Virus record (IMG/VR): IMGVR_UViG_3300034069_002177 | Span: 1-64,000 of that record | Length of the DNA stretch: 64,000 nt | Direction: 5' to 3' (one strand) | Source of the DNA: a virus | Taxonomy: Duplodnaviria; Caudoviricetes | In this document: positions 1 through 64,000 of the stretch, one piece after another | Numbering within the stretch: the first letter of the stretch is position 1 | Layout of the letters: each line of letters starts with the position of its first letter | Made by a program: the position numbers and the translations under genes | Notes under the pieces: generated by a model | Databases searched by the model: none | What the model saw: the letters and a program-made list of their open reading frames with translations, nothing else | Told to the model about the DNA's origin: nothing

Positions 1-300
1 ATGACAGTTTTGGATCACAACAGAAAAGATGCCGAGAAGCAAGAACTCTTGAACGAAGAGACTGGTTGGTACGTGGTATCAACTGCTTCTGGTTCGGATT
101 ACATTTTTGACCTTGACGAGCGAAGAGTGTACCGAAAGAGGGGCGATGTGATATCGGATCGTGCGTATGGTGTTCTTCACCTATCCAATTGCGCAGTCGG
201 AAAGAAGATGGTTGTCACCATCACAGAAATCATTCCGCCTTCGGATGAAATTGGTGCTCTGTTCACGACTGAGGTAACGGAAATCGCAACTGCGGAATAG
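1..300 (+). CDS. Hypothetical protein (may start upstream of the window)
   Basis: 99-aa ORF ending directly before a bidirectional hairpin terminator. Confidence 0.6.
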   Translation: MTVLDHNRKDAEKQELLNEETGWYVVSTASGSDYIFDLDERRVYRKRGDVISDRAYGVLHLSNCAVGKKMVVTITEIIPPSDEIGALFTTEVTEIATAE

Positions 301-336
301 AGAAAGGCACCGGAACTTTTGCTCCGGTGCCTTTCT
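301..336. terminator. Bidirectional hairpin terminator
   Basis: AGAAAGGCACCGGA / TCCGGTGCCTTTCT perfect 14-bp stem between convergent genes. Confidence 0.75.
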
Positions 337-344
337 CTATCGAC

Positions 345-1190
345 TTACTTGCCGAGAAGGTTCAACTTGATGAGGCTTCCATCATCTGGGGCGACCTTAA
401 GGTTCAAGATGCTTCCATCATTACCTACCTTCACCTTAGCAAGGCTGTCGTCGCTTCCGACGTTAGCCTTGACGAGAGGGCTGGAATCCTGACCGACCTG
501 AGTCTTGACGAGCGAGCCGCTGCCACCCACGTCAGCCTTGACGATAGGGTCGCTCTTGGTTCCGACGTTGACATGTACCAAACCGCCGTCGTTACCACCC
601 GAGGTTGCTGGTGGAGTGGTTGTCCCACCGCCACCTCCGGTCGCAGGAGGCGTTGTAGTGCCGCCACCTGTGCTCCCGCCGCCATTTCCACCGGAACCGC
701 CGCTTCCACCTGATCCGCCAGATGCACCGCTTCCGCCATTGCCTCCTGCACCACCGGCACCGCCCGCACCACCGACGCCGTTAGTGCCATTGGCACCATT
801 AGCTCCGTTGGCTCCTGCTGCACCCGTAGTAGATGAGCCGGAAGAAGATGTCGAGCCCGAAGTCTTACTTCCGCCAGAAGCACTACCGGTAGTAGATGCA
901 GTCTTGGTAGAAGTCTTCGTAGCCGTGTTATGAGCCGAAGTTGATTTTGCGGTTGTAGCACCGCTGGCTGTGTTGGTTCCGTCAACCTGGCATGTTCCCA
1001 ATGAGCCTGGTTGACTACCTCCACCCGCAGCAAGCGCCGTGGAGGCATCTGCTGGTGATGTTGCCTGACCGCCTAAGAAGGCGGCAAACGCTAGTGCAGA
1101 AGCTCCAGCGATTCCACCCGCCCACATGGCGGCTTTCTTTCTTCCTACAATCAAACCGGGTGTTGCTGCACCTGCTTCAATGATTTCCAT
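345..1190 (-). CDS. Gly/Ser/Thr-rich secreted or membrane-anchored protein with C-terminal beta-repeats
   Basis: Basic then hydrophobic N-terminus (RKKAAMWAGGIAGASALAFAAFLG), (GAN)n and GGSGG tracts, and about seven C-terminal [SP]-[LI]-[VA]-K-x-x-V-G-x-D repeats. Confidence 0.75.
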   Translation of the reverse strand: MEIIEAGAATPGLIVGRKKAAMWAGGIAGASALAFAAFLGGQATSPADASTALAAGGGSQPGSLGTCQVDGTNTASGATTAKSTSAHNTATKTSTKTASTTGSASGGSKTSGSTSSSGSSTTGAAGANGANGANGTNGVGGAGGAGGAGGNGGSGASGGSGGSGGSGGNGGGSTGGGTTTPPATGGGGGTTTPPATSGGNDGGLVHVNVGTKSDPIVKADVGGSGSLVKTQVGQDSSPLVKANVGSDDSLAKVKVGNDGSILNLKVAPDDGSLIKLNLLGK

Positions 1191-1417
1191 TTCCCTGATC
1201 CTTTGTTTGTAAGAGCTTGGTTAGCGCCCTTAGTTCCATTTTGCACCCATATTCATGGCAAATTCTTATTTTTAGCCCCCATTTGGGGGTAATTCTCAGA
1301 TTTCTTAGATGTACAATCCAGCTTTGCCCAGAACGGGGTACATTTTTGTCCACGGCATGACTGACGTAGATATCTAAAACGCTACTGCGAAATAAGCGCT
1401 GTGTTACTCTAGGCGGC

Positions 1418-1960
1418 ATGACCCAACCCGTATCTTCCGAAGACATTTTGACCGGCATTCGACTCAGTGAGGCTGTGGCTAAGGGCGATAGTGCCACTGT
1501 AAGATTGATTAGTTCCGAGGTGGACTCCGAGTTCATCCAGAAGAATGCTAATCAGGTTTTCATGCACACATTCGTCCTGCTCAACTCTATTAGTGGCGAG
1601 CGATTCCCTGATGATGTCTGGGAGCAGCTTCCTAAGTTCCTGAATAGCGATGTCAAAGATCGTGCCATCATCCTCGGTTGTAGCGAAGATCTCCTGCACG
1701 GTATGGTCGGCGGATTCCTTACTCACAACATCATCCCGTCGCTCAACGACGAGACTTCGAAGTATTTCAACCCGGATGGATACTCCGCAGGATACTTCCA
1801 GATTGCCGCCGCTATGGGAGAGGCAATTCTTGGTCTATTCAAGGTAGCTGCAAAGCTCCGTTTCGAGGATGATTACAAGCAGCTTCGTTCATTGGTTACC
1901 GATCATATGTTGATTACCTCCGCTATTGCCGAAGATGATGCCCAAGCGAAAGCATCCTGA
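1418..1960 (+). CDS. Hypothetical alpha-helical protein
   Basis: 180-aa ORF; extended -10 TGtTACTCT ends 7 nt before the ATG (leaderless). Confidence 0.7.
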   Translation: MTQPVSSEDILTGIRLSEAVAKGDSATVRLISSEVDSEFIQKNANQVFMHTFVLLNSISGERFPDDVWEQLPKFLNSDVKDRAIILGCSEDLLHGMVGGFLTHNIIPSLNDETSKYFNPDGYSAGYFQIAAAMGEAILGLFKVAAKLRFEDDYKQLRSLVTDHMLITSAIAEDDAQAKAS

Positions 1961-1962
1961 TA

Positions 1963-1991
1963 TTGACCTTCTAGGGTAGAGGCGATACCAT
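1963..1991 (+). promoter_or_regulatory. Sigma-A-type promoter, leaderless
   Basis: TTGACC (1963-1968), 17 nt, TACCAT (1986-1991), 6 nt, ATG 1998. Confidence 0.7.
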
Positions 1992-1997
1992 TCACGA

Positions 1998-2312
1998 ATG
2001 GGTTATCAATTTTCCGCAAACGACACACTCGAAATCACTATCGGGTGTGTCGTTTGCGATGTAGAGGACGAGCAGACAGCACGCGATTTGATGCCTGACG
2101 AAAAGGTGCCCCGACGCTACTACAACGAGACCGAGCGTGACGAAGCTCTCGAAAGGCTGTATTCTGGCGCGGCGTATCGCGAGCATGAAGAACGACGCCA
2201 GGAGATTAAAGACGAGTCGGAAGCCAACGCTGCCCCTAAGCGCTCACTCCGCCACGGCAACGTCAAACCCAAGACTCAGACTCAACAGCACTTTGAAGAT
2301 GAGGACTACTGA
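1998..2312 (+). CDS. Hypothetical acidic protein
   Basis: 104-aa ORF directly after a canonical promoter. Confidence 0.65.
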   Translation: MGYQFSANDTLEITIGCVVCDVEDEQTARDLMPDEKVPRRYYNETERDEALERLYSGAAYREHEERRQEIKDESEANAAPKRSLRHGNVKPKTQTQQHFEDEDY

Positions 2313-2363
2313 GTAAGTAGTGTCGCATCCTGACGCTAGGATAGAAGCTGACACAGGAGAAAC

Positions 2364-3665
2364 ATGCATCCCAATACTCAGCCCGAGACTATCGTTGATA
2401 AAAACGGCGTGACCACTACCCGTCACAAGAAATCTACAGCTACTACCGCCACGAGGAAGCTACCCACTCCAACCAAAATCAAGGCTGTTACCGGAGCCGA
2501 GCGCATTGCTGGTTCCAGCACTCTAGAGAAACTGAATTTTGACATCAGTACATTGCTGGTCCAAGATATTGTGCCTGGGGCTAAAACAGTGACTGTGGAC
2601 AACGACGATGACCAACTGGTGCTTACTGCAATCGACGGTGCCGAAGTTCCTGATGGCATTTCTGGTTTTCTTGCCAGCCGATTACTGAATCAGGCTGGTA
2701 TTTCTGAGGGAACATACAAGCTAAGTTCCGCAGTGAACGAAGACAAAACCAAGTCTCTGTTCAATGCTGAGGTGTTGCACTCCAATGGTCTCTCGAAGGA
2801 AAGCCTTACTGAGAATGGTTTGACTGAGATGCAGGCTATCGCCGCCATCGGTTTTGCACGAACCGAAACGGATGCTTACGCATTGGGCGAGCTAGCGGGA
2901 TACACGACGAACCCTCTCGTTCTTGTGGGCGTTGTGATGAACTCGAATACTTCAGAAGGCACATTGGCTGACCTTGCCGACGACCCGAGTTCGTTAGTAC
3001 GCTCGGCAGTCGCTGATAAGACAAAAGATCCCGAGGTTGTTTCCAAGTTGACCAAAGATACGCATTCTGTACTGGTAGTCATGAACGCTGTTCGTAATTC
3101 ACTCGCTTCATCTGACGACCTTGACGCTGCCTATCGCAACTCGTCTTCGGAGATGGTGCGCAATCAAGCTGTTGGCAATGATAACGCCTTGCAGTCTACG
3201 CTCTCCGATGCCATTAATAACGACTGGGACTCACGTGTCATTGATACCGCCAGTTCTAAACTGACATCTGGTGAAGCCAGCAAGTGGACGAACACTATTC
3301 CTAAGGCATTCATCAAAGACAACGAGTTGCAATCAGCAGCCCGTGCGGCGTCTGATTACGTCAAGACTGTTTCTGGTTCCGATTACACAAAGGAACACCC
3401 GGAAGCTATTTTGACCGACGAGCAGGCTCGGGCAATTGCGTGGCGAGTCGCTAGCCGCAATACCAATGGCGATAACGAAGCATTTACTGCACTTGATGCT
3501 GGTGATGACTTCTCACTACAGAAGCTCGTAGTTGAAGCCGCGAACATCAAGAATCAGCGTTTCAGTGACCGTTCGTATGGTTTGAAGTGGGACGTAGATG
3601 CCTACATGCCCGCAATTATTGGTTGGGCACGAACGAAGCAGGGTCGCGCACCAAGGAACGCCTAG
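2364..3665 (+). CDS. DKNG-tag protein with HEAT/LRV-like helical repeats
   Basis: N-terminus PETIVDKNGVTTTRHKK; internal TLADLADDPSSLVRSAVA-type repeats; GGAGA RBS. Confidence 0.75.
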   Translation: MHPNTQPETIVDKNGVTTTRHKKSTATTATRKLPTPTKIKAVTGAERIAGSSTLEKLNFDISTLLVQDIVPGAKTVTVDNDDDQLVLTAIDGAEVPDGISGFLASRLLNQAGISEGTYKLSSAVNEDKTKSLFNAEVLHSNGLSKESLTENGLTEMQAIAAIGFARTETDAYALGELAGYTTNPLVLVGVVMNSNTSEGTLADLADDPSSLVRSAVADKTKDPEVVSKLTKDTHSVLVVMNAVRNSLASSDDLDAAYRNSSSEMVRNQAVGNDNALQSTLSDAINNDWDSRVIDTASSKLTSGEASKWTNTIPKAFIKDNELQSAARAASDYVKTVSGSDYTKEHPEAILTDEQARAIAWRVASRNTNGDNEAFTALDAGDDFSLQKLVVEAANIKNQRFSDRSYGLKWDVDAYMPAIIGWARTKQGRAPRNA

Positions 3666-4063
3666 AAAGGTCGGATGAGTCTTTTGACTCCTTTGATGTC
3701 GCACTCATCGTTGTCAACAAAGTAACGTGAAGGAATCTCCATCCCAATCGCCTTCTTGGCGGCATCTCGCGTTCCTGCGTTAGCCAATGCCGAGTCGAAG
3801 AAGAATAAGGCGACATCGATGCCACTGACGAGCATCTCTGAGTTCCTGATGTTTCCGCCCCTTTTGCCAAGAGTCCAATCGGCAGGATGAGCTTCTACTT
3901 TGAAGCCATACTCTTCGGCTACTTCTTGTGCCAAGGAGTCTGCACCACGAGCAGCGCCGTGCACTACCGTAACGATACGTGCATCTCCCGCAGCATCTTC
4001 AAGTGCACGACGCACGCATTCGTAGTTGGTGTACTCTCGCGAGCCAGAAACCATGATTCGCAT
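3662..4063 (-). CDS. SLOG-family (DUF2493/YspA-like) protein
   Basis: MRIMVSGSREY...VVHGAARGADSLA...AHPADW...IRNSEM signature. Confidence 0.8.
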   Translation of the reverse strand: MRIMVSGSREYTNYECVRRALEDAAGDARIVTVVHGAARGADSLAQEVAEEYGFKVEAHPADWTLGKRGGNIRNSEMLVSGIDVALFFFDSALANAGTRDAAKKAIGMEIPSRYFVDNDECDIKGVKRLIRPF

Positions 4064-4776
4064 TAGAGTCCAACCATCTCGTCTCTGATGGACTCGCGAA
4101 TGATTTCGGCTACCTGCTCATAGGAAACGGGTTCACTATCAGGAATGGTTTGCTCCAAGGCGTAAGTCCGAGACTTGGCTGCTTCTTCAAGTACCGAAGC
4201 AGTAATGAATGCGTTTGTCGCGACAATTGCGTAGTTGGCGAGTGCGGGCTGATCCTCAAAGAATCGAGCAGCACTCGGAACAGCTATTTCGTTTTCACCC
4301 GACAAGAGCTTGATGATGCCATCGTTGATTATTCCAGCAACAAGATGATTGATGACTTCGAGGGGAATTTCTAAAACATTCGATGCATTCTCGGCATGTG
4401 CTTGTACGGCGAACTTAATCCTTGTCCAGAACTCCAAAGGAAAATCCATCGGCTGTCGATTGCCTTGTTCGTATTCAAGCCAGCTACTCAGCGTTCCATC
4501 TTCGCTGATTTCGTAACGAGCGCCTTGCTGAGCAAGTTCATCCAAAGCGTCATTGTCACCTCGTTCATAGGCATCGGCTATTTTGTCACCGATTTCATTC
4601 AAAGAGATCCAATCGATAACGGAAAGTGTCAACTGGATTGACGATGCGGTAAACAGTTCCGCGTCAGCAGCTTGAGCAATGAGTTTTAGCTCCGGTACTT
4701 GATAGCTGTGAAAAAGGTCAGCCGCAGCGATAGCTAGACCAGGGGTGATTTCGGATGCATTGAACTGGTCGCTCAT
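4063..4776 (-). CDS. Hypothetical alpha-helical acidic protein
   Basis: ORF track gives 4063..4854; ATG 4776 (MSDQF) is the more plausible start. Coupled to the SLOG gene. Confidence 0.65.
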   Translation of the reverse strand: MSDQFNASEITPGLAIAAADLFHSYQVPELKLIAQAADAELFTASSIQLTLSVIDWISLNEIGDKIADAYERGDNDALDELAQQGARYEISEDGTLSSWLEYEQGNRQPMDFPLEFWTRIKFAVQAHAENASNVLEIPLEVINHLVAGIINDGIIKLLSGENEIAVPSAARFFEDQPALANYAIVATNAFITASVLEEAAKSRTYALEQTIPDSEPVSYEQVAEIIRESIRDEMVGL

Positions 4777-4908
4777 ACGCGTGATTGTTTCGCTGGATGG
4801 TTCATGACGGAAGCATACCTCGTGGTGTCGGTTGATGCAACATCTTCGTTTCATCTTGGCGTGTCAGGTGTTATTTGTACAATAGGTAAATACCCTTGAA
4901 GGAGCATC

Positions 4909-5409
4909 ATGTCAAACGCTGGAAAGATTCGTGTACCCGTAGTCGATAAGAACGGTAAGGAGACTCACGTATGGAAGTCTCCTGATGAACTCAAAGGCGA
5001 GGCTAGCCGCTCTAGTGTCATTCCTACTGCACCTGCGCCAAGTGCCGATACTCGCCAACCGAACCCCTCTTCTGATGATTTCGTCACTTCGGTAGACACA
5101 GTATCCGTTGAAAGTCCTTTCGGACCTGATGCCAATTGGTCTTACAAGGTGGACCTTGGAGATATTCTCACTGCTGACACCTCTCTTGCCGAGAAGGCTG
5201 AACTGCTTTCTGATGCCATTTCGGATTCGGATTGGTATGCAGATACACTCGCTGCGGCTGAGGGTGGAAGCTCTGAGCTTGTTGATGCTGTTGAAGATCT
5301 GCGCGAGGTTAGTGAAGATGGTTCTGCTGCGGAATTCGATGTCGCATGGAACAACATCTACAACATCGCTGACAACGACAAGGTGTACCTCGGTCAAGAA
5401 GTCGACTAG
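4909..5409 (+). CDS. DKNG-tag acidic protein
   Basis: N-terminus KIRVPVVDKNGKETHVWKSP; AAGGAG RBS. Confidence 0.75.
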   Translation: MSNAGKIRVPVVDKNGKETHVWKSPDELKGEASRSSVIPTAPAPSADTRQPNPSSDDFVTSVDTVSVESPFGPDANWSYKVDLGDILTADTSLAEKAELLSDAISDSDWYADTLAAAEGGSSELVDAVEDLREVSEDGSAAEFDVAWNNIYNIADNDKVYLGQEVD

Positions 5410-5422
5410 ATATGATGTGTTC

Positions 5423-5467
5423 GGAAACAGCCCCTGATTGGTTTGCCCCCAGTTAGGGGCTGTTTCC
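5423..5467 (+). terminator. Hairpin terminator
   Basis: GGAAACAGCCCCT ... AGGGGCTGTTTCC followed by a T-rich tract. Confidence 0.7.
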
Positions 5468-5564
5468 TTGTTTTGCAAACTATCCTGTTCGCTTTGTCTA
5501 AAATGAGTCAAAGCGCATCGGAGCGTTTAGGGGCTCACCACCCCGACTAGGGATCAGGAACCTC

Positions 5565-6941
5565 ATGAATAGAAGTCTATTACATGATGATAGAGCCGAA
5601 AACTCCATCATGCAGACCATCACCATCGCAGTCTCAGCTATTCTTATCGCCGCTGGACTCGTGACCGCTCCTGGTCTCATCAACAACGCCCGCGATAACA
5701 ACGCGACGGGCGATCTTTCCAACATAGCCTATTCCGAAGAGGGTTATTTGGGTGATACGGGTAAATACACCGCTAACATCCAAAGCGATGCTAGCGGAGA
5801 AGATGCACTAGACGGGCACGTTACCGAAAACGGCACCGTTCTTACTCACTACACCACGAGCGACAAGGTGACTCTCAGTGCAGTCGTGTGTAAAGGTAAT
5901 GAGCAAGGATACCTGCTCAGAGCAATCTCATCTTCTTCTCACGTCTTTTACCGTTCCTCCGAATCATCGAACACAAGTTCAGACCTAGCCCAAATTACCC
6001 TCTCGGCGTGTCTCACCCCCGAAGACCTCATCAGCATTGGTGTGACTGCTCCTCCAGGAGGTGACTATGCGAATGATCTTCTTGGTACTACCTCATATGC
6101 ATCCGGCTTGGGACATAACGACCCAAACGAAGGTGGCTTTGCCGGAAGTAGCCTCGATGTAGCTAATGTGTTGAAGAAGGCTAATTTTGCCAACACCAAT
6201 ACAGTTGTCTATGACGATCCTATAAACGCCACTTTGGTTGGTAATGACTACAGTGATACCCCGATAGAGTTTTACGTCGGTTCTAAGAGCGTTAGTAAGT
6301 ACAACGGCACTGTGTCACTCTTCAGTTATGTCGGAACAGGACCAAATGCAGGTAAAGCATCTGGCGTTTACGGATTCATCGATCCACAAATTGATTCCAT
6401 TTCAGATTGGTCGGGTCTTTTTTCGGGCAATGGTTCCGCCCACATCACTATCCAAGGAAAATCTATCGTTATCAAAATACCCGCCTACATGTATGACATC
6501 AACGACTTTGATGCCACGGGTTACACAGACTCGGGTGCAGACCTATCAACCAGAGATTCTGGTAGCGCCGTTTTCGCATCGGATTCAGGTAAATATTCAA
6601 TCGCTGCCCTCATCGATACCGATCAACTCAACAGCACAGCCTTCGCCTACTACAACAAGGCGGCAGGTGGCGCAGCTTTCCAAACCAAGGTTCACGACGC
6701 TCAATTGCAGTACAAAGCGCCTGGAGAAAGCACATACTCCACGGTGGCAACTATAGAAGGAAGAGTCGGATTCGATGGCATTCAGTTGGCAAACAACGAT
6801 GTTGTTGCTGGTCCCTACTTTGCCTCGGCTGAGCCCTTTGACCTGCCAGCAGGGAATTATAACGGAGGTACATGGCGCATCAAATGTAGCTTTTATGGAG
6901 CGGATTACACAATCACAGGAGGAATTGGCTTCAATGGTTAA
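5565..6941 (+). CDS. Type IV pilin-like protein with large C-terminal head domain
   Basis: DDRA|ENSIMQTITIAVSAILIAAGLVTAPGLINNARDNNAT; 38 residues identical to the major pilin at 31065; about 300 aa of extra domain. Confidence 0.8.
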   Translation: MNRSLLHDDRAENSIMQTITIAVSAILIAAGLVTAPGLINNARDNNATGDLSNIAYSEEGYLGDTGKYTANIQSDASGEDALDGHVTENGTVLTHYTTSDKVTLSAVVCKGNEQGYLLRAISSSSHVFYRSSESSNTSSDLAQITLSACLTPEDLISIGVTAPPGGDYANDLLGTTSYASGLGHNDPNEGGFAGSSLDVANVLKKANFANTNTVVYDDPINATLVGNDYSDTPIEFYVGSKSVSKYNGTVSLFSYVGTGPNAGKASGVYGFIDPQIDSISDWSGLFSGNGSAHITIQGKSIVIKIPAYMYDINDFDATGYTDSGADLSTRDSGSAVFASDSGKYSIAALIDTDQLNSTAFAYYNKAAGGAAFQTKVHDAQLQYKAPGESTYSTVATIEGRVGFDGIQLANNDVVAGPYFASAEPFDLPAGNYNGGTWRIKCSFYGADYTITGGIGFNG

Positions 6942-8343
6942 TTCACCTAGAGGTATTTGGTTACGAGATGATGCCGAAAACAGCATCATGCAGACGATTA
7001 CGATTGCCGTATCGGCAATCTTGATTGCAGCCGGTTTAGTAACGGCTCCAGGACTTATCAACAACGCTCGGGATAACAACGCGACGAATGACCTGTCAAA
7101 TATTGCCTACTCCGAAGAAGGGTACCTTGGCGATACCGGCACCTACACCGCTGATATCAGCAGTACAACTTCTCAGGACTCCCTAAACGGTCATACCACC
7201 GAGAACGGTACCCGTATCAAGTACACAATGAGTGACAAGGTTGTGAACAGCGCCGTAGTGTGTACGGGAAAAGTGCAGGGGTACTTGTTGAAATCCGTTT
7301 CCTCGTCTACGCACGTTTTCTACCGTTCGTCAGAGTCTAGTGCCACATCAAGCAACATCGCAGATATCACGATTCCTTCCTGTCTCTCCGCCGCTGATTT
7401 GGCGAGCATCGGAATTCTTCCTTCCGCACCTTCTGTCCCCGGTTCCGCATTGCTTCCTCAAACGGCATTTGCTAGTAGTGTGGGTGGAACGAGCGGTTCA
7501 GAGTTGCTTACTAACGGCAGCTATGAAGTAGGTCAAAAAATCAAGAGCTACGGCTTAACGTCAGGGTACGACTATGTACAAGATGGACTTGGAAACGTAT
7601 CCACTTATGACAATGACAGCGATGATTTATCCGTTCCTGCCCAGAATCTTTCCTCCATTACTGTTTTTGATGGTGGCGTTCAGGTTGCTAAGTTCGACTC
7701 AATCGTTCAACTTGCCTACGCAACTGGAACGGGCGATAATTCAGGTAAATCCTGGGGACAGTTTGCATTGAACATGCCTGCAATTCATGACATCGCTACT
7801 TGGTCGAAGATTTATTCGGGGACCGCCGAGATGCATGTCCGCTTCCAAGGCAAAGATGTTGTATTGCCCATTTACCAACCTAGCGGCGACATGAGTCGAT
7901 TTGATTCGACGGGCTACACCAACAACGGCGCTAATCTGTCCATCTCTGACACTAAGAGTGAGATATTCAAAGACCCACAATCCTCCGGTCAATCTATAGT
8001 GATTGGTCTAAACCCTGATGACATCAAGGGTACAAATGCAGACTTCTATCTCAACAAGGTGAACGCATCAGATTCAACCTTCTCGCCCTTATTGCGAGCC
8101 ACAGTGTCTTACAAGGCGTCAGGCGACAGTGCGTATTCTGATGTAGGAACTATTTACGGCAAGCTGTCGAAGAATGGTGTTTATTCGGATGGCACCAGCG
8201 CTGGTCCGCTTTCGTTCTCCAACTACAATGTCTACCAAACCCTGCAACTTCCTGATAACGACTATTCTGCCGGTACTTGGAAGGTCACGTTCAACTACGA
8301 AGGCTCTGACTACTCGATTACAGGAAGCATCGCAGTCAAGTAA
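6934..8343 (+). CDS. Type IV pilin-like protein with large head domain, paralog of 5565
   Basis: Same 38-aa pilin helix; C-terminal domain aligns with the 5565 protein (FD[AS]TGYT.[SN]GA.LS, GTW.......G.DY.ITG.I). AGGAGG at 6917-6922 supports ATG 6934 over 6775. Confidence 0.8.
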   Translation: MVNSPRGIWLRDDAENSIMQTITIAVSAILIAAGLVTAPGLINNARDNNATNDLSNIAYSEEGYLGDTGTYTADISSTTSQDSLNGHTTENGTRIKYTMSDKVVNSAVVCTGKVQGYLLKSVSSSTHVFYRSSESSATSSNIADITIPSCLSAADLASIGILPSAPSVPGSALLPQTAFASSVGGTSGSELLTNGSYEVGQKIKSYGLTSGYDYVQDGLGNVSTYDNDSDDLSVPAQNLSSITVFDGGVQVAKFDSIVQLAYATGTGDNSGKSWGQFALNMPAIHDIATWSKIYSGTAEMHVRFQGKDVVLPIYQPSGDMSRFDSTGYTNNGANLSISDTKSEIFKDPQSSGQSIVIGLNPDDIKGTNADFYLNKVNASDSTFSPLLRATVSYKASGDSAYSDVGTIYGKLSKNGVYSDGTSAGPLSFSNYNVYQTLQLPDNDYSAGTWKVTFNYEGSDYSITGSIAVK

Positions 8344-8388
8344 TGCCCTTGCAACGCAATAGTCGGTACTTGCCCCTATGATGGTTAC

Positions 8389-10065
8389 ATGAACACACAT
8401 CCTGAGGTACGACCTGACAAGAACGGCAATTTAGTGACCCGTCACGTTGCCCTATTCAAAGGCTTGAAAGACCGAGCAAAGTCTGCGCCAGTACCCAAGG
8501 CATTTGATGGAGATCTTGTAACCTGTTCTTTCTGTGCTACAACGCACCAGAGGGGCACTGTGCACCGCTGTAAGGTTGATTCACTCGTAGCACTGCCCAA
8601 TAGCACCAAAACCGTCCTGCGAGCTTGTAGAGCCGCAGGAGGCACACCGGCTATCGTAGGCGGGAGCGTGCGCGATGCCATTCTCAATCGCATGAATGGT
8701 GCCGGTACGTATGCTCCGAAGGATATTGACATCGAAGTGTTCGGCATCAAAGACCCGCAGCTTCTCAAACACGAACTCTCCAAGCGTGGGATTGTTAATG
8801 AACAGGGCGTTTCTTTCGGCGTTCTCAGTATGCAGATGGACGGTATCGATTACGACATCGCGCTCCCACGGAGGGACTCCAAAGCTGGTCGTGGACACCG
8901 TGGCTTCGATGTTGATTTCACTTCCGATATCGAAGAAGTAGAAGCGTTCGGTCGTCGCGATTACACCATCAATGCTATGGGTTGGGATCCGACCACGCAG
9001 CAACTCATTGACCCTTACGGCGGAACCCAAGATTTGTACGATGGGATGCTTCGTCATACCACCTCTGCATTCTCGGATGACCCGCTACGCGTACTTCGAG
9101 GTGTGCAGTTTGCCGCCCGTTTCGGATTTGACATGGCACCGGAAACAGCAGAAGAGTCTGCACGCATCAAGGGTGAATTCTCGACCATTGCCGCCGAACG
9201 CGTCTGGGGTGAGTTTGACAAGATCCTCACCAAGGGGACTCATATCTCTAAGGCGATCAGGGTGCTACAGGACACTGGCTGGATGGAGCACTTCCCCGAA
9301 CTTGGACGTATGGAAGATGTGCCGCAAGACCCGAAATGGCACCCAGAGGGTAACGTTTTGGAGCATCTTGGACAATCAGCCGACCGTGCAGCGCTGAACA
9401 CGAAATCGTGGAATGTCAACGATCTCAAAGTGGCTCAGGACAAGCGTATTGTCGTATTCTCAGCGCTTGTTCATGACCTTGGGAAATTCGGTGAGGGTAC
9501 TCAGATTCATCATGATGATAATGGCAATGTGGACAAGATTACGTCCTATGGGCATCCCACACTTGCTGATGACGCCATTAGCTCTTTTGGTAAGAGAATC
9601 GGCGCGCCTCGATCTGTGACCGACCCCGCCAAAAAGCTCACTCAGGAACACATGGTTGTTCATGGTGCCCACGGCGAAAAGCCATCGGGTCATGCCGTCC
9701 GAAAGCTTGTTCGTCGTCTAGGTGACGGTAAGGACGGTGCGAGCCTTTACAACCTCGCACAGGTCATTGACGCCGATCAGGGTGGTCGTGGAGAGGCATC
9801 TATTACCAGCAAGGGTGCTGGTTGGGCGTGGATGGAAAAGGCTCGTGAACTCGATAACGTAACCCCTCCCAAGGTTCTTGTACGCGGAAACATGCTCGCT
9901 GATCTCGGCGTACCCAGAAACGAGATGATGGGCGAGATTGTCAAGGCGTCGTTGGTTGCTCAGGACAACGAAGAATTCACTGATTTCGAGGGCGCTCGTG
10001 AGTGGGCAAAGAAGTACGTCGCAGGCTTGTCGCTACCCACTGTTAGAATTGACCCGAGAGCGTAA
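8389..10065 (+). CDS. cca: CCA-adding enzyme / tRNA nucleotidyltransferase with HD domain and N-terminal DKNG tag
   Basis: IVGGSVRD, DIDIEV, RRDYTINAM, DDPLRVLRGVQFAARF, HDLGK; N-terminus RPDKNGNLVTRHV then CSFC..HRC; TATGAT 6 nt before ATG. Confidence 0.85.
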   Translation: MNTHPEVRPDKNGNLVTRHVALFKGLKDRAKSAPVPKAFDGDLVTCSFCATTHQRGTVHRCKVDSLVALPNSTKTVLRACRAAGGTPAIVGGSVRDAILNRMNGAGTYAPKDIDIEVFGIKDPQLLKHELSKRGIVNEQGVSFGVLSMQMDGIDYDIALPRRDSKAGRGHRGFDVDFTSDIEEVEAFGRRDYTINAMGWDPTTQQLIDPYGGTQDLYDGMLRHTTSAFSDDPLRVLRGVQFAARFGFDMAPETAEESARIKGEFSTIAAERVWGEFDKILTKGTHISKAIRVLQDTGWMEHFPELGRMEDVPQDPKWHPEGNVLEHLGQSADRAALNTKSWNVNDLKVAQDKRIVVFSALVHDLGKFGEGTQIHHDDNGNVDKITSYGHPTLADDAISSFGKRIGAPRSVTDPAKKLTQEHMVVHGAHGEKPSGHAVRKLVRRLGDGKDGASLYNLAQVIDADQGGRGEASITSKGAGWAWMEKARELDNVTPPKVLVRGNMLADLGVPRNEMMGEIVKASLVAQDNEEFTDFEGAREWAKKYVAGLSLPTVRIDPRA

Positions 10066-10077
10066 AGGAACTCACTC

Positions 10078-10995
10078 ATGGCACTTTTCAAGAAGCAAGG
10101 CGTTGACAAGAACGGTCACCAGTACACCCGATTGGTCCGCCCCGAGGGTGATACAGGAACGGTTCGTCACGGTCGTATTCCTTCTCCGACTATCGTCTCC
10201 GCCGACGAGGTGGATTCATACAGAGACTTCATCGAGACTTCCGAGAGCATCATCAACAACATCCCGAAGTCTGAGCGTATCAACATCACGCCCGAGCAGC
10301 TTGACGCTGTATTCGGAGTCATGAAGGAGTTCGGCACTCAGGATGATGATTCATGGGGTTTTCGCAATCACGTCGCCAAGAAAAGCGATCATGGTTATGA
10401 GTGGAGCGAGCGCGGCTGGGGCTCGCGCTTCAACATGGACACCGACCGCGAGGGCAATATCCGCAACGTCAGTCTTTACAACATCGGTTCCGGTAACCAG
10501 CAGGCGGAATACCCTCGATTCGCAGAAGGTCAAGCCAAACTTCGTTCGGCTCTAGGACTTCCCGAGTACAACGATTCCGAAATGCGCTACATCGCCACTC
10601 GTTACTTCGATTCGCAGATCCTCAGCACCCTTGGCGATATCCCTGGCGATGGTGGTCGCGGTCTTCGCAAGAAGTATGTCAGTGACATCATGGACCATAA
10701 GGAACTCATCCCGGACCTTATCGAAGGTCTCAAAGAGCAGCCTGTCGATGTTGTTGGCAACATGAGTGGTTATGTCGAAACACTGGGCACGCCCGGTAAG
10801 GATTATGAGCCGTTCCTCTCCAAGGTGCGAGAGGGCAAATTCGTTGCTGCACAGAATGAACTTTCGCGATACCGAGAATTCAACGATGACCAAAAGCGAG
10901 CCATCAACAAGAAGATTGATACCTTGAAGAAAGAAGCAGCACGTGAGAAGCGTGCTGCTAAGAAGGCAGCAGAAGCAGCCGCTACCGCGAGCTAG
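10078..10995 (+). CDS. DKNG-tag hypothetical protein
   Basis: N-terminus KKQGVDKNGHQYTRLVRP; AAGGA RBS; basic coiled C-terminus. Confidence 0.75.
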   Translation: MALFKKQGVDKNGHQYTRLVRPEGDTGTVRHGRIPSPTIVSADEVDSYRDFIETSESIINNIPKSERINITPEQLDAVFGVMKEFGTQDDDSWGFRNHVAKKSDHGYEWSERGWGSRFNMDTDREGNIRNVSLYNIGSGNQQAEYPRFAEGQAKLRSALGLPEYNDSEMRYIATRYFDSQILSTLGDIPGDGGRGLRKKYVSDIMDHKELIPDLIEGLKEQPVDVVGNMSGYVETLGTPGKDYEPFLSKVREGKFVAAQNELSRYREFNDDQKRAINKKIDTLKKEAAREKRAAKKAAEAAATAS

Positions 10996-11594
10996 CTCTT
11001 CTTACCGTATCTGATTTTGTTCTCTGCGCGCGCCACGCGACCGATGAGGTAGGACGTGAAATAGGGTCCGAAGTCATCCGGTCCGTGGCGAACTTCTGCG
11101 CGCTTGGCAATATCAATACGAGCGCCATAGGGCGTTTTAACCCAGTACCAGAGCCCACAACCCTCCGGTACTTCATCGACGCTAATGAGTCCTTCAGGAA
11201 CAAGATAGACGAATCGATGGGTGACTGATTTCCATGCTCGGCGTTTTTCTTCGGTGTCACGTTTGAAGTCGGCACGACTGATTTTTACTTCAACGGCAGT
11301 GGCGGGATATTCGCCGTGCGCATCCATAGCTCCCACCATGAGCGCATCAATACGGCGAATGGTGGGTGTCTGACCGGGGATGTAGTTAGTTGTGTCCGGC
11401 ATGGAATCAACATCAAGACCTCGTTTAACAAGCGACTTGGCGTAATAGTCGGGGTAGGCACGGTAGTAATAGGCGCTTGTGAGTTGTGTTTCGATGGGGT
11501 CCACAATGCTGACTTCTCGGATAATAGAGAAGCGACTACCGTATTGCTTGTCTAGTGTCGCAAGCAGTTGCTTGGCGGTACATTTCGCAGCCAT
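10992..11594 (-). CDS. PD-(D/E)xK nuclease, MmcB-like
   Basis: IREV...RRIDALM...AVEVKISRADFKRD...RFVYLVP...LISVDEVPEGCGL pattern. Confidence 0.7.
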   Translation of the reverse strand: MAAKCTAKQLLATLDKQYGSRFSIIREVSIVDPIETQLTSAYYYRAYPDYYAKSLVKRGLDVDSMPDTTNYIPGQTPTIRRIDALMVGAMDAHGEYPATAVEVKISRADFKRDTEEKRRAWKSVTHRFVYLVPEGLISVDEVPEGCGLWYWVKTPYGARIDIAKRAEVRHGPDDFGPYFTSYLIGRVARAENKIRYGKKS

Positions 11595-11643
11595 ATCGAG
11601 CGTCTTCTTTCTGTGGTCGAGGGTGCAATCCTAACCGATCAGA

Positions 11644-11701
11644 AAAAGTTTTTCTCAATTTGAGCTTTTTAGTCGCATTGACTAAAAAGAAGTGCTATGG
11701 T
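11644..11701 (+). promoter_or_regulatory. 58-bp promoter/operator copy 1 with NrtR-type palindrome
   Basis: TTTTTAGTC-gcatt-GACTAAAAA (11666-11688; GT-N7-AC core) and extended -10 TGcTATGGT; 56/58 identical to 12661-12718. Confidence 0.8.
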
Positions 11702-11768
11702 GTACCCATGAGTGAGGCGAGCAACACAGGAGTCTCACCACAAGACGCGAATAAGAAGGAAGAACAAA

Positions 11769-12608
11769 ATGAGCATCACGTTTCTCGCTAAGGTTCCCAG
11801 CGGATGGCAGATCCACTCGCGGCTCGAAGTAATGCACTTCCCCGCAGGAGAGGTCCACATCAAGATGCCGGAGAACTTCGATGAGGTTCCCATCGCCGCC
11901 TATGTGACGGGCGCGGACCTCAACGACTACATGGCTCTGGCTCAGTGGGCGGATATCGTTCACCAGCAGGGCTACAAGGCAACTGCCTTCATCCCCTACC
12001 TCCCCGGCGCTCGTCAGGACCGTGGTATGCCGTTCGGTGCCAAGGTGTACGCCGACTTCATCAACGCTGCCGGACTCGACAAGGTGGTGTGCTTCGACCC
12101 GCACAGCCACGTCATGCCGGAACTGGTGAACAACCTCACCATCATCAACTCGGACCACGTTCTCAAGAATGCCGTCCTCGGTCGTTCGGGTATCATCGGT
12201 GGCTACGTTGGCGTCATCTGCCCCGACGAGGGCGCTCATGAGCGTACCGAGCGAGTTGCCAAGACGCTCAACCTTCCGGTGTTCTACGCCAAGAAGCACC
12301 GCGACTTCCAGACCGGCAAGCTGAACGGCTTCGAATGCGAGCCGGTTCCCGATGAGGGTCGCCTTCTCGTTGTCGATGACATCTGCGACGGCGGCGGAAC
12401 GTTCATGGGTCTTGCTGACGCAATCGGTATCGACCGGTCGCGCCTCTCGCTTTGGGTCAGCCACGGCGTATTCTCGGGTAAGGCTGGTCAGTTGACCGAG
12501 AAGTACGGTCAGATTTACACCACCGACTCGCACCCCGGTGCAGGTCGCGAGGATGTTGCGGCACACGTCACGCCTCTTCTCCCCTACCTCATCCGCGAGG
12601 CTCTGTAA
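11769..12608 (+). CDS. prs: Ribose-phosphate pyrophosphokinase-like protein (Prs; NARP1 Adps-like)
   Basis: FPAGEVHIK, PYLPGARQDR, FDPHS, PDEGA, VVDDICDGGGTF, SHGVFS; RBS AAGGAAG supports ATG 11769. Confidence 0.85.
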   Translation: MSITFLAKVPSGWQIHSRLEVMHFPAGEVHIKMPENFDEVPIAAYVTGADLNDYMALAQWADIVHQQGYKATAFIPYLPGARQDRGMPFGAKVYADFINAAGLDKVVCFDPHSHVMPELVNNLTIINSDHVLKNAVLGRSGIIGGYVGVICPDEGAHERTERVAKTLNLPVFYAKKHRDFQTGKLNGFECEPVPDEGRLLVVDDICDGGGTFMGLADAIGIDRSRLSLWVSHGVFSGKAGQLTEKYGQIYTTDSHPGAGREDVAAHVTPLLPYLIREAL

Positions 12609-12614
12609 CTACTG

Positions 12615-12646
12615 ACTACCTCTCCTATTGCTGTAGGGGAGGTAGT
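12615..12646 (+). terminator. Hairpin after prs-like gene
   Basis: ACTACCTCTCCTA ... TAGGGGAGGTAGT stem. Confidence 0.55.
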
Positions 12647-12660
12647 TCGGTGTTGCCCCC

Positions 12661-12718
12661 AAAAGTTTTTCTCAATTCGAGCTTTTTAGTCGCATTGACT
12701 AAAAATAAGTGCTATGGT
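12661..12718 (+). promoter_or_regulatory. 58-bp promoter/operator copy 2 with NrtR-type palindrome
   Basis: Same palindrome at 12683-12705 and TGcTATGGT upstream of the Nampt-like gene. Confidence 0.8.
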
Positions 12719-12747
12719 TTAACCAACAACAAGGAAGGTCACACAAA

Positions 12748-14253
12748 ATGACTCGCAACAAATTCGCACCGGTTCGAGCGCTGTTCCTCACTGATGCCTA
12801 CAAGCTCGGACACCGCATCCTAGAGCCCGCTAAGACGGAGTACGTCTACTCCAACTTCACCAACCGCAACAGCCGTATCGGAGACATCAAGAAGGTTGTC
12901 GCCTTCGGTCTTCAGGCTTTCATCGAGCGCTACATCGTCGATGAGTTCGTTCCGTTCTTCGAGGCATCCGAGGATGAGGTCGCCGCTCTGTACGAAGAGC
13001 GTGTCACCCAGATCCTCGGTCCGAACCCGATTGGCTCCGACCACATCCGTGCACTTCACCGCAAGGGCTTCCTCCCCCTGGAGTTCCGCTCGGTAAAGGA
13101 GGGTACGCTTGTTCCGCTTCAGGTTCCTACCCTGACCGTCGAGAACACCGACCCCGAGTTCGCGTGGCTCACGAACTACATCGAGACCATTCTCTCGACC
13201 AGCATCTGGTTCCCGAGCACTTCGGCTACCAAGGATCTCTACGTCCGCAAGTTCATCGAGGGCTGGGCTGAGCGCACCGGTTCCGACAAGGACTTCATCG
13301 ACTGGCAGTGGCACGACTTCTCGTTCCGTGGGCAGACCTCGGAAGAGTCGGCTGCAATGTCGGGTGCCGCTCACCTGCTCTCGTTCAAGGGCACTGACAA
13401 CCTGAACGCTTTCGACTGGATCGACAGCTACTACCCCGGAGACAATGGCTTTGTCGGCGGTAGCGTCAGTGCAACCGAGCACTCGATCATGACTTCGCGT
13501 GGTCGTGAGGGCGAGTTCGACACCTACGTTGACATCCTCAACAAGGTTCCCACCGGCATCATCAGCATCGTTTCGGACACCTACAACCTGTGGAATGTCA
13601 TCGACGATTTCCTTCCCCGTCTTCACGAGCAGATCGTGGGTCGTGACGGCAAGCTCGTCATTCGTCCTGACTCGGGTGACCCCGCTGACATCATCTGCGG
13701 TACCGTTGCTGAGTTTGGCAAGGGTGAGACTTCAGAAGAGCGCGGTCTCGTCGAGGCGCTCTGGCTTCAGTTCGGTGGCAAGGTCAACGCCAAGGGTCTT
13801 CGTACTCTCGACAGCCACATCGGAGCCATCTACGGCGACAGCATCACGCTGGAACGAGCCAATGACATGTTCACTCGACTCGAAGCCAAGGGCTTTGCTA
13901 TCGACAACATCGTCTTCGGTGCCGGTTCGCTGTTCTTCATGTCGTCGGGTATTGGCAAGATGGAGCCTGTCACTCGCGACACCTTCGGTAGCGCCATGAA
14001 GGCTACCTGGGAGCAGGTCGATGGTGTGGGTATGGTCATGCAGAAGGATCCCGCCACCGGTTCGGGCAAGAAGAGCGCCGCTGGTCGTCTCGCCGTCTTC
14101 AAGAACGAGGAGGACGAACTCGAACTCATTCAGAACGCCACTCCTGAGCAGGAAGCCGCGAGCGAGCTTACCCTCGTCTGGAAGGATGGAAAGTTCATCC
14201 GCTACCAGTCGTTCGGTGAGGTTCGAGACAACCTGGCAACGCAGAAGTTCTAA
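12748..14253 (+). CDS. nadV: Nicotinamide phosphoribosyltransferase-like protein (NadV/Nampt; NARP1 Namat-like)
   Basis: LTDAYKLGH, HDFSFRG, SATEHSIMT, SIVSDTYN, VIRPDSGDP, IYGDSIT, RDTFGSAMKAT, KKSAAG; RBS AAGGAAGG supports ATG 12748. Confidence 0.9.
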   Translation: MTRNKFAPVRALFLTDAYKLGHRILEPAKTEYVYSNFTNRNSRIGDIKKVVAFGLQAFIERYIVDEFVPFFEASEDEVAALYEERVTQILGPNPIGSDHIRALHRKGFLPLEFRSVKEGTLVPLQVPTLTVENTDPEFAWLTNYIETILSTSIWFPSTSATKDLYVRKFIEGWAERTGSDKDFIDWQWHDFSFRGQTSEESAAMSGAAHLLSFKGTDNLNAFDWIDSYYPGDNGFVGGSVSATEHSIMTSRGREGEFDTYVDILNKVPTGIISIVSDTYNLWNVIDDFLPRLHEQIVGRDGKLVIRPDSGDPADIICGTVAEFGKGETSEERGLVEALWLQFGGKVNAKGLRTLDSHIGAIYGDSITLERANDMFTRLEAKGFAIDNIVFGAGSLFFMSSGIGKMEPVTRDTFGSAMKATWEQVDGVGMVMQKDPATGSGKKSAAGRLAVFKNEEDELELIQNATPEQEAASELTLVWKDGKFIRYQSFGEVRDNLATQKF

Positions 14254-14262
14254 GCAATACCT

Positions 14263-14295
14263 CGGGGTGGTAGGTCGTCATGACTTGCCACCCCG
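14263..14295 (+). terminator. GC-rich hairpin after nadV-like gene
   Basis: CGGGGTGG...CCACCCCG stem; no clear U-tract. Confidence 0.45.
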
Positions 14296-14324
14296 CCCCG
14301 TAACAATCACAGAAGAAGTACATC

Positions 14325-14789
14325 ATGCAAGAAGTAAGAGCCCCAGAAATAGCACCCCGTGCTGACGTATTCCTCGCAGGAGGAATCCTTGGAGCCGATG
14401 ATTGGCAACCTCGTGCAGTAGCAATGCTGAACGGTCAAGATGTCATTGCCTACAACCCCCGTCGCATAGAACCATTCACAAGGGATATGCATGAGTTTCA
14501 GGTGCGATGGGAACATGACGCACTTCGTAATGCTGACTCCATCCTGTTCTGGTTCCCACCCGAAACGCTATGCCCCATTACGCTATTTGAACTGGGCGTA
14601 TGGTCCAATACCAACAAGCCTATTTACGTAGGCACTCATCCCGACTACGATCGTAGAGCGGATGTCATCATCCAACTAGGTCTATCTCGACCTGATGTAA
14701 TCGTTCGAGACAACCTAGAAGATGTCGTGAAAGACTTCATCGATTCACACAACAACCACAAGATCTACGATTACACCAAGAAGGACTAA
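14325..14789 (+). CDS. Nucleoside 2-deoxyribosyltransferase-like (N-glycosidase fold) protein
   Basis: VFLAGGI, WQ, YNPRR, QVRWEHDAL..ADSILFWFP, CPITLFELG. Confidence 0.8.
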   Translation: MQEVRAPEIAPRADVFLAGGILGADDWQPRAVAMLNGQDVIAYNPRRIEPFTRDMHEFQVRWEHDALRNADSILFWFPPETLCPITLFELGVWSNTNKPIYVGTHPDYDRRADVIIQLGLSRPDVIVRDNLEDVVKDFIDSHNNHKIYDYTKKD

Positions 14790-14794
14790 GACCA

Positions 14795-15421
14795 ATGACT
14801 AAGACATACGAGCAGCCGATTGTCTCTATCGACGTAGTACCCGTTCGATTCGATGGCACCGAAATCAAGGTGGCGTTTGGTCGTCGTATCTTCGAGCCTT
14901 TTATCGGTCAGCTTGCTCTTCCTGGTGTCCTTCTTCTTCCCACCGAGTCGATTGATGATGCGGCTTATCGCGCTCTGGATTCCAAGACCGGTATCAAGCG
15001 TAGCGAGGTTGTGACACTGGTCCGACTGGGCGCATTCGACAATCCCGACCGAGACCCTCGGGGAGCAACTATCTCTATTGCGCTTGCTGCGGTCATTACT
15101 GCCGATGCCGACAGCGAGCTATCCAATTGGCAGTCCGAGCGCGAGTTCGAAGAACTTCCCTTTGACCACGCAACCATTATCGAGGAAGCGTTCAGCGAAT
15201 TGAACGTTCGCCTCTGGCGGAACAAGGAAGTGACCAAGGCTCTTGTTGGTGCTGAGTTCTCGACCGCTCATGCCATCAAGCTGACCGAGACGCTCTCGAC
15301 TGGTGCTGTAGACAAGACCAACTTCACCCGAACGTTGAAGAACTACCCTTACGTGGAGAAGATCGGTGCTGTCAAAACCGGTCGCGGTCGTCCTTCTGCG
15401 GGCTGGAAGTTCATTTCCTGA
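14795..15421 (+). CDS. nrtR: NrtR-family NUDIX-wHTH transcriptional regulator
   Basis: N-terminal NUDIX-like fold (VSIDVV, ALPGVLL, FDNPDRDPRG, LPFDH) with degenerate Nudix box; C-terminal DKTNF.R...KTGRGRPS wHTH. Confidence 0.85.
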   Translation: MTKTYEQPIVSIDVVPVRFDGTEIKVAFGRRIFEPFIGQLALPGVLLLPTESIDDAAYRALDSKTGIKRSEVVTLVRLGAFDNPDRDPRGATISIALAAVITADADSELSNWQSEREFEELPFDHATIIEEAFSELNVRLWRNKEVTKALVGAEFSTAHAIKLTETLSTGAVDKTNFTRTLKNYPYVEKIGAVKTGRGRPSAGWKFIS

Positions 15422-16062
15422 TGCTCAGTCTTAAAGACGCCCGTACGCTTTTCTCCGACATCACATGTGACGGATACGTTCCGACCATTCTGGTTGATAT
15501 GGATGGCGTGCTGGCGTGGTGGGAGAAGCGGTTCATCAGTGAGATGCGTCGTCGTCATCCGAACATTCGCATGTTCGATTTCGGAGTACGGACCGAACTG
15601 GACCAAACCTACATCGACAAAATCTTCGACACCGATGAAGTGCAAGACGTTCTTCGTACCCCTGGTTTCTATCTTGGGTTGGATGCTGTTGCTGGCGGTC
15701 GAGATGCGTTGTTCCAGATGCGCGACCTTGGTTTCAATGTCGATGTCTGCACTTCTCCTTCGCTACGGAATCCAACCTGCGCTAGCGACAAGTATCACTG
15801 GGTTGAACGCGAACTCGACCGGGATTTTGCCAGAAAAACCATCATTACGTTTGACAAGACATCTATTAATGGCGACGTTCTCGTGGATGACAAAGTGAAG
15901 GTACGCGGATTTCATCAGCCGGTATGGACTCACATTGTGTTCGACCAGTCGTATAACCGTGCTGACCAAAACAGACCTCGCATTATCGACTGGGGCAACT
16001 GGCATCTTCCTGTACACTCGGTACTACAGCAACGGCGTCAACTACAGCTTCTGGGAGCGTAA
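15421..16062 (+). CDS. 5'(3')-deoxyribonucleotidase (HAD, NT5C-like)
   Basis: ILVDMDGVLA, CTSP, DKYHWV, DKTSINGDVLVDDK, FDQSYN; TGATG coupling with nrtR. Confidence 0.85.
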   Translation: MLSLKDARTLFSDITCDGYVPTILVDMDGVLAWWEKRFISEMRRRHPNIRMFDFGVRTELDQTYIDKIFDTDEVQDVLRTPGFYLGLDAVAGGRDALFQMRDLGFNVDVCTSPSLRNPTCASDKYHWVERELDRDFARKTIITFDKTSINGDVLVDDKVKVRGFHQPVWTHIVFDQSYNRADQNRPRIIDWGNWHLPVHSVLQQRRQLQLLGA

Positions 16063-16064
16063 TA

Positions 16065-16352
16065 ATGGTTCAGGTCCACGTTACAGTCGAAATCTCCGAT
16101 CAGGATGTCAAGGACATGCTGTGGCTAATGTTCGACCATTCCGAGTTCGCAGCTATCAATTCTCCCTCTCAGGATGTTCTAGCTCGCCTTCGCGATGCTG
16201 GCATTCTCGATGAGAGAATTATCTATCTTGACGCTGGATTGGCTCATTGCTACTTTATTGCGAAAGAAAAAGATGGCGAGGAAATCTTGAAGCGGTATCT
16301 CATCAAGATGAGTTCGGAGCCCGATACAGAAACTTCTCTCAGTCGGGCGTAA
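16065..16352 (+). CDS. Hypothetical protein
   Basis: 95-aa ORF, GGAG RBS, operonic. Confidence 0.6.
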   Translation: MVQVHVTVEISDQDVKDMLWLMFDHSEFAAINSPSQDVLARLRDAGILDERIIYLDAGLAHCYFIAKEKDGEEILKRYLIKMSSEPDTETSLSRA

Positions 16353-16354
16353 CG

Positions 16355-16531
16355 ATGAGCGGTTGCAGCAAGAATTCACGACGTTTGGCACGTCAACTTG
16401 GAGAGACTGCTGCGGCTAATCTGAGACGGTCGGGTTACACGGTGACTCGAAATAAGAAGACCGGTCGTTACGAAATGATTCGACCTGCCATCGAGCAGAC
16501 GGATAAGACCAAACGCCTTACAAGCAAGTAG
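16355..16531 (+). CDS. Small basic hypothetical protein
   Basis: ATG 3 nt after the previous stop; ends just before a terminator. Confidence 0.5.
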   Translation: MSGCSKNSRRLARQLGETAAANLRRSGYTVTRNKKTGRYEMIRPAIEQTDKTKRLTSK

Positions 16532-16541
16532 GGCGGTACGC

Positions 16542-16580
16542 AAAGACACCCAGGTGAATGAATATCGCCTGGGTGTCTTT
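16542..16580. terminator. Bidirectional terminator
   Basis: AAAGACACCCAGG ... CCTGGGTGTCTTT between convergent units. Confidence 0.75.
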
Positions 16581-16599
16581 TGCTGTCACGTCGTTTTGC

Positions 16600-17295
16600 T
16601 TAGATGCCTGCTTCTTCACGAAGTCGCTTCAATTCTTCTTCAACTTCGTCAGCGTGGCGCTCAGCGATTGTCACCGATGCCTGATTACGGAGTTTGGCTA
16701 TCTTCGCGGCATTCTGGTTGTCCCTAATTGCTACTTTGGCGTCGTCCAAATCATCCTTAAGGATGTAACCGGACTTGGCACGATACGGGAAACTGACGAA
16801 TGGTGCGTTCTTGTCTGCTGTCCCGTTCTTGGTCTCATTGTAGGTAGGATCTTTGACCTTGACGAGTTCACCATCTTCAATGAGTTCGTCGAGAACTTTG
16901 TTGACTCCGCTAACAGAGATGCGCTCGTTGTAAATAGCGGACTTGCTTTTGCCGCCCGTGTATTTGGTGTCAGTGTTTCTACCTCGCGTAGGATCTTCAC
17001 CGATAAGCGCCACCATGATTTGATCGTGCATGACGATATTCGGCTTCAACGTATACGAAGAAACGGGACCGTCTGTTGTTTCGCCAAAGTTCTTGAATTT
17101 GTGCTGGTTCGCTTTAGCGAAAAGGTCGGAGATGGTGTCACGCATAGCTTCATACCCTGCCACTTCAACCTTGGGTGCCGGAGCAGTCGCTGAGCGACCA
17201 TCTGCGCCGTTGACATCTACGCGCTTGTTACGAGTCGTCGCAACGCCGTTCTTGTCTACGATGCCCTCTGGGCGTGTGTTGGAGCCGAATGACAT
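16600..17295 (-). CDS. DKNG-tag hypothetical protein
   Basis: N-terminus RPEGIVDKNGVATTRNKRV then GRSATAPAPK; GAAAGGAAAG RBS. Confidence 0.75.
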   Translation of the reverse strand: MSFGSNTRPEGIVDKNGVATTRNKRVDVNGADGRSATAPAPKVEVAGYEAMRDTISDLFAKANQHKFKNFGETTDGPVSSYTLKPNIVMHDQIMVALIGEDPTRGRNTDTKYTGGKSKSAIYNERISVSGVNKVLDELIEDGELVKVKDPTYNETKNGTADKNAPFVSFPYRAKSGYILKDDLDDAKVAIRDNQNAAKIAKLRNQASVTIAERHADEVEEELKRLREEAGI

Positions 17296-17423
17296 GGCTT
17301 TCCTTTCGTTACTTCATGGTATCGCACAGTTGCGACAAACAGTTACACACTAGAAGGTTTGGGTGCAGTCAATAAGGCTTGTCGAGTGGTTTTGATGTCG
17401 CTTGTTCCCATTATGATTTCGGT

Positions 17424-17735
17424 ATGAGCAAACTAGCAATTAGATCAAGCGACATCGTTTCCGCCCGTATCGACGGTAAGTACATCGTATGGAGTGCAGG
17501 TGAGTTCACGGGTGATGAGACCATCGTCGCTGTAGCTCGTTCTGCTGCCGAACAAGCACTCTCTGTCAACATCAACGGTGAGCCTATTTCCGCAAGCCAC
17601 ACGGACCCTGTAGGGGCATTTGCAGCCATCTATTCCATCAACCCAGACAAGACTGTTGTTATCGAAGCACCACAGCCAGCACTTTCCGTTGCGAAAATTG
17701 GCATCAGTTGGGACAACCCCGACTCGTGGGGTTGA
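17424..17735 (+). CDS. Hypothetical protein
   Basis: TATGAT (17412-17417) lies 6 nt before ATG 17424, favoured over 17379. Confidence 0.6.
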   Translation: MSKLAIRSSDIVSARIDGKYIVWSAGEFTGDETIVAVARSAAEQALSVNINGEPISASHTDPVGAFAAIYSINPDKTVVIEAPQPALSVAKIGISWDNPDSWG

Positions 17736-17766
17736 ACAACCGCCCCGCTGGTAAGATTGATTTACC

Positions 17767-18357
17767 ATGACAACCATCCCCACCCCGATCATCGACAAGA
17801 ACGGTAAATCCACTACCGTTCACAAAAAGGTCGAAACCGCCTCCACTTCGAGAGTTGGCAGCGCACCCATCTCTGCGCCCGCGACTCACAACATCGATGC
17901 ATTGGCATTGGAGCGAGATCAGGCGGACAACCTTCTTGAAGATGTAGGTGAGAACATTGTGGTCAGCAACCACGGTGCGTTCCCCAATCGTCGCCCAACT
18001 GTCTCATTGACCGATATGAGTGATGGTGACGTAGCACGCGGTAACTGTTGGAGCATCGTCAATGAGTTGATTGAAGTAGCTGGTACCGACTACTTTGGTG
18101 ACTATGTTGACGAATTGAACATGCACACCAAGGATGGTCTGAGTCACACCGGTCTTTTCGTCAAGAAAGGTGACAAAGAATATGTCGTTGACTATACCGC
18201 CCGTCAATTCGGTCAGCACCTTGATTTCCCGGTAGTGGCTCCGGTAGAAGAGTGGAAGTTACTCATCGAAAAGTCCTATGGTCAGCCTTTCGAATACACT
18301 CCGGCATCGGACGAAGACGATGATGAAGATTCATATGAATGGTATGACGAAGACTAG
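17767..18357 (+). CDS. DKNG-tag protein with papain/transglutaminase-like Cys-His-Asp domain
   Basis: PTPIIDKNGKSTTVHKK; ARGNCWSI...SHTGLFV...YVVDYTARQF. Confidence 0.65.
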   Translation: MTTIPTPIIDKNGKSTTVHKKVETASTSRVGSAPISAPATHNIDALALERDQADNLLEDVGENIVVSNHGAFPNRRPTVSLTDMSDGDVARGNCWSIVNELIEVAGTDYFGDYVDELNMHTKDGLSHTGLFVKKGDKEYVVDYTARQFGQHLDFPVVAPVEEWKLLIEKSYGQPFEYTPASDEDDDEDSYEWYDED

Positions 18358-18395
18358 AACTTGATTACTCAGGCGCGATGGTCTAGCATTGAATT

Positions 18396-18782
18396 ATGAC
18401 TATTCGCATCTGGCTCGACGACCTCCGGGTTCCTGTCGATCACGACTGGGTCTCGGTTGATACCCTCGAAGAGACCGATGCGTTCTTTGATGCTCAGAAA
18501 AGCGCGCCTGAGGATCAGGACATTTGGGTTTGGGCAAAGACTTCCGCTTCTTGCATCGCTATCCTGGAGCAGTTCCAGAAGCGCGAAATCGAGTACAAAG
18601 AGATCAGCTTCGACCACGACCTCGGCGGTGATGACACTTCTCGCCCCGTCATGTACTGGATCATCGAGAACGAGTTCTTCCCCACTGATGTCGTGTACAT
18701 TCATACCGCAAATCCAATCGGAAACGAGTACCTGACTGGCATGGCAAAACGGTACATGCCGGACCACATCAGAGTCCGCTGA
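18396..18782 (+). CDS. Cyclic-phosphate-processing receiver-like domain protein
   Basis: IWLDDLR, ISFDHDLG, IHTANPIG motifs; leaderless (TAGCAT 6 nt before ATG). Confidence 0.75.
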   Translation: MTIRIWLDDLRVPVDHDWVSVDTLEETDAFFDAQKSAPEDQDIWVWAKTSASCIAILEQFQKREIEYKEISFDHDLGGDDTSRPVMYWIIENEFFPTDVVYIHTANPIGNEYLTGMAKRYMPDHIRVR

Positions 18783-18785
18783 CGA

Positions 18786-18826
18786 AGCAGAAACACCCAG
18801 TTTCCGAACTTGGGTGTTTTCTGTTT
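18786..18826 (+). terminator. Intrinsic terminator
   Basis: AGAAACACCCA ... TGGGTGTTTTCT with T-tract. Confidence 0.7.
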
Positions 18827-18847
18827 TGTGGGTGCTACTCTTTCACC

Positions 18848-19528
18848 ATGAACGCACAGCAGCCGACTTATGTACCGAATCCTGCTCGCGCGCTTGACCT
18901 TGTGGACATCCTCATCGCGGGCGACGAAAGCAGACTTCGCAGTGCCGCCGAACAGGCTTATGCAGCCGGTCGGTTGTACGATCTTGACCTTTCTTGCCTG
19001 GTCCTGATTCACGTCACATTGAATCACTCCGCTAATCTGGGGCATCTTTACGCACACTCCGCCGACACCTGGCGTGAAATTTTTGACATTGCTGCAAAGG
19101 GCAAGAACAGCATCGCTAATCGCTTCGAGATCAACCCTTCGTGGTTTGGTGAAGATGTGATCGGTTTCATGCAGAACTGCGTTCTTCCTGCTATTGGTAC
19201 CGGAGCACCGCGAATTGCTGTTCCTACCGAACGCGGAGATGCAAAAGGCACTCCGTTTGACGAGGTATTCATTCATGTTGCTGCGAGCGCATTCTGTGCA
19301 TTCTCAGTCTTGCAGGGTCTTGCGAGAACTTCTCCGCGATTTGGTAATCTCGCTGCGTTGGTGACCGAACTTAAGGACTACCTGTCGGTTGATGGTTACG
19401 CTGATGGTGAAGTAGACATCTTCACTGATGAGGAAACAAAGGCTGAGCTAGATGCCGAGACCTTTGGCGGTGTACTTGGTGCTCGCCGCGCTCGCAGGGC
19501 TGCTCGATTTAGCGAAAAGACTGCTTGA
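18848..19528 (+). CDS. Helical paralog family member 1
   Basis: YVPNPARALDL; shares a motif pattern with 19525, 20125 and 21158; TGcTACTCT 6 nt before ATG. Confidence 0.7.
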   Translation: MNAQQPTYVPNPARALDLVDILIAGDESRLRSAAEQAYAAGRLYDLDLSCLVLIHVTLNHSANLGHLYAHSADTWREIFDIAAKGKNSIANRFEINPSWFGEDVIGFMQNCVLPAIGTGAPRIAVPTERGDAKGTPFDEVFIHVAASAFCAFSVLQGLARTSPRFGNLAALVTELKDYLSVDGYADGEVDIFTDEETKAELDAETFGGVLGARRARRAARFSEKTA

Positions 19529-20109
19529 TGGCTAGGCGGCAGGTTGTACCTAACCCCGTCTTCGCATTGGATTTGATTGAAAATCAGCTAAAATCGGAGA
19601 CTCAAGGGTTGACGAAGATAGTGAATGAGCGTGTCCGTGAGGCTGATGACTTAGCCCTCATTGATGCCAGTGTTCTTTATGTCCTCAAAGCATTAGAGCA
19701 GCGCGTTCGAAAGTTCGCTAATATCCAGTTCTTCTCTGAAAACACATGGCGCGCAATCATTGGGTTCTCGCAGCAGGTCTCATTCATCACCCCCGAGCTA
19801 AATGCCGAATGGCTCCGCAGTGACATCGATGAATTTCTTTCCGATGTCGTTAGCCCCTGGCTGGGCGCAAGTAATCAAGAGCTTGTTCTTCCAGAGGACA
19901 GTCGAGAGCGCTACACCCCCAATGATGAGTATTTGATCCATGCTATGGCTGTAGTCAATGTAGGTCTTGGTTTTGTTCGTGGCGTTTCTGCGACAATCCC
20001 GAACTACGGCGACGTAACGGCTATCATGGGACGACTTCGTGAGTATTTCAGTTTGATGGAAGCTCGCGGCACCGATTACGAGCCGTTCTCGTGGGATGAC
20101 GGCAGCTAA
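19525..20109 (+). CDS. Helical paralog family member 2
   Basis: VVPNPVFALDL; start overlaps the previous stop (TTG 19525 or ATG 19528). Confidence 0.7.
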   Translation: MMARRQVVPNPVFALDLIENQLKSETQGLTKIVNERVREADDLALIDASVLYVLKALEQRVRKFANIQFFSENTWRAIIGFSQQVSFITPELNAEWLRSDIDEFLSDVVSPWLGASNQELVLPEDSRERYTPNDEYLIHAMAVVNVGLGFVRGVSATIPNYGDVTAIMGRLREYFSLMEARGTDYEPFSWDDGS

Positions 20110-20124
20110 AGGAATGGTATCTTC

Positions 20125-21180
20125 GTGAGTTCAGCACTGTGGGAAATCGAAAACTCCCTACTTCTTCGTTCTGCGTTAGCTAATGATGACGCCACGAGCA
20201 TCATTCGTTATGTCGCTCTGCATGAATTTGCCGCAGAAACATTCAAGGAGGAAGTGGATCCAACTCAGTTGGCGCATTCTGTTGCTCGCCTGAGTGCTGC
20301 TCTGAGTCTTCCAGAGGATACAGCCCCAGATTCCGAGGTTGGAAATATTCTCGGCACCCTCGATCCAATCATCGACATTCCTCGCGTCGCTTCAAACGTC
20401 AAGTACATATTCGATACCGTTGCAGGCGTCGAATCCGCCGTTACGGTGACTATCGCTAACGAAAATGACGTATTCGTATTCGCTCTCGCAACGGCTATTG
20501 CCACCTCATCAGTCATCACTGTAGCCGCCCGTATTCACGAAGCGGAACCTGATGCACTAGCCGATTCTCTGTTAGAAAAGTACCGTTTTATTCCTCCCAA
20601 GCCCCCGCTGTTTGAATACCACGAAGAGAACTTCTTCCCCTACTCCTATACATTCGATGTCGAGCGCGTCATCCGTTTGAACTCCGAGTTCGATGACCAC
20701 AACATCGAAGCACTTCGTCACAAATCGTTTACCGGCACCAAAGACAACAACCTGCCTTTCAGTGATATGAGTCGAAGTCTTGCCGCGTTTGTCTGGGCTA
20801 TCAATCGGACTATCGACTTGCACCGCGATGACACTTTTGTCTACGACTTCAATCGTATCGGCACCGAGCACATCGCTCGTATTGCCCGTTCCTGGGGAAT
20901 CAAGGACATCGATGAACTTGAAGGCACTGTCGAGAGCATCATGAAGGGTATCGGTACCATCTATGACACCGATGAGAAGCTGTACAGCTATCCCGTCCCT
21001 AATGTCGAGTCTGACGAGTACGACAAATTCCGATACACCTTCAACGTAGCCACAGCAGCAATTGCTTCGGCTCACGTGTATCTTTTTGCCTCTAATTTCG
21101 ACTCCACGCAAGATGGAGTGTATGGTGAGGTTCGTCGTACCATCAAGGAAGTGCAGAGTGACAGTGCTGAAAGCGCGTGA
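20125..21180 (+). CDS. Helical paralog family member 3 (probably two domains)
   Basis: 351-aa ORF, AAGGA RBS before GTG; FVFALATAIATSSVI and FRYTFNVATAAIASAHV helices. Confidence 0.7.
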   Translation: MSSALWEIENSLLLRSALANDDATSIIRYVALHEFAAETFKEEVDPTQLAHSVARLSAALSLPEDTAPDSEVGNILGTLDPIIDIPRVASNVKYIFDTVAGVESAVTVTIANENDVFVFALATAIATSSVITVAARIHEAEPDALADSLLEKYRFIPPKPPLFEYHEENFFPYSYTFDVERVIRLNSEFDDHNIEALRHKSFTGTKDNNLPFSDMSRSLAAFVWAINRTIDLHRDDTFVYDFNRIGTEHIARIARSWGIKDIDELEGTVESIMKGIGTIYDTDEKLYSYPVPNVESDEYDKFRYTFNVATAAIASAHVYLFASNFDSTQDGVYGEVRRTIKEVQSDSAESA

Positions 21181-22330
21181 AGAATTACCATTGAACGCTG
21201 ACCCCATCTTGGCGGTCGAAGCAATGGAGGCGCTCCATTCAGACAACATGACGGAACTCACGTCATTTGCCTTGGATCTCCACAATCTTGGTGCCGCCCA
21301 ATTCTTTAGCGTTGGTGTGACTACGGTGAATTTCCTGACTATCAAGGAAATGGAGTTGCGGACGGGTAACCCGAACGCCTATCTTCAGAATGCCCTCACG
21401 TATATCCAAGCTCATGGTGTTGCCTTTGCGAATCACCACTCAGTCGATGCTCACGCCCTAAATCATGAAGTAGAACGCTATCTCAGCGAGACCCTCATGC
21501 CTGTACTTAATGGCGTGGGCAACCTTTCGCTAGACTTTCCCACTGACGCGCCAGAGCATACCCGACAGTATGTTCTTGCCTTGACCTATGTCACGTATGC
21601 CTTCTACATTACGGCTCACGGTTCGGTGACTGGCGGAGAGGTTTCGTTTAATGACCTGCGCAAACAGATTGAGTCTAAGACAGAGCAGTTCATTCAGACG
21701 CCCGAGAACAACCTCGTGGAAATGAATCCCGATGTCCCGCAAGAGCCACTCAATACGAGCCATTTTGGAATCATCAACCGTTCCAGTTTCCAGTCCCCGG
21801 CACATGAAGCAACATCAACCGTTGATGTAAGCATCCCGCTACAGCTATCCGCGTATTACTCCGATTCCAACAAAGACGCCATCAACGAAACGGTAGAGGA
21901 TGTTGCCAGTGGCAAGTTAGACATCGAAGTCCTTCTCAAACCCACACTTCACTTTTGCCGAGCTATTCTCATTATCGTCTTCAATATGACAAGCCAAGCC
22001 GACCGCGATTCTTACATGGCTGCCGCTAATGCCAACATCACTAAATCGCGGATGGAGGGATTGGTGACTCATCGTTTCGGTGTCGAACAGAGGCATATTG
22101 ATGTCGCCATTCAGAGTATTCTCATGACGCTGTCGTCTTTAATGATGAATCATGGCTCCTTCTATGAAGGCAACCTACCCGACCCTGACTCAGCCGAGTA
22201 CCGTGAGACGGTATTCGCGTACATCGTTGGTCTCGGCATGGTTGCTGACGCCTATTCAGTGTTGGTTACCGGTCGTCTTGGTCTTTCCGAGAAAGAATTC
22301 GCGGAGAAACTGTACGAAGTTCTCAACTAG
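21158..22330 (+). CDS. Helical paralog family member 4 (probably two domains)
   Basis: AAGGAAG before GTG 21158; LNADPILAVEAM, YVLALTYVTYAF and TVFAYIVGLGMV helices. Confidence 0.7.
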   Translation: MTVLKAREELPLNADPILAVEAMEALHSDNMTELTSFALDLHNLGAAQFFSVGVTTVNFLTIKEMELRTGNPNAYLQNALTYIQAHGVAFANHHSVDAHALNHEVERYLSETLMPVLNGVGNLSLDFPTDAPEHTRQYVLALTYVTYAFYITAHGSVTGGEVSFNDLRKQIESKTEQFIQTPENNLVEMNPDVPQEPLNTSHFGIINRSSFQSPAHEATSTVDVSIPLQLSAYYSDSNKDAINETVEDVASGKLDIEVLLKPTLHFCRAILIIVFNMTSQADRDSYMAAANANITKSRMEGLVTHRFGVEQRHIDVAIQSILMTLSSLMMNHGSFYEGNLPDPDSAEYRETVFAYIVGLGMVADAYSVLVTGRLGLSEKEFAEKLYEVLN

Positions 22331-22393
22331 ATAGGTTTGACTTTTTGATAGGTCTGGGATATTGTGTCGTCACTAACCACGAAGGACCAACCC

Positions 22394-22666
22394 ATGAACT
22401 TCCCCGCAGCCAACACCACGTACATCTGGCGCATGAACGAGACCGATTTCGCTCTCGGTATTCTCGACTTTGCTTCTGACAACACTATTTCATTGGACAG
22501 ATTCTCTTCCATTCGTGAGGTAGAAGGCGATATGGATACTGCTATCGCCACTGCCAAGAAGGAAAACCCAGAGTTTGCGGTTGAGGTCGTCACCGACGCT
22601 GGGGCTCTATCAATGATCGACCAGATGCACGCCGAAATCCGCGATATGGTCCTCGAAATCGGCTGA
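22394..22666 (+). CDS. Hypothetical protein
   Basis: AAGGA RBS before ATG 22394. Confidence 0.6.
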   Translation: MNFPAANTTYIWRMNETDFALGILDFASDNTISLDRFSSIREVEGDMDTAIATAKKENPEFAVEVVTDAGALSMIDQMHAEIRDMVLEIG

Positions 22667-22740
22667 TAGAGGAATACTTCCAAACTCTCAGACTGCGATG
22701 TCTGGTTGTGTAAGATGACCTTCCAAGGAAGGTTTAATCC

Positions 22741-23379
22741 ATGAGTGAAGTACAGCAACTCCGAGACCAGTTAGAAGAGTTGGGTTTCACGGTTCTCAAT
22801 GACGCCAATGAACAAAATGCAACTTTCGGCGTTCTACCCGTAGAGGCATGGGTGCGTTATACGCCTTATGCACTCATCCCAGTTCCTATGCGCGGCGATA
22901 GTGAGACCGAGCGTTCTTATACGACTCGTATTCACATTGCTGACGAGTCAGTCGAAGCGTTGTACGCACAAGCTGCTGGTCGTGATAGCGAATTCAGCAT
23001 TCCTTCGTTTGATATTGAACCCGAACCAACCCCCGAGCCCGCATACGAAGAGACTCCCGAGCCTGATTACGACTCGGTTATCTACGATGACGAGCAGCCT
23101 GCCGTTATCGTCGTACCCGATTACATCACCGACCCTGACGACGATAATGATTACTACGCGTATATCCCTCCTGTAGTTGAACCAGAGCCGCAGCCGGAGC
23201 CGGAGCCAGAACCCATTGAAGAGCCCGTGGTTGAAGAAGCTCCTACTCCTGTCGAACCTGAAAAGTCAGAAACGAATGATTCGACCGAGTATGCTGAGGT
23301 GGATCGAGCAAAGCTCGTCGAATTGCGTTCACAGGTTCAATCCTTCATCGACACACTCGACGAAATTCTCGGTAAGTAA
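22741..23379 (+). CDS. Acidic Pro/Glu-rich protein with C-terminal helix
   Basis: PEPEPEP tracts; AAGGAAGG RBS; first gene of the run leading into the pilus cluster. Confidence 0.7.
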   Translation: MSEVQQLRDQLEELGFTVLNDANEQNATFGVLPVEAWVRYTPYALIPVPMRGDSETERSYTTRIHIADESVEALYAQAAGRDSEFSIPSFDIEPEPTPEPAYEETPEPDYDSVIYDDEQPAVIVVPDYITDPDDDNDYYAYIPPVVEPEPQPEPEPEPIEEPVVEEAPTPVEPEKSETNDSTEYAEVDRAKLVELRSQVQSFIDTLDEILGK

Positions 23380-23404
23380 CGGAGTCAGTTCCGTATGAAG
23401 CTAG

Positions 23405-24526
23405 GTGGAAAATACTGTGACCTTTGATCCTTTCGCTCCGACACCGGAGAATGACAAGAGCCAAGAGAAGAAGAACGTTTACGGCGATCTTCTGAATACT
23501 GATGGCAACCCGGAAGTAGATAAGAAGCCGAAGTTCGACCCTAACTACACCGGTCCTCAGTGGAACGAAGCACCTACTTCCGCACCATCTAAGCCCGCAT
23601 CGGCACCTAATCCAGAATCACGTCCTGTGAGCGCACCTGAACCCAAGCCTGTGAGCGCACCGGTACCGGAATCTTCTGCTGCCAAGGAACAAGACAGCAC
23701 CGATTCTGATGGTGCCGATAATGTCGATCCAAAAGACCACAAGGTTCTTCGGTCGAAGGCTGACCGTCAGCGCTCCGTAGCTGAGAGAAGTTCACTACCC
23801 AGCATCACACAGCGTGTTTCTGACGCTCGAAATCCTAAGAAGTTTCGACTTCTCATTGCGGCTATCGTTGTTAGTTTCCTCGTTATCGGCGGTGGTGCTG
23901 GTTACGGTGTCTATTACGCATTTAGCAACAAGTCCGATTCGCAGCAGATCCAGAACAACATCCTTAGTAAGGCAACAGTTCCTGGTCTTTCCGATGACCT
24001 CACCGCCAGTAAGATTCTCGCTGCGGCGCGAGTTGAGAAAGTCGAACCTATCTTGAATAAAGAAGCTGAGGCACTCTCGCAGGAAATTAGTGGATACGGT
24101 ACATACAAAACCACTCCTGGTATCTCGACGCAATTATTGACACCTGATGGCACCAAGCTTCCTCTTTATGTCGCTTCATCCAAAACGTATGGAACTGACG
24201 CTAAGCTGACCAACGACCAGAAGCAGAGTATCATTGATACCGTCAACAAGTACGCCGTACCCAAGGGTTACACCAAGTTCGAGTTGGCAAGTGGAATCAC
24301 GTTGGATAGCCCGCAGATTGTCGTCAGCGGAGCAAAGACTGCTAAAGATGGCTCGTTGGAGAGTTACAACGTCATCATCAACACCGCAGCACCGGCTACA
24401 TCCAATTCCACTTCGGTTTCCACTTCGGGCATTTATATCTCCTTCTATTCGTCTCCTCACATCAAAACAGGTGACGATGCAAAATTCACGAAGTACATTG
24501 TCGATTCTTCCGACACTGCTAAGTGA
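23405..24526 (+). CDS. Bitopic membrane protein upstream of pilB (possible alignment-complex component)
   Basis: Pro-rich N-terminus with SAP.P repeats, one TM helix (LLIAAIVVSFLVIGGGAGYGVYYAF), extracellular C-domain. Confidence 0.7.
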   Translation: MENTVTFDPFAPTPENDKSQEKKNVYGDLLNTDGNPEVDKKPKFDPNYTGPQWNEAPTSAPSKPASAPNPESRPVSAPEPKPVSAPVPESSAAKEQDSTDSDGADNVDPKDHKVLRSKADRQRSVAERSSLPSITQRVSDARNPKKFRLLIAAIVVSFLVIGGGAGYGVYYAFSNKSDSQQIQNNILSKATVPGLSDDLTASKILAAARVEKVEPILNKEAEALSQEISGYGTYKTTPGISTQLLTPDGTKLPLYVASSKTYGTDAKLTNDQKQSIIDTVNKYAVPKGYTKFELASGITLDSPQIVVSGAKTAKDGSLESYNVIINTAAPATSNSTSVSTSGIYISFYSSPHIKTGDDAKFTKYIVDSSDTAK

Positions 24527-24573
24527 GACGGCTACACTAACACCACAAGAACGAGCGGATAGGGTAGTAAGCG

Positions 24574-26292
24574 ATGGCTTTTGAACCAACAGAGTCTATG
24601 AAGGCTAATGATTGGCTGAATGGAATCTTCAAGGAAGCTTTCGAACGGGGCGCTAGCGATATCTTCATCGACGCAGTGTATGACGCCCAGGGAGAAATCA
24701 TGTCCTTGGAGCCAGAACTCCGAATTGATGGATGGAACATCAAGGAAGCTCCGCTTACTGATATCCGTGCTAGTCAGGTAATCGTCCTTATCAAGAACGA
24801 ATCAGAAATGGGTACCTCGGCGCTTAATGCCCCCGAGGAAGGTCGATTCCCCTTCAAGTATGAAGGTGGAGCAAACAACCCCGAGGACGCAGAATCGCTC
24901 GACGTTCGTGTCACTATCTTCCCCACGGTTACTGGGGAGTTCATCTCGATGCGTATTCCTCCCGTAGGTGCGCTTCCTGAACTCAGTAGTCTCGGTATTT
25001 CTGAGTACAACATGGGTCGCTTGAAGCAGTTGCTCTCTCGACCTCAGGGTCTTATCGAACTTGCAGGACCGATGGGTTCTGGTAAGACGACCACTATGTA
25101 CTCCGTCATGAAGGTTATCGGTGGAGAGCGTAGCTCGGTTGTCACTGTTGAAGACCCGAAGGAGCGTACGCTTGAAGGTGCCCGCCAGATGGTTATTAAC
25201 CCTCGTGGTGGTATGACCTATGCTGCTGTTCTGAAGTCTCTACTCCGCGTTGTCATGGACGCCATGCTTATCGGTGAAATTCGAGACATGGACACCGCCT
25301 CTGCTGCCGTGAAGTTCGCTACTTCCGGCACCAAGGTTCTCTCGTCCATCCACTCGGGTGATCCTGTTTCGGCTATTGCTCGTACTATCGACCTTTCCGG
25401 TGCTGGTGTTATCGCTGCGATGGAAGCACTCAGCGGCATCATGTCACAGCGACTTATTCGTACATTCCACGACTTCTGCAAGGGTAAGGGTTGTGTTGGT
25501 TGTGAGGGTACCGGCTATAAGGGTCGTATGCCTGTTCACGAGGTTCTCATCAACAGTTCCAGCATCACCGACCTTATGCTTCGTGGTGCTCCACGTAATG
25601 AGGTCCACAAGGCTGCACGTGATGAAGGTATGATTTCCTTCCACGAAGATGCTGACCGTTTGCTCGAAGCGGGTCGTACCGATGTCAAACAGATCGAAGA
25701 CTCGATTGGTTTCGATACCCGCGTACGTCCCAAGGTAGTAGACCTTTCTCCCGCAAGTGCGGATCATCGTCGTGAAGAGGAAGAGCAGGCTCGTCGAGTG
25801 CAGCAGGCTGCTATTACCGGTCGTGGTATTGCCGAAGAGCCTGAAGTACAGCGTCGCGTTCCTGCATCTGCTCCGGCACCTGCTTCCGCACCTCAGCCTC
25901 AGGGACAGCAGTCTGCTCCTACTCAGCCTCAGCGTCAGGGTGTTCAGCAGCCCCAGCAGGCTCCTGGTCAGCAGCGTCCCCAGGTCGCTCAGCGTCCGGT
26001 ACAGCAGCCTACACAGAATGGTCAGCCCCAACAGCGACCAGTTGGTCAGCCTCAGACGACTCAGCAGCGTGCCGCTCAGCAAGGTGCTGGTGCACCTCCG
26101 CAGGGACACCTTCGTCCCGGTCAGCCTACACAGCCTGGTCGTCCTCAGCAGCGCCCCGCACAACCGCAGGGTCAACAGTCTCCAGTCAGTTCTCAGAAAG
26201 CGCCGCAAAGCGCTCCTGGTCAGGCTAAAATCAACCCACAACAGCCAGTGAAACCAGCCGACCCGCTGAACTGGCTTGAAGAAACCAAGTAA
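24574..26292 (+). CDS. pilB: Type IV pilus assembly ATPase, PilB/GspE-like, with Q/P-rich C-terminal tail
   Basis: PEEGRF, RVTIFPTVTGE.ISMRI, GPMGSGKTTT, TVEDP, IGEIRD, CVGCEGTGYKGR.PVHEVL. Confidence 0.85.
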   Translation: MAFEPTESMKANDWLNGIFKEAFERGASDIFIDAVYDAQGEIMSLEPELRIDGWNIKEAPLTDIRASQVIVLIKNESEMGTSALNAPEEGRFPFKYEGGANNPEDAESLDVRVTIFPTVTGEFISMRIPPVGALPELSSLGISEYNMGRLKQLLSRPQGLIELAGPMGSGKTTTMYSVMKVIGGERSSVVTVEDPKERTLEGARQMVINPRGGMTYAAVLKSLLRVVMDAMLIGEIRDMDTASAAVKFATSGTKVLSSIHSGDPVSAIARTIDLSGAGVIAAMEALSGIMSQRLIRTFHDFCKGKGCVGCEGTGYKGRMPVHEVLINSSSITDLMLRGAPRNEVHKAARDEGMISFHEDADRLLEAGRTDVKQIEDSIGFDTRVRPKVVDLSPASADHRREEEEQARRVQQAAITGRGIAEEPEVQRRVPASAPAPASAPQPQGQQSAPTQPQRQGVQQPQQAPGQQRPQVAQRPVQQPTQNGQPQQRPVGQPQTTQQRAAQQGAGAPPQGHLRPGQPTQPGRPQQRPAQPQGQQSPVSSQKAPQSAPGQAKINPQQPVKPADPLNWLEETK

Positions 26293-26306
26293 GGAAAGCT
26301 ACCTAC

Positions 26307-27980
26307 ATGTCAGACGTAAATTGGGGCACGGGACCAGAAAAGACTCCTAACCCGCAGACTCCCCCTCAGGGACAGCCTATTCAGGGACGACCCGCGCCTA
26401 TTCCTACGCAGGGTGAACAGCCTCTTCGCGGTTTCCCCACTGCTGCTCCCCAGGGTCAGCGTCCGGTACAGCCTCAGCAGGCTCCTGGTCAGCGCCCCGT
26501 ACAGCCAGGTGCTCAGCGTCCGGTACAGCCACAGGTTCAGCCTGGCGCTGCCGTTCGTCCGCCCGCTCAGCAGGTAGGACAGCAGGCTCAGCGTCCCGCA
26601 CAGCAGCCTGTACAGCAGCCTGTACAGCAGCCTGTACAGCAGCCTGTACAGCCTCAGCAGCGACCAGTCCAGCCTGGTTCTGCTCCGGCGCAGCAGGCTC
26701 AACAGGGTCAGTTCGCAACACCTCCAGCTAATCAGCAAGGTGCTGTCTCCATCTCCGGTGCCGCAATCATCGACAATACTCCCGAGGATGTCGAACCCGC
26801 CGAGATGATTCAGTCCAAGCCTGCCGCCCCTGAGAAGCCAGCTTGGTACAAGAAGATCGAAGCTCAGATTATGCTCTGGGCTGAGACCGGTGTTTCCGAC
26901 ATCCAGATGGTTTCCGACAACTATGTGTGGATCGTTGACGACGACAACCACCAGCCAACCTCTCTGTGGTTGACTCGTGAGGATATTCTTCTTCTCGCTG
27001 ACTACTGGGTGCCTGAGAACAAGGCTCTCAATATCACTGGTGGAGCCAAGCACCTTGCCGAAGGGCATGAGGGTACACTTGAAACCGTGCAGACCCTCGG
27101 ACGTTCGTTCGCGTCTGACTCCACGCAGTCATGGCGTTCACGTATCATCTTCCGTCGTCAGGAAAATGGTCTCGGTGTCACGATGCGACTCATTCCGCCG
27201 ACCGTTCCTACGTTGGCTAAGTACCCTCAGCCTCAGCAGATCATGGATCTGTTGAAGGAGAACAACGGTCTCGTCATCGTTTCCGGTCCTACCGGTTCCG
27301 GTAAGACGACGCTTCTCGCCGCGCTTCTCAACGAGTACAACGAGAACAACCACCGTCACATGTACACCATCGAAGACCCGATTGAATTCGTGCACCTTCC
27401 CAAGAAGTCACTTGTCACTCAGCGTGAAGTCGGTCGTGACGTTGATGACTGGGCTGGTGGCATCATGGCTGCCGTTCGTTCAAAGGCTCAGGTAATCATG
27501 ATTGGTGAGCTTCGTGAGCTTGACGCTATCGTCGCTGCTCTTGACGCAGCCAACAAGGGTCACCTTGTGTTTGCAACGTCTCACGCATCTTCGGCTGCTC
27601 AGTGTATCGAAGGTATCGTTGCTCAGTTCCCACCCGGACAGCAGAACCTTGTGCAGAACCGTATTGCTGAGGTCATCAAGTGTGTTATGGTCCAGCGTTT
27701 GGTTCCCGCAACCGATGGAAAGCTCATCGCAGTGCGTGAAATCATGCTTGACCACACCACGACGACTCCTAACATCCGTGCAGGAGACTTCAGCAAGCTC
27801 ACAAACGCGCTAAAAGAGGAAGACGGGATGATTTCTTTCGAGCAATCTCTCTACTACCTTTACGAGGCAGGCAAGATTACTGAAGAAACCGCTCTGAAGT
27901 TTGCTAACATCAAGAACGATCTCGTCTTCAAGATTGACCGTCTCAAAGCGCGTAAGCGTGAAGCCGAATCCCGTCGCTAA
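26307..27980 (+). CDS. pilT: Type IV pilus retraction ATPase, PilT-like, with Q/P-rich N-terminal tail
   Basis: GLVIVSGPTGSGKTT, TIEDPIEFVH, QREVGRD, IMIGELRE, GHLVFAT.HA, GMISFEQSL..L...G.I. Confidence 0.9.
   Translation: MSDVNWGTGPEKTPNPQTPPQGQPIQGRPAPIPTQGEQPLRGFPTAAPQGQRPVQPQQAPGQRPVQPGAQRPVQPQVQPGAAVRPPAQQVGQQAQRPAQQPVQQPVQQPVQQPVQPQQRPVQPGSAPAQQAQQGQFATPPANQQGAVSISGAAIIDNTPEDVEPAEMIQSKPAAPEKPAWYKKIEAQIMLWAETGVSDIQMVSDNYVWIVDDDNHQPTSLWLTREDILLLADYWVPENKALNITGGAKHLAEGHEGTLETVQTLGRSFASDSTQSWRSRIIFRRQENGLGVTMRLIPPTVPTLAKYPQPQQIMDLLKENNGLVIVSGPTGSGKTTLLAALLNEYNENNHRHMYTIEDPIEFVHLPKKSLVTQREVGRDVDDWAGGIMAAVRSKAQVIMIGELRELDAIVAALDAANKGHLVFATSHASSAAQCIEGIVAQFPPGQQNLVQNRIAEVIKCVMVQRLVPATDGKLIAVREIMLDHTTTTPNIRAGDFSKLTNALKEEDGMISFEQSLYYLYEAGKITEETALKFANIKNDLVFKIDRLKARKREAESRR
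26601..26648 (+). repeat. Coding tandem repeat (CAGCAGCCTGTA)x4 = (QQPV)x4
   Basis: Four perfect 12-bp units in the PilT N-terminal tail. Confidence 0.9.
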
Positions 27981-27995
27981 CAAGGAAACAAATAC

Positions 27996-29879
27996 ATGTC
28001 CGATAACGAATACTACGGCTACAAAGCGCCCAAAGCGCCGGAGCCGGTATATGAAGAGCCTACGGGTTCGGATGCTGACCTCAATTCCGATTCATTCGGT
28101 ACGGGTGATGGCACCGATACGCCCTCTCGGCGTGGTCGAAAGACCAAGGAACCTCGTGGTAAGACTCCCCGTGAGCCAAAAGCACTACGCGAAAAGGCTC
28201 CGCGAGAGAAAGCTCCCCGTGTAGACAAGCGTGCTGAGGCTGCTGCTCGCAAGCAGGAAGCCAAAGATCGTGCTGAGGCTCGTAAGGCTCATGCTGCTGA
28301 ATCCAAGCGTGGCGGTAAGAATCTTCGTGAATCTACCCCAGATGTCCAGACGAGTGAGGAAATCAACAGCCCGTTTGATGAGAGCGGTGCCGGTTTCGGC
28401 TCCACCGCTGGTTCTTCTGGATACAACGACGATGCACCGACGCAGGCGTACAACCCTAACTTCGATTCCGTTCTTTCGGGCGAACCTGACCTTGATGGTT
28501 ACGGCGTTCTCCGTGATATCGACTACTCCAACGCTTCGACCGTCAAGGACGAGACCAGTGTTGAAGAGCTAGCTGATGAGGAATACAGCAAGGTTGACGA
28601 CGCTCCCGCCAAGGGCAAGGGTCGCGGACGCGCGCGTGGTAAGAAGCCTGTTACGAAGCGTAGCGATAAGAACGCCAGTATCAAGCCTTCTGTTGCCAGG
28701 CGTGACAGTAAGAAGAACTCCGCTTCTCGTAAGAAGGGTGGAAAGTCCGTACCTGACGATGCTATCAGCGCAATGCGTGGTGTCCCGCTCACTAAGAAGC
28801 AGCGTAAAGACGCTAAGAAGATCGACCCCGTACAGGCTGCGAAGTGTTTCCGTCAGCTTGCATTGATGATGCAGGTATCCCGAGACGAAATCGGTCCTAT
28901 CCGTCGTATTGCTGAGCAGTATAAGGGTAGCCCTATCGGTACTGTTTTCGCTAAGGTCTCCACCGACATGGCTGACAACAACATTTCGTTCTCTGCTGCA
29001 TTCGATAAGCACGGTAAGGTTCTTCCTCAGGTCGTCGTCAGCCTTGTTTCCGTTGGTGCTCGCGCCGGTAAGGAATCTGAGGCTCTCGTCAAGGCTGCAA
29101 CCATCATTCAAGACAATGCCAAGACTGGTAAGCAGGTCAAGTCGGCTCTTTCCGAGCCTTTGTTCACGCTTATCTTGACCGTGTTGTTCCTATTCGTTGT
29201 TCTGTTCGGTATCATCCCTCAGTTCAAGGTCGTGTTCGATACTCTCGGCAAGCCCCTTCCGTTGCTCTCCCAGATTCTGGTGAATGTGTCTACGGTGGTA
29301 GGTTATCTGACGGGTGTTGTTGCGGTAATTGTCATAGCGTGGCTGATTTACTGGAACCAAAAGGGTCGAGATAATGAGGATCTCCGCGTGAAGATCGATA
29401 CGTGGAAGCTGAATATGAAGCCTCACATCTTCGCTGACCTCATGCAGGTTTCGCAGATGTCTCAGGTGTTCGGTAACCTCCACACGCTCCGAGAGATCAA
29501 CATGTCTGAGCGTGACTCACTGATTACCACGGCTCGTTCTACGTCCAACTGGGCTATCCGCCGTCACTTGCTACAGCACGTAGACTTGATGGATAAGGGT
29601 GAAGCTCGATTCAAGGAGCTTGCCAATAACAAGCAACTGTTCCCCATTGACGCGGCATATACACTCATCGTTGGTGAGGATGCCGGTCAGGGTACGCAGA
29701 CTATCGGAATGATGGCTGAGACCTATAAGGAAGAGTCTGAGCTATCAGCCGCGCAGTTGGTTGTGGCTATTGGACCTATCGCTAACGGTGCGGTCGGTTT
29801 GGTCTACATGTTGGTCATGCTCGCGTCCTACCTTCCGGTGTTCGAGATGTACACCAGTATTGGTTCTGTCAACAGCTAA
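27996..29879 (+). CDS. pilC: Type IV pilus platform protein, PilC/GspF-like, with long charged N-terminal extension
   Basis: FRQLALMMQ, FS.AF.KH..V.PQ.VV.LV.VG...G, VKSALSEP, IIPQFKVVF..LGKPLP..SQILV, VGEDAG, GP; follows pilT. Confidence 0.85.
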   Translation: MSDNEYYGYKAPKAPEPVYEEPTGSDADLNSDSFGTGDGTDTPSRRGRKTKEPRGKTPREPKALREKAPREKAPRVDKRAEAAARKQEAKDRAEARKAHAAESKRGGKNLRESTPDVQTSEEINSPFDESGAGFGSTAGSSGYNDDAPTQAYNPNFDSVLSGEPDLDGYGVLRDIDYSNASTVKDETSVEELADEEYSKVDDAPAKGKGRGRARGKKPVTKRSDKNASIKPSVARRDSKKNSASRKKGGKSVPDDAISAMRGVPLTKKQRKDAKKIDPVQAAKCFRQLALMMQVSRDEIGPIRRIAEQYKGSPIGTVFAKVSTDMADNNISFSAAFDKHGKVLPQVVVSLVSVGARAGKESEALVKAATIIQDNAKTGKQVKSALSEPLFTLILTVLFLFVVLFGIIPQFKVVFDTLGKPLPLLSQILVNVSTVVGYLTGVVAVIVIAWLIYWNQKGRDNEDLRVKIDTWKLNMKPHIFADLMQVSQMSQVFGNLHTLREINMSERDSLITTARSTSNWAIRRHLLQHVDLMDKGEARFKELANNKQLFPIDAAYTLIVGEDAGQGTQTIGMMAETYKEESELSAAQLVVAIGPIANGAVGLVYMLVMLASYLPVFEMYTSIGSVNS

Positions 29880-29967
29880 TACCTGCTTCAAACGCTTGAT
29901 TGACGCTGTTCGAGATGATATCGTTTCTCGACCAGCGCCAATTGGCATTTAAAAGAGGACATCAGCA

Positions 29968-30666
29968 ATGCATTTAATGGAACTTTACGACAACGACGTA
30001 TACCTCGGAGCAGGTCTCGCTGCGGTATTCGCTCTCCTGCTCATGGTATTCCTCCCCCGGCTCATGGGGGCTGACGTAAAGCCTCTGAGTGAAACACCTG
30101 GCTACTTCTACTGGTTGGCACCGCTCCTAGCTGCTATTACCGCTGGACTGTTGCAGTTGGTGGACAACGGAAATCAACTCACCATCATCACATGGAGTAT
30201 TGTCGCTGGTATCGGTGCGGTAGCAACCCTGACAGACTTCAAGGACCACCGAGTACCAAACATTCTGGCGTACAACCACTTCGTTCTGGTTATCGTCGCT
30301 GTTCTCGCCAATGCATTCGTCAACAACGAAGTAGGCAACCTTGTCTGGGCTGGTGTCGCTCTGGGTGGGGCTGCAATCCTCACGTTCCTCGGCGTGACGT
30401 TGCTGAAAGTCGGTGTTGGTGACTTCAAGTACATCCCCGTTATCGCCGCCGCATTAGGATTTATCAGTCCGTGGCTTGCGCTCGGGTGGATCATTACGGC
30501 ATACTTGCTCAACTTCGTGTTCGTCATCATTGCGTTCGTGTTCCACAACACGGAGAAGAACGGTCCTCGTTCGAAAGCAATGGCTCCAATGATCCCTCCC
30601 TTCTACTTCGCTCTGTGGGCACTTGTGCCTGTCATTAGCTGGGGTATGATTCAGGCACTAGCGTAA
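29968..30666 (+). CDS. pilD: Prepilin peptidase (A24) lacking the N-terminal Cys/methyltransferase domain
   Basis: Multi-TM; TLTDFKDHRVPN and VGVGDFKY catalytic Asp motifs; PMIPPF C-terminus. Confidence 0.85.
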   Translation: MHLMELYDNDVYLGAGLAAVFALLLMVFLPRLMGADVKPLSETPGYFYWLAPLLAAITAGLLQLVDNGNQLTIITWSIVAGIGAVATLTDFKDHRVPNILAYNHFVLVIVAVLANAFVNNEVGNLVWAGVALGGAAILTFLGVTLLKVGVGDFKYIPVIAAALGFISPWLALGWIITAYLLNFVFVIIAFVFHNTEKNGPRSKAMAPMIPPFYFALWALVPVISWGMIQALA

Positions 30667-30677
30667 AGGAAGCACAC

Positions 30678-30869
30678 ATGTTCAAAGGCAAGCGCTCTAC
30701 TCACGAAGATATGCTCGAACTCATGCGAGGTGGACTCACCTCCATCGATGATTTGGACGAAACTGTCTCATATATACGAAACGGGTTCGCTCTAGCAGGT
30801 GTCGCACTCGTTATTGCGGGTGGCATTGCAGTGTCATTCCCGTGGTATTTGGCGAATTACTGGCACTAA
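30678..30869 (+). CDS. Small membrane protein in the pilus operon
   Basis: 63 aa, AAGGAAG RBS, C-terminal hydrophobic helix. Confidence 0.6.
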   Translation: MFKGKRSTHEDMLELMRGGLTSIDDLDETVSYIRNGFALAGVALVIAGGIAVSFPWYLANYWH

Positions 30870-30880
30870 AACGCAATTTT

Positions 30881-30917
30881 GCCCCCATTTCAGGCTAATG
30901 TCCCCTGAAATGGGGGC
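30881..30917 (+). terminator. Hairpin separating the machinery genes from the major pilin
   Basis: GCCCCCATTTCAGG / CCTGAAATGGGGGC perfect 14-bp stem. Confidence 0.7.
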
Positions 30918-31064
30918 TTGTTGTAACCCAAAACTTTTCTATAATGCATCGATTTTTCAAAATTGACTCTTGACATCCGTACAATTGTGTACTAGCCGCT
31001 CGTAAAGAGTAGTTACCCAAGTCCATAGGGGGCTTAGGGGATTACCCTCCAAAAGGAAAACCAA

Positions 31065-31574
31065 ATGCTTAACATCAAGTCTCTCGACCTTCGCTCGGAT
31101 GCCGCTGAAAACTCGATCATGCAGACCATCACGATTGCTGTTTCTGCAATCTTGATCGCTGCCGGTCTTGTCACTGCTCCTGGTCTCATCAACAACGCTC
31201 GTGACAACAACGCCACGACCGACCTCGCCAACATCGCCTACGGTGAAGAGTTCAACCTCGCCAACACCGGTACTTATGCAGCCGACCTTGCTACGCTTCA
31301 GTCCAACGCTAACGCAGCAATCGCTGACGGCGGTTCTGGTCCTAAGATCACCGTTTCTGGTGGAACCTGGGACAGCGTAAAGGTCGCTGCTGACGCCAAG
31401 AGCTACACGCTCTACGCAGTCTCACAGTCCGGTAACGTCTTCTCGCGTACCTCTGACAGTGGTGCAACCACCAAGGTTGGAACCTTCTCCTTCACTGGTA
31501 CCGGTTCTGCCAAGGCTCTCGGCACCTTCACTGGTACCGGAACCCTCGTTGCTGGCGACTTCACCAAGAACTAA
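31065..31574 (+). CDS. Probable major type IV pilin
   Basis: DAA|ENSIMQTITIAVSAILIAAGLVTAPG; 169 aa; AAAAGGAAA RBS; strongly biased codons; flanked by hairpins, suggesting its own transcription unit. Confidence 0.8.
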   Translation: MLNIKSLDLRSDAAENSIMQTITIAVSAILIAAGLVTAPGLINNARDNNATTDLANIAYGEEFNLANTGTYAADLATLQSNANAAIADGGSGPKITVSGGTWDSVKVAADAKSYTLYAVSQSGNVFSRTSDSGATTKVGTFSFTGTGSAKALGTFTGTGTLVAGDFTKN

Positions 31575-31606
31575 GTCTAGCTTTTAGCTAAACAAAGCTC
31601 TACACC

Positions 31607-31640
31607 ACGAACTCCCCTTCCGAAAGGTTGGGGAGTTCGT
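31607..31640 (+). terminator. Terminator after the major pilin
   Basis: ACGAACTCCCC / GGGGAGTTCGT; a second hairpin lies at 31658-31694. Confidence 0.7.
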
Positions 31641-31727
31641 CATTTAACCAAACAAGACTAGACCCATTTCATTCGGAAAACTAAATGGGTCTAGTAAGAT
31701 ACAGATACCTTCACACTAGGACAACCG

Positions 31728-32288
31728 GTGCAACTTTTTTCACACTTCAAGAAATGGTCGCGTATTGATTCCGCCGAGAACTCAATCATGCAGACCATCA
31801 CGATTGCTGTTTCAGCGATCACTATTGCCGCTGGTATTACTTCTATGCCAAACATCGTGAACGCTCAGCGTGACAATAAGGTTCGTGTTGATTTGGGTGA
31901 AGTTGCCGCAGGCGAGGATTATTACAACACCGGGACCGGAACCTACACTACCGTATTGTCCTCCATCTCCGGTAAGACCGGTACAGGCGGAACTAAGATC
32001 AATCTTACCCCCAACACTTGGACGCTAATCAAGCAGACATCTACTACAGGATATGGCGTTCTCGGTGTCTCTCAAAATGGCAATGTATACGTCATCAACG
32101 GAAGCAACAAGACTCCATTGTGGGTGGGCACAGTCACTTTCAACGGAAACATCTCCGCAACCAAGACCATCAAGTCCGGTAGTTTCAAGTTGCGCACTAC
32201 TGGTCCTTCCGCCCCTCAAATCGCCCAAATGATGAGCGATAGTGGTTTTACGACAACTGATGCGCAGACAGCGGTCCGTAACAAGTAG
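31728..32288 (+). CDS. Type IV pilin, paralog of the major pilin
   Basis: DSA|ENSIMQTITIAVSAITIAAG; head aligns with 31065 (GVSQNGNVY vs AVSQSGNVF). Confidence 0.8.
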   Translation: MQLFSHFKKWSRIDSAENSIMQTITIAVSAITIAAGITSMPNIVNAQRDNKVRVDLGEVAAGEDYYNTGTGTYTTVLSSISGKTGTGGTKINLTPNTWTLIKQTSTTGYGVLGVSQNGNVYVINGSNKTPLWVGTVTFNGNISATKTIKSGSFKLRTTGPSAPQIAQMMSDSGFTTTDAQTAVRNK

Positions 32289-32372
32289 TGATTGCCCTGC
32301 ATTACCCGCATTTTTCACTTCTCGTCTCGTCCATCTGAGATAATGAAGCACATCCCTGCCAGGAAAGACCGA

Positions 32373-34019
32373 ATGAAGCAATCAGCTACCCACACGCCTA
32401 AGACGCATCAGCGGAGGTTTATCGACATCCTCCGTGGTTTCATGCGCGATGATCGAGGTGACACGCCAATTCAGGTAATGATTGGTGCGTTCATCGCTAT
32501 CCTTCTCATCGTCCCTTCGATGACGTTCTTTGTGAACTTCCTCGCTACCACTTCGGTTACTGCTGTAGATGCAGAACGTTCCAAGGATATGCGTGCGTGG
32601 TCTATTGACGAGTTCGAAACAAAGCCTTGGGATGAGGTTCTTGCAACGTTCAAGTCCAACAAGATCGAGACCGGCGATGTCGCTACCAAGTTCAATTTCG
32701 GTATCAAGTACGCTGTTGACAACGTAGATGCTTCCGGTGGATATGTCGTCAAGCTTGTTGCGCCTCAGGCAAACGTGGATAACGCTACTTGTAACGACCC
32801 TCGCGCACACAAGACCAACGTTTGCTTGTACTACCAATACACCAAAACCCCTACACTTTCCGAAGGTCTTCCGCCAACGTGGAACGGCATGAACTACGGT
32901 AACGCTGATCTTCAGCCCGCCAGCGGAACTACTTCTCCCGCTCTTGCTGTCACCACGAACCGCACCATCAACGTCGGTACCTTCAATGGCTGCTCGGCTC
33001 TCACCCCTGACAAAATGCGTATCTCCTTCAAGTGGGTAAGCACGAACGGTATCCGTCCTACTTCGGTCCAGCACTTGGTTATCGGCGGGAAACTCTATGA
33101 GACCATTCCGCTGTCGTCGTCCTCTTCCAGTAACACTCTCTGGTATGCAGCGACCATCAACAAGCCTCAGGCATCTACGTGTTACAGCGCAGAGCAGGTT
33201 CGTATTGTTGTTGACAATGGTGCCAAGGGTACACTGAGCGACCTTTACGTCTCGCCTCTTCTCAACCAGTGCACGGCTACCGCAACCGACTCGAACTCCT
33301 GTGTCGCTGCCGGTAACGACACTTCCGACGCCAACATCCCGAACATCGTCTCGAACCCTGTATGGGCAACTGACGGTCTTACGTGGTACTTCAGCTTCGA
33401 CAGCCCCCTCACGGGTACCGCTGTTTCCAAGTACCAGATTCGTGGTACGGGAACCGAGTCCTCTTGTAACACCAATGTCACCATCATCAACGAAGGTAAC
33501 GCCAGCAACGGCACAGACAACGTATTCAAAATCGGTAGCTTCAACAGCCTTGCCGATTTGAAGAAGGCGGCTTGTGATCGTTACTATGTCACGTCGCTCG
33601 GTACCAATGGCTACAACAGCGCCGAGGTCAACTTCACTTCCGCGAACATCACCAAGGTTGTCAATGTCGATGGTTCCGGTTCCTCTGCCGCTCCTGCTAC
33701 CCCCACCACTCCGGTTCTTTCTTCGACCGCAACTGGAACCAAGTGGTCGCTCAAGTTCAGCGAAGCCAACATCAGTACCATTGACCACTTCAACGTCACT
33801 GGTAAAGGCACCAACGCCAAGTGTGTGACGACTCAGCAGAGCGTCAACCCTGTGGCAACGAGCGGAAACATCTACTCGTTGGGTACATTTACCAATGAAG
33901 CCGCCATGCGTGCCGGTACATGTGATAGTTTCAAGGTTGTCGCCGTTGGAAACAACGGACAGACGAGCAACCCTGTGACATTCACCACTGCCAGTATCAC
34001 TAATGTCGAAAATCTCTAA
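32373..34019 (+). CDS. Minor pilin-like protein with Cys-rich beta domains
   Basis: RDDRG|DTPIQVMIGAFIAILLIVP; two C-terminal repeats (W...F...I..F...G.GT...C); AGGAAAG RBS before ATG 32373. Confidence 0.75.
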   Translation: MKQSATHTPKTHQRRFIDILRGFMRDDRGDTPIQVMIGAFIAILLIVPSMTFFVNFLATTSVTAVDAERSKDMRAWSIDEFETKPWDEVLATFKSNKIETGDVATKFNFGIKYAVDNVDASGGYVVKLVAPQANVDNATCNDPRAHKTNVCLYYQYTKTPTLSEGLPPTWNGMNYGNADLQPASGTTSPALAVTTNRTINVGTFNGCSALTPDKMRISFKWVSTNGIRPTSVQHLVIGGKLYETIPLSSSSSSNTLWYAATINKPQASTCYSAEQVRIVVDNGAKGTLSDLYVSPLLNQCTATATDSNSCVAAGNDTSDANIPNIVSNPVWATDGLTWYFSFDSPLTGTAVSKYQIRGTGTESSCNTNVTIINEGNASNGTDNVFKIGSFNSLADLKKAACDRYYVTSLGTNGYNSAEVNFTSANITKVVNVDGSGSSAAPATPTTPVLSSTATGTKWSLKFSEANISTIDHFNVTGKGTNAKCVTTQQSVNPVATSGNIYSLGTFTNEAAMRAGTCDSFKVVAVGNNGQTSNPVTFTTASITNVENL

Positions 34020-34034
34020 GGAAGGAGACGGACA

Positions 34035-36215
34035 ATGCTAATCAAACTCAACGATTCCATGCGCAAGTTCTGGCGCATGGACCGCTCTTCATGGGGAAAG
34101 TTCCTACGCGGAGATCGTGCGTCGATGACGCAGGTCATGCTCATCAGCTTGATGATTCCCACGACCATTGCGCTCATTGTCTCCACGGCATTGACTCAGT
34201 TGTTCGTGCAATACCAGGATAACCGCAAGACGAATATGACTTCGGCTACCCAGGTTGCTTCCGCGTACCTTCTGAATGACATCAACACTAAGTTGCCGTC
34301 ACGATACGCCGCAATGACTCCTGCCCAGCTAAAGGCTGAGACTGCTGAGACCATCTCGACCGTGAATGCGACCACCTATGCAAAAACGTTCAACGTTGAT
34401 GCCAACGGTTGGATTACGGCTACTTTCGCGGTCAACCTTACTGGTAGTCCCGGTGATCCAGGAACCTACTCTGTGCAGTACCGCCCTACTTCGGCAACTG
34501 TCTTCAAGGGTTTCGACCCGACTACCAAGCGTCCCCTCTGGTCTTTCACCAGCGGTTCGACTGATGCCACTAAGTCTTTGACTCCTCTCGGTCTTTATGA
34601 GCAGGTTCCGACCGTTTCATCTGTTGGCGATTACCCGACCATCAACCGTCCCGGTGTGAAGGCTTCGGCTCCGTTGAATCTTCGTATTCTGCGTTCCAAG
34701 CAGTTCGGTCAGGTTCTGGCATGGGACAAGCCCGCTAACGCCGCCGACTCGCTTCTCACCGGATACCGTGTTGACTCCACCAAGAACACGGCTTGCTACA
34801 ACCTCGCGCCAGAAACCGGTACGGACGTATACGCTGACGGTTATATTACGCTTACCAAGGATTACAATTCCACCGATGTCTCGTCATGGAAATGTGGTTC
34901 TTCTGATCCTACCAACCGTGTATCCGTTCGCGGTATTGGTATCGCCGGTACCGGTGTTGCCGCATTCGTTGACTTGAAGACTGTTGTCACCTATGACTTG
35001 GACAACCTCAAGCCTTCCGTTCCCGCTAACGTGACATATGCCAAGACTGGTGCAAGTGACGTTCTTAGTTGGGACAACCAGACCTGTAACTTCGGTTACA
35101 ACATCCAGTTCCGCGTCTCTAAGACCCGTCAAGCTAATGTCACTGGTAACTACGGAATTACTGCCGACTGGTCCAACTACGTTGCTTCCGGTGGTCGTTA
35201 CAGCTTCGTCATCCCTGCCACGAATGTCACCGCTGGTGGTACGAATGGTTGGAAGGTCGAGGCTCGCTGTCTCAACAATACTTTTGGTGCATCCGACAGT
35301 AGTGGTCTTTCCAACGAAGCTACAACTGTTTCGCCAATCACGACCACTCCTAATCTCGCTAATGCGAAAATTAGTGGAACGACCAACTTCGGTACCGCTT
35401 CATGGTCCGCAGTCACTAACTGTGTCGCACCCGCCGTCGCTCAGTACCGCGTTTCGTACACCTTGCAGAATGGCGTAGCTGCTGATGATGTCATCAAGGA
35501 CTGGGGTGTCAATTACACGTCCGTTGGTGTCACAAGTAAGATCGGTACCAAGGCTGCTGTCGAGGTAGATGCGCGATGTGCTGCTGCCAATGGTGGTTCG
35601 GCATTGTATGGTCCGACCGCGACCGATACTTCCGACCCGTGGCTTGCAGCAGTCGGTGCTCCTACCGGAACACTGTCATTGACTGACAATAACGTCAATG
35701 TCGTTACCTACAAGGGTATGACTTGTGCTGCTGGTTCTACCATTCAGTATTACGTCACTCAGACCGTGACCAACGGTAGTGCTTCGGCAACTGTTCTTCA
35801 GAACTGGGGTGCAGCCGGTACCGATACCGCAACCACATCTCAGGGTGGAAATCAAACAGTAACCGCCAAGGCTCGTTGTGCTGTTGGTACCGTCTACTCG
35901 GCAAATAGCGCTACGGCAACTACGTCATGGACACGACCGGTCAGCGCTCCCGCATGGACCAAATATCCTGGTCTTTCGGGCTACCGTACATTCTCGTGGG
36001 CAGCTAGCTGTTCCGCAGGAACCGTTCAGTACCAGTTTGATGTCTACATCCAAGGCGGTGCTAAGCACGTCACTGGTGGATGGAACGGAACGACCCAGAT
36101 TAACGATTCCAACTTCGGCGGTGTCGGTTGGGGTTCTTACGGTGGAACAATTCAAGCTCGTTGTAACGTGAGTGGTGTAGTATCACCTGCCATCGTCGGT
36201 TCATCGAACGGCTAA
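34035..36215 (+). CDS. Large minor pilin/adhesin with FN3-like Cys-bridged repeats
   Basis: RGDRA|SMTQVMLISLMIPTTIALIVS; repeated W...C......QYR and V.ARC motifs. Confidence 0.75.
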   Translation: MLIKLNDSMRKFWRMDRSSWGKFLRGDRASMTQVMLISLMIPTTIALIVSTALTQLFVQYQDNRKTNMTSATQVASAYLLNDINTKLPSRYAAMTPAQLKAETAETISTVNATTYAKTFNVDANGWITATFAVNLTGSPGDPGTYSVQYRPTSATVFKGFDPTTKRPLWSFTSGSTDATKSLTPLGLYEQVPTVSSVGDYPTINRPGVKASAPLNLRILRSKQFGQVLAWDKPANAADSLLTGYRVDSTKNTACYNLAPETGTDVYADGYITLTKDYNSTDVSSWKCGSSDPTNRVSVRGIGIAGTGVAAFVDLKTVVTYDLDNLKPSVPANVTYAKTGASDVLSWDNQTCNFGYNIQFRVSKTRQANVTGNYGITADWSNYVASGGRYSFVIPATNVTAGGTNGWKVEARCLNNTFGASDSSGLSNEATTVSPITTTPNLANAKISGTTNFGTASWSAVTNCVAPAVAQYRVSYTLQNGVAADDVIKDWGVNYTSVGVTSKIGTKAAVEVDARCAAANGGSALYGPTATDTSDPWLAAVGAPTGTLSLTDNNVNVVTYKGMTCAAGSTIQYYVTQTVTNGSASATVLQNWGAAGTDTATTSQGGNQTVTAKARCAVGTVYSANSATATTSWTRPVSAPAWTKYPGLSGYRTFSWAASCSAGTVQYQFDVYIQGGAKHVTGGWNGTTQINDSNFGGVGWGSYGGTIQARCNVSGVVSPAIVGSSNG

Positions 36216-36223
36216 TCAGAAAG

Positions 36224-36979
36224 ATGACAATGAAGAAAATCGCCAAAGTAGCTCCATTGATTGGGCTAGCTCTTGCTGGCTCCCTCCTGCTAGCTGGCTG
36301 TACCAACAATGACAACACTCCCAAGCCAAGCTCCACCACGGCGGCGGCTGTCGATAAGGCTGCCGTCACCGATACTAAGGCTCCAGTGGATAAGTCAGCA
36401 CTGAGCTTCGGCACCTCACCAAAAATTACGGTGGCACCTACGTGGTCGGCTGTAAAGGCGGTTCCTGCTGGTTGGGTCGCAACACCCACCGATGCTGCGG
36501 CAGAGGCTGATTCCAAGGCTCAGGGCTTCCCCATTCCTGCACAACCGTTCTTCAACAAGGCAAACACCGCCGAGGTGTCTGTCATTACCGGTTTCGACCC
36601 GACGACTGACACGGGTCGTGGTGAGCTTTATCTGTCGCAGGATTACCTTTACTCACAGTTTGATGGTGACGGCACGGCAGTGAAAATTTCTGAACCTCAG
36701 GTTGTGAAGTTGAAGACCGCAGATGGCACCATTGATGCATTCGGTGTGTACTTCGAAGGCAAAGACATCGCTCCCTTCAAGGGTGATGTCAAGGGCTTCC
36801 GTGTTGTTCGTGTATTCGACACCACGGTGCCAACCAACTTCAAGCAGGTTGCTGGTCAGACAAATCAGGTGAACGGTCTTCCTGTTCTCAGTCTCACCTA
36901 CGTGGCTCAGGCTGCTGACTTCAAGAAGATCTCCGAGGATGGCAGTCCTCTGGAACTCTTCACTGCTAACTTGAAGTAA
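36224..36979 (+). CDS. Lipoprotein in the pilus operon
   Basis: Lipobox LAGSLLLAG|C after a basic N-terminus. Confidence 0.8.
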   Translation: MTMKKIAKVAPLIGLALAGSLLLAGCTNNDNTPKPSSTTAAAVDKAAVTDTKAPVDKSALSFGTSPKITVAPTWSAVKAVPAGWVATPTDAAAEADSKAQGFPIPAQPFFNKANTAEVSVITGFDPTTDTGRGELYLSQDYLYSQFDGDGTAVKISEPQVVKLKTADGTIDAFGVYFEGKDIAPFKGDVKGFRVVRVFDTTVPTNFKQVAGQTNQVNGLPVLSLTYVAQAADFKKISEDGSPLELFTANLK

Positions 36980-36983
36980 GCGT

Positions 36984-38216
36984 TTAGCCTTTGGACTGTA
37001 ACCAGTTCAACACAATGCCCGTCGTCTTCGTGATGGCGGGCATTTCTGTGGAGTAGGCGTGAGTGAGTTGAAGCAGGTTCGGGTGGGTCAGGTCGAGGTT
37101 GGTAAGTTTCTTCGACTCGCGGATGCGGACAACGAGGTATCCGGCATCGAGAAACAGTTGCGTATTTAGGGTGTCCCTGGCGGCGTTCTTAGGGATTTTG
37201 TGGAAGCGTTGACCGTCATACTCGATAATGATTGGTCGGTCGTTGTAGGTACCAATGATGTCTACTTGGATGGGTTTGCTAGCACCGGGCACGGTTACTT
37301 TGTGGAGGTGATCGGTGTTGATGGTCTGGAAGTGTTTAGCGAACTCATCACGGAAGACTTCTTCGGCTTTAGAGGTGCCGGGTGAGGGGTTGCATTTGGG
37401 GCAGCCTGACGGATTCGTTTTGCTACTTCTGGCGTTAAGCGAAATTTTCCATTCGTGTGAGTTCTTGCAGATCCACCAATACTTGACGTGGGTGCCGAAC
37501 AAAACCTCTAATGGAGAGAGTTCGTTCTTGGGAGACCATTCGGGCACGAGATGCGGAAGTCTGGTTGCGATGTCGTTGAAACCAATAAGAAGTACGCGGT
37601 TGGAACAGGTAGGACACCGGTTGCCACCGATGGTTAGCGCATATACCATAGTCGTCCATTCATGCCCTAATTCGCATTCCCAAATAAACTTCTTGTTGCT
37701 ACCCCTAACAACTTCAGTTACCTTTGTGGTGTTCTTTGCTGACCAGAATTTAGCCACATCGGGGTCTGTTGTTGCTAGATCGTTGTAGCCAACGTAAGCA
37801 GACAAACCTCGGCAAACTCCGCATCCAGTTCCTTGCAACGCTCGGCTAGCAATGCAAGCGAAGTAGTCATGACCAACCTTGCAGTCCCACCACACCTTGA
37901 CCAATGAGCCAGGCTTTACTTGGGAGGGCAGAAGCTCATTTTTAGCCGACCAGTCTTTGGCAACGTCGGGGTAAAGAGTCTCTAAATCAGTTTCTCCAGG
38001 AATAACTCGATGACCGGAACAATAAGGGCAGCCGTTACCGAGGTGAATGCGATTAGCAATTTTGGCAGCCCATCGGTGACCTCGACCGCACTCCCAATTG
38101 ACAGTCCCTTTTGCTCCAATTCTAATTTCCAGCAAGGGCACTTCGTTATCTAGACGATACTGATCGACCAAATGGGCATGCTGAGTATTGATTCGACAGT
38201 AGTCAATTAGAAGCAC
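36984..38216 (-). CDS. Zinc-ribbon repeat protein with C-terminal Vsr/DUF559-like endonuclease (homing-endonuclease-like)
   Basis: Four W.C..GH.W...GCP.C-type repeats; SKAE, VDI, IIEYDG..FH, RD, GYLVVRIRE; antisense insertion within the pilus cluster. Confidence 0.75.
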   Translation of the reverse strand: MLLIDYCRINTQHAHLVDQYRLDNEVPLLEIRIGAKGTVNWECGRGHRWAAKIANRIHLGNGCPYCSGHRVIPGETDLETLYPDVAKDWSAKNELLPSQVKPGSLVKVWWDCKVGHDYFACIASRALQGTGCGVCRGLSAYVGYNDLATTDPDVAKFWSAKNTTKVTEVVRGSNKKFIWECELGHEWTTMVYALTIGGNRCPTCSNRVLLIGFNDIATRLPHLVPEWSPKNELSPLEVLFGTHVKYWWICKNSHEWKISLNARSSKTNPSGCPKCNPSPGTSKAEEVFRDEFAKHFQTINTDHLHKVTVPGASKPIQVDIIGTYNDRPIIIEYDGQRFHKIPKNAARDTLNTQLFLDAGYLVVRIRESKKLTNLDLTHPNLLQLTHAYSTEMPAITKTTGIVLNWLQSKG

Positions 38217-38333
38217 GAGCGGTTTATACCACTCGAAGCTCCGATTTCGCTGTGAATGTCATCCGTGAACGATATAATCCAAGGGTAGCTATCTGTAGAT
38301 ACACCTTTGACCCATCCCAAAAGGAAAAACCAT

Positions 38334-41087
38334 ATGTTCACTGAACTTCGCAAGCGTCTTGTCTTTGCGCACCGCAATGATAGAGGTGAAAGTAGTATAA
38401 TGGTAATTATATCACAACAATTATCACTTCTCGTTTTGGCGGCACTTGCCGGACTTATGTTCATCCTTATTACCGGTGGCACCAAGATTCAAGCTGAAAA
38501 TTCGGCTCAAACGGAACTTCGTGTAGCCAACCGAGCATTCCTTTCCGATGTCGATAACGCATCAACTATCTTCGTTCAAGATGACACGAAGATGACTCTA
38601 TCGAGCACTAATTTCTTGAAAGACCCCACGGACGCAACGAAATACCTCTGTCGTTCAAGCTCGTGGTACATCGCCCCTGCTTCGGCTGATGTCAAGAAGG
38701 CTCGTAATGACAACACCTTGATGTCCCTCCACAACGACATCACAATTCACAAGACCGCTTCCTGCGCCAGCCCTGCTTCCTCTACGCAGGCTCGTACCGC
38801 AGTAACTGCAATTGCTCAGGATGCTACGTTCCTCTACAAGAACATTGCAGGCGTGCCGCTCAACTTCTCCAACGGTATTGTCACCAACTTCCAGAGCATT
38901 GACGCCAACAATGACGGCACCCTCTCGACCGCCGAGATCAACAACTTCCGTACCGCCAACAACGTTGACTCTTGGTACACCGATGATGAGGCAATGCGCG
39001 AGACTCCTAAGGTTATCGACGCGAAGATGACTGCTGTTCTCCCCATCACCGAGAACAACGTCGCAGAGTTCAAGGCAACTACCAACGATGCCGAGACCGA
39101 GCTTGTTGGTAATGACACCAACGTCACCGACCCTGGTGGAGAGCAGACTCGTTGGATTCCTAACGCTGTCAGCACCCCAATCCTCGCTCGTTCGACCACG
39201 ACCGGTCCTGTTGTCGGTGGCGTTCACGAAGGCATCCAGATTTCCTGGGCACCTCGTCCTGCCGCTGAGTGTGCCCCTACCCAGAAGCTCACTTACTCGT
39301 GGATTCTGACGAACCTCCGTACCAAGCATGTCTCTTCCGGTCAGACGACGGCGAACAATGTCACTGTTCAGACGAGCACTGGTCCTGCTGAAGTATGGAA
39401 CGGTGGAAAGTATTCTGCTTCTGTCGCTGCTCGTTGTAACGACATCGACGGTCAGAGCCCGACTACAACTGTTCCTTCTTATACCTTGCCACTTCCTGAT
39501 GTGCAGATTCATAACACTACTTCCAATGCTGCTGAAACCAGCACGGTTGTTTCTTGGGACAAGGCTTCCTCTGACCCCACGACGAAGTACACCGTCACCT
39601 ACACCCCTGCTAAGGTGTCCAATAGCTACAAGTTGGACAAGAGTGCTACCCCCGATGTGTACCGTTACTATTCGACAGCTAATGAGCCTACTGCGAACAT
39701 CTCAGGTGCTCCTACCTCCGCGTTGACGATTACTCACACAAAAAATAAGGTCACTCCTGGGTTCCCTGACATCTACTACGTCCGTGCGTCCACAACAGAT
39801 AGTCCGAACACTGGTGGTGACCGTTCCGCTGCCAACTACATCTACCGCTCGGATGAAACCGCCCACCCGAACATCAATGCCATTGATGCGAACAACGCTA
39901 CCTGGGTTGGTTCTGCCTGTGCTACTGGAAACACCAAGCTCTACCGCTCGGACGACTCCAATACTTACGGTGGTAAAAATACGACTGTGTTGACTGGTTC
40001 TAACGGTACCGGTGGCGCTACAGGTACCAACCGTAACTACGGAACCATCAATCAGGGTTCCAAGGTGTGGGTCCGTGTCGATCAGCGTTGTAAGACCATC
40101 TACACGGATGCTCCTACGAACAACCAGTCGGCTGCAAGTCTTAGCCCTTGGGGTGCAGATGAGACCGCTTCCTACGTTCGACCAATTAGCGTTCCCGCTC
40201 GTCCCACCAACCCTACTAACGTCTACGTTGGACACGGTAATGGTTCGAACGCTCAGACCGCATGGAACGCTGTTGCTTGCCCCACCGGCACCAACATCTC
40301 CTACGGTCACCGTTACGCTCGCGTGAACTCAAACAACGGTTCCTTCGGAGCTACTGAGATCACTGCTACCCGCCGTACGATTGCTCACAATGAAGGTCCG
40401 GGTGGCTTCTACGTCTGGGCTGTCTTTGCTAAGTGTTCTTCGAGTGCTTCTGGAACCAACTTGCATGCTCAGAGTGGCGACGCTTCGAACTCGTACTACA
40501 CGGACGTTCCCAACCCGACCCGTGCACCTGCTATCACGCGTAGCGTTGCCAGTACCCCAATCAACACTTCGGGTACCGTTTACGCCTCTGCGGGTGGTTG
40601 TGTCGCTAACACCGTCTGGTCTTGGAACAGCAACCCCGCTGGAACCTACAGCTACTCCACCAACGGAACTCGTACCTACTATGGTACCGGTCACTGCTTG
40701 GGTGCTAACGGTCGCACCTCGCCGGGTACGTCGTCTGACAACACCAACATCACGTGGTACACCCCAGCACCTAGCACTCCTGGTTCTGCTGGCGGAGTTT
40801 ACGTTATGACTTGTCAGAACGATGGAAGCCGCAGCGGATTCTCCGGTACTGCTAACTGGAGCGCATCGTCATACGCAACTAGCTACACCGTTACTATCTA
40901 CTACAAGAACCGCGCTGGTGGTACTTCAAGCCTGAGCTACACCACCTCGGGTACGAGTGAGTCGTTCGGTACCGGTTCTAGTGCTGGTGGTCCTAATGCG
41001 ACCGTTTCGGTTACTGCTCATGGTCCTGGTGGTACTTCTGGAACAGTTAGCAATTCACTAACTCTCATTGCCGGTGGTTGTCAGTAA
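38334..41087 (+). CDS. Very large pilin-like adhesin with EF-hand loop and FN3-like repeats (PilY1-like role inferred)
   Basis: RNDRG|ESSIMVIISQQLSLLVLAALAGLMFILI; DANNDGTLSTAE loop; Thr/Ser/Gly-rich repeats with paired Cys; AAAAGGAAAA RBS before ATG 38334. Confidence 0.8.
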   Translation: MFTELRKRLVFAHRNDRGESSIMVIISQQLSLLVLAALAGLMFILITGGTKIQAENSAQTELRVANRAFLSDVDNASTIFVQDDTKMTLSSTNFLKDPTDATKYLCRSSSWYIAPASADVKKARNDNTLMSLHNDITIHKTASCASPASSTQARTAVTAIAQDATFLYKNIAGVPLNFSNGIVTNFQSIDANNDGTLSTAEINNFRTANNVDSWYTDDEAMRETPKVIDAKMTAVLPITENNVAEFKATTNDAETELVGNDTNVTDPGGEQTRWIPNAVSTPILARSTTTGPVVGGVHEGIQISWAPRPAAECAPTQKLTYSWILTNLRTKHVSSGQTTANNVTVQTSTGPAEVWNGGKYSASVAARCNDIDGQSPTTTVPSYTLPLPDVQIHNTTSNAAETSTVVSWDKASSDPTTKYTVTYTPAKVSNSYKLDKSATPDVYRYYSTANEPTANISGAPTSALTITHTKNKVTPGFPDIYYVRASTTDSPNTGGDRSAANYIYRSDETAHPNINAIDANNATWVGSACATGNTKLYRSDDSNTYGGKNTTVLTGSNGTGGATGTNRNYGTINQGSKVWVRVDQRCKTIYTDAPTNNQSAASLSPWGADETASYVRPISVPARPTNPTNVYVGHGNGSNAQTAWNAVACPTGTNISYGHRYARVNSNNGSFGATEITATRRTIAHNEGPGGFYVWAVFAKCSSSASGTNLHAQSGDASNSYYTDVPNPTRAPAITRSVASTPINTSGTVYASAGGCVANTVWSWNSNPAGTYSYSTNGTRTYYGTGHCLGANGRTSPGTSSDNTNITWYTPAPSTPGSAGGVYVMTCQNDGSRSGFSGTANWSASSYATSYTVTIYYKNRAGGTSSLSYTTSGTSESFGTGSSAGGPNATVSVTAHGPGGTSGTVSNSLTLIAGGCQ

Positions 41088-41095
41088 ATTGTCAA

Positions 41096-41136
41096 AATAA
41101 ACCGCCCCACGAGGTTGACTCGTGGGGCGGTTTATT
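41096..41136. terminator. Bidirectional terminator ending the pilus cluster
   Basis: AATAAACCGCCCCACGAG / CTCGTGGGGCGGTTTATT perfect 18-bp stem. Confidence 0.85.
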
Positions 41137-41180
41137 GCTAGAGTTGTAGCAGGCGAGGGACCGCTTGGAACTGGTCCAGA

Positions 41181-41843
41181 CTAGCCGAAAGTTACAACTG
41201 CATAGTCACTGCTACCCTGGGTGTAAGCCTGCACTGCGGCGAGAGCAGCAGCCTCAGATCCGAAGCCATTGAGCGTTCCCGCATCGATAGAAGTCTCGGA
41301 AACGAACCAGCCATGACCAGCGGGCGAAGGTCCGCTGTAGACAGCAATGATGGTCTTGCCGGTCTTGTCCTCCTGGTCGGAAATTGACTGAAGGAAGCCG
41401 TCCACGTACTGACCGTTAGTGCTCATAGAAGCGGAACGGTAAGTGTTAGCGGCAGGAGCAATGGCGTTGGTCACAGCAGCCTGAACGGTTGCCGGAAGAG
41501 CGCCACCCTCGGGAATCTTGACGATGCTGCCGTCAGGCATGTGGTAGTTGCTCTTGTTGATCTGCTCCTGCTCCCAGACCGAAATCTCACCGTCGCCATC
41601 GAGGTCGCCGTCGAGCTTCTTCGGCGCAGCCGGAGCGGTGGACACCTCGGGGATGGAGATGACCTCGTTCGAAGTCTTGGTAGCTGCGTCGTGGTTCTGC
41701 GCCTTGATGATCTTGCTGGAACCCGCGACGTTGCTGATGCCGGTGTCGATGCTGTGGATTCCTACAACCGCGACAGACGCGATGAGTCCAGCACCGACGA
41801 TGCTGCTGAGTGCGGTAACGAAAATCTTCTTGTTCTTGTTCAC
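41181..41843 (-). CDS. Secreted protein with EF-hand-like loop
   Basis: Signal/TM MNKNKKIFVTALSSIVGAGLIASVAVVG; DLDGDGEISVWE; GAAAGGG RBS before GTG. Confidence 0.75.
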   Translation of the reverse strand: MNKNKKIFVTALSSIVGAGLIASVAVVGIHSIDTGISNVAGSSKIIKAQNHDAATKTSNEVISIPEVSTAPAAPKKLDGDLDGDGEISVWEQEQINKSNYHMPDGSIVKIPEGGALPATVQAAVTNAIAPAANTYRSASMSTNGQYVDGFLQSISDQEDKTGKTIIAVYSGPSPAGHGWFVSETSIDAGTLNGFGSEAAALAAVQAYTQGSSDYAVVTFG

Positions 41844-42163
41844 GGTGTGGACCCTTTCTCGGAGCCTGTCTACAAACCTTGTAGAACGTCTACAACTACT
41901 GTAACAAAGAGTTTGTAGGATGTCAACAACGAGTTTCCATTAATCTTTGTAGGGTCTGCACAAACCCCTTAGATCCCCGTGTTTATAAGGAAGTTGCTCA
42001 TACACTGACCCACCGACAAACGGCGTGTCGCGAGGAAATCAAACAAATTTGTAGAGATCCTCGAAAAAACGAAACGGCTAAAAACTGCGTGCTATCGTGT
42101 CACTTGTTCAGCACCACAGTGGGTGGTATGAATACCAACTACTACCTAGAAAGAGGAATCACA

Positions 42164-42430
42164 ATGGGTGCAATTCTCGGAGTCCTTTCAAGTCTGTCCT
42201 TCTTGGGCTACCCAATCATCGGTTTGGGTCTCGTCGCTATCATCCTTGGTGTCGTTCTCAACGTCGTACAGAAGCGTGTTGAAGCCGAAACTGACGAGGA
42301 TGACCCGGATGACGATCCCGATGTACGTCGCATCAGCGGCTTCCGTAAGCTCTCGCTTTGGGGCGGTCTGGTTCTCGCAATTCTTGGTGCTGTGTTCCTT
42401 AGTGCACCTCAGTGGGCAACCATTCTCTAA
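42164..42430 (+). CDS. Small membrane protein
   Basis: Hydrophobic helices around an acidic loop; AAGAGG RBS before ATG 42164. Confidence 0.65.
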   Translation: MGAILGVLSSLSFLGYPIIGLGLVAIILGVVLNVVQKRVEAETDEDDPDDDPDVRRISGFRKLSLWGGLVLAILGAVFLSAPQWATIL

Positions 42431-42528
42431 GCGTCAACTGCAACGTTTGTAACATCAAGTCAGGCTCTTACTTTTCGGTGAGAGCCTGACTTGTTTGTAT
42501 ATTCCCCACAATCGGCTATGCTGTCCGC

Positions 42529-43008
42529 ATGAGAATGACTCCGCGCATGATTGTCCTTGCGCTTACCGCCGCCGCAACCATCATGGTGCTGTCTTTGGCT
42601 GCCATCGGCGCGCAGCTTGCCGCTAAGACCGCTGTAGCTCAGCACAAGACTTCGCACAGCACATCGGCACCTCATGTCACCCAATCTTCTAAGCCTTCCA
42701 CACAGCCTTCTGTGGCTCCGGCTAGTGATGATGCGATCCGCGCGGTTTATTCGAACTCCTTTTTGGTATCGCAGTTATCCAGTGGTGGTTCCGAGCCGGT
42801 ATTCTTCATCACTATCGGTACCGATGACAACGACATCACTTCCGCTGCTATCAATGTAGGGCTGAAGAAGTTGAAGGCGCTGTCTGGTGTGGATAACGTC
42901 ACTTTGGTGTTTACCTACAAAGACAATCCGTATGACACCAAGGCGCTCGCTAAGCTTGTCCCTCACTCTACGGCTGAGGAAAATCAGTTGATTGTAGACC
43001 TTCGCTGA
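42529..43008 (+). CDS. Secreted or membrane-anchored hypothetical protein
   Basis: Hydrophobic N-terminus, S/T/P linker; TATGCT 6 nt before ATG. Confidence 0.7.
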   Translation: MRMTPRMIVLALTAAATIMVLSLAAIGAQLAAKTAVAQHKTSHSTSAPHVTQSSKPSTQPSVAPASDDAIRAVYSNSFLVSQLSSGGSEPVFFITIGTDDNDITSAAINVGLKKLKALSGVDNVTLVFTYKDNPYDTKALAKLVPHSTAEENQLIVDLR

Positions 43009-43075
43009 AACGACTTGGCAGCTAGTTCACCGTGCTAGTATCTGGACACATTCCAAAGAACTCGGAGGACTCGTT

Positions 43076-44476
43076 GTGGCTCTTATAAGTAAGAAATCAT
43101 CAGACGACAAGCAGCCAGCAAAGAAGCGTACGACGAAACCCGCGACTCGTAAAAGGGGAGCGGCGACCAAGAAAGTTGCTTCTATTGCCGATGTCAACAA
43201 GGCTACTTCGGCGGTTCAGGAAGAACCCACGGATCAGCCGGTAGTTCAGAAGATTCGCACCAAGAAGCCCGAGGTCGAAAGTCTCACTGGCGATAAGAAG
43301 ACGGCATACGATCACTTCTCCACAAAGACGCATTCTGAGGATGCTGCCGAGCAGCGCAAGAAGTCCGCTAGTTCGACTGAGGTTGATGAGTACGCTGATG
43401 CCTATGATGTCGGTGTTATCTATGCCGACGAGAACGACCGCGAGTTCTACTATGACGAGTATGGCGCTCAGCACTTCGCTGATGAAGTAGTTCCGTCGCC
43501 TGAGATTCCTGAGTCATTTGAGGAAGCTCGAAACAGTGAGTCACGCGAACGATTCCGCAAAGAGGCTGAGCAGGTCCGCAAAGAGCGCGCAGAAAGTGTC
43601 GAAGCAAACTTCGATTCCGTCATATCCGATCCTCGGAATACCCAGGGCGGATTCGGTGGCAGTAGCGGCGGTGGGTACCCTAGTAACGGTAACCAAAGTT
43701 CAGGTGATAATGGCTACGCCGGTAATGGTCAGGGATATAACCCCGGCCCTGCTGACAACAACGGGTTCAATCCCCAGCCATCTCAGCCTAATGTCGGCGC
43801 TCCTACTGGATTCGGTCAGAGCGATGGTCAGGGCTTTCCAATTACCGGTGGTGTCTTTGATGAGGGCTTCAACCCCAATGCTTCGCGTCGTCCACAGGGC
43901 GGCTCTAACAGAGGCGTGACTCATGCTGTTGGTACGGATACGGTGAATCTCTCCAATGCCGAGCATGTGGATAACCCGTACCTTGAAGGTTCAGAAATCA
44001 TTAATGATCAGATTGACCAGGGGACGGTAGCGGAGAACTTCCCATCCATCGCAACCACCATCGCTTCTTTGGTGAACTCATCTAAGCGCCCAGATGAAAT
44101 TACGAGAACGCTGCTTGGTTACTTGCAGACCACTCTTGCTGGTGAAGGTATCGATGCCACCATCAAGCTTCTTGGTACTGAGAACATCTACGCTCCCCTT
44201 CTTGTTTCAGCATTGTCCTATAACTTGCAGCAGCGTCAGATTGATGCCGTTCGTCTTCGAGATCTTTGGGATATTCGACCCGAGGTTCAGGTGCAGGAAA
44301 AGATTGTCTATGTCAAGGACAACTCCACCCCTCGCGATGGTGAGAAGGGTTACTGGATTTCGTTGGAGGATGTTTCCGAAGAAACAAGTCCTTTGTTCGA
44401 TACTCTCGATGCAGAGTCTAAGGCTAATGAAGTCCCTCTGGAGGACCGGTTGAACTACTCGCGATTCGATTACTGA
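43076..44476 (+). CDS. Low-complexity protein (K/A-rich N-terminus, G/N/Q/P-rich middle, folded C-terminus)
   Basis: 466-aa ORF, GGAGG RBS before GTG. Confidence 0.7.
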   Translation: MALISKKSSDDKQPAKKRTTKPATRKRGAATKKVASIADVNKATSAVQEEPTDQPVVQKIRTKKPEVESLTGDKKTAYDHFSTKTHSEDAAEQRKKSASSTEVDEYADAYDVGVIYADENDREFYYDEYGAQHFADEVVPSPEIPESFEEARNSESRERFRKEAEQVRKERAESVEANFDSVISDPRNTQGGFGGSSGGGYPSNGNQSSGDNGYAGNGQGYNPGPADNNGFNPQPSQPNVGAPTGFGQSDGQGFPITGGVFDEGFNPNASRRPQGGSNRGVTHAVGTDTVNLSNAEHVDNPYLEGSEIINDQIDQGTVAENFPSIATTIASLVNSSKRPDEITRTLLGYLQTTLAGEGIDATIKLLGTENIYAPLLVSALSYNLQQRQIDAVRLRDLWDIRPEVQVQEKIVYVKDNSTPRDGEKGYWISLEDVSEETSPLFDTLDAESKANEVPLEDRLNYSRFDY

Positions 44477-44540
44477 TTCGATTTGACGCAGTGATTTGTG
44501 TCATGTATAGTCAGCCAACCGAACCGCAAGGAAGTCCCAA

Positions 44541-45725
44541 TTGGTATATCGCAAGAATCGTGAGCTAGACCCGAAGGTAATTCTCAACAACCTTCAGGGC
44601 TGGAAGTTGTTTCCGTACTCGACCGAAGGTAGTGAAGGTTCCGCCAGCTATATGGGCGGAGAGGACACTAAGGTCGAAGGATTCATCGGATGGGAGGGCA
44701 ACCACATTCATTTCGTCGTAGTAGGAAACAGCAAGGCGTGGGGTGAGATCCCTGCGGGTGTTACCGGTTTGTCTTTGACGTTTACGGTTTACCCGAGTGA
44801 TGACATTGACTCCAATCTCTACTACACGACCCTGGTTGACGAGGCGCAGTTGGAAGATGTCGTGATGTCGAACGATGGTGAAATCATCGGTAACATTTAC
44901 AGCCAGAAGATCAGCGAAGATGACGATGATGACATCCATCACTCATTGGCTCTCATCACGGATAATGGGATGATTGGTCGAGGTTACTTTGCGTACAGCA
45001 AAGATGCACCGGTCGCCAACCGTATCATCAGTGTCTACACTCGTCTCATCGAGAGCATTGGTCGCGAACTAAGTAACCTTCCCGAGTTCCATGCTGCGGT
45101 GAGTGGTTTCGAGACCGGTCAGTCCAACCGTTCATCGTTGGAAGTCATCCTTCGCAATGATGCAGAGGAAAACGAAAAGAAGACGTGGTACAACCCAGTT
45201 GCTGGTTTAGATGGATGGCAGGTATTCCTTCCCTACACCGAAGATGCATTCGCCATGAACATCTATCAGAAGGTGTCCGGGCATCCCGTCGAGATGATGG
45301 AGTTGGCGCTGTATCCCGCCAACGACAACCAGATTCCGTGGCATGAGAAATCAACCAACCTTCTTGTACGACCCGACCTTGATGACATTCGTTTCAGTAC
45401 GACCTATTCCATCATCTCTATCAACATCGAACGGAAAGCGTCACGCGTTCTCCCCGTCTATGTTTTCGATGAGGAAGAGGCGAAGTCAACGATTACCGTT
45501 GATGGTTTGGAAGTGGAACTCTTCAATACGGTGGAGGAACAGGAGACTTTCTATAACGGTGAGTCATCAAAGATTTTCGCTCATCGCCTCACCGCTATCC
45601 AGAAGGACATCGATGTGATGCTTGCCTTTGATTACATCAGCACGAACCAGACGGATGCGTACACGAAAGACATTGAAAAGATCGTCGCTAACTTGGTGAC
45701 GGAATTGAAGGAGGTAGTTCGATGA
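44541..45725 (+). CDS. Acidic two-repeat hypothetical protein (paralog of 45722)
   Basis: NNLQGWKLF and VAGLDGWQVF internal repeat heads; AAGGAAG RBS; promoter TTGACG-17-TATAGT upstream. Confidence 0.7.
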   Translation: MVYRKNRELDPKVILNNLQGWKLFPYSTEGSEGSASYMGGEDTKVEGFIGWEGNHIHFVVVGNSKAWGEIPAGVTGLSLTFTVYPSDDIDSNLYYTTLVDEAQLEDVVMSNDGEIIGNIYSQKISEDDDDDIHHSLALITDNGMIGRGYFAYSKDAPVANRIISVYTRLIESIGRELSNLPEFHAAVSGFETGQSNRSSLEVILRNDAEENEKKTWYNPVAGLDGWQVFLPYTEDAFAMNIYQKVSGHPVEMMELALYPANDNQIPWHEKSTNLLVRPDLDDIRFSTTYSIISINIERKASRVLPVYVFDEEEAKSTITVDGLEVELFNTVEEQETFYNGESSKIFAHRLTAIQKDIDVMLAFDYISTNQTDAYTKDIEKIVANLVTELKEVVR

Positions 45726-46960
45726 TCGATGACGAGAACATCAACATCATGTTCCAGAACGTCGAGGGTTGGCGTGCATTCGAACTCAAAGAAGGTATTG
45801 GTCTTGCTCAGGCATCAGCGCTTCGCGAGCTTCCTTTCGACCTCGATCCCGAGCGTGCACCGTATGCCAAAGAATTGTACTGGGAGGGCAGCATTCTTCG
45901 TGCCGTCATCACCCCTACTCGTGATGTGCTGACGGCTGATTGGTTACGCTACAACATCGAGCCGATCATCATCATGGTTGCTCCGAGTAGCGTCATTGAT
46001 CCTGACGAGGTGAAGTACGTCACTTCGCATTACGAGAAGGTCGGTCGGGTGAACAACACCGACGAAGAGCAGCATGGAACCGTCTACCACCTCAGCATGA
46101 ACGAGAACGAAGATGAGGAAGATGAGGGCGGTCTCACCAGACATTCCATCGTTGTGACTTTCATCGAACATGATGCTCAAGTGTCTTTCACTTTCGCTGC
46201 GGCATCTGCTGCCGAGGATAGCGAAATCTTTGATGCGGTCTTGAAGCCTTTGGTCCAGATTGCCAACAACTTCTTGAAGTCCCCCACTCTGGATATTCTT
46301 GGTGCCAGCGCTCGTGCTGCTCGTAGTTCGACTGATATGGCGTTCGAATACTCGTTGTCAGGTTCATTTGTTTCCGAGGGTGCCGATGTCGTTCATCCTT
46401 TGAAGGGATTGGATGAGGGTTGGAGTATTTATGCTCACGGCGGCAATGAAGCCATCTATTCGATGCTGGCTGTGGAGAACTTGACGGATCAGCCTGCTGA
46501 CCTTGTGGAGCGGTCTCGGAACAGAATCTTCAAGCTGGAACCTGACGACACGGGCGAGGTTGCTTTCGGCTGGCGTGAAGATGGTGCTCAGTTATTTGTT
46601 ACACCTCCGGTCGATATTGATGCAGAAGGCGTTAGCCCTCTGTTGCTCACGATTACCATTTCAAGTGATTTCGTTGTTCCTGCTGTGTCGGAAGATTACG
46701 ACCTGATTTACCAGGATGATGAGCCGGGTGGTATGCAGGTGATGGCATTTGCTCCAATGCAGTCGGTTCTTTCAGAAGAAGCGGAACGTTTCGATCACAG
46801 CTACATCGCTGTTTTCAATGAAATCAACTGCTCTATCACAGCGGTGTGTATCTCGACCAGTGAGGATGAGCCGAAGTTCTACGACGATGCTTTCATCCAG
46901 ATTGCACTCAATGTTGCTGAATATGTGCATGGAATCGCTGTTGACGAGGACCAGTCGTAG
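45722..46960 (+). CDS. Acidic two-repeat hypothetical protein (paralog of 44541)
   Basis: QNVEGWRAF and LKGLDEGWSIY heads; ATGA overlap; GGAGG RBS. Confidence 0.7.
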   Translation: MIDDENINIMFQNVEGWRAFELKEGIGLAQASALRELPFDLDPERAPYAKELYWEGSILRAVITPTRDVLTADWLRYNIEPIIIMVAPSSVIDPDEVKYVTSHYEKVGRVNNTDEEQHGTVYHLSMNENEDEEDEGGLTRHSIVVTFIEHDAQVSFTFAAASAAEDSEIFDAVLKPLVQIANNFLKSPTLDILGASARAARSSTDMAFEYSLSGSFVSEGADVVHPLKGLDEGWSIYAHGGNEAIYSMLAVENLTDQPADLVERSRNRIFKLEPDDTGEVAFGWREDGAQLFVTPPVDIDAEGVSPLLLTITISSDFVVPAVSEDYDLIYQDDEPGGMQVMAFAPMQSVLSEEAERFDHSYIAVFNEINCSITAVCISTSEDEPKFYDDAFIQIALNVAEYVHGIAVDEDQS

Positions 46961-46982
46961 CTAAATCGGCTACACTCTACTT

Positions 46983-47489
46983 ATGGCTATAACCGAGATT
47001 CCAGCGATAATTCCAGAATCCGAAACCACTTTCTTCCTAAGAGAGTGGAACCCTCTTGTCGAACTCAACGATGAATCTGACGCTTCTCCGACCGTTCTCA
47101 TTTACGGTGCTTCGGATGCTGCTCATCAGGCAGCAGCGGGTATGATTGCGAAATTGATTTCACAGTTCCCCAACATGGCGTTATTTGTTGTGCCGGAAAC
47201 ACCAGAAAACGCTGAAGAGGAAATCGACAAGACAACCGAGATTATGGAATGGTTATCGAATACAGAGAATAGAGGCTTGATGCCTCAGGTTTCTGATTTC
47301 AACACTCCTATCCCGCTCATCTACCTTTCTAACGTCAATGACCTTTATACGGAGACATCTTTGGTGCGCCTCGTACGCAGGGCTAGATTTCTAGGCGTGG
47401 CAGTATTGGCAGTAGCCAGTCACATCGACCCGGAATCATCGACGTTCAGCAACATCTCAGGTATGTTCACTCATGCCATCGAAGTGTAG
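46983..47489 (+). CDS. Hypothetical protein
   Basis: TACACT 6 nt before ATG; alpha/beta pattern. Confidence 0.65.
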   Translation: MAITEIPAIIPESETTFFLREWNPLVELNDESDASPTVLIYGASDAAHQAAAGMIAKLISQFPNMALFVVPETPENAEEEIDKTTEIMEWLSNTENRGLMPQVSDFNTPIPLIYLSNVNDLYTETSLVRLVRRARFLGVAVLAVASHIDPESSTFSNISGMFTHAIEV

Positions 47490-47522
47490 TGCTATAGTCA
47501 GGGCTAACCCTGGAGGCACACC

Positions 47523-48035
47523 ATGTACGGAAGAGCTTTAGCTGCTCGCATTCCTGAACGCAAATGGTACGAGCCATCTCCCTACATCACTACGTTCGAT
47601 GATTTCGGGAACATCAATACAAAGGCGCTTGATGCCGTTCAAGAAGCCTATCTTTGCTGTGCGGATCAGTTGCCCGCTGCAAGCCATCCCGGTGATGTCT
47701 GGCTGTGTGCAATCTGCGACAGGATATGGGCTGTTCCTTCCGATCATGCTATTGGTAACTCATGGACGCTCACTCGATTGAAGTACGTGGACAAAGCCTC
47801 CAAGGATGTTCTAGCGCTCCGTTCATACCATTGGGGACATGCTACCTTCGCAGTTTTCATCGTCTCGATTCTGCTTTCCATTGCAGTCTTCGTTATTTCC
47901 AGTGGAGTTCACCCCCTATCGGCAACATATATCAGTTCGGCTTTCTTTGCGGTCGGGGTGGTCATTACTGCTTTTATCGCTTCTCGATGGCGTAAACTGT
48001 CTGCTCAGTACAACTTGTCAATAAGTGACAACTAG
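47523..48035 (+). CDS. Zn-ribbon plus two-TM membrane protein
   Basis: CC...CAICDRIW then two hydrophobic helices; GGAGG RBS. Confidence 0.7.
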   Translation: MYGRALAARIPERKWYEPSPYITTFDDFGNINTKALDAVQEAYLCCADQLPAASHPGDVWLCAICDRIWAVPSDHAIGNSWTLTRLKYVDKASKDVLALRSYHWGHATFAVFIVSILLSIAVFVISSGVHPLSATYISSAFFAVGVVITAFIASRWRKLSAQYNLSISDN

Positions 48036-48047
48036 GGGATGATTTAG

Positions 48048-48557
48048 ATGGCGGAGCACGTTTCAGTAGACTCCGATATCGTAGGTATCGACAACGAACT
48101 CAAAGGCGTTGAATCGTGTTGCATCAATTCGCTTTACGCGGAGGAAGCAACACCTAATGGCGTTGGCATTGTCTGCAATGTCTGCGGTGATGTGTGGGTC
48201 TCCACCATCGAAGAAAGCAGCAACGTTCTTTGGCGTCGTACGTACGCCGGTCGTTATACAGATGATGTCCGCGCGAAAATTGAAGTAGCTTCCAAGAATG
48301 AACACCGTATCAAGCGAAACATCGTTCTCAGCATTGCTGCGGTATTCGTGTTCGTCATCATTTGGAACATCTTCGACTACGCAACGGATAAGTATGCGTT
48401 GTCGGAGATTCTGCTCAGTAGCTTCATCGTCATTATCATTGGCGGTGCTGTTTCCGTTGCTATGTTCAAGGGTTTGTTCAGAAGCTTCTCCCGCAATACT
48501 CGTAAGTTGAAGTACGAGTTACCTCGTGTGGAAAAGACCGAATTGGTTGCCGAGTAG
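48048..48557 (+). CDS. Zn-ribbon plus two-TM membrane protein (paralog of 47523)
   Basis: CC...CNVCGDVW then two hydrophobic helices. Confidence 0.7.
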   Translation: MAEHVSVDSDIVGIDNELKGVESCCINSLYAEEATPNGVGIVCNVCGDVWVSTIEESSNVLWRRTYAGRYTDDVRAKIEVASKNEHRIKRNIVLSIAAVFVFVIIWNIFDYATDKYALSEILLSSFIVIIIGGAVSVAMFKGLFRSFSRNTRKLKYELPRVEKTELVAE

Positions 48558-48566
48558 CAACTGCAC

Positions 48567-48615
48567 AAGACCGGCTGTGATTCTTCGGATGAACAGCCGG
48601 TCTTTTCTTTTTTTT
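48567..48615 (+). terminator. Intrinsic terminator
   Basis: AAGACCGGCTGT / ACAGCCGGTCTT followed by a long T-run. Confidence 0.85.
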
Positions 48616-48705
48616 ACTTGGGTATCCAATTTTTGACTTTCTTCGCCGGTCCATGTTCGGACTTGTATGCTGTAGAAAATTTAGTCAATCAGAAGGGGCG
48701 CTGTA

Positions 48706-49719
48706 GTGCCAACCATCAAGTCGAGTAACACGTCAACGAAAGACAACAGCGTAAGCAAGGGGGTGTTGTACCTCATTGGTGTTGCCGCATTCGTCCTTTT
48801 ATGGCTCATTGGTTACGGCGCGGATCTTCTCATCTATCGCTCGCTTAGTCCGCTGCCTCTAATTCTTCCGCTGGTGACAAGTATCCCTATCGCTATGCTG
48901 TTTAATCGCGTTTCTCGCGTGTACCCAGGTGCCGCCTCCATTTTTGGATACGTTGCTACTTCCATGCTGGCACTGGCATTAGCCATCATCGCCCTGCTGA
49001 CTTTCTCTTCCAGTAACAGCCCGTTGGCGATTGGAACCGCTGCGGCTATTCTTGGTCTCATCTACCCAACCGTCGCCGTTGGTTTTTGCCGAGCTATCGA
49101 AGTATTCATGGAGAAGCTTGGTTTGTTCGACAACGCCATCTCCACTTTGGATCACTACGACACCATCAAGGAGCGCGAGCGTTCTGAAAAGGTCCAGCAC
49201 GAAGAAGAAGTTGTTCATGATAAGGAGGAAGCCGACGCGGTAGTGGCGGAAGTTGTTGCTGAGGCGGTTGCCGTAGCTGTCGCAGAGGCTGCACCTGTGG
49301 TTGTCGAGCCTACGGTTGTTGTCGTATTGAAGGACGAGCCTGAAGTTCCGGCAAGTCCTTTTGCTCTGAGTGATGAATCTAAGGAGCCAGCAGTTTTGGA
49401 TTACAGCAAGGCTGTCAAGACCATCAAGACGAAGAAAAGTGGTGTTGAAATCATTGAACTTGACTTCGACGAACTAGGTCGTGTGGGCGCATCCAAAGTT
49501 CAGGTAATTGTTGACTCGCAGCATGAGAACGAGGTTGCTGTTAGCGCCGAGTCTACTAGCGATGAAGAGCTAGAAGAAGTTCTCGTTGCCGAAGAATCAC
49601 CTGCTGAAGCGCCTGTTGTCGTCAAGAAGGCTACGCCCCGGAAGAAGTCCGCTACCCGCCGACGTACCACGCCCAGCAAATCCCCCACAGCCGAAGTTGA
49701 TGAGACTATCGAGTCGTAA
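48706..49719 (+). CDS. Multi-pass membrane protein with acidic then basic cytoplasmic tail
   Basis: About four TM helices, E/V/A-rich region, KKATPRKKSATRRR tail. Confidence 0.7.
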   Translation: MPTIKSSNTSTKDNSVSKGVLYLIGVAAFVLLWLIGYGADLLIYRSLSPLPLILPLVTSIPIAMLFNRVSRVYPGAASIFGYVATSMLALALAIIALLTFSSSNSPLAIGTAAAILGLIYPTVAVGFCRAIEVFMEKLGLFDNAISTLDHYDTIKERERSEKVQHEEEVVHDKEEADAVVAEVVAEAVAVAVAEAAPVVVEPTVVVVLKDEPEVPASPFALSDESKEPAVLDYSKAVKTIKTKKSGVEIIELDFDELGRVGASKVQVIVDSQHENEVAVSAESTSDEELEEVLVAEESPAEAPVVVKKATPRKKSATRRRTTPSKSPTAEVDETIES

Positions 49720-49835
49720 GTAACAAAAATGAAAGACCTAGCTGAGAGTTACATGCAGCTAGGTCTTTTATTTGCCTTCCTCCTTGCTGAGTGTTTATCT
49801 AAGTGCTACGATTACCGCTCAGCAACGGAGGTATC

Positions 49836-50651
49836 GTGGGGACACGTAAAGACGAAATCAAGCAGAAGGCGCAAGCAACTCGTGATGCGCAGAAGAAAAA
49901 AGAGAAGCGCTCTCGATTAGCCTTCCAAGGCGGTATTGCCGGTGTGATCCTCGCGGCTGTTGTCGTTGTCGTCTTAGTCGTTCTGGGGTCTAGTAGTGCA
50001 CAGGCGGGTACTCCTGGAAATATGTTTAGCGGCGGTGTCCAGTTCAAGAATTCAAGTCTGACGCCAGTGTCAAGTCCAGCTTCCGATAAGTTCGCTATCA
50101 AGACTCCACCACTGCCTAAGGACAAGGTGGACGTGAGTATTTATATCGACTACCAGTGCCCGTTCTGTAACGATTTCGAGAAGGCATATGGAGACAATTT
50201 GCAGTCTCTGGCAGCATCTGGGAAAATTGACCTCGCATATCACCCCATTGCTATTCTTGATCGTTCTTCATCTGGAACCAAGTATTCGACTCGTGCAGCG
50301 GGAGCCAGTGCATGCGTAGCTGAGTCTGCTCCTTCGCAGTGGCTTGCATTCAACAAGCTGATGTTCGCCAATCAGCCTGCCGAAGGTGGTACTGGTCTTG
50401 AGAACGATAGGATCATCAGTATTACTAAGGAAGCAAAAGTAGACAATGCTGACACCATCAGCAAGTGCATTACAGACAAGAAGTACGACGGTTGGGCAAC
50501 CAAGGTGACCGCCGCTGCGAGCAAGAACCTGCCGCACACCAATGCAGGTCTTGCTGCTACGCCGTCTATTGTTGTCGATGGCAAGCTTTACGCTCAGGCT
50601 GACGGAGACTTCAGCGCTTACCTGAACAAGCTCATTGCCGCGAAGAGCTAA
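49836..50651 (+). CDS. dsbA: DsbA-family thiol-disulfide oxidoreductase, membrane-anchored
   Basis: IYIDYQCPFC, YHPIAILD, YSTRAAGASACV, ATPSIVVDG; N-terminal TM; GGAGG RBS before GTG 49836. Confidence 0.88.
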   Translation: MGTRKDEIKQKAQATRDAQKKKEKRSRLAFQGGIAGVILAAVVVVVLVVLGSSSAQAGTPGNMFSGGVQFKNSSLTPVSSPASDKFAIKTPPLPKDKVDVSIYIDYQCPFCNDFEKAYGDNLQSLAASGKIDLAYHPIAILDRSSSGTKYSTRAAGASACVAESAPSQWLAFNKLMFANQPAEGGTGLENDRIISITKEAKVDNADTISKCITDKKYDGWATKVTAAASKNLPHTNAGLAATPSIVVDGKLYAQADGDFSAYLNKLIAAKS

Positions 50652-51301
50652 CCCGCAATACGCTTAGCGTTGTCAATAGTAGAATCTTCCTGTTCAACTC
50701 CACCTTGGTTGATGAGCAGGAAGATTTCTGCTTCTTGCTCAATGGTTTCGACACTCGCCTCCATTGTAGGAAGAACGGTTGTGTGGCGGAAGCTACGCTG
50801 AAAACCTTCACTGAGGTCGCTGTACTTGACCATTTCTTCTTCGGATGAACTTTGTGATTCGTCGAACCACTCATTGGGTACCTCCAAGCGGTCTTCCATG
50901 AAGTCAAGTACAGCTTCGATACGCTGTTTGCCGTCTACGACAGCACCATAGTGGTCACTGCCGAACGGTCGTTTGTTCAGAATTACCGAGCCGGTGGGAA
51001 TGCCTAGCAAAAGTGAACGAATGAGACCCTGCTTGTGTGCGGTATCCCAGACGGATCCGCGCTGATAAGGAGCATCAAAGTCGTATTGATCACGCGCAGA
51101 GAGCCAATGTCCTACCGTATAGGAGGCGGAATCCATGCGGAGCTTTTCCAAAGGCTTGCGTTCGATCTTGGAAGCCTTCGGAGGCGCACCGACAGCAGCA
51201 GACCTATCCGCAGTGGAACCGGAGTTCTTATCAGGGTTCACTTTGCGAGAGGTGACAATGCCGTTTTTATCAACGATTGGCTTATTAACGAGGTTGCTCA
51301 T
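50648..51301 (-). CDS. DUF262 (ParB-like/GmrS-like) protein with DKNG tag
   Basis: KPIVDKNGIVTSRKV; YQRGSVW, LI.SLL.GIP.G, VVDGKQR, F..INQGG. Confidence 0.8.
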   Translation of the reverse strand: MSNLVNKPIVDKNGIVTSRKVNPDKNSGSTADRSAAVGAPPKASKIERKPLEKLRMDSASYTVGHWLSARDQYDFDAPYQRGSVWDTAHKQGLIRSLLLGIPTGSVILNKRPFGSDHYGAVVDGKQRIEAVLDFMEDRLEVPNEWFDESQSSSEEEMVKYSDLSEGFQRSFRHTTVLPTMEASVETIEQEAEIFLLINQGGVEQEDSTIDNAKRIAG

Positions 51302-51328
51302 ATCTCTATTATGCCAGATGCGTCCGAT

Positions 51329-51577
51329 CTAACGAACTGTAAGCTCGGACAGAGCGAAATCAGCCTGTCGCATACCGGAGCGCAGCGCAACATGCGTCAC
51401 ACCCTGACGAGCCAGCTTGGCAGCCCACGACCTGGAGATACGCTTGTTGTAGCTCTGTCGCACCCAACCCTTGTCCGGGTGGAACTCGGATACGACAGTC
51501 GGATGAAGAGCGAAATCGCGGACGGCATCACCAAAGTATTTAAGGGCAGCAGCCGGAACCTTTGCAGAGAATCCCAT
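51329..51577 (-). CDS. Small hypothetical protein
   Basis: 82 aa, GAAAG RBS, upstream of the DUF262 gene on the same strand. Confidence 0.6.
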   Translation of the reverse strand: MGFSAKVPAAALKYFGDAVRDFALHPTVVSEFHPDKGWVRQSYNKRISRSWAAKLARQGVTHVALRSGMRQADFALSELTVR

Positions 51578-51710
51578 GATGATTAGCTTTCTGATTACAG
51601 TGAGTGTTTCAAGTCAATTATTACGATACTACTTATTTGTTCTGATGTCAATTTGATTTGTGAAGTTTGTCCTGATATCTTGTGGACTGCACAACAAGGA
51701 GCACACAGTA

Positions 51711-52637
51711 ATGCGAAAACTAGCAGTCAAGCTCACAGCCTTCGACCTGCTTCATTGGGTTAACGAACACACCGTCAGCAATGACATCTTTGAACAGGCT
51801 ATCGTCCGCAATACCCTCATCAACCTTCTGGATCTTTACGACCACTGGTGTAAAGACGAGACAACTTGTGATGTGTGCCAACGCCCCGAGGGTGCCTTCG
51901 TTAGAAATCGTGAGTCCGAACTTGAATATCATGCCGAAGCAATTTTCGAGAGCAACCGTAAGTTCGCAGAGTTGAAGACGCGGCTAGATAAAACCAATTT
52001 TGACATCAGTTCTTTGTACTCCGCCTTCATCACCCCCGAGAGCGATACCGTTATTCGAGCCGTCGCGCACCGTGGAGTGATTAGTGACTTCGGTGAGATG
52101 CATTACACCCGACGAGGATCTGTTGCAACTCTTGGTTCGAATCACCCTGTCGTTATTCAAGGCGAAGAATTTGGAAAGACGGCTTTTGACGGCTCTCTCA
52201 CCTTGACGGTGTTTCTTGATACCGATCACCTTTCCGAAAGTTGGACCGTCGAAAATACGCTTGCAGCTAATGAGCTTGTGACATTCACCTCTGATTCACT
52301 GAGTTCAATGCGAGTGGGCGACATCGAAATACCCACTAACGTGGAAAGGGTTGAAGAAGAAGTCTTCGCCCTCGGCGGGATTCTGGAAGACGAACGTGAC
52401 ATAGTTCGTTTGGAACGTCACAAGGTTATCAACGCTACTCGTTCGCACCCTGTATTAGGTAGGTTGGCTAACGGGGATGACGTATGGCAGATTGTCAGCG
52501 ATGGTGCTGGTAGGACAATCAACGATGCCATGCGGACCATTTTGGCATCTAAGGGCGATCCTTCGTTGACCACTGAAGAGGCGATCAAATTAGCTTCGAT
52601 TGTTTTCTCGAAACGAGGCATCAAGCAGTACGTTTGA
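51711..52637 (+). CDS. Hypothetical protein
   Basis: AAGGAG RBS before ATG 51711; contains HWC...CDVC. Confidence 0.7.
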   Translation: MRKLAVKLTAFDLLHWVNEHTVSNDIFEQAIVRNTLINLLDLYDHWCKDETTCDVCQRPEGAFVRNRESELEYHAEAIFESNRKFAELKTRLDKTNFDISSLYSAFITPESDTVIRAVAHRGVISDFGEMHYTRRGSVATLGSNHPVVIQGEEFGKTAFDGSLTLTVFLDTDHLSESWTVENTLAANELVTFTSDSLSSMRVGDIEIPTNVERVEEEVFALGGILEDERDIVRLERHKVINATRSHPVLGRLANGDDVWQIVSDGAGRTINDAMRTILASKGDPSLTTEEAIKLASIVFSKRGIKQYV

Positions 52638-52674
52638 CCCTAGACTGTACCCGGTCACAACGATAAGGAACTTC

Positions 52675-54288
52675 ATGGTCACGTATTCTGCTGCACCCCT
52701 CGAAAATGAGACGGTTGCCCAAATCGCTCCCCAGACTCTCAAGGAGATTTTCCAGACGGATTCTCTCTTCCCCGGACGCGTTCTGTCCGCATTAGGGTTT
52801 GGTCGTTCGCTTGACGCTAAGTATCGTGAGGTGACAGAATCTGATACGGCAAACGAGTTCTATCGCGGCGTCATTGAAGACGCAGTAGCCTTCCGCGAAG
52901 GCGTTGGACTCTACATCGTTGATGACATCACCACGACTTTGGTTGGTGAGTCTCTCATCGCTAAGATTTCCGTGACGGATGATTCTGTTATCAAGCAGGA
53001 CACTCATCTTCTCGGAGGTGTTGCCGCATTCGCTATCCCGACCAATAGCCACAATCATGCAGTGTTGGTGACATCCGGTGGACTCGACAAGCCAGCATTC
53101 AAGAACGTTGCGGGTGTCTCGGTGCTTCCTGTTGACTATGCGTTCCAGAACGTCGCAGAGACGCTCTATACCATTGCTAATCTTGTACTAGGTGACTTCC
53201 CAGAGGAACACGGTACTAATTGGTCAGAAGGCACCAATGTTGCTATCACGTTCTACCGCGTATCGGGTGAAGAGATCAAGCGTGAGTACCAGTTGGTTCT
53301 TCGTACCGAAGACGGCATTGTCGTCGCTAAGGAAGCGAACGCCAATGAGGATGGTTATATCTCCATCAAGGCATGGAGCGATGTCGAGCCAGGCGAGCAC
53401 GCGCTTTCTTCGTTTGTGTATCACGCACACGAGAAGTTCGCTGATCGACTCAATGAGATCGAGAACAAGGGTAATGCACTCGCGACCATCAATGCTGATG
53501 AGAACGTCGAAGCGTATGACGACTACAACAACGACCGTTACCTTCCTCTTTACCTTGACGACTTGCAGGTAGTTGCAAGTCAGGATGTCTTCGGCTATGA
53601 CGAGCACCCTGTTCACGAGCTTGCCGCTCTCGAAGAAGAACCAGTTGATGACGGTAACTCCGATGTTCCCGATTTCGGTTCAGATGCGGACACGGACGAG
53701 GTTACTTCCGAAGCTGTCGCAGATGCCCCCGCCGAGTCCGATTCCGCCACTGACGACGCCACCGCCGATGCTATCGAGTCGGAAGATACCGGGTCTGTTA
53801 TCACCTCGCCGGAAGATATTGAGACGGCTGATGATTTGGTTCATTTCGCTGAGTACGAAGTGACCCATTCTGAAGAGCCGGTTGTTGCTGGTGATGTCAA
53901 TGACGTAACCGCTGAGACCGAAGATCCTTTCGCGCTTGGTGCTGAGTACCTCATCAACGAAATTCCCGAAAGTGATGAAGTGCAGCCCTTGGTAGAAGGT
54001 GAAATCGATGGCACCGTATTCGATAAGACCGAGGTTGTCACTGACGATGCAGATATTCAGCCCGAGCCTTTGGAAGAACTAGCTGACCCTGCTGCGTTCG
54101 AAAACCTCCAGTGGTCCGAAGTTGTTGCCGGTGATGGTTTCGATGAAACTATCGTCGAAGACGCGACGCCTCAGCTTGCTCCTGAGTTCGGTGATCTTTC
54201 GTGGGAAGATGTCGCCACTACGGTAGCTGACGACGATAATGATGCGCAGGATGAGAAGCCATTGAAGGGTTTCTTGAATAAGGGCTGA
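52675..54288 (+). CDS. Hypothetical protein with long acidic C-terminal region
   Basis: AAGGAA RBS before ATG 52675. Confidence 0.7.
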   Translation: MVTYSAAPLENETVAQIAPQTLKEIFQTDSLFPGRVLSALGFGRSLDAKYREVTESDTANEFYRGVIEDAVAFREGVGLYIVDDITTTLVGESLIAKISVTDDSVIKQDTHLLGGVAAFAIPTNSHNHAVLVTSGGLDKPAFKNVAGVSVLPVDYAFQNVAETLYTIANLVLGDFPEEHGTNWSEGTNVAITFYRVSGEEIKREYQLVLRTEDGIVVAKEANANEDGYISIKAWSDVEPGEHALSSFVYHAHEKFADRLNEIENKGNALATINADENVEAYDDYNNDRYLPLYLDDLQVVASQDVFGYDEHPVHELAALEEEPVDDGNSDVPDFGSDADTDEVTSEAVADAPAESDSATDDATADAIESEDTGSVITSPEDIETADDLVHFAEYEVTHSEEPVVAGDVNDVTAETEDPFALGAEYLINEIPESDEVQPLVEGEIDGTVFDKTEVVTDDADIQPEPLEELADPAAFENLQWSEVVAGDGFDETIVEDATPQLAPEFGDLSWEDVATTVADDDNDAQDEKPLKGFLNKG

Positions 54289-54347
54289 TCCCGAGTTGCA
54301 AAAATACTCCCGAGTTGTTATGATCACATTTCAACTCGGGAGTATTT
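54289..54347 (+). promoter_or_regulatory. Helicase promoter with three TCCCGAGTTG boxes
   Basis: TTGCAA (54296-54301), 17 nt, TATGAT (54319-54324); boxes at 54289-54298, 54308-54317 and inverted at 54332-54341, within a 16-bp perfect inverted repeat. Confidence 0.7.
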
Positions 54348-54349
54348 GC

Positions 54350-55828
54350 GTGAAAGCAACAGACGAACAGGCAGACGCCATTGAAGCGTTCGACGAAGGG
54401 GACAACCTCGCGCTCGTAGCGGGGGCAGGAACCGGCAAGACCACCGTCCTCAAAATGATGGCGGAAGGCGACTCACGTCGGGGTCTTTACCTGGCATTCA
54501 ATAAGTCAGTGAGGGAAGAAGCCAACATCAAGTTCCGTAAGACTAACGTCGAGGCGCGCACCGCACACTCGTTGGCTTACAAGGACTTCGGCGCTCCCCG
54601 ACAAGATCGCCTTCCTGGTCAGGGTGCTGCGTTCATGCGTAACTCCACTCTTGCCAAGGCGCTCGACATTGTTCCAACGACTGTCAAGGGCGATGACATC
54701 AGCGAGCGCAAGGTCGGTGCTGCCGAACTAGCCCACCTCGCTAAGCAGACTGTCAAGCAATTCACCAAGACCAAAGATGAATCCATCAGTCTTGATATGG
54801 TGGAGCTTCCTCCACTATTTGCTGCTGACAAAAAGATCGCAGCAGACCTCACGCCTCTCGTGCACAAATACGCTGAGCGTCTGTGGAAAGAAGTTGTTTC
54901 GCTCGATAGCGAAATCCCCATTTCTCACGATGACTACTTGAAGCTCTACCAGCTAAGCAAGCCGTTCATTAAGGCTGACTATATTTTCCTTGACGAGGCA
55001 CAGGATGCCGACTCTCTCATGGTGGAAATCATCAAGGATCAGATGGACCACGCTCAGATCATTGCGGTAGGAGACCGTTCGCAGGCTATCTATGGCTGGC
55101 GAGGCGGCACCATAGACGCTATGACTGAGTTTGGTGGCGTAGAGCGTCACCTCACGCAGTCATTCCGATTCGGTGATGCAATCGCCGCACAGGCAAATAA
55201 GATTCTGGATCTTCTCGATGCTGACATTCGACTGAGAGGAACGCCCTCTATCAAGTCTGAGGTGTTGTTCGGTGAGCGCTTGGAAGAGCCTGACGCCATT
55301 CTCACTCGCACTAACATTGGAAGTATGGTGGAAGTTCTTGCGCGTCAGTCCGCAGGTGAGAACGTTGCTATCGCTGGTCAGCACAAGGCGAATGAAATGA
55401 AGAAGATTGCTAAGGCGGCTCAGGATTTGCAGGAGAAGGGTTACACCCCGCACCCCGACTTCTCGGCGTTTGACAACTGGAGCGAAGTTGTCGCATTCAG
55501 CGAAACAGATGAAGGCTCCGAGTTTACCCCGATTGTGAACCTCGTTCAAACATGGTCGCCGTTGCAGATTATCGATGCTATCGATTCCTGCGTACCGGTC
55601 GAGAAGTCCGATGTGGTTATCTCCACTGCTCACATCGCAAAGGGTCTCGAATGGAATCGTGTTCGTATCGGTGAAGACTTCTACCCTCCGAAGTACATTG
55701 ACGGCGTTCAGCAGCCGCTGGCGCGCGAGGAAGCCATGCTCGCATATGTCGCAGTGACTCGTGCCAAGCATGAACTGGACGACTTCGGCTTGTCGTGGAT
55801 TTACAAGTACCGTGGGGAGATTGAATAG
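54350..55828 (+). CDS. UvrD/Rep-family (SF1) DNA helicase
   Basis: AGAGTGKTT, YLAFNK, TAHSLA, IFLDEAQD, VGDRSQAIYGWRG, LTQSFRFG, STAHIAKGLEW, YVAVTRAK. Confidence 0.9.
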   Translation: MKATDEQADAIEAFDEGDNLALVAGAGTGKTTVLKMMAEGDSRRGLYLAFNKSVREEANIKFRKTNVEARTAHSLAYKDFGAPRQDRLPGQGAAFMRNSTLAKALDIVPTTVKGDDISERKVGAAELAHLAKQTVKQFTKTKDESISLDMVELPPLFAADKKIAADLTPLVHKYAERLWKEVVSLDSEIPISHDDYLKLYQLSKPFIKADYIFLDEAQDADSLMVEIIKDQMDHAQIIAVGDRSQAIYGWRGGTIDAMTEFGGVERHLTQSFRFGDAIAAQANKILDLLDADIRLRGTPSIKSEVLFGERLEEPDAILTRTNIGSMVEVLARQSAGENVAIAGQHKANEMKKIAKAAQDLQEKGYTPHPDFSAFDNWSEVVAFSETDEGSEFTPIVNLVQTWSPLQIIDAIDSCVPVEKSDVVISTAHIAKGLEWNRVRIGEDFYPPKYIDGVQQPLAREEAMLAYVAVTRAKHELDDFGLSWIYKYRGEIE

Positions 55829-55874
55829 CGCCGACTGGTGTTATTCGTGAACGATGATGAAGAGAAAGAAAATC

Positions 55875-56663
55875 ATGCGTAAGAGTTTCATTGCTGTAGG
55901 TACAGCCGCACTGTCACTTTTGGTGCTCACGGGATGCCAGGGTCTTAACGGATCATCCTCATTTAAGCTAGCTCCCGCTGCTCAGTATCAGCCGCATGCT
56001 CTGTCCAGTTTGGACGAGCAGCAGTTCGAAAACGGTGACATTGCCAGCGATTTCAAGGAGTGGACGAAGGATATTGGTTGGTCGAAGACGTACGAGCTTG
56101 CCAACTCCCCTATTACGTTCATTCCCAAAAACCAGAATGAGTCTTTTGGAGGTTCGGCATCTCATAACGCTTGCACGGCATGGGTTCCTTCTACTCCCGG
56201 CTCCGAGGCTAGCTCGACAACTTTCGACTACGTATATCGACTCAAAAGCGCTGAGGGTAAAGCTGCGAATGCAACCGAGGTCGCTGATGTCATCACGCAC
56301 CTAGATGGCGATATGCAGCGTCAGGGATGGAAGACCTACAACGTGTCACACCTTGGTTTTACCAGCGGTAGCGCCGGTCAGAAGGCTTGGTACGCCCCTT
56401 CTACAGACATTGACTCACCTTCGCCTACCCCCGTCAAGGGTCACCTAGAAGCTATTTCGGGTAAGCCTAACTCTGAGTACATCAGCTACAGAGTTCTCGC
56501 TGCTGATCGAGGAAACGGATATATTTCGCTGTACGTAACGACGCCTTGCGCGCCTGTAGAAAGCGATTCTTATAGTCAGTTACAAGGAGATGTGGGAAGC
56601 GCTGAGCTAGACTTGATTCAGTCCGATTCCAAGAATCCCGACAATGCTGTCACCGCGCAGTAA
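55875..56663 (+). CDS. Lipoprotein
   Basis: MRKSFIAVGTAALSLLVLTG|C lipobox. Confidence 0.8.
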   Translation: MRKSFIAVGTAALSLLVLTGCQGLNGSSSFKLAPAAQYQPHALSSLDEQQFENGDIASDFKEWTKDIGWSKTYELANSPITFIPKNQNESFGGSASHNACTAWVPSTPGSEASSTTFDYVYRLKSAEGKAANATEVADVITHLDGDMQRQGWKTYNVSHLGFTSGSAGQKAWYAPSTDIDSPSPTPVKGHLEAISGKPNSEYISYRVLAADRGNGYISLYVTTPCAPVESDSYSQLQGDVGSAELDLIQSDSKNPDNAVTAQ

Positions 56664-56705
56664 CACACGAAACACAGACACTACAACAAGGAGAACCACC
56701 AAAGC

Positions 56706-57479
56706 ATGACAACAAACGAAACCGAAGAAACCAAGGTCGAACCGACTTTCCGTTCTGATATCAAAGTAGAACTCGTCAAGAGTTCGGCTAGTGATGACGA
56801 TGTTCTTTTCGCCGCCAGGGTATCTACCGCAGGCGAGCAGACCCGCGAGCTAGTTGACTACGATAACCTCTCGGATGAAGACAAGGCAAAGGCGGAAAAG
56901 AGGGCTTCCGGTCTTATCAACTACCTGATGCGCGACCGTCATGGCTCGCCTTTCGAGCACACTTCCTTCACGTTCTACGTCGAAGCACCCATCTTCGTAT
57001 TCCGCGAATTCATGCGTCACCGCATGGCTTCCTACAATGAAGAATCGGGACGTTACCGGGAGATGCGCCCTGTCTTCTACGTGCCTAACCGTGAGCGTAA
57101 CCTCATTCAAGTTGGCAAGCCTGGTGCATACGACTTCCTTCCTGGCACGGATGAGCAGTTTGAAATCGTAGACGATGAGACGCGTAAGCAGTCAGTTGCC
57201 GCTTACGAGGCATACCAGAAGATGCTGAAGGCTGGTGTCGCTCGTGAGGTAGCGCGCATCGTGCTTCCTCTCAACTTGTTCTCCAGCATGTATGTCACCG
57301 TGAATGCTCGTTCCATGATGAACTTCCTTTCGCTTCGCACCAAGGTCGAAGGGTCACACTTCCCCTCTTTCCCGCAGCGCGAGATCGAAATGGCTGCCGA
57401 GCAGATGGAAAAGTTCTTCGCAGAGAAGATGCCAAACACCTACGCTTCGTTCCAGAAGAACGGGCGCGTGTCCCCGTAA
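56706..57479 (+). CDS. thyX: FAD-dependent thymidylate synthase
   Basis: RHGSPFEH, REFMRHRMASYNEESGRY, REVARIVLP, NARSMMNFLSLR, QREI. Confidence 0.95.
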   Translation: MTTNETEETKVEPTFRSDIKVELVKSSASDDDVLFAARVSTAGEQTRELVDYDNLSDEDKAKAEKRASGLINYLMRDRHGSPFEHTSFTFYVEAPIFVFREFMRHRMASYNEESGRYREMRPVFYVPNRERNLIQVGKPGAYDFLPGTDEQFEIVDDETRKQSVAAYEAYQKMLKAGVAREVARIVLPLNLFSSMYVTVNARSMMNFLSLRTKVEGSHFPSFPQREIEMAAEQMEKFFAEKMPNTYASFQKNGRVSP

Positions 57480-57497
57480 CACCGCTGTAGAAACAAC

Positions 57498-57534
57498 AAG
57501 AAGGCACCAGACGAAATCAGTTTGGTGCCTTCTT
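57498..57534 (+). terminator. Hairpin terminator after thyX
   Basis: AAGAAGGCACCA / TGGTGCCTTCTT. Confidence 0.75.
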
Positions 57535-57606
57535 CTGTATTCGCAATGCGACCGATTTTGCATGCTAGTTTAGTACCCACATAGGCAGTACACGAAAGGG
57601 TTTATT

Positions 57607-59019
57607 GTGGCGGACGTTTGGGTTCTACAGAATAGTGATAAGCAGATCGCTGGAGTTTTCGGAAGTCGGAGCGCGGCTAACCGTTCCATCAGTGATGAAG
57701 ATGCTCGCGCATTGCCATTTGACATCCAGGAGCCTAAGCGCACCACTGATGAAGGGGCGCGAAATGTTGAAGTTCCGGTAGAGGTAAGGGTCGAAGTACC
57801 CGTCTATATTCCTTCTGATTCCGCCGAAGGAGCACCGCTACTTCAGGCACTGAATGACATCACGGAAATGCTGATGAAAGCTAACGCGCCTCAGCAGATT
57901 CTTACCGCTGTCACGAATATTTCCGCTCCTGCAATCGAGCGTTACAACGCTTCCGCCTTAGAGCCAGAGCAGGCTGGGGTCACTTCACTCGTCGAGTCCG
58001 CTATCGAAGATCACGTTTCTACCAATGCCGAACTCGATGCACATAACCCTGACAACACCGAGCCTGAAAATGATGTTGTTGATAGCGGTGAAGAAGAGGT
58101 CAGTGCCGATGATGCTATGGACTTCCTTTTTGGCGACGATGATGAAGACGCCTTCAGCCAAGACGAAGAGAGCACTCTCGACGATGCCGAGGCGGACATC
58201 GAAAATGGCACCGAGCCTGAGTTTGTAGCACCAGAAGACAACTCTCCCGACGAAGAGCCTGACTTCCTTTCCGAAGTCGAAACGACTCCTGCCGAAGACG
58301 AATTAGCCGTAGATGCATTCGCTAATGAGGGCGCTCCTGTTGTAGACGTTGACGAGAATATTGATGTCGAAGAAGCGTTTGACTTTGACGCCCTTGAAGA
58401 CCCGGATGAAGTCATCTCGCAGGAAGATGTAGCCGAGGAAGAAATCAATAACAGTGACTCGGACGATAACAACGCCGAAGATTCGGATGAGAGTGATTCT
58501 GATGTTGCAGAAGCACTAGATGATGACGATAACACTGAAGACGTTGCTACTGAAAACATCGAAGAATCCGCCGACGATGAAGATGATGAAGACCCCGTTT
58601 TTGAGCCGATGACGGATACGGTCGCTCCGATTGACTTCCTTGCTCCTAATGCAGACGGAATCGATTTCACGGGAAATGAAGATGACTTTGGTATCGACCC
58701 CGATCTAGAAAATGAGATCGAAGATGGACCCCAGCCAGTATCTGCATTCCGCCGTGCCAAGGAGATTCGCGAGAACACAGCACCGGTCGAGACGAAGGCT
58801 TCTGCTATGCCCGCTGTCACTGATGCAGTGATTAGTCTCAATAGCTGGTTGGTTAGCGCCGTCAAGGCTCCTGTATCAGCACCCCAGGTGGAGGTCGAAG
58901 ATGAGCCGAAACCAGCTAAGGCAAAGTCACCTACTCGCCGGGAGATTCGTGCACAGCAGGAAAAGGAAGCAGCTTCGGCAGATGAGAATTCTGACGCATC
59001 TGACGCAGTAGTAATCTAG
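57607..59019 (+). CDS. Very acidic low-complexity protein
   Basis: 470 aa, D/E-rich centre; GAAAGGG RBS before GTG. Confidence 0.7.
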   Translation: MADVWVLQNSDKQIAGVFGSRSAANRSISDEDARALPFDIQEPKRTTDEGARNVEVPVEVRVEVPVYIPSDSAEGAPLLQALNDITEMLMKANAPQQILTAVTNISAPAIERYNASALEPEQAGVTSLVESAIEDHVSTNAELDAHNPDNTEPENDVVDSGEEEVSADDAMDFLFGDDDEDAFSQDEESTLDDAEADIENGTEPEFVAPEDNSPDEEPDFLSEVETTPAEDELAVDAFANEGAPVVDVDENIDVEEAFDFDALEDPDEVISQEDVAEEEINNSDSDDNNAEDSDESDSDVAEALDDDDNTEDVATENIEESADDEDDEDPVFEPMTDTVAPIDFLAPNADGIDFTGNEDDFGIDPDLENEIEDGPQPVSAFRRAKEIRENTAPVETKASAMPAVTDAVISLNSWLVSAVKAPVSAPQVEVEDEPKPAKAKSPTRREIRAQQEKEAASADENSDASDAVVI

Positions 59020-59158
59020 CCAATAGTCACGATTCCGATCTAATGTCGGAGCAAGGTGTTACGATTTACTCAATGGAACTCACCGGAAACCTCGCCTGAT
59101 GCGCAACACTGTGGCATCTACCTCGAATTGCGTTGCGCGTGTTCTTCCTGTCATCTTC

Positions 59159-59203
59159 AAAAACGGTACCGTCTCTCAGTCTTCTGAGTGCGGTGCCGTT
59201 TTT
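59159..59203. terminator. Long hairpin with T-tracts on both strands
   Basis: AAAAACGGTACCG ... CGGTGCCGTTTTT. Confidence 0.7.
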
Positions 59204-59382
59204 GCGTTGTCTCACTTTGTGAAACAACCCTAGACTTCCTTCAAGGAAGACGCGATTCGCTACCGCGTGGATGGTTGAAACCCCCGGCTATAAAATGTCG
59301 GGGGTTTCGCTCCGTCTAGACTAGTTTCCTATGCTGGCGACTAGTTGTAGTCAAAGAGAGTTTGTGGTGGTAGATTCCTCGT

Positions 59383-59922
59383 ATGAACAATTCGTTGGAT
59401 AGCAACCCAGTAACAGCAGCGCTGTTGTGGATGTTCCAACACATCGTCCAAGACCCAGACTTTCTCAAAAAACTGGGCGCTCTTGTCGTTCTGTTCTTGT
59501 TCTTCCGTTTCGTCTTGCTCATTGCCGGTCTTGTTCAAACCGCTAGACGAAAGAAGTTTCGCGAACAGTACGAACGTGGTTTTAGTGCATCGCAGAGACG
59601 TGATGGATTTGCCCGTGCTGGCAATAGATGTGAATTCGATAACGGCATGGCAAGATGCAAGAATAGAGCAGAACACGCTGACCACTTCTATCCGTGGGCT
59701 AGGGGTGGCGCGACTTCCATGAACAATCTCGTTGCTGCATGTGCTGGTCACAATCTTTCTAAAGGGGCTAAAATGCCATCGCCGCTACTCAAATCCCGTA
59801 TCGAGAATCGTCGTAAGCGGTACTTTCCACGAGGTGCCAATCGAACCGCTGGCGAATGGTCCGTTAGACACAAGAACCAACCGGAGTCAGACGGTCCCGG
59901 TTGGTCTTCCGCAGAACTCTAA
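59383..59922 (+). CDS. HNH endonuclease with N-terminal membrane helix
   Basis: RCEF...C...AEHADHFYPWARGGATSMNNLVAAC..HNLSKG; hydrophobic LGALVVLFLFFRFVLLIAG. Confidence 0.85.
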   Translation: MNNSLDSNPVTAALLWMFQHIVQDPDFLKKLGALVVLFLFFRFVLLIAGLVQTARRKKFREQYERGFSASQRRDGFARAGNRCEFDNGMARCKNRAEHADHFYPWARGGATSMNNLVAACAGHNLSKGAKMPSPLLKSRIENRRKRYFPRGANRTAGEWSVRHKNQPESDGPGWSSAEL

Positions 59923-60014
59923 TCCTGTTTCCGAAAACCCTTGACGTAGATCTTCCCGACTGTTAAACTCACCAAGCATTGGCAACGACCATGCGAAAAA
60001 GAAATGATGAATGC

Positions 60015-60869
60015 ATGAGCGAGCTAATCCGATTCCTACCGAGTTACGTCGGTTCTAAGCGTGCCTGGCTTCCTTATCTTCAAGAGTTCAAGAACCGTCC
60101 GTTTGTCGAGATGTTCGCGGGTTCCGGTGTGCTTAGTTCAAACCTGGCTTCCAAAGCCATTCTGGTAGACCTCGACCCCATCGTATCCAAAGTTCTATCC
60201 CGGTTCGATGAGCAGATCGTTCCCGAGGAATTCACTCGTGAGGATTACTACCGCGTTCGATTCCAAGAGGATTGGTGGAAGCATCTTTACTCGTTGCAGT
60301 CAATGTCTTTCTCTGGTGTATTCCGATATTCCAAGCGCGGTTACAATGTCCCAGCCAAAGGCGGCGAAGATCCAAGCAAGAACAAGGTGAACACGTTCCG
60401 CAACCGTCCGTCTTACGAAGCAGCATTGAACCGCTGGAATGAGTTACAGCCTGATGTTCGTAATTGCTCTTACCTAGACATCACAGATGAAGAAATCGCA
60501 GCACTAGGTGACGACGTTATTGTCATTCTCGACCCGCCTTATGGTGACGGCGAAACCCAGAAATCACAGGCTGCATACAACGACACCACTTCACAGTCCA
60601 AGAAGGGTGAAGGGTTTGACTTCGATGCTTATTGGAAGAGAGCGGCGGAACTCGTCGAGAAGTTCGATGTGATTTTGTTCGACCGGCAGTTCAACCTCGA
60701 ACGTAACGGCTACCATGTCGATGGTGTACGAAAGATGCGTGTCAATGGTGCCCGTGAAGGAGATGTCGAGGCTATGAGCGTTAACCTTCGCGCAGGTAGT
60801 AAGCGTTTCGGAACCAAGGACTTGCATGACTTGTGGGATGAAGAACCCGAGATGCTGGTTATCGGCTAG
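60015..60869 (+). CDS. DNA adenine methyltransferase (Dam/D12-like)
   Basis: YVGSKR, FVEMFAGSG, FSGVFRY, ILDPPY; promoter TTGACG-17-TAAACT upstream; start could be 59991. Confidence 0.85.
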   Translation: MSELIRFLPSYVGSKRAWLPYLQEFKNRPFVEMFAGSGVLSSNLASKAILVDLDPIVSKVLSRFDEQIVPEEFTREDYYRVRFQEDWWKHLYSLQSMSFSGVFRYSKRGYNVPAKGGEDPSKNKVNTFRNRPSYEAALNRWNELQPDVRNCSYLDITDEEIAALGDDVIVILDPPYGDGETQKSQAAYNDTTSQSKKGEGFDFDAYWKRAAELVEKFDVILFDRQFNLERNGYHVDGVRKMRVNGAREGDVEAMSVNLRAGSKRFGTKDLHDLWDEEPEMLVIG

Positions 60870-60934
60870 CCTTTCTCGCACTGTCGTCTCCACACGCTAC
60901 AATCGTAGTAGAACGTAAGCGTCAGGAGAAAAGC

Positions 60935-61750
60935 ATGCAAGGAAGAATCCAGCACACCATCACGGATAAGAACGGTCATCAGAAGATCGTTTGGGTCACT
61001 CCCGACAAGAAGCTACCTTCATCTGCTGAGGGTCGCAACCGTGTCGTCGGCGCAGTGCCAACCATCTCCAAGAAGCCTCTCATTACTTCCGGCGATATCG
61101 AGAACTGGGCGGCACGCAATAATCTTCCATTCGGGGAAGATGAAGATTTCGTAGACCTTGTGAATGCCACCGTCATTGCCAATGACGACTATACGGATGG
61201 TGGGTTACAGAACGCCTACGACGAGGTATTTCGCAGCAACTTCGGTGGATACTCGGTTGATAGTCTCCGTGCCGCGCTGGGAGTCAGTGCGGAACCCACA
61301 GCCCCAGTTGTCCCTTCAAGCTCCGATCCTCGCGTGCAAGCTGGAGAAGTTCTCGATGAGGTAGAGCACGATGGTGTTGTCTATCACCGTGTGCGTGATG
61401 GAGTATACCCGACCGATATCTACTCGATGCGTTTCCAGTTCGACCGCAAGCTCAGTGTCGAGGAAGCTCGTCATGCTCGTGATCTCATCGCTTATGCATG
61501 GACTTCGAAAGTACGCGGAGAGCCCTTCGGCACTGAACTGCAAGATAGTCCGTTCTCCTTCGTTGCTTATGGTGATGTCACCAAGACGCGCCGAGATGAT
61601 TCCGGGCAGGCTCTCGCAGAATGGGAAGAAACCCTTGCTGAGTATCTTGCCGAAGGAACAAAGCAGAAGAACGAATCGCTTCGTATTCCCCCTGTCACTC
61701 CCGCTCTCAAAGTCGAGATTTACTACGACAACGTAGAAGGCGACATTTGA
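60935..61750 (+). CDS. DKNG-tag hypothetical protein
   Basis: QHTITDKNGHQKIVWVTP; AGGAG RBS. Confidence 0.75.
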   Translation: MQGRIQHTITDKNGHQKIVWVTPDKKLPSSAEGRNRVVGAVPTISKKPLITSGDIENWAARNNLPFGEDEDFVDLVNATVIANDDYTDGGLQNAYDEVFRSNFGGYSVDSLRAALGVSAEPTAPVVPSSSDPRVQAGEVLDEVEHDGVVYHRVRDGVYPTDIYSMRFQFDRKLSVEEARHARDLIAYAWTSKVRGEPFGTELQDSPFSFVAYGDVTKTRRDDSGQALAEWEETLAEYLAEGTKQKNESLRIPPVTPALKVEIYYDNVEGDI

Positions 61751-62364
61751 TGCCGAACGCGCATCCTAATAATGCTCAGCGTGTCGTCGATGTCAACGGA
61801 AGGCTCACCACCGTCTACAAACGCCCTGAAGGTGCCGTAGGCGCACCTAATCGGCTCAGCACCGTCACGCCAGCACACAAGATGGTGTCGATGAATACGG
61901 AACTCAACTCCCATGCTGGTGGTAATTACGTGTCTATTCGCGCTGCTAATAGTGAGAGTGGTATCAATCGTCATATTGCTGACACCCCCGAAGATGAGTC
62001 GCCTCTGTTCATGGTGAGCGACAGCACGCTCAATCAGGACGGCTCGCTGAATATCGATGGTGGTGCAAGCCCCGTTCTGATTCATCTCGACACACTTCGC
62101 ACCGCAAACGTCAACATTCGTTCTGGTCATGCTGTCATCAAGTCTTACAGTGAGAGGCACATCCCGAACATAAACGTTTCCGGTGATGCTCATGTGACCG
62201 TCATCATTGCCGAAGGTACCGGTGCCGAGGTGACATCCGAGGAAGATGCTACCGCCACTATCGTTCCCGAGTCTGGGGCATTCGGCACTGTCTATATCAA
62301 GGGAAGCAACCCGGCTGAAATCGATGATGAGGGTGTCAAGCACCAGATGATCGTATTGGGTTGA
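61747..62364 (+). CDS. DKNG-variant (DVNG) tag hypothetical protein, beta-rich
   Basis: QRVVDVNGRLTTVYKRP; start overlaps the previous stop (TTG 61747 or ATG 61750). Confidence 0.7.
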   Translation: MMPNAHPNNAQRVVDVNGRLTTVYKRPEGAVGAPNRLSTVTPAHKMVSMNTELNSHAGGNYVSIRAANSESGINRHIADTPEDESPLFMVSDSTLNQDGSLNIDGGASPVLIHLDTLRTANVNIRSGHAVIKSYSERHIPNINVSGDAHVTVIIAEGTGAEVTSEEDATATIVPESGAFGTVYIKGSNPAEIDDEGVKHQMIVLG

Positions 62365-62458
62365 AAATAAACTTGACATCTGATTAAAGTCTGCACTAAG
62401 GTAAGTGTTGTACCAAGAACACGTCAGAATTCATCAGAACCGGAAGGAACCACCTCCC

Positions 62459-63160
62459 ATGTCCAGCAACGCTCCCGCAATGAAGACCTCCGCCAACTCG
62501 CTCCAGGTCTTCGCAGTCTTCCTGCTCGCCATCATCGGCGCTGGCGCATTCATCCTCTCCTTCCGTGCTCTCCGTGAGATGTTCGAGGGCGCTGGCGGAA
62601 CGGTCGCCACCTCGTGGATCTTCCCCATCATCATCGATGGTCCCATCCTCGCGGCAACCGTCTCCGTCTTCTACCTCTCGTCGTTCGATGACAAGCGTTC
62701 CGAGAAGATCTACTCCTGGTTCGTTCTCGGTCTCTTCTCGCTCGCCTCCATCGTCCTGAACGCCCGCCACGTCTCGCTGAACTCGAACCGTCAGCTTGAC
62801 CTCACCACTTCGACCGTGATGGCTGCCGCCCCGCCCGTCGCCCTCATGTTCACCATCCACCTTCTCGCCATCCTCATCCACCGCCAGAAGCGTCGCTCGG
62901 GTTCCACCGTCAAGGCGACCAACAAGGACGGTGAGGTCATCGTTGGCACCAAGAAGAAGACCGATGGTCAGCTTCTTGCCCTGGTTCGCAACAAGGTCGC
63001 CAAGGGTGGAACCGTCACCGCCAGCGACATGAGCAAGTGGATGGGCGCTTCGAGTATCCAGGCGGCTTCCTACCAGCTTGGTCGTCTCCGCCGCGAGCAC
63101 CCCGCCGCATTCGAGGCGAAGACCGCTGAGGTCAAGGAACTGGTCGGCGCTGACGCCTGA
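62459..63160 (+). CDS. DUF2637 (Spd-like) membrane protein with C-terminal HTH-like region
   Basis: F..SF.ALR, WIFP..IDG, multiple TM helices; AAGGAA RBS; promoter TTGACA-18-TAAGGT. Confidence 0.75.
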   Translation: MSSNAPAMKTSANSLQVFAVFLLAIIGAGAFILSFRALREMFEGAGGTVATSWIFPIIIDGPILAATVSVFYLSSFDDKRSEKIYSWFVLGLFSLASIVLNARHVSLNSNRQLDLTTSTVMAAAPPVALMFTIHLLAILIHRQKRRSGSTVKATNKDGEVIVGTKKKTDGQLLALVRNKVAKGGTVTASDMSKWMGASSIQAASYQLGRLRREHPAAFEAKTAEVKELVGADA

Positions 63161-63184
63161 TAGGTGAGTGGTTGGTTCTGAGTC

Positions 63185-63215
63185 AACACCCCGTACTGTA
63201 ATGGTGCGGGGTGTT
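63185..63215 (+). terminator. Hairpin after the DUF2637 gene
   Basis: AACACCCCG / CGGGGTGTT. Confidence 0.6.
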
Positions 63216-63269
63216 GGTATTTAAGCAAGCATATCCATGACTGTCGCTACCGGCTGGTAGAATCATGCT

Positions 63270-64000
63270 ATGACTTCAAACAACACCACTCGCGTTCCAG
63301 TCGTTGACAAGAACGGTAAGCAGACGACGGTTCACAAGAACTTAAACAAGGGTTACACTTCGCAGTTCCGTGTTGCCGCAGTAGCTCAGCCCAACGCCAA
63401 CCCGCCTTATCAGCGTGCTGTCCGTACCGCCATTGGCGAGATTTACAAGGACCGCAACGCCACGGTGAAGAAGCGTAATGTTGATTCCGATTGGAAAGAC
63501 GTACAGGCACTGCTTCGTGAAGGCACTCCGTACTTCGGCAAGCTATCTGACGCCATTTACGAAAAGGTCGGCGGCTCCTGGGGTAATGACCCTGCTAAGC
63601 GCCGTGAGGTGGCAGAGAAGATTGTCGATCTCGTTGGTCGTGAAGATGGGATATACAGTGACTTTGCAGTCGAGAACAACGCTGAGTTCGCTGCGGTTGA
63701 TGACAAGACCGATGCTGTTATCGATGGTGCCGTCAGCAAGGTCATCAACGAGCCCCGCACTAATGAGCGCAATAACCCCTTCTACACCTCGCAGGTTCTC
63801 AATCGTGAGACTCATGACTTGAAGGCAGACGGTGACCCTAAGACTTTTGGGGCGTACTACGAATTCGAGTACATGGGCGCAAGCGAATACGAGTGGGGCG
63901 CGATTCCTAAGTCGTTGAAGAACCTCCACTCAGCCGATGAGATTCAGATTGCTGAACACGAAGTCGAGTACAACGGCGTCAAGCGCACCGCGTACTTCAT
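63270..64000 (+). CDS. DKNG-tag protein, 3'-truncated by the window end (absent from the ORF track)
   Basis: Manual translation MTSNNTTRVPVVDKNGKQTTVHKNL... stays open to 64000; TAGAAT 6 nt before ATG. Confidence 0.8.
   Translation, partial: MTSNNTTRVPVVDKNGKQTTVHKNLNKGYTSQFRVAAVAQPNANPPYQRAVRTAIGEIYKDRNATVKKRNVDSDWKDVQALLREGTPYFGKLSDAIYEKVGGSWGNDPAKRREVAEKIVDLVGREDGIYSDFAVENNAEFAAVDDKTDAVIDGAVSKVINEPRTNERNNPFYTSQVLNRETHDLKADGDPKTFGAYYEFEYMGASEYEWGAIPKSLKNLHSADEIQIAEHEVEYNGVKRTAYF

Follow-up and report, generated by a model that had tools for sequence, protein, structure and literature searches.

A portable N-terminal DKNG tag on unrelated proteins of very large plasmid-like elements is most likely an address label

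A tag of about 40 residues, with the motif DKNG in its hairpin, stands at the N terminus of many unrelated proteins encoded by a very large, uncultured, plasmid-like element. This portable module is restricted to a single family of uncultured elements, 150 to 800 kb in size, which encode a replisome of their own as well as conjugation-type genes and whose hosts are probably Actinomycetota. Most likely, the tag serves as an address label that a single common partner recognizes; we tentatively favor, at somewhat less than an even chance, delivery of the tagged proteins by the element's transfer machine.

The analyzed record, listed as viral by IMG/VR, comprises 202,737 bp of a 654-kb source contig, ∼450 kb of which lies outside it; the window is its first 64,000 nucleotides. 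When all open segments of the record, in six frames, were scanned with a profile of the tag, 19 carriers scored 23.8 to 36.1 bits, while the next best segment scored 3.1 bits; all 19 matches are N-terminal. Ten of the carriers lie in the window. They are the open reading frames (ORFs) in which the original prediction had seen a shared N-terminal tag, and all ten translate as quoted there. These genes and their PafBC-type promoters are as follows.

2321-2342, + strand: PafBC-type promoter TGTCGC-N10-TAGGAT, 22 nt upstream of tagged gene 1
2364-3665, + strand: tagged gene 1, 433 aa; tag at about residues 1 to 45 (2364-2498), 31.0 bits; body without a Pfam match
4862-4883, + strand: PafBC-type promoter TGTCAG-N10-TACAAT, upstream of tagged gene 2
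4909-5409, + strand: tagged gene 2, 166 aa, with a very acidic body; 33.9 bits
8389-10065, + strand: tagged gene 3, 558 aa; tag variant RPDKNGNLVTRHV, the weakest tag at 23.8 bits
10028-10049, + strand: PafBC-type promoter TGTCGC-N10-TAGAAT, upstream of tagged gene 4
10078-10995, + strand: tagged gene 4, 305 aa; 29.3 bits
16600-17295, - strand: tagged gene 5, 231 aa; 30.2 bits
17316-17337, - strand: PafBC-type promoter TGTCGC-N10-TACCAT, upstream of tagged gene 5
17767-18357, + strand: tagged gene 6, 196 aa; 36.1 bits; weak papain-fold Tox-PLDMTX match (E 5.5e-5, below the Pfam cutoff)
50648-51301, - strand: tagged gene 7, 217 aa; tag 25.6 bits; body consisting of a GmrSD_N/DUF262 domain alone (E 2.5e-15)
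60882-60903, + strand: PafBC-type promoter TGTCGT-N10-TACAAT, upstream of tagged gene 8
60935-61750, + strand: tagged gene 8, 271 aa; 30.8 bits
61750-62364, + strand: tagged gene 9, 204 aa; D-V-N-G variant, 28.5 bits
63242-63263, + strand: PafBC-type promoter TGTCGC-N10-TAGAAT, upstream of tagged gene 10
63270-64000, + strand: tagged gene 10, 339 aa in full (to 64286 of the record); 31.0 bits

For tagged gene 9, the ATG at 61750 is a more likely start than 61747. Because this start overlaps the stop of tagged gene 8, the two genes are probably cotranscribed. In tagged gene 3, the tag is followed by a Cys/His knuckle and then by a CCA-adding/poly(A) polymerase head with an HD domain.

The position of the tag is nearly fixed. 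The D of D-K/V-N-G is residue 10 to 15 in all ten window ORFs, whose starts are supported by ribosome-binding sites, and residue 10 to 13 in 137 of 148 database carriers, in which the opening M-S-N-L is likewise conserved. Among the best 150 database matches, 148 have the tag within residues 1 to 45. The motif DKNG itself occurs 15 times in the called proteome of the record, compared to an expected 0.7. After the opening, with the consensus M-S-N-L-x-P-T-P, comes a cationic beta-hairpin (p-I-V-D-K-N-G-K-x-T-T-V-H-K, with a second K at the end in the longer consensus), then a polar stretch of about ten residues, a short helix (R-[VL]-x-x-[VI]-x-x-P, or R-x-x-x-V-x-x-P in its simplest form), and a low-complexity linker that leads into the cargo. 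D, N, and G are invariant, and I, T, T, and V are nearly so. AlphaFold2 models of 60 tags place the hairpin at residues 5 to 10 and 16 to 21 (pLDDT, 85 to 93) and the short helix at residues 29 to 34. The net charge is about +3.7, with four conserved K/H-K-K positions; being polar and cationic, the tag lacks the hydrophobic core after a charged N-region that marks Sec, Tat, lipoprotein, or prepilin signals. One rare protein has three copies of the hairpin, two of them internal.

Several claims of the original prediction can be judged from these data. Its R-x(3-6)-P element is real, with the R conserved in at least 70% of tags, ∼20 residues past the D, and the N-terminal rather than internal placement that it described holds both in the record and in the database carriers. 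It also argued for conservation at the protein level, and we agree because identical residues across tags are encoded by identical codons in only 47% of cases; at the nucleotide level, the tags are no more than 55% identical. The downstream bodies are unrelated, as it had proposed, since after residue 45 the 19 proteins show no mutual blastp similarity at an E value of <0.01. Among the domains it named, CCA/PolyA_pol with HD and DUF262 (GmrSD_N) were recovered, and the papain-like domain comes down to the subthreshold Tox-PLDMTX match of tagged gene 6.

The cargo is a large set of soluble, acidic, mostly uncharacterized proteins, several of which have known anti-restriction or polyvalent-protein domains. 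The median cargo protein is 230 aa long, with one body per tag, and ∼90% of cargoes have no Pfam domain. None of 326 cargoes has a membrane-like segment in the sequence after residue 45, compared to 56 of the 203 genes of the record, and tagged bodies carry a charge of −6.6 per 100 aa versus −1.1 in untagged proteins (p = 2e-5). Known domains include ArdC-N with MPTase-PolyVal, ArdA, SprT, LPD29, Arr/ART-PolyVal, GmrSD_N, and the CCA enzyme; all of these except the last are of kinds that mobile elements use against host defenses. The CCA family also connects the DKNG leader with three others, GGQF, HPR..GRF, and CQSKA, which head members of this cargo family in other actinobacterial elements. 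In the tree of the CCA cargo, these leader flavors group by lineage, with 31 changes versus 60 when the labels are shuffled.

Upstream sequences suggest that the tagged genes form a regulon behind PafBC-type promoters. The 22-nt PafBC consensus tGTCgg(N10)tA(N3)T (PMC8635444), without a −35 element, lies directly upstream of 11 of 19 tagged but 7 of 187 untagged genes in the record (p = 3e-9). The same bias is seen in relatives, where 50 of 167 tagged and 12 of 438 untagged genes have it (p = 3e-20). No WYL gene was found in the record. In mycobacteria, PafBC is activated by single-stranded DNA (ssDNA) (PMC11804915). Promoter, ribosome-binding site, and the first 40 codons travel together ahead of many different bodies.

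Beyond the record, 765 protein clusters at 50% identity match the tag at E ≤ 1e-3. Metagenome loci totaling 537 kb contain 172 further tagged ORFs, at least 27 of them on one 358-kb contig, and in one relative up to 10 of ∼26 neighboring genes are tagged. The sampled cargo bodies fall into 150 unrelated clusters, so that in related elements the tag heads at least 150 other protein families. Carriers sit on metagenome contigs of 150 to 800 kb. Tags are present even in a relative with just 39% identity in the coupling protein. The tag had no match in PLSDB plasmids or in 50,697 INPHARED phage genomes and no confirmed match among GTDB genomes, and its strict pattern was absent from other IMG/VR contigs. 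It is also novel with respect to the Pfam, NCBIfam, and PDB libraries searched, none of which gave a match.

The record has conjugation-type genes. It encodes a VirB4-like ATPase (AAA_10 match, E 1.6e-12, above the cutoff), a pilus locus, and a 1030-aa FtsK_SpoIIIE-domain protein with five N-terminal membrane segments, next to polytopic membrane proteins. The model of this coupling-type protein resembles the FtsK motor and TcpA, the coupling protein of pCW3, with TM-scores of up to 0.74 by target for TcpA; EccC and EssC are among its fold and sequence matches, but the FtsK motor and TcpA rank above EccC. There is also a weak Replic_Relax match. When the tag was co-folded with residues 255 to 1030 of the coupling protein, its cytoplasmic part, the score was 0.00, a value by which the tool signals no answer. 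The record has its own replisome genes (DnaE, DnaX, DnaB, ligase, and topoisomerases) and phage-like auxiliary genes (NAMPT, PRPP synthase, RNR, ThyA, and RtcB). HK97 capsid, Terminase_6N, and TerL_ATPase (PF05065, PF03237, and PF03354) had no match in the 203 kb of the record, itself part of the 654-kb contig, and the PHROGs matches listed (10 + 62 large proteins) include only nucleotide metabolism and replication families and no structural ones. The original prediction had seen a modular label that sorts effectors into virions or an export machine, by analogy with T4 internal proteins. The label stands, at the N terminus of at least 150 unrelated bodies; the virion half, with its T4 analogy, is unsupported because capsid and terminase were not found in these 203 kb, while VirB4-like, TcpA/FtsK-like, pilus, and replisome genes are present. 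Its export machine half is possible, given the VirB4-like ATPase and the membrane-anchored TcpA/FtsK-like protein.

If the tag is a label for DNA transfer, its common reader would be the transfer apparatus, in which a TcpA/FtsK-like coupling protein acts with the VirB4-like ATPase. The ssDNA made at transfer would induce the tagged proteins, which would pass into the recipient with or ahead of the DNA and disarm its defenses, and the GGQF, HPR..GRF, and CQSKA leaders would be lineage-specific versions of the same label. There is precedent for protein transfer in an F-type conjugation system, through which recipients receive 16 or more proteins encoded by the plasmid (PMC8406263, PMC11288057). 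Several observations speak against transfer. The candidate relaxase (162383-163636) is untagged; up to 10 tagged genes among ∼26 neighbors would be a great deal of cargo for one conjugation channel; and other machines, virion genes included, may lie in the ∼450 kb beyond the record. Protein transfer might also be unnecessary, because a PafBC promoter could drive expression in the recipient right after DNA entry. To our knowledge, the signals described for type IV secretion lie at the C terminus or internally, never at the N terminus, which again counts against this reading.

The PafBC link fits another scenario, which we consider unlikely, in which the tag is a timer: a PafBC burst at DNA entry or damage would be followed by removal through the Pup-proteasome or a Clp-type unfoldase, with the lysine-rich exposed hairpin and floppy linker as the handle, so that potentially harmful anti-host proteins act only briefly. 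After DNA damage, mycobacterial PafBC regulon members are indeed cleared through pupylation and the proteasome (PMC6789036, PMC8223512). The four K/H-K-K positions on otherwise acidic bodies agree with such a handle, and the constant spacing from a free N terminus and the disordered linker would suit threading into an unfoldase. However, the invariant and near-invariant residues suggest that the tag is a folded, specific epitope and not a loose degron, the neighborhoods of tagged genes yielded no protease or adaptor gene, and turnover does not explain why the same cargo has different leader flavors across element lineages within one phylum. We know of no sequence motif for pupylation, another point against a turnover tag. 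Equally improbable, in our view, is a docking tag whose hairpin supplies an extra strand to some shared partner within the same cell, involving neither transfer nor degradation; the partner could be incoming or replicating element DNA, the replisome or clamp, a membrane entry site, or an accessory-protein scaffold. A cationic tag on acidic bodies and the element's own replication proteins fit docking, and the protein with internal hairpins implies that the hairpin can work away from the N terminus. Yet a simple docking peptide would need neither the strict N-terminal position nor the conserved opening, and no candidate hub was identified.

Two further readings have much lower probability. Under one, which we regard as very unlikely, the element would be a huge phage whose heads are loaded, by means of the tag, with proteins for injection. 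The T4 capsid-targeting sequence (CTS) indeed resembles the tag-linker-cargo layout, IMG/VR lists the record as viral, the auxiliary genes are phage-like, and much of the source contig lies beyond the record; against this stand the lack of capsid and terminase matches in the 203 kb and of structural families among the PHROGs matches listed, the conjugation-type genes found in their place, and the lack of the tag in INPHARED phage genomes and of its strict pattern in other IMG/VR contigs. The other, to which we give almost no weight, holds that there is no protein signal and that the shared 5' ends are recombination or cassette exchange sites or an mRNA or translation initiation leader. The joint movement of promoter, ribosome-binding site, and first 40 codons is in its favor; the codon analysis largely refutes it, and the protein-level profile conserved across 765 clusters and the confidently predicted hairpin also oppose it.

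Among the closest known systems are the conjugative type IV substrates (the pED208 F-plasmid conjutome; ArdC, Sog, PsiB, and SSB): both sets are plasmid-encoded anti-defense or establishment proteins with a presumed early role in the recipient, ArdC and ArdA homologs are among the tagged cargo, and a coupling ATPase, VirB4, and a positively charged signal region are common to both. Their signals, however, are loosely defined, unstructured, and C-terminal or internal, and only the charge fits the sharply conserved N-terminal hairpin and helix seen here. In type VII secretion (EccC and the EsxB signal peptide, PDB 4n1a), an FtsK-family ATPase reads a short terminal substrate peptide, but that signal is C-terminal, on helical WXG pairs. 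For a monoderm TcpA/FtsK-type machine, we know of no described substrate signal.

The tag also resembles the T4 CTS and the packaged Dar anti-restriction proteins of P1, in which a short N-terminal label heads unrelated proteins whose action comes in the next host. In contrast to these, the record has no virion genes that we could find, no protease cleavage motif was identified, and the tag, at ∼40 residues, has a predicted folded hairpin; the R-x-x-x-V-x-x-P element could be a candidate prohead protease-type cleavage site. Contractile injection systems (PVC/AlgoCIS) also load many unrelated effector families through N-terminal tags of tens of residues, but their motif is unlike DKNG, and sheath, tube, and baseplate families are absent from the PHROGs matches listed here, which come from a general search. 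Polyvalent proteins share ArdC-N, MPTase-PolyVal, ART-PolyVal, and LPD29 with the tagged cargo, and the same role, delivery with invading DNA, has been proposed for them (Iyer et al. 2017, PMC5512222). There, many domains are joined in one giant polypeptide, whereas here each body is a separate small tagged protein; a term search of that paper gave no description of such a tag.

Taken to its full extent, delivery through a TcpA/VirB4-type channel would make this N-terminal hairpin-helix the first substrate recognition signal of a monoderm (actinobacterial) conjugation machine, with hundreds of small acidic anti-defense families as cargo, ssDNA as the trigger through host PafBC, and leader flavors that coevolve with their readers. 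We consider this complete picture rather doubtful. If true, the tag would make it possible to search for anti-defense effectors, the catalog of which would be very large and nearly all uncharacterized.

All ten ORFs of the window that were proposed to carry the motif translate as quoted. When a profile of the tag was run on every six-frame open segment of the 202,737-bp record, it found 19 carriers at 23.8 to 36.1 bits, compared with 3.1 bits for the best other match. All 19 matches are at N termini, as the original prediction had it, and when starts are assigned from ribosome-binding sites, the D-K-N-G motif has its D at residue 10 to 15 in 18 carriers and at residue 22 in 1. In the called proteome of the record, DKNG occurs 15 times, against 0.7 expected. 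Identical residues of the tag share codons only 47% of the time; thus, the tag is conserved as protein, as had been claimed, and not through recent DNA duplication. The second element, described as R-x(3-6)-P, is narrowed by the alignment to R-x(3-5)-[AV]-P about 20 residues past the hairpin motif, so the tag has two parts. From 60 aligned tags, AlphaFold2 predicts a hairpin (strands 5 to 10 and 16 to 21; pLDDT, 85 to 93) followed by a short helix at residues 29 to 34. The bodies are unrelated, with no blastp similarity among the 19 past residue 45, and the idea of a modular label on dissimilar proteins is borne out. The tag is a strictly N-terminal, cationic label (own charge, about +3.7), predicted to be folded and to sit on a flexible linker.

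A search of 1.84 billion representative proteins yielded 765 clusters matching the tag profile at E ≤ 1e-3. Among the best 150, the match lies within residues 1 to 45 in 148, with the consensus MSNLxPTPIVDKNGKxTTVHKK...R..V..P and the D at residue 10 to 13 in 137 of the 148. One of the two exceptions has one N-terminal and two internal copies; the other, database protein P0004, was rejected as an Algibacter T9SS repeat protein whose 19 "TVTDANG" hairpins are generic beta-turn look-alikes. In JGI metagenome contigs, 108 stretches match a strict DNA pattern for DKNGKxTTVHK, and 172 distinct tagged ORFs lie in the 537 kb that surround 80 of these stretches. A start codon lies 8 to 16 codons ahead of the D in 167 of these, and an upstream stop is at most 91 codons away in all 172. 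Tagged genes can be dense: at least 27 tagged ORFs lie within 74 kb of one 358-kb contig, and along 21 kb of a 422-kb contig, 10 of about 26 genes are tagged. The bodies of 326 pooled carriers fall into 150 unrelated clusters.

By tblastn, the tag matched nothing in PLSDB (plasmids) or INPHARED (phages); megablast of 20 kb of the window against INPHARED was likewise negative, and the strict DNA pattern had no match in other IMG/VR contigs. A tag-profile pattern matched 185 times in GTDB (185,579 species genomes) and 129 times in IMG/VR, and none of these matches was confirmed by tblastn. A looser DNA pattern gave 36 GTDB matches, of which the 18 at ≥14 bits are non-N-terminal hairpins of 14 to 20 bits and were rejected; most represent a single conserved hairpin at the C terminus, MGNVMITDKNGKxTTVDKTW, of open frames of about 125 to 580 aa, mainly from Burkholderiales and cyanobacteria. 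Profile searches of Pfam, NCBIfam, and PDB returned no model or structure of the tag, and we found no description of the family in the searchable literature.

Of the bodies that the original prediction named, the CCA-adding enzyme with HD and the lone GmrSD_N/DUF262 protein were confirmed, and the papain-fold match is weak. The record also encodes a tagged ArdC-N plus MPTase-PolyVal protein and a tagged DUF7007 protein. Pfam matches on the 148 database carriers include GmrSD_N (three), ArdA, ArdC-N, SprT-like, LPD29, MPTase-PolyVal, Arr-type ADP-ribosyltransferase, and LRV repeats; an ART-PolyVal protein is tagged in a distant relative, and only 3 of 62 further cargo families have any Pfam match. 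A membrane-like segment occurs in 0 of 326 cargoes versus 56 of the record's 203 genes. Cargoes are rich in D plus E (18%, versus 13% in the comparison) and poor in cysteine (0.37% versus 0.78%), and tagged bodies have a charge of −6.6 per 100 residues, versus −1.1 for untagged proteins (P = 2e-5). Being soluble and acidic, the cargoes have the properties expected of small cytoplasmic anti-defense proteins.

Most tagged genes are preceded by TGTCG[CGT]-N10-TAnnnT, which is the published 22-nucleotide PafBC consensus of actinobacterial DNA-damage promoters, tGTCgg(N10)tA(N3)T (PMC8635444). In the record, the motif precedes 11 of 19 tagged versus 7 of 187 untagged genes (P = 3e-9), and in metagenome relatives, 50 of 167 tagged versus 12 of 438 untagged ORFs (P = 3e-20). 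Single-stranded DNA arises in both partners during conjugation, and also after DNA damage. Since PafBC is activated by single-stranded DNA (PMC11804915), these promoters imply that the tagged set switches on when such DNA appears. No WYL gene was found in the record, so a host PafBC would be needed, which supports an actinobacterial host. A divergent pair of PafBC-type motifs occupies the intergenic region at 17.3 to 17.4 kb of the window:

17396-17417 (+), PafBC-type motif, probably serving a small ORF and tagged gene 6 (17767-18357, +)
17316-17337 (−), PafBC-type motif, serving tagged gene 5 (16600-17295, −)

The leader itself varies among homologs of the CCA cargo. In the closest, it is of the DKNG type (RPDKNGKLVTRHV); in more remote homologs, some of which come from named Micrococcales, its place is taken by an HPR..TGRF, RQPKGIPVGGQFAP, or MCQSKAxGGKRC leader, or there is none. 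These flavors cluster on the cargo tree (31 changes versus 60 with shuffled labels; 0 of 200 shuffles as low), so the leader is a swappable module whose flavor tracks the element lineage, as is expected if every flavor has its own reader.

This CCA/HD family of actinobacterial mobile elements (window 8389-10065; database proteins P0277 to P0395) also has a conserved C-x-x-C...H-R-C knuckle between leader and catalytic domain; in the window's copy, the publicly called gene begins 93 residues too late, so that tag and knuckle are both missed. A second shared N-terminal leader, C-x-x-C-x2-TT-x-DPSGLC-x2-H, occurs on two unrelated small proteins (record 137747-138350 and 139085-139543) and is related to the MCQSKAxGGKRC leader. 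The cysteine-type leader gene starting at 139121 has a PafBC-type promoter, which makes it one of the seven untagged genes counted above.

IMG/VR types the record as a provirus, 96% complete, and the window covers its first 64 kb. The DnaE and coupling protein of the element are recorded on a 654,127-bp metagenome contig, so the record is a 203-kb piece of something larger. We found no match to an HK97 capsid or terminase family in the 203 kb, and the PHROGs families listed for large unannotated proteins concern only nucleotide metabolism and replication; such genes are probably behind the viral call. The viral classification seems mistaken, or unproven at the least; instead of a phage, this looks to be a giant, conjugative, plasmid-like element that encodes its own replisome. 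Its genes include DnaE, DnaX, NAD-dependent ligase, SbcC, and the helicases SNF2 and UvrD. The auxiliary metabolism in the rest of the record (64 to 203 kb) is phage-like. The NAD-salvage pair (nicotinamide phosphoribosyltransferase and PRPP synthase) suggests that this plasmid-like element counters NAD-depleting defenses.

Transfer-type genes, pilus-type genes, and PHROGs families of the record
Record: VirB4-like AAA_10 ATPase
Record, beside the VirB4-like ATPase: polytopic membrane proteins
Record: Replic_Relax, weak match
Record: 1030-aa protein (the coupling protein), five N-terminal membrane segments and an FtsK/SpoIIIE domain
Window 24574-49719: pilus-type locus, with a run of pilin-like proteins, each with a single N-terminal membrane segment
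Window 24574-26292 and 26307-27980: two T2SSE ATPases
Window 27996-29879: T2SSF platform protein
Window 29968-30666: 7-segment membrane protein, possibly prepilin peptidase
Record 64-203 kb: auxiliary genes for NAMPT, PRPP synthase, class I RNR, ThyA, RtcB, and type II topoisomerase subunits
Record: PHROGs families RNR, NAMPT, PRPP synthase, ThyA, topoisomerase II, RtcB, DnaB, and methyltransferases

Relatives with the same DnaE-DnaB-SNF2-FtsK-Metallophos order are 156 to 805 kb long; the relatives as a whole span 150 to 805 kb, and all have about 51 to 53% GC. Close homologs of DnaE and of the coupling protein (a family of 44 members, 42 of them close at E ≤ 1e-55) are all on metagenome contigs. 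The closest cellular DnaE is from Acidimicrobiia (about 43% identity), the closest cellular CCA enzymes are from Micrococcales (about 45%), and the sequencing run that best holds the element is a plant metagenome. The likely host is a member of the Actinomycetota; a literature search for giant extrachromosomal elements of Acidimicrobiia found nothing relevant.

When the coupling protein was modeled with AlphaFold2 (pLDDT, 82.6), its leading structural matches were the FtsK motor and TcpA, the coupling protein of pCW3 conjugation; the type VII secretion protein EccC followed. With NCBIfam, the neighbors of the type IV secretion genes could not be firmly named. Cofolding the tag with residues 255 to 1030 of the coupling protein gave a score of 0.00, which is no answer and weighs neither way. 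On a related 156-kb contig (locus L018, 7639-8601), a single-domain 320-aa FtsK/SpoIIIE ATPase lies directly upstream of two tagged genes and is possibly an alternative tag reader. Inside the pilus locus, on the opposite strand, is what looks like an inserted defense-type or nuclease gene (window 36984-38216, −), whose 410-aa product has four DUF4379 repeats (treble-clef zinc fingers) and weak CapR and MTES_1575 nuclease matches.

The element thus combines one promoter type, soluble acidic cargo with an anti-defense flavor, and a conjugation-type machine. We infer that one partner reads the tag, and tentatively take the transfer apparatus to be that partner: it would recognize the tag on cargo proteins, which would reach recipients together with the DNA or before it. 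F-type systems offer a likeness, moving at least 16 plasmid proteins into recipients (PMC8406263, PMC11288057). Several points count against transfer: the candidate relaxase has no tag, the cargo list is very long, and a PafBC promoter would permit expression in the recipient without protein transfer. Moreover, known type IV signals lie at the other end of the protein, so an N-terminal tag is at the wrong end.

Other readers are conceivable. The tag might be a built-in turnover handle for a regulon expressed in a burst; this is rather unlikely in our estimate, although the Pup-proteasome does clear members of the PafBC regulon (PMC6789036, PMC8223512). Equally doubtful is a docking peptide for an intracellular hub. 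The original prediction had tagged proteins sorted into virions or an export machine. The export machine may be the destination given the VirB4-like and TcpA-like genes, but loading into virions is unlikely in a 203-kb record with no capsid or terminase match, and we consider a capsid-targeting signal very improbable. That the shared 5′ ends act as a nucleic-acid-level leader is hardly credible, being largely excluded by the codon analysis (47% identical codons).

Phage heads, injection systems, and Gram-negative secretion are known to use short address labels at protein termini; to our knowledge, no such label has been described for conjugation machines in Gram-positive or actinobacterial elements. 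The tag is sharply defined and easily searchable. At least 150 unrelated protein families bear it; about 90% of these lack any known domain, and the small remainder consists of anti-restriction or host-modifying proteins. It is therefore a practical handle for finding new anti-defense proteins, and might also be tried as a portable label to relocate proteins or time their action. The link to PafBC promoters that sense single-stranded DNA gives a concrete model for how early genes are controlled when actinobacterial elements conjugate, and the tag offers a way to ask which proteins giant uncultured plasmid-like elements send ahead of their DNA or switch on together with it.

Follow-up and report, generated by a model that had tools for sequence, protein, structure and literature searches.

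Accessory modular pilins with the helix of the inferred major pilin suggest an adhesin library on a probably conjugative giant actinobacterial element

The window analysed here, 64,000 nucleotides of the IMG/VR record IMGVR_UViG_3300034069_002177, encodes a type IV pilus-like machinery and, at some distance from it, two adjoining genes for large proteins (A and B, Table 1) which begin like the short inferred major pilin M, and we asked why these otherwise different proteins keep the same N-terminal segment. The initial annotation had reported 38 residues common to the three genes, and indeed the block from Ala-1 to Thr37 is identical in all of them, with the codon differences it had quoted (TCC/AGC/TCG and GTC/GTA/GTT). 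It had also described homologous, divergent heads of about 300 residues lying about 25 kb from the machinery. This agrees with the identities between A and B, which amount to 32% in the head, 68% in the remaining pilin domain, 100% in the block and 45% for the whole protein, and with distances of 19 kb from A to pilB and 25.5 kb to M.

Table 1. Features of the window and of related loci
Feature	Position	Strand	Remarks
Terminator-like hairpin between upstream gene and A-B unit	5423..5467	+	contains CCCC-N5-GGGG palindrome
Gene A, modular pilin, 458 aa	5565..6941	+	11-aa leader ending D-R-A, invariant helix, pilin domain, linker, head
Gene A, invariant 38-codon block (Ala-1 to Thr37)	5595..5708	+	
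Head of A	6057..6938	+	relatives found on modular pilins only, one with a different helix type (P0165)
Gene B, 469 aa	6934..8343	+	old tandem duplicate of A (45% identity)
Gene B, invariant 38-codon block	6973..7086	+	
PilB-like extension ATPase	24574..26292	+	TIGR02538 E 2e-59, below cut-off
PilT-like retraction ATPase	26307..27980	+	TIGR01420 E 1e-77, below cut-off
PilC platform protein	27996..29879	+	PF00482 E 1e-21
Prepilin peptidase, both catalytic Asp motifs	29968..30666	+	PF01478 E 8e-5, below cut-off
Gene M, 169 aa, inferred major pilin	31065..31574	+	invariant block 31104-31217
Second short pilin	31728..32288	+	25/38 match to block
Two large core minor pilins	32343..36215	+	own N-termini
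Large core minor pilin, Glu at +1	38334..41087	+	homologs accompany keyed pilins in satellite-like elements
DKNG-type tag starts	window 2364, 4909, 8389, 10078, 16600-17295, 17767, 50648, 60935, 61747, 63270		
Satellite-like loci in Microbacteriaceae	L006:2301-15912, L075:9024-18554, L014:1183-13750, L013, L029, L074		

A and B are sisters in the tree (support 86/90). The ATG of B overlaps the 3' end of A downstream of a GGAGGA ribosome site, and a longer open reading frame from 6775 is not likely to mark its start. The A/B junction is spanned, at 0-4 differences, by contigs assembled in other studies, which rules out an assembly artefact. The pair occupies an orthologous double slot, found in three relatives upstream of the same CCA-enzyme gene; there an A-type head is followed in slot 2 by an unrelated head of 607 residues in the mature protein, and here slot 2 holds the duplicate of A. 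A promoter scan at A-B gave a signal no better than chance. A CCCC-N4-6-GGGG palindrome (window 5447-5459 and 1277-1289) recurs 5' of many dispersed pilin genes in relatives and is possibly an operator or a terminator core.

Identity of the block could reflect a recent duplication, an objection raised already in the initial annotation, or gene conversion with the major pilin gene as donor. Among A, B and M, however, only 88-93 of the 114 nucleotides and 15-20 of the 38 codons are identical, and 13-16 of the 20-22 four-fold sites differ. A pS of 0.60-0.75, compared to 0.79 ± 0.10 for codons drawn randomly from the usage of the element, is accompanied by zero amino-acid changes, and identical DNA runs reach 14-23 nt at most. 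With synonymous sites so near saturation, the identity points to selection on the protein, and the strong purifying selection proposed before for the helix is borne out. These values and the TCC/AGC serine switch practically rule out recent copying, which we regard as highly improbable. Older copying of the module did occur in relatives and may have helped substitutions to spread: neighbouring genes show 80% DNA identity over 437 nt, the pilin module, and then run into different head classes, indicating that heads were grafted.

AlphaFold models of moderate confidence (pLDDT 64 for A, with the helix region under 50, and 59 for M) support the assignment of these proteins as type IV pilins. Residues 34-149 of A best match type IV pilins (all of the top 11 rows; T. 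thermophilus pilins at Z 6.4-6.5, rmsd 2.7-3.0, 72-79 residues aligned), and so does the whole of M (Z 9.0 for PilA4 and 8.1 for N. meningitidis PilV). In these models alpha1C is packed on an antiparallel sheet as in the pilin fold, and sequence and predicted helix agree with the 20-25 mostly hydrophobic residues expected of alpha1N. The pilin domain of A extends to about residue 150 and is joined by a low-confidence linker to a beta-sandwich region reaching residue 458, which is the architecture of modular pilins; the modelled head probably comprises two domains.

The N-terminus deviates from that of known pilins. The leader is short and hydrophilic, with Asp at position -3 and Ala (142) or Gly (9) at position -1, and we infer cleavage after Ala-1 by the peptidase of the element. 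When the register is anchored on the shared residues 29-33, Ala/Gly-1 aligns gapless with Gly-1 of canonical Microbacteriaceae pilins, Glu1 with Phe1 and Met5 with Glu5. Instead of Phe1 and Glu5, Glu1 and Met5 were found in 89 of 89 DNA blocks, and residues 7-33 are conserved at 81-100% across 167 distinct members of the family, called keyed pilins below. Searches gave no hit to a Pfam or NCBIfam pilin model, including the N-methylation motif PF07963. Glu5 is 'often, but not always' present in type IV pilins (PMC10191384), and its charge role may be taken over by Glu1. As a side observation, actinobacterial DNA holds two more non-canonical pilin N-termini without Phe1 and Glu5 (L121:280-1656 and L080), one of them bearing the A/B head.

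A cognate peptidase, ATPases and platform protein are encoded together at 24574-30666 of the window, in a gene order kept in relatives; no methylase domain was found in the peptidase. Keyed pilins share fold and machinery with type IV pilins while lacking Phe1/Glu5, and they appear to work like modular pilins. An acidic first residue also occurs in two of the three core minor pilins. In the adjoining pair it is present in the first and absent from the second, which makes the latter a candidate tip subunit, like the Glu5-less tip subunit known in other type IV pili (PMC10191384). Codon bias is strong in M (0.93) and lower in A and B (0.55), as expected for one major and two low-level subunits; together with the conserved operon position this supports the earlier reading of M as the major pilin. 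A further protein of 158 aa (P0142) combines a lipoprotein-type signal with a globular domain like that of a major pilin, but lacks the invariant helix.

P0142 is encoded on a contig of 654,127 bases, outside of G000, a 202,737-base IMG/VR 'provirus' cut whose proteins are recorded on that contig, evidently the parent of the record of the window. G000 carries 65 tRNA/tmRNA genes as well as VirB4-like, FtsK-like and Replic_Relax genes, and the element is probably a giant conjugative actinobacterial one, whose pilus may have a conjugative role. The tmRNA tag, the hosts of satellite-like elements and the nearest cultured plasmids indicate an actinobacterial host, probably of the Microbacteriaceae. 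A phage structural protein is disfavoured, as M had no match in 50,697 phage records and no terminase match was found in G000 or in three Curtobacterium plasmids; G000 covers just part of the element, so that absence of a terminase from the whole does not follow, and a distant terminase-like gene has been reported for one of these plasmids, pCPAA3 (PMC8929003). A chromosomal origin was rejected as well: among 401 Microbacteriaceae genomes the family occurs only in a metagenome-assembled genome (MAG) with a satellite-like locus, the other matches inspected being distant and mostly canonical pilins. The window also holds an NAD salvage cluster (11712-16062; PRPP synthetase-like, NAMPT, NrtR, nucleotidase), which is syntenic in an 805-kb relative and may counter NAD-depleting defences. 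A DKNG-type tag is shared by the N-termini of many unrelated proteins of the window and is common in related elements too.

A and B are not the only large-headed carriers of the block, and the earlier picture of three genes has been superseded by a library of 15-25 genes with a non-canonical signal. A protein search with A returned 124 matches; among the 120 listed, 119 match the block at 32-38 of 38 residues, and one truncated protein was present. G000 contains a fourth 38/38 copy at position 82056, and a diverged copy near 113400 (29/38) adds to the second short pilin of the window. Comparing the number of such cassettes in related elements, as the initial annotation had proposed, gave lower bounds of at least 15 keyed pilins for the 654-kb contig (12 from the search with A, M, the second short pilin and the copy near 113400) and at least 20 for the 805-kb relative, with matches assigned to an element by the length of their contig; in one 10-kb stretch, nine follow each other in tandem. 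The heads fall into about 45 clusters, with 8 among the 12 of the 654-kb contig and 13 among 19 accessory members of the 805-kb relative. NHL, BNR, PARCEL, He_PIG, Ig-like and CBM_4_9-like domains were found among them, and the proposed adhesin-like character of the variable heads is supported across the family by the NHL, BNR, CBM-like and PARCEL folds. A non-exhaustive literature search returned no description of this family.

For the head of A and B itself, family searches gave neither a family nor a ligand motif, and a search of 1.8 billion representatives yielded a single further relative (E 9e-10), whose pilin part has a third helix type. Foldseek against PDB and viral models and VIA and Atlas shape and feature searches led to weak Ig/FnIII-like matches only (Z about 5 or less, TM under 0.4), so that from the model the head can be called neither a known nor a new fold.

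Judged from the sequences, the helix behaves as an element-specific assembly key. In sample Ga0308161, T9S and G26S occur in 12 of 12 pilins seen, including the major pilin of the operon, with a common element demonstrated for the eight pilins on one 41-kb contig; other lineages keep G26, except in three diverged pilins. Three circular Curtobacterium plasmids of 546-608 kb (pS16, D40 and pCPAA3; records NZ_CP126274.1, NZ_CP126255.1 and CP018784.1, loci L087-L120) gave 12-20 matches each to another pilin family, annotated as hypothetical. They resemble the present element in their dispersed paralogs, a near-constant non-canonical helix and homologous heads (up to 48% identical to heads of keyed pilins), and differ in the helix sequence, which is of the TDPILV type and 80-87% conserved, compared to 98% in the 805-kb element. 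Their PilB-like ATPases show 34% identity. The paper discussing pCPAA3 does not mention pili (PMC8929003). In pS16, two adjoining pilus gene clusters apparently have their own pilin type each.

Keyed pilins also occur apart from the machinery, on small satellite-like elements. Parts of one module recur in Lacisediminihabitans FW035, Frigoribacterium 9N and four metagenomic loci: a YkuD-like gene is present in all six, together with one keyed pilin or two, a homolog of the minor pilin at 38334 in five, and replicase, FtsK or resolvase genes in several. Within these loci no PilB, PilC or PilD was in view near the keyed pilin, which fits the use of the machine of a giant element in trans. Cognate PilC (63-95% identity) was found in metagenome assemblies only, and the best PilC of the MAG with such a locus reached just 26%.

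Taken together, we favour, with a rough probability of 0.55, that A and B are low-abundance accessory modular pilins belonging to a gene-encoded adhesin library on a retractile pilus for the capture of recipients. The peptidase would cut both after Ala-1, and PilB and PilC would insert them in trans into the filament of M, probably at positions along the shaft, from which the head would hang on its flexible linker. Selection would keep the helix constant, as both packing on the major pilin and contact with the machine depend on it, and new heads would be grafted onto this key, or kept on it, by duplication and recombination. More weakly, the 15-25 heads may bind different cell-wall or surface ligands, and retraction may pull recipient cells in for conjugation. 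By analogy, processing and co-assembly with M are quite likely, as the N-terminally identical PilE1 and PilE2 of S. sanguinis co-polymerise (PMC10628169). Placement in the shaft is less sure, since in S. sanguinis modular pilins are too bulky to fit anywhere but at the tip (10.1101/2021.01.27.428410). The purpose of the library is the least sure part, and recipient capture is preferred to surface adhesion, phage evasion or display on an anchor by analogy with PilV of TP114 and PilX1/PilX2 of Saccharibacteria. Tentatively, these pili may even represent an undescribed type IV class of giant actinobacterial plasmids with the acidic residue at position 1 rather than 5, in which each element would lock 15-25 adhesins to a helix key of its own for picking mates, and small satellites would copy that key in order to place their adhesins on the pilus of a helper.

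The same assembly might instead serve to attach the host cell to the surfaces of leaves, litter or biofilms, which we consider rather unlikely. The best DNA match is a plant metagenome (RNA data sets did not appear among the matches listed, which speaks neither way), the strains carrying the Curtobacterium plasmids were isolated from maize root and from the field in California, and CBM-like and propeller heads could bind plant glycans; yet Saccharibacteria pilins attach to actinobacterial cell walls through heads of similar fold (10.64898/2026.10.06.756255), and the keyed pilin beside FtsK and YkuD-like genes on satellite-like mobile elements fits a role in transfer. That the pilin module is a mere membrane anchor or export carrier, with proteins staying in the membrane or being shed, is improbable. 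In its favour, pilins reside in the membrane between processing and assembly (PMC4471445), A and B are encoded at a distance from the machinery and large heads may clash in the shaft, but a plain anchor would need neither 38 residues identical to the major pilin nor their lineage-wide co-substitution.

An antigenic module, as suggested in the initial annotation, or an anti-phage one, in which heads mask the pilus or act as decoys for pilus-specific phages, is equally improbable. Between orthologous accessory heads, dN/dS is 0.09-0.12 in comparisons with enough differing sites, compared to 0.6-0.9 for the globular part of the major pilin and 0.06-0.08 for PilB (pairwise Nei-Gojobori values from few pairs), indicating conserved functions of the heads rather than hypervariable antigens, with the globular domain of M as the fast evolver. 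Some support comes from this domain and from one slot-1 head with dS 2.2 between two close elements, against 0.15-0.8 for the flanking genes, a mosaic pattern which suggests allele exchange. Head types persist across distant elements, however, and a search for direct or inverted repeats flanking A-B gave none that would suggest a switch. Antigenic variation by pilE/pilS uses silent cassettes without a 5' end, DNA homology for conversion and a hypervariable surface; here we found complete genes, saturated synonymous sites and heads under purifying selection. As a separate observation, the globular domain of M is just 42-48% identical between elements with 87-90% identical PilB, which suggests phage or other pressure on the shaft.

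Among known systems, two modular pilins of S. sanguinis, PilB with a vWA and PilC with a lectin domain, likewise join a pilin module, a linker and a grafted binding domain on a monoderm pilus (10.1101/2021.01.27.428410, PMC10628169). In that species the pil locus encodes both proteins, which have a class III signal and are core subunits located at the tip, whereas here 15-25 dispersed paralogs bear the helix of the major pilin, without Phe1/Glu5, on a mobile element. N-termini of the non-core minor pilins of Neisseria resemble that of the major pilin. These proteins (PilV, PilX and ComP) are dispensable and distributed along the filament (PMC10191384), and they rank among the best structural matches of M, but they are small single-domain products of three genes with canonical Glu5. 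PilX1 and PilX2 of Saccharibacteria carry jelly-roll and beta-propeller heads which bind actinobacterial cell walls (10.64898/2026.10.06.756255), and M has structural neighbours among Saccharimonadota pilin clusters whose heads are of the CBM_4_9 or a similar type; these systems are chromosomal, mostly have the canonical N_methyl motif, and are described with one adhesin per pilus, on an epibiont cell. Glu5 mutants cannot form homopolymeric pili (PMC4471445), and a major pilin naturally without Glu5 and with invariant Glu1 bears on the role of this residue in filament assembly. Such families, keyed or of the Curtobacterium type, escape the pilin models of Pfam and NCBIfam, and their members are listed as hypothetical proteins.

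How large Gram-positive plasmids find recipients is poorly understood, and for the IncI plasmids of enterobacteria a choice of partners by means of the pilus has been established. In the PilV shufflon of IncI thin pili (TP114), a plasmid type IV pilus adjoining a conjugation system also combines a constant N-terminus with alternative C-terminal heads, which set recipient specificity (PMC9045228). The shufflon is one gene rearranged by a recombinase, type IVb and enterobacterial; here each head belongs to a complete gene with its own leader, the machinery is type IVa-like and the probable host an actinobacterium, and no inversion sites were seen at A-B. By this analogy the library probably works like the PilV shufflon without recombination, which would make it a candidate monoderm solution, a gene library in place of a shufflon, present in cultured hosts.

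Follow-up and report, generated by a model that had tools for sequence, protein, structure and literature searches.

Conjugation of the Gram-positive type is thought to be pilus-free and to rely on surface adhesins or, in actinomycetes, on FtsK-like translocases acting between touching cells. The thin pili of IncI1 R64 and of PAPI-1-type elements (PilQ, PilR, PilS, PilU and the PilV shufflon) are plasmid-borne type IVb pili encoded beside a separate DNA-transfer machine, and their variable tip or adhesin subunits could set recipient specificity. In Streptococcus sanguinis, modular pilins with grafted binding domains are found. Monoderm type IVa-like pili, for example those of Clostridium perfringens, S. 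sanguinis and the zoospores of Actinoplanes missouriensis, are encoded by one chromosomal locus with PilB, PilC, a peptidase and pilins; they have no secretin and often include PilT (PMC3244431, PMC6668835, PMC13595943). Pseudomonas megaplasmids of the IncP-2 type (>400 kb) carry type IV pilus and chemotaxis genes in their conserved core (PMC8628078).

The stretch of DNA analysed here, called the window, comprises 64,000 nucleotides and belongs to a 203-kb IMG/VR record. A pil locus occupies positions 24574-41087, with all pil genes running in one direction (Table 1). Its core consists, in this order, of genes for an ATPase of the PilB/GspE type, an ATPase of the PilT/PilU family, a platform of the PilC/GspF type and a peptidase of the A24 type; downstream of them lie genes for the major pilin and a second pilin, for three large pilin-like proteins and for a lipoprotein. 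An earlier note on this DNA, made from the sequence alone, had named these genes, and family, motif and fold tests found all of them on the plus strand and in the order given there. The span it had assigned to the locus, 22741-41087, encloses the pil genes. The two genes at 22741-24526 match no family and are absent beside pilB of the sister clade, the minus-strand gene is an unrelated insertion, and outside this span the element encodes four additional pilins, each with a large C-terminal head. The acidic 212-aa protein is conserved in the close clade only (51% and 34% identity). No homologue was detected next to pilB in three relatives of the sister clade (L089, L090, L093), and L089 has an unrelated 210-aa gene at this position. 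The 373-aa protein (TM helix at residues 147-165) is 43% identical in the close relative L002 and 31% in L003, matches no Pfam or NCBIfam family, is absent from the sister clade and is possibly a clade-specific accessory. Consistent with the earlier claim, no secretin was found in the 203-kb record. In contrast to known monoderm type IVa-like systems, the record also gave no PilM_2 match. PilN and PilO were without match among the genes of the pil locus (Pfam, NCBIfam), and the neighbouring bitopic proteins matched no family.

Table 1. Features of the pil locus and remote pilins, with coordinates in the window.
Feature	Coordinates	Strand	Basis or remark
Acidic Pro-rich protein, 212 aa	22741..23379	+	Doubtful locus member; no Pfam match
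Bitopic protein, 373 aa	23405..24526	+	Disordered N-terminal part, one TM helix, ~210-aa outer domain
PilB/GspE-type extension ATPase	24574..26292	+	Pfam, NCBIfam and PDB sequence matches
PilT/PilU-family ATPase, presumed retraction motor	26307..27980	+	NCBIfam and PDB sequence matches
PilC/GspF-type platform	27996..29879	+	Two T2SSF domains, NCBIfam matches, TM helices
A24-like prepilin peptidase	29968..30666	+	Peptidase_A24 score, Asp motifs, TM helices
Small bitopic protein, 63 aa	30678..30869	+	Syntenic in close relatives
Major pilin, 169 aa	31065..31574	+	N-terminal alignment, AF2 model, Foldseek
Second, divergent pilin paralogue, 186 aa	31728..32288	+	Same N-terminal motif as major pilin
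Large pilin-like protein, 558-575 aa	32292..34019	+	Pilin-type N-terminus, then tandem beta-sandwich domains
Large pilin-like protein, 726 aa	34035..36215	+	Repeated Cys-bracketed modules
Lipoprotein, 251 aa	36224..36979	+	LLAGC lipobox; syntenic in L002
Non-pilus gene: DUF4379 zinc-finger repeats and restriction-endonuclease-like domain	36984..38216	-	Insertion relative to L002
Largest pilin-like protein, 926 aa	38307..41087	+	Short charged leader, then hydrophobic helix
Remote modular pilin, 458 aa	5565..6941	+	Major-pilin N-terminal module and ~300-aa head
Second remote modular pilin, 469 aa	6934..8343	+	Tandem paralogue of the 458-aa pilin, 45% identity

The PilB-like protein covers the full Pfam T2SSE profile (205.7 bits) and scores 218.6 bits with the NCBIfam GspE model and 201.6 bits with the PilB model; since both values lie below the equivalog cut-offs of 630-676, it is a distant member of the family. 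Its best solved relatives in a PDB sequence search are PilF, GspE and PilB. The sequence shows the Walker A and Walker B motifs, an Asp box and a His box, and the H/Cys3 knuckle is conserved. For the PilT-like protein, pilT_fam was the top NCBIfam family with 261 bits, below its subfamily cut-off of 319, compared to 158 for TraJ, 141 for DotB and 88 for GspE. The top nine PDB sequences are all PilT/PilU (148-174 bits), with DotB at 124 bits. By these scores, the two ATPases fall with PilB/GspE and with PilT, and not with TraJ, the transfer ATPase of R64. The PilT-like protein has all four ATPase boxes. The AIRNLIRE motif is not conserved in an alignment to PilT 2gsz, which, like the missing matches to PilM, PilN and PilO, counts against the explanation proposed below. 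The PilC-like protein contains two T2SSF stretches (77.3 bits), and its best NCBIfam scores are 122 (HofC), 104 (GspF) and 104 bits (PilC). Unlike in the known monoderm systems, all three motor proteins bear long disordered tails: Pro/Gln-rich and C-terminal in PilB (~190 aa), Pro/Gln-rich and N-terminal in PilT (~190 aa), charged and N-terminal in PilC (~260 aa). The peptidase scores 23.5-25.5 bits with Pfam Peptidase_A24, just below the cut-off of 26.5, and both catalytic Asp motifs align with RefSeq-annotated prepilin peptidases of the plasmids pS16 and pACHL01. It has about eight TM helices and, again in contrast to the known monoderm systems, no methyltransferase domain.

Two other filament types were considered and rejected. 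For a Tad/Flp (type IVc) pilus, the TadA-family model gave 23.7 bits versus about 200 for PilB/GspE, and the pilins, with 169-186 aa and a globular domain, lack the EY motif of Flp (G/xxxxEY, with the slash at the cleavage site). For a ComG competence pilus, ComGA (154 bits) scored below GspE and PilB, and ComGB (49 bits) below HofC, GspF and PilC; in addition, a PilT-family gene is present. The earlier note had assigned the locus to the type IVa class rather than to the Tad/Flp pili usual in Actinobacteria. The assignment stands; the type is unusual for the phylum, yet precedented, because some Actinobacteria have type IVa-like pili (PMC6668835; PMC13595943).

An AF2 model of the major pilin (pLDDT 82, pTM 0.70) consists of a helix (residues 13-68) and a four-stranded sheet. 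Foldseek returned Thermus PilA4 (6xxd) as top match (E 5e-4, TM 0.64), and six of the seven next-ranked matches were type IV pilins. As modelled, the major pilin has the type IV pilin fold, in which a long N-terminal helix packs against a beta-sheet. Alignment to the canonical pilin P0251, which sets the cleavage register, predicts cleavage after Ala14 and a mature N-terminus ENSIM. The predicted residues of the pilins are Ala or Gly at -1, Glu at +1 and Met at +5, compared to Phe1/Glu5 in known monoderm type IVa-like pilins. A canonical class III signal peptide (Gly -1, Phe/Met +1, Glu +5) does not fit at +1 and +5. The second pilin and the three large pilin-like proteins each start with a short charged leader followed by one hydrophobic helix. 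The second pilin shares 38% identity with the only pilin of L002 and has its own homologue cluster, and the sister clade also retains the pilin-like protein next to it. The pilins match no family of Pfam or NCBIfam, and the head of the 458-aa remote pilin has no Pfam match. The pilin family comprises 135 clusters, mostly with NHL, BNR, He_PIG, PKD or DUF285 heads, a modularity that resembles that of the S. sanguinis pilins. A weak hint that the pilin gene of a relative is expressed comes from short RNA-library contigs, which cover 31048-31364 and were found in four phyllosphere and leaf-litter runs.

Among cultured relatives, the nearest are circular megaplasmids of Micrococcales, namely pS16 of Curtobacterium (546 kb), pCPAA3 of C. 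pusillum (567 kb) and pACHL01 of Pseudarthrobacter chlorophenolicus (427 kb). They have in common with the element the PilB-PilT-PilC-peptidase-pilin set, tRNA arrays and a weak VirB4-like match. PilB (34% identity), PilT (38-40%), PilC (26-32%) and peptidase and pilins (27-32%) are orthologous; the gene order is identical in pACHL01 and the gene set in pS16. The three plasmids are distant relatives, with a GC content of 65-67% versus 51% in the element, pilins reading DRG/ATDPI instead of A/ENSIM, and shorter motor proteins without the tails. A literature search found no paper on their pil clusters, and the RefSeq names are generic. In a PilB tree, the element and the three plasmids form one clade (SH-aLRT 100) apart from chromosomal actinobacterial PilB. 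The earlier note had named grouping with vertically inherited orthologues as a sign against its reading, and PilB branches with the megaplasmid copies instead. Its main claim, that a complete PilB, PilT and PilC pilus without a secretin is encoded by the mobile element itself, agrees with family, structure and phylogeny tests. PilB, PilT and PilC are the best conserved proteins in the neighbourhood (83% identity versus 43-73% for flanking genes), and in the sister clade PilT (62%) and PilC (60-64%) exceed DnaX, a 921-aa ATPase and a 417-aa protein (40-43%). In the proposal made below, the pil locus is a conserved backbone module of the element. It is retained in relatives with a GC content of 46-73%, and therefore probably in different hosts and niches. 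IncP-2-type megaplasmids likewise are giant plasmids whose conserved backbone includes a type IV pilus, but they have Gram-negative hosts and are unrelated in sequence in the comparisons made.

Candidate transfer genes comprise a VirB4-like protein (AAA_10 47.6-50 bits, cut-off 27.5), which matched no PDB sequence and shares just 22% identity with pS16 and pCPAA3, an FtsK/SpoIIIE protein (domain 60 bits; FtsK PDB matches with E 7e-17) and the 921-aa protein, which has a hydrophobic segment at the N-terminus as well as Walker A/B motifs. The Pfam VirD4 and TcpC models gave no match, and the transfer machine is poorly defined, which weighs against a role of the pilus in transfer. In four relatives (L089, L090, L093, L101), the pil operon directly follows a block of VirB6-like, DnaX, 379-aa, 921-aa and 417-aa genes. 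This adjacency is confined to one sister clade, and L102, L091 and L094, which are more distant, lack it; in the element and its close relatives about 105 kb separate operon and transfer block. Both points also count against a transfer role. In pS16, the platform gene adjoins an FtsK/SpoIIIE gene.

We propose, with confidence about evenly balanced, that the locus encodes a self-contained monoderm type IVa-like pilus of a giant plasmid-like element that serves mainly for recipient capture in conjugation. The A24-type peptidase would cut the prepilins after Gly or Ala, and the alignment places Glu at position 1 and Met at position 5 of the mature protein. Judging from their families, the PilB-type ATPase would polymerise the 169-aa pilin into a filament on the PilC platform, and the PilT-family ATPase would disassemble it and so pull bound objects towards the cell. 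Binding specificity may come from the large pilin-like proteins, three in number, and from four or more big-headed modular pilins, all of which may join the filament. The pilus would catch neighbouring cells and draw them into wall-to-wall contact, upon which a VirB4-like/FtsK-like machine would pass DNA. It would be the monoderm counterpart of IncI plasmid thin pili. The analogy is functional: R64-type pili are diderm type IVb structures that need a secretin and have no PilT.

The 203-kb record, with 64 tRNAs and a tmRNA, is part of a 654-kb contig, which carries the identical PilB, and relatives sit on contigs of 412-805 kb. In IMG/VR, the record is listed as a provirus (CheckV completeness 96%), and jumbo phages, too, often have tRNA arrays and genes for NAD salvage, RNR, ligase, RtcB and a replisome, as this record does. 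If the element were a huge phage, the pilus could be a device for host takeover or superinfection control. We consider this very improbable: neither HK97 capsid (PF05065) nor TerL (PF03354) was matched in the 203 of 654 kb read, no PHROG structural family was found among 30 large proteins scanned, the record has genes of the VirB4-like and FtsK-like kinds and an ArdC-like match for anti-restriction, the contig measures 654 kb, and the nearest cultured relatives are circular plasmids of isolates that show the same features. The earlier note had called the surroundings phage/plasmid-type; the element is plasmid-like rather than phage-like. It seems still less credible that the DNA is a cellular chromosome, belonging to the host itself or to an epibiont with a small genome, for example one of the Patescibacteria, with an ordinary, vertically inherited pilus. 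Contigs of 0.4-0.8 Mb with a replisome, gyrase-like genes, a tmRNA, many tRNAs and type IV pili would fit ultra-small bacteria, and the gene content was read over the same 203 kb. However, this record contains no match to 16S rRNA or ribosomal protein S12, its 64 tRNAs all lie in one 14-kb array with many duplicates, as on Micrococcales plasmids, PilB groups with plasmid copies, and no close homologue was found among 185,579 species genomes. Over the 203 kb read, the host-chromosome explanation that the earlier note had named as its refutation fails. The element is plasmid-like and about 0.4-0.8 Mb in size, and the IMG/VR 'provirus' most probably represents part of a plasmid that exceeds 0.6 Mb. 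Judged from its relatives, the host probably belongs to plant-associated Actinobacteria; these relatives share only 34-40% identity, and the GC content lies far below that of Micrococcales.

On such a plasmid, the same machine might instead benefit the host through adhesion to leaves and litter, microcolony formation or twitching, with heads that bind plant or environmental glycans and only an indirect gain for the plasmid. NHL, BNR/sortilin, PKD, He_PIG and DUF285 heads are typical of glycan or surface binding and would suit plant or other surfaces as well as recipient cells, the DNA stems from a plant metagenome, and relatives occur in phyllosphere and leaf-litter RNA libraries. The IncP-2-type core (PMC8628078) and the distance to the transfer genes point the same way. 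On the other hand, the module is kept across the wide GC range of its relatives, is better conserved than backbone genes and is contiguous with transfer genes in the sister clade. We regard a mainly host-benefiting pilus as rather unlikely, although a serious alternative. There is little to recommend a competence pilus, by which the host would take up DNA through PilT-dependent retraction as in naturally transformable bacteria. Transformation pili of other phyla do use PilB, PilT, PilC and pilins (PMC6370729), but large heads on many pilins suggest that surfaces or cells, not DNA, are bound, and mobile elements usually suppress competence instead of promoting it (PMC12378983). We favour recipient capture for conjugation over host adhesion or motility, a preference drawn from gene content and synteny: the conservation of PilB, PilT and PilC, the type of element, the cultured megaplasmid relatives, the sister-clade synteny and the big-headed pilins. 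More tentatively, and with less than even confidence, the pilus could be the recipient-capture organelle of an undescribed class of giant actinobacterial conjugative plasmids and the first retractile conjugative pilus of monoderms, with modular pilins as determinants of recipient specificity and Glu1/Met5 as a new assembly chemistry of type IV filaments.

Beyond the earlier note, the analysis adds the unusual predicted pilin N-terminus with Glu1 and Met5, the remote big-headed pilins and the sister-clade pil operon directly after the transfer block. A family of 135 pilin clusters that belongs to no database family, lacks Phe1/Glu5 and often bears large heads broadens the known range of type IV pilins, and standard pilin predictors that seek G/F...E miss it. 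The homologous plasmids in cultured Curtobacterium and Pseudarthrobacter strains make the proposal testable. If giant actinobacterial plasmids do carry a conserved retractable pilus, with its genes joined to the transfer genes in one lineage, the pilus-free picture of Gram-positive-type conjugation would change, and this pilus may be the first that helps an element of this type to spread between cells.

Window positions 24574-41087 carry a complete type IVa-like pilus gene set that includes a PilT-family ATPase. All long ORFs of this pil locus except one lie on the plus strand, and the gaps between them are short (3-195 nt). For the first ATPase, the top NCBIfam models were GspE (218.6 bits) and PilB (201.6 bits), with TadA-like, VirB11 and archaellum ATPases scoring far lower, and the top solved relatives in a PDB sequence search were Thermus PilF, GspE and PilB. 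The second ATPase scored lower with TraJ (158 bits), DotB (141 bits) and GspE (88 bits) than with its best family, and its nine best PDB sequences were all PilT or PilU (148-174 bits), followed by DotB (124 bits) and GspE (70 bits). Walker A, Asp box, Walker B and His box are legible in both translations. In an alignment to PilT sequences of the PDB, the second ATPase does not retain PilT's AIRNLIRE motif. Both catalytic Asp motifs of the peptidase align with RefSeq-named prepilin peptidases of the megaplasmids pS16 (Curtobacterium sp.) and pACHL01 (Pseudarthrobacter chlorophenolicus). Within the 203-kb IMG/VR record, no other T2SSE ATPases were found and neither secretin nor PilM was matched. 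Family, motif and pilin-plan evidence thus bears out, gene by gene, the gene count of the earlier note, and its PilT-like ATPase and lack of a secretin hold as well.

Features of the pil locus and of related genes (window positions unless marked as record positions; identity is to L002, the locus of a close relative)
Feature	Position	Strand	Identity to L002	Characteristics
Upstream flanking genes			51-73%	
PilB/GspE-type ATPase	24574-26292	+	83%	572 aa; Pfam T2SSE 205.7 bits, whole profile
PilT/PilU-family ATPase	26307-27980	+	83%	557 aa; PilT/PilU family 261 bits (best NCBIfam)
PilC/GspF-type platform	27996-29879	+	83%	two T2SSF domains; matches HofC, GspF, PilC
A24-type peptidase, polytopic	29968-30666	+	68%	Peptidase_A24 23.5-25.5 bits, just below 26.5 cut-off
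Major pilin	31065-31574	+	72%	169 aa; AlphaFold model with type IV pilin fold
Second pilin			38%	one short pilin only in L002 and L003
Large pilins			56-63%	
DUF4379 gene	36984-38216	-		four DUF4379 treble-clef zinc fingers, restriction-endonuclease-like C-terminus; between lipoprotein and last pilin genes
Remote modular pilins	5565-6941; 6934-8343; record 81954-83537; record 113359-114231			major-pilin N-terminus, large C-terminal heads
921-aa protein	record 159637-162402 (= L007:15738-18503)			N-terminal hydrophobic segment, Walker A GAPGSGKT, Walker B-like DEVAD; no Pfam match

Long tails extend the machinery proteins between window positions 25700 and 28800. PilB has a disordered Pro/Gln-rich C-tail of ~190 aa, PilT a disordered Pro/Gln-rich N-tail of ~190 aa, and PilC an N-tail of ~260 aa that is rich in Lys, Arg, Glu and Asp. 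These tails are present in the close relatives L002 and L003 and are shorter or missing in L090-L092 and in the cultured plasmids.

No family of Pfam or NCBIfam matches the major pilin. A search of 1.84 billion representatives placed 135 clusters in its family, 110 of them at E<1e-10, with an almost invariant N-terminus of D-x-(A/G) followed by ENSIMQTITIAVSAIL. One weak match, a type IVa pilin of the canonical kind (KRG↓FSLLE...), aligns in register. On this alignment, the prepilin would be cleaved after Ala/Gly, and the mature protein would probably start with Glu (+1) and have Met at +5, in place of the usual Phe and Glu. The AlphaFold model, built with 40 family members in the alignment (pLDDT 82, pTM 0.70), has an N-terminal helix of 56 residues and a four-stranded sheet; its best PDB match is Thermus PilA4 (E 5e-4, TM 0.64), and six of the seven next-ranked matches are type IV pilins. 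The proteins starting at 31728, 32292, 34035 and 38307 follow a common plan of charged leader, DRG↓(D/E)-like motif and single hydrophobic helix. For the 558-aa protein starting at 32292, a model of modest confidence shows a long helix and then beta-sandwich domains; Foldseek returned only low-TM generic FN3/Ig arrays for this model (pLDDT 68). The pilins listed for the locus in the earlier note stand, but that inventory missed the four remote modular pilins, whose heads are mutually divergent and whose genes are scattered across the element, distant from the pilus machinery. With the head of the one at 5565-6941, an ESM Atlas search gave no usable match, and the Atlas model was poor. Family members elsewhere mostly have 300-1000 aa and carry NHL, BNR/sortilin, He_PIG, PKD or DUF285 domains as heads. 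In five pilin-family proteins (P0157, P0206, P0237, P0239 and P0247), a lipoprotein signal (LSGC/LSAC) replaces the pilin helix and the globular domain is retained.

A first search of sequencing runs listed no RNA library. Four RNA-seq libraries from phyllosphere and leaf litter contain contigs of 348-587 nt that match 31048-31364, the start of the major pilin gene, at ~87% identity (about one in eight positions differs from the window), with overhangs consistent with a transcript of about the pilin gene alone. This is a weak hint that the pilin gene of a relative, not of this element, may be transcribed in such habitats; DNA carry-over is possible. Of seven PafBC-type promoter motif matches in the window, none lies upstream of pil genes. 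Scans of the locus for sigma-70 promoters and terminators did not exceed shuffled expectation, so that a promoter-like site at 30956-30985 and a hairpin at 30900-30917 are only suggestive.

The pil locus is syntenic in L002 (805-kb contig) and L003 (495-kb contig), and the gene set is under purifying selection. The minus-strand DUF4379 gene is missing at that place in L002 and is therefore an insertion; the pil cluster of pACHL01 is interrupted by an HNH gene. Just upstream of the pil region, also syntenic in L002 and L003, lies an NAD-salvage/nucleotide cluster (8389-16062) with genes for a CCA-adding enzyme, PRPP-synthetase-like, Nampt-like and nucleoside deoxyribosyltransferase-like proteins, NUDIX/NrtR and 5'-nucleotidase. 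A sister clade whose PilB is 44-52% identical (L089, L090 and L093 from three samples, and L101, perhaps of the same lineage as L089) has its pil operon directly after homologues of the block at 152.7-163.6 kb of the record. This block encodes a VirB6-like 1297-aa protein, DnaX and proteins of 379, 921 and 417 aa, and follows the VirB4-like gene in the record. The separated pil/transfer arrangement is kept in the close relatives L097, L099 and L100. The more distant L102 has no pil genes within 10 kb, and in the still more distant pil operons of L091 and L094 a ParB-like gene lies upstream. The 921-aa protein, the best-conserved gene in the transfer block, is a candidate coupling protein. Its relatives, five in a metagenome scan and one in an IMG/VR scan, are too few for a frequency of pil/transfer adjacency.

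IMG/VR labels the record a provirus, and the earlier note described the surroundings as phage/plasmid-type. The 203-kb 'provirus' represents part of a 654-kb contig, on which a PilB identical to that of the window is located; contigs with 78-91% identical PilB measure 412, 495, 637 and 805 kb. Left of the first base of the record, the 654-kb contig carries MoxR, DUF58, two VWA genes and hypotheticals, which look like the same element continuing and unlike host core genes; past the far end, a Logan contig extends by only ~750 bp. HK97 capsid, TerL, 16S rRNA and S12 have no match in the 203-kb record, and none of 30 large record proteins scanned matches a structural PHROG. The record encodes a VirB4-like AAA_10 protein, DnaX and a 1030-aa FtsK/SpoIIIE protein; it also has 64 tRNAs and one tmRNA, which share a single 14-kb array. 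The Pfam VirD4 and TcpC models found no match, and the VirB4-like and 921-aa proteins gave only chance-level matches to PDB sequences. Phage and plasmid collections contained no near-identical DNA, and scanning IMG/VR with PilB as a single protein turned up no relatives. On this evidence the record belongs to a giant plasmid-like element more probably than to a provirus; that it is a phage or a cellular chromosome is less likely. The plasmid side of the earlier description is favoured by the VirB4-like and FtsK-like proteins and the megaplasmid relatives, and the phage side is disfavoured by the lack of a capsid or TerL match in the 203-kb record.

Among cultured bacteria, the closest relatives of the element are three circular megaplasmids: pS16, pCPAA3 (C. 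pusillum) and pACHL01. Their orthologues are 34% (PilB), 38-40% (PilT) and 26-32% (PilC) identical to the window proteins, and the peptidase and pilins have orthologues too. In PLSDB, only pS16 and pCPAA3 match the VirB4-like protein, and in pS16 the platform gene adjoins an FtsK/SpoIIIE gene. Similar to the 64-tRNA array of the record, dense arrays of about 37-38 tRNA genes occur on megaplasmids of cultured Micrococcales (NZ_CP126255.1, 480-492 kb; NC_011879.1, 28-37 kb; pCPAA3, 252-266 kb), and pCPAA3 also carries a tmRNA (PMC10832533). In a quick IQ-TREE analysis of 43 PilB rows, which we selected from the best homologue-search matches, a single clade (SH-aLRT 100) unites the window protein with its uncultured relatives and the three plasmids. 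Chromosomal Actinomycetota PilB, together with the second pil cluster of pACHL01, form a separate clade. The pil gene set thus has its own clade, common to cultured megaplasmids, in agreement with the mobile element proposed earlier. Among 185,579 species genomes no close PilB homologue was found, the best being 34% identical. The host phylum is thus an inference drawn from distant relatives; the GC content of the relatives spans 46-73%.

The R64 thin pilus is a plasmid-borne type IV pilus of Gram-negatives. Gram-negative plasmid-borne type IV pili are also described from Pseudomonas megaplasmids (PMC8628078), and type IVa-like pili are known in monoderms including Actinobacteria (PMC3244431, PMC6668835, PMC13595943). 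In the literature searched, no description was found of actinobacterial megaplasmid pil clusters or of the 169-aa pilin family.

For the role of the pilus we tentatively favour cell capture for transfer, to which we would give close to an even chance. Three observations favour this reading: the pil module persists in the backbone of relatives whose GC content differs widely, its conservation exceeds that of the transfer genes, and in one lineage it is joined to the transfer cluster. The main rival, a benefit to the host through adhesion or motility on plant surfaces, seems somewhat less likely; the record comes from a plant metagenome, and sequence alone cannot tell this benefit from a role in transfer. 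DNA uptake is less likely still. The pilins are predicted to be polymerised into a filament that would retract and would display the modular pilins.
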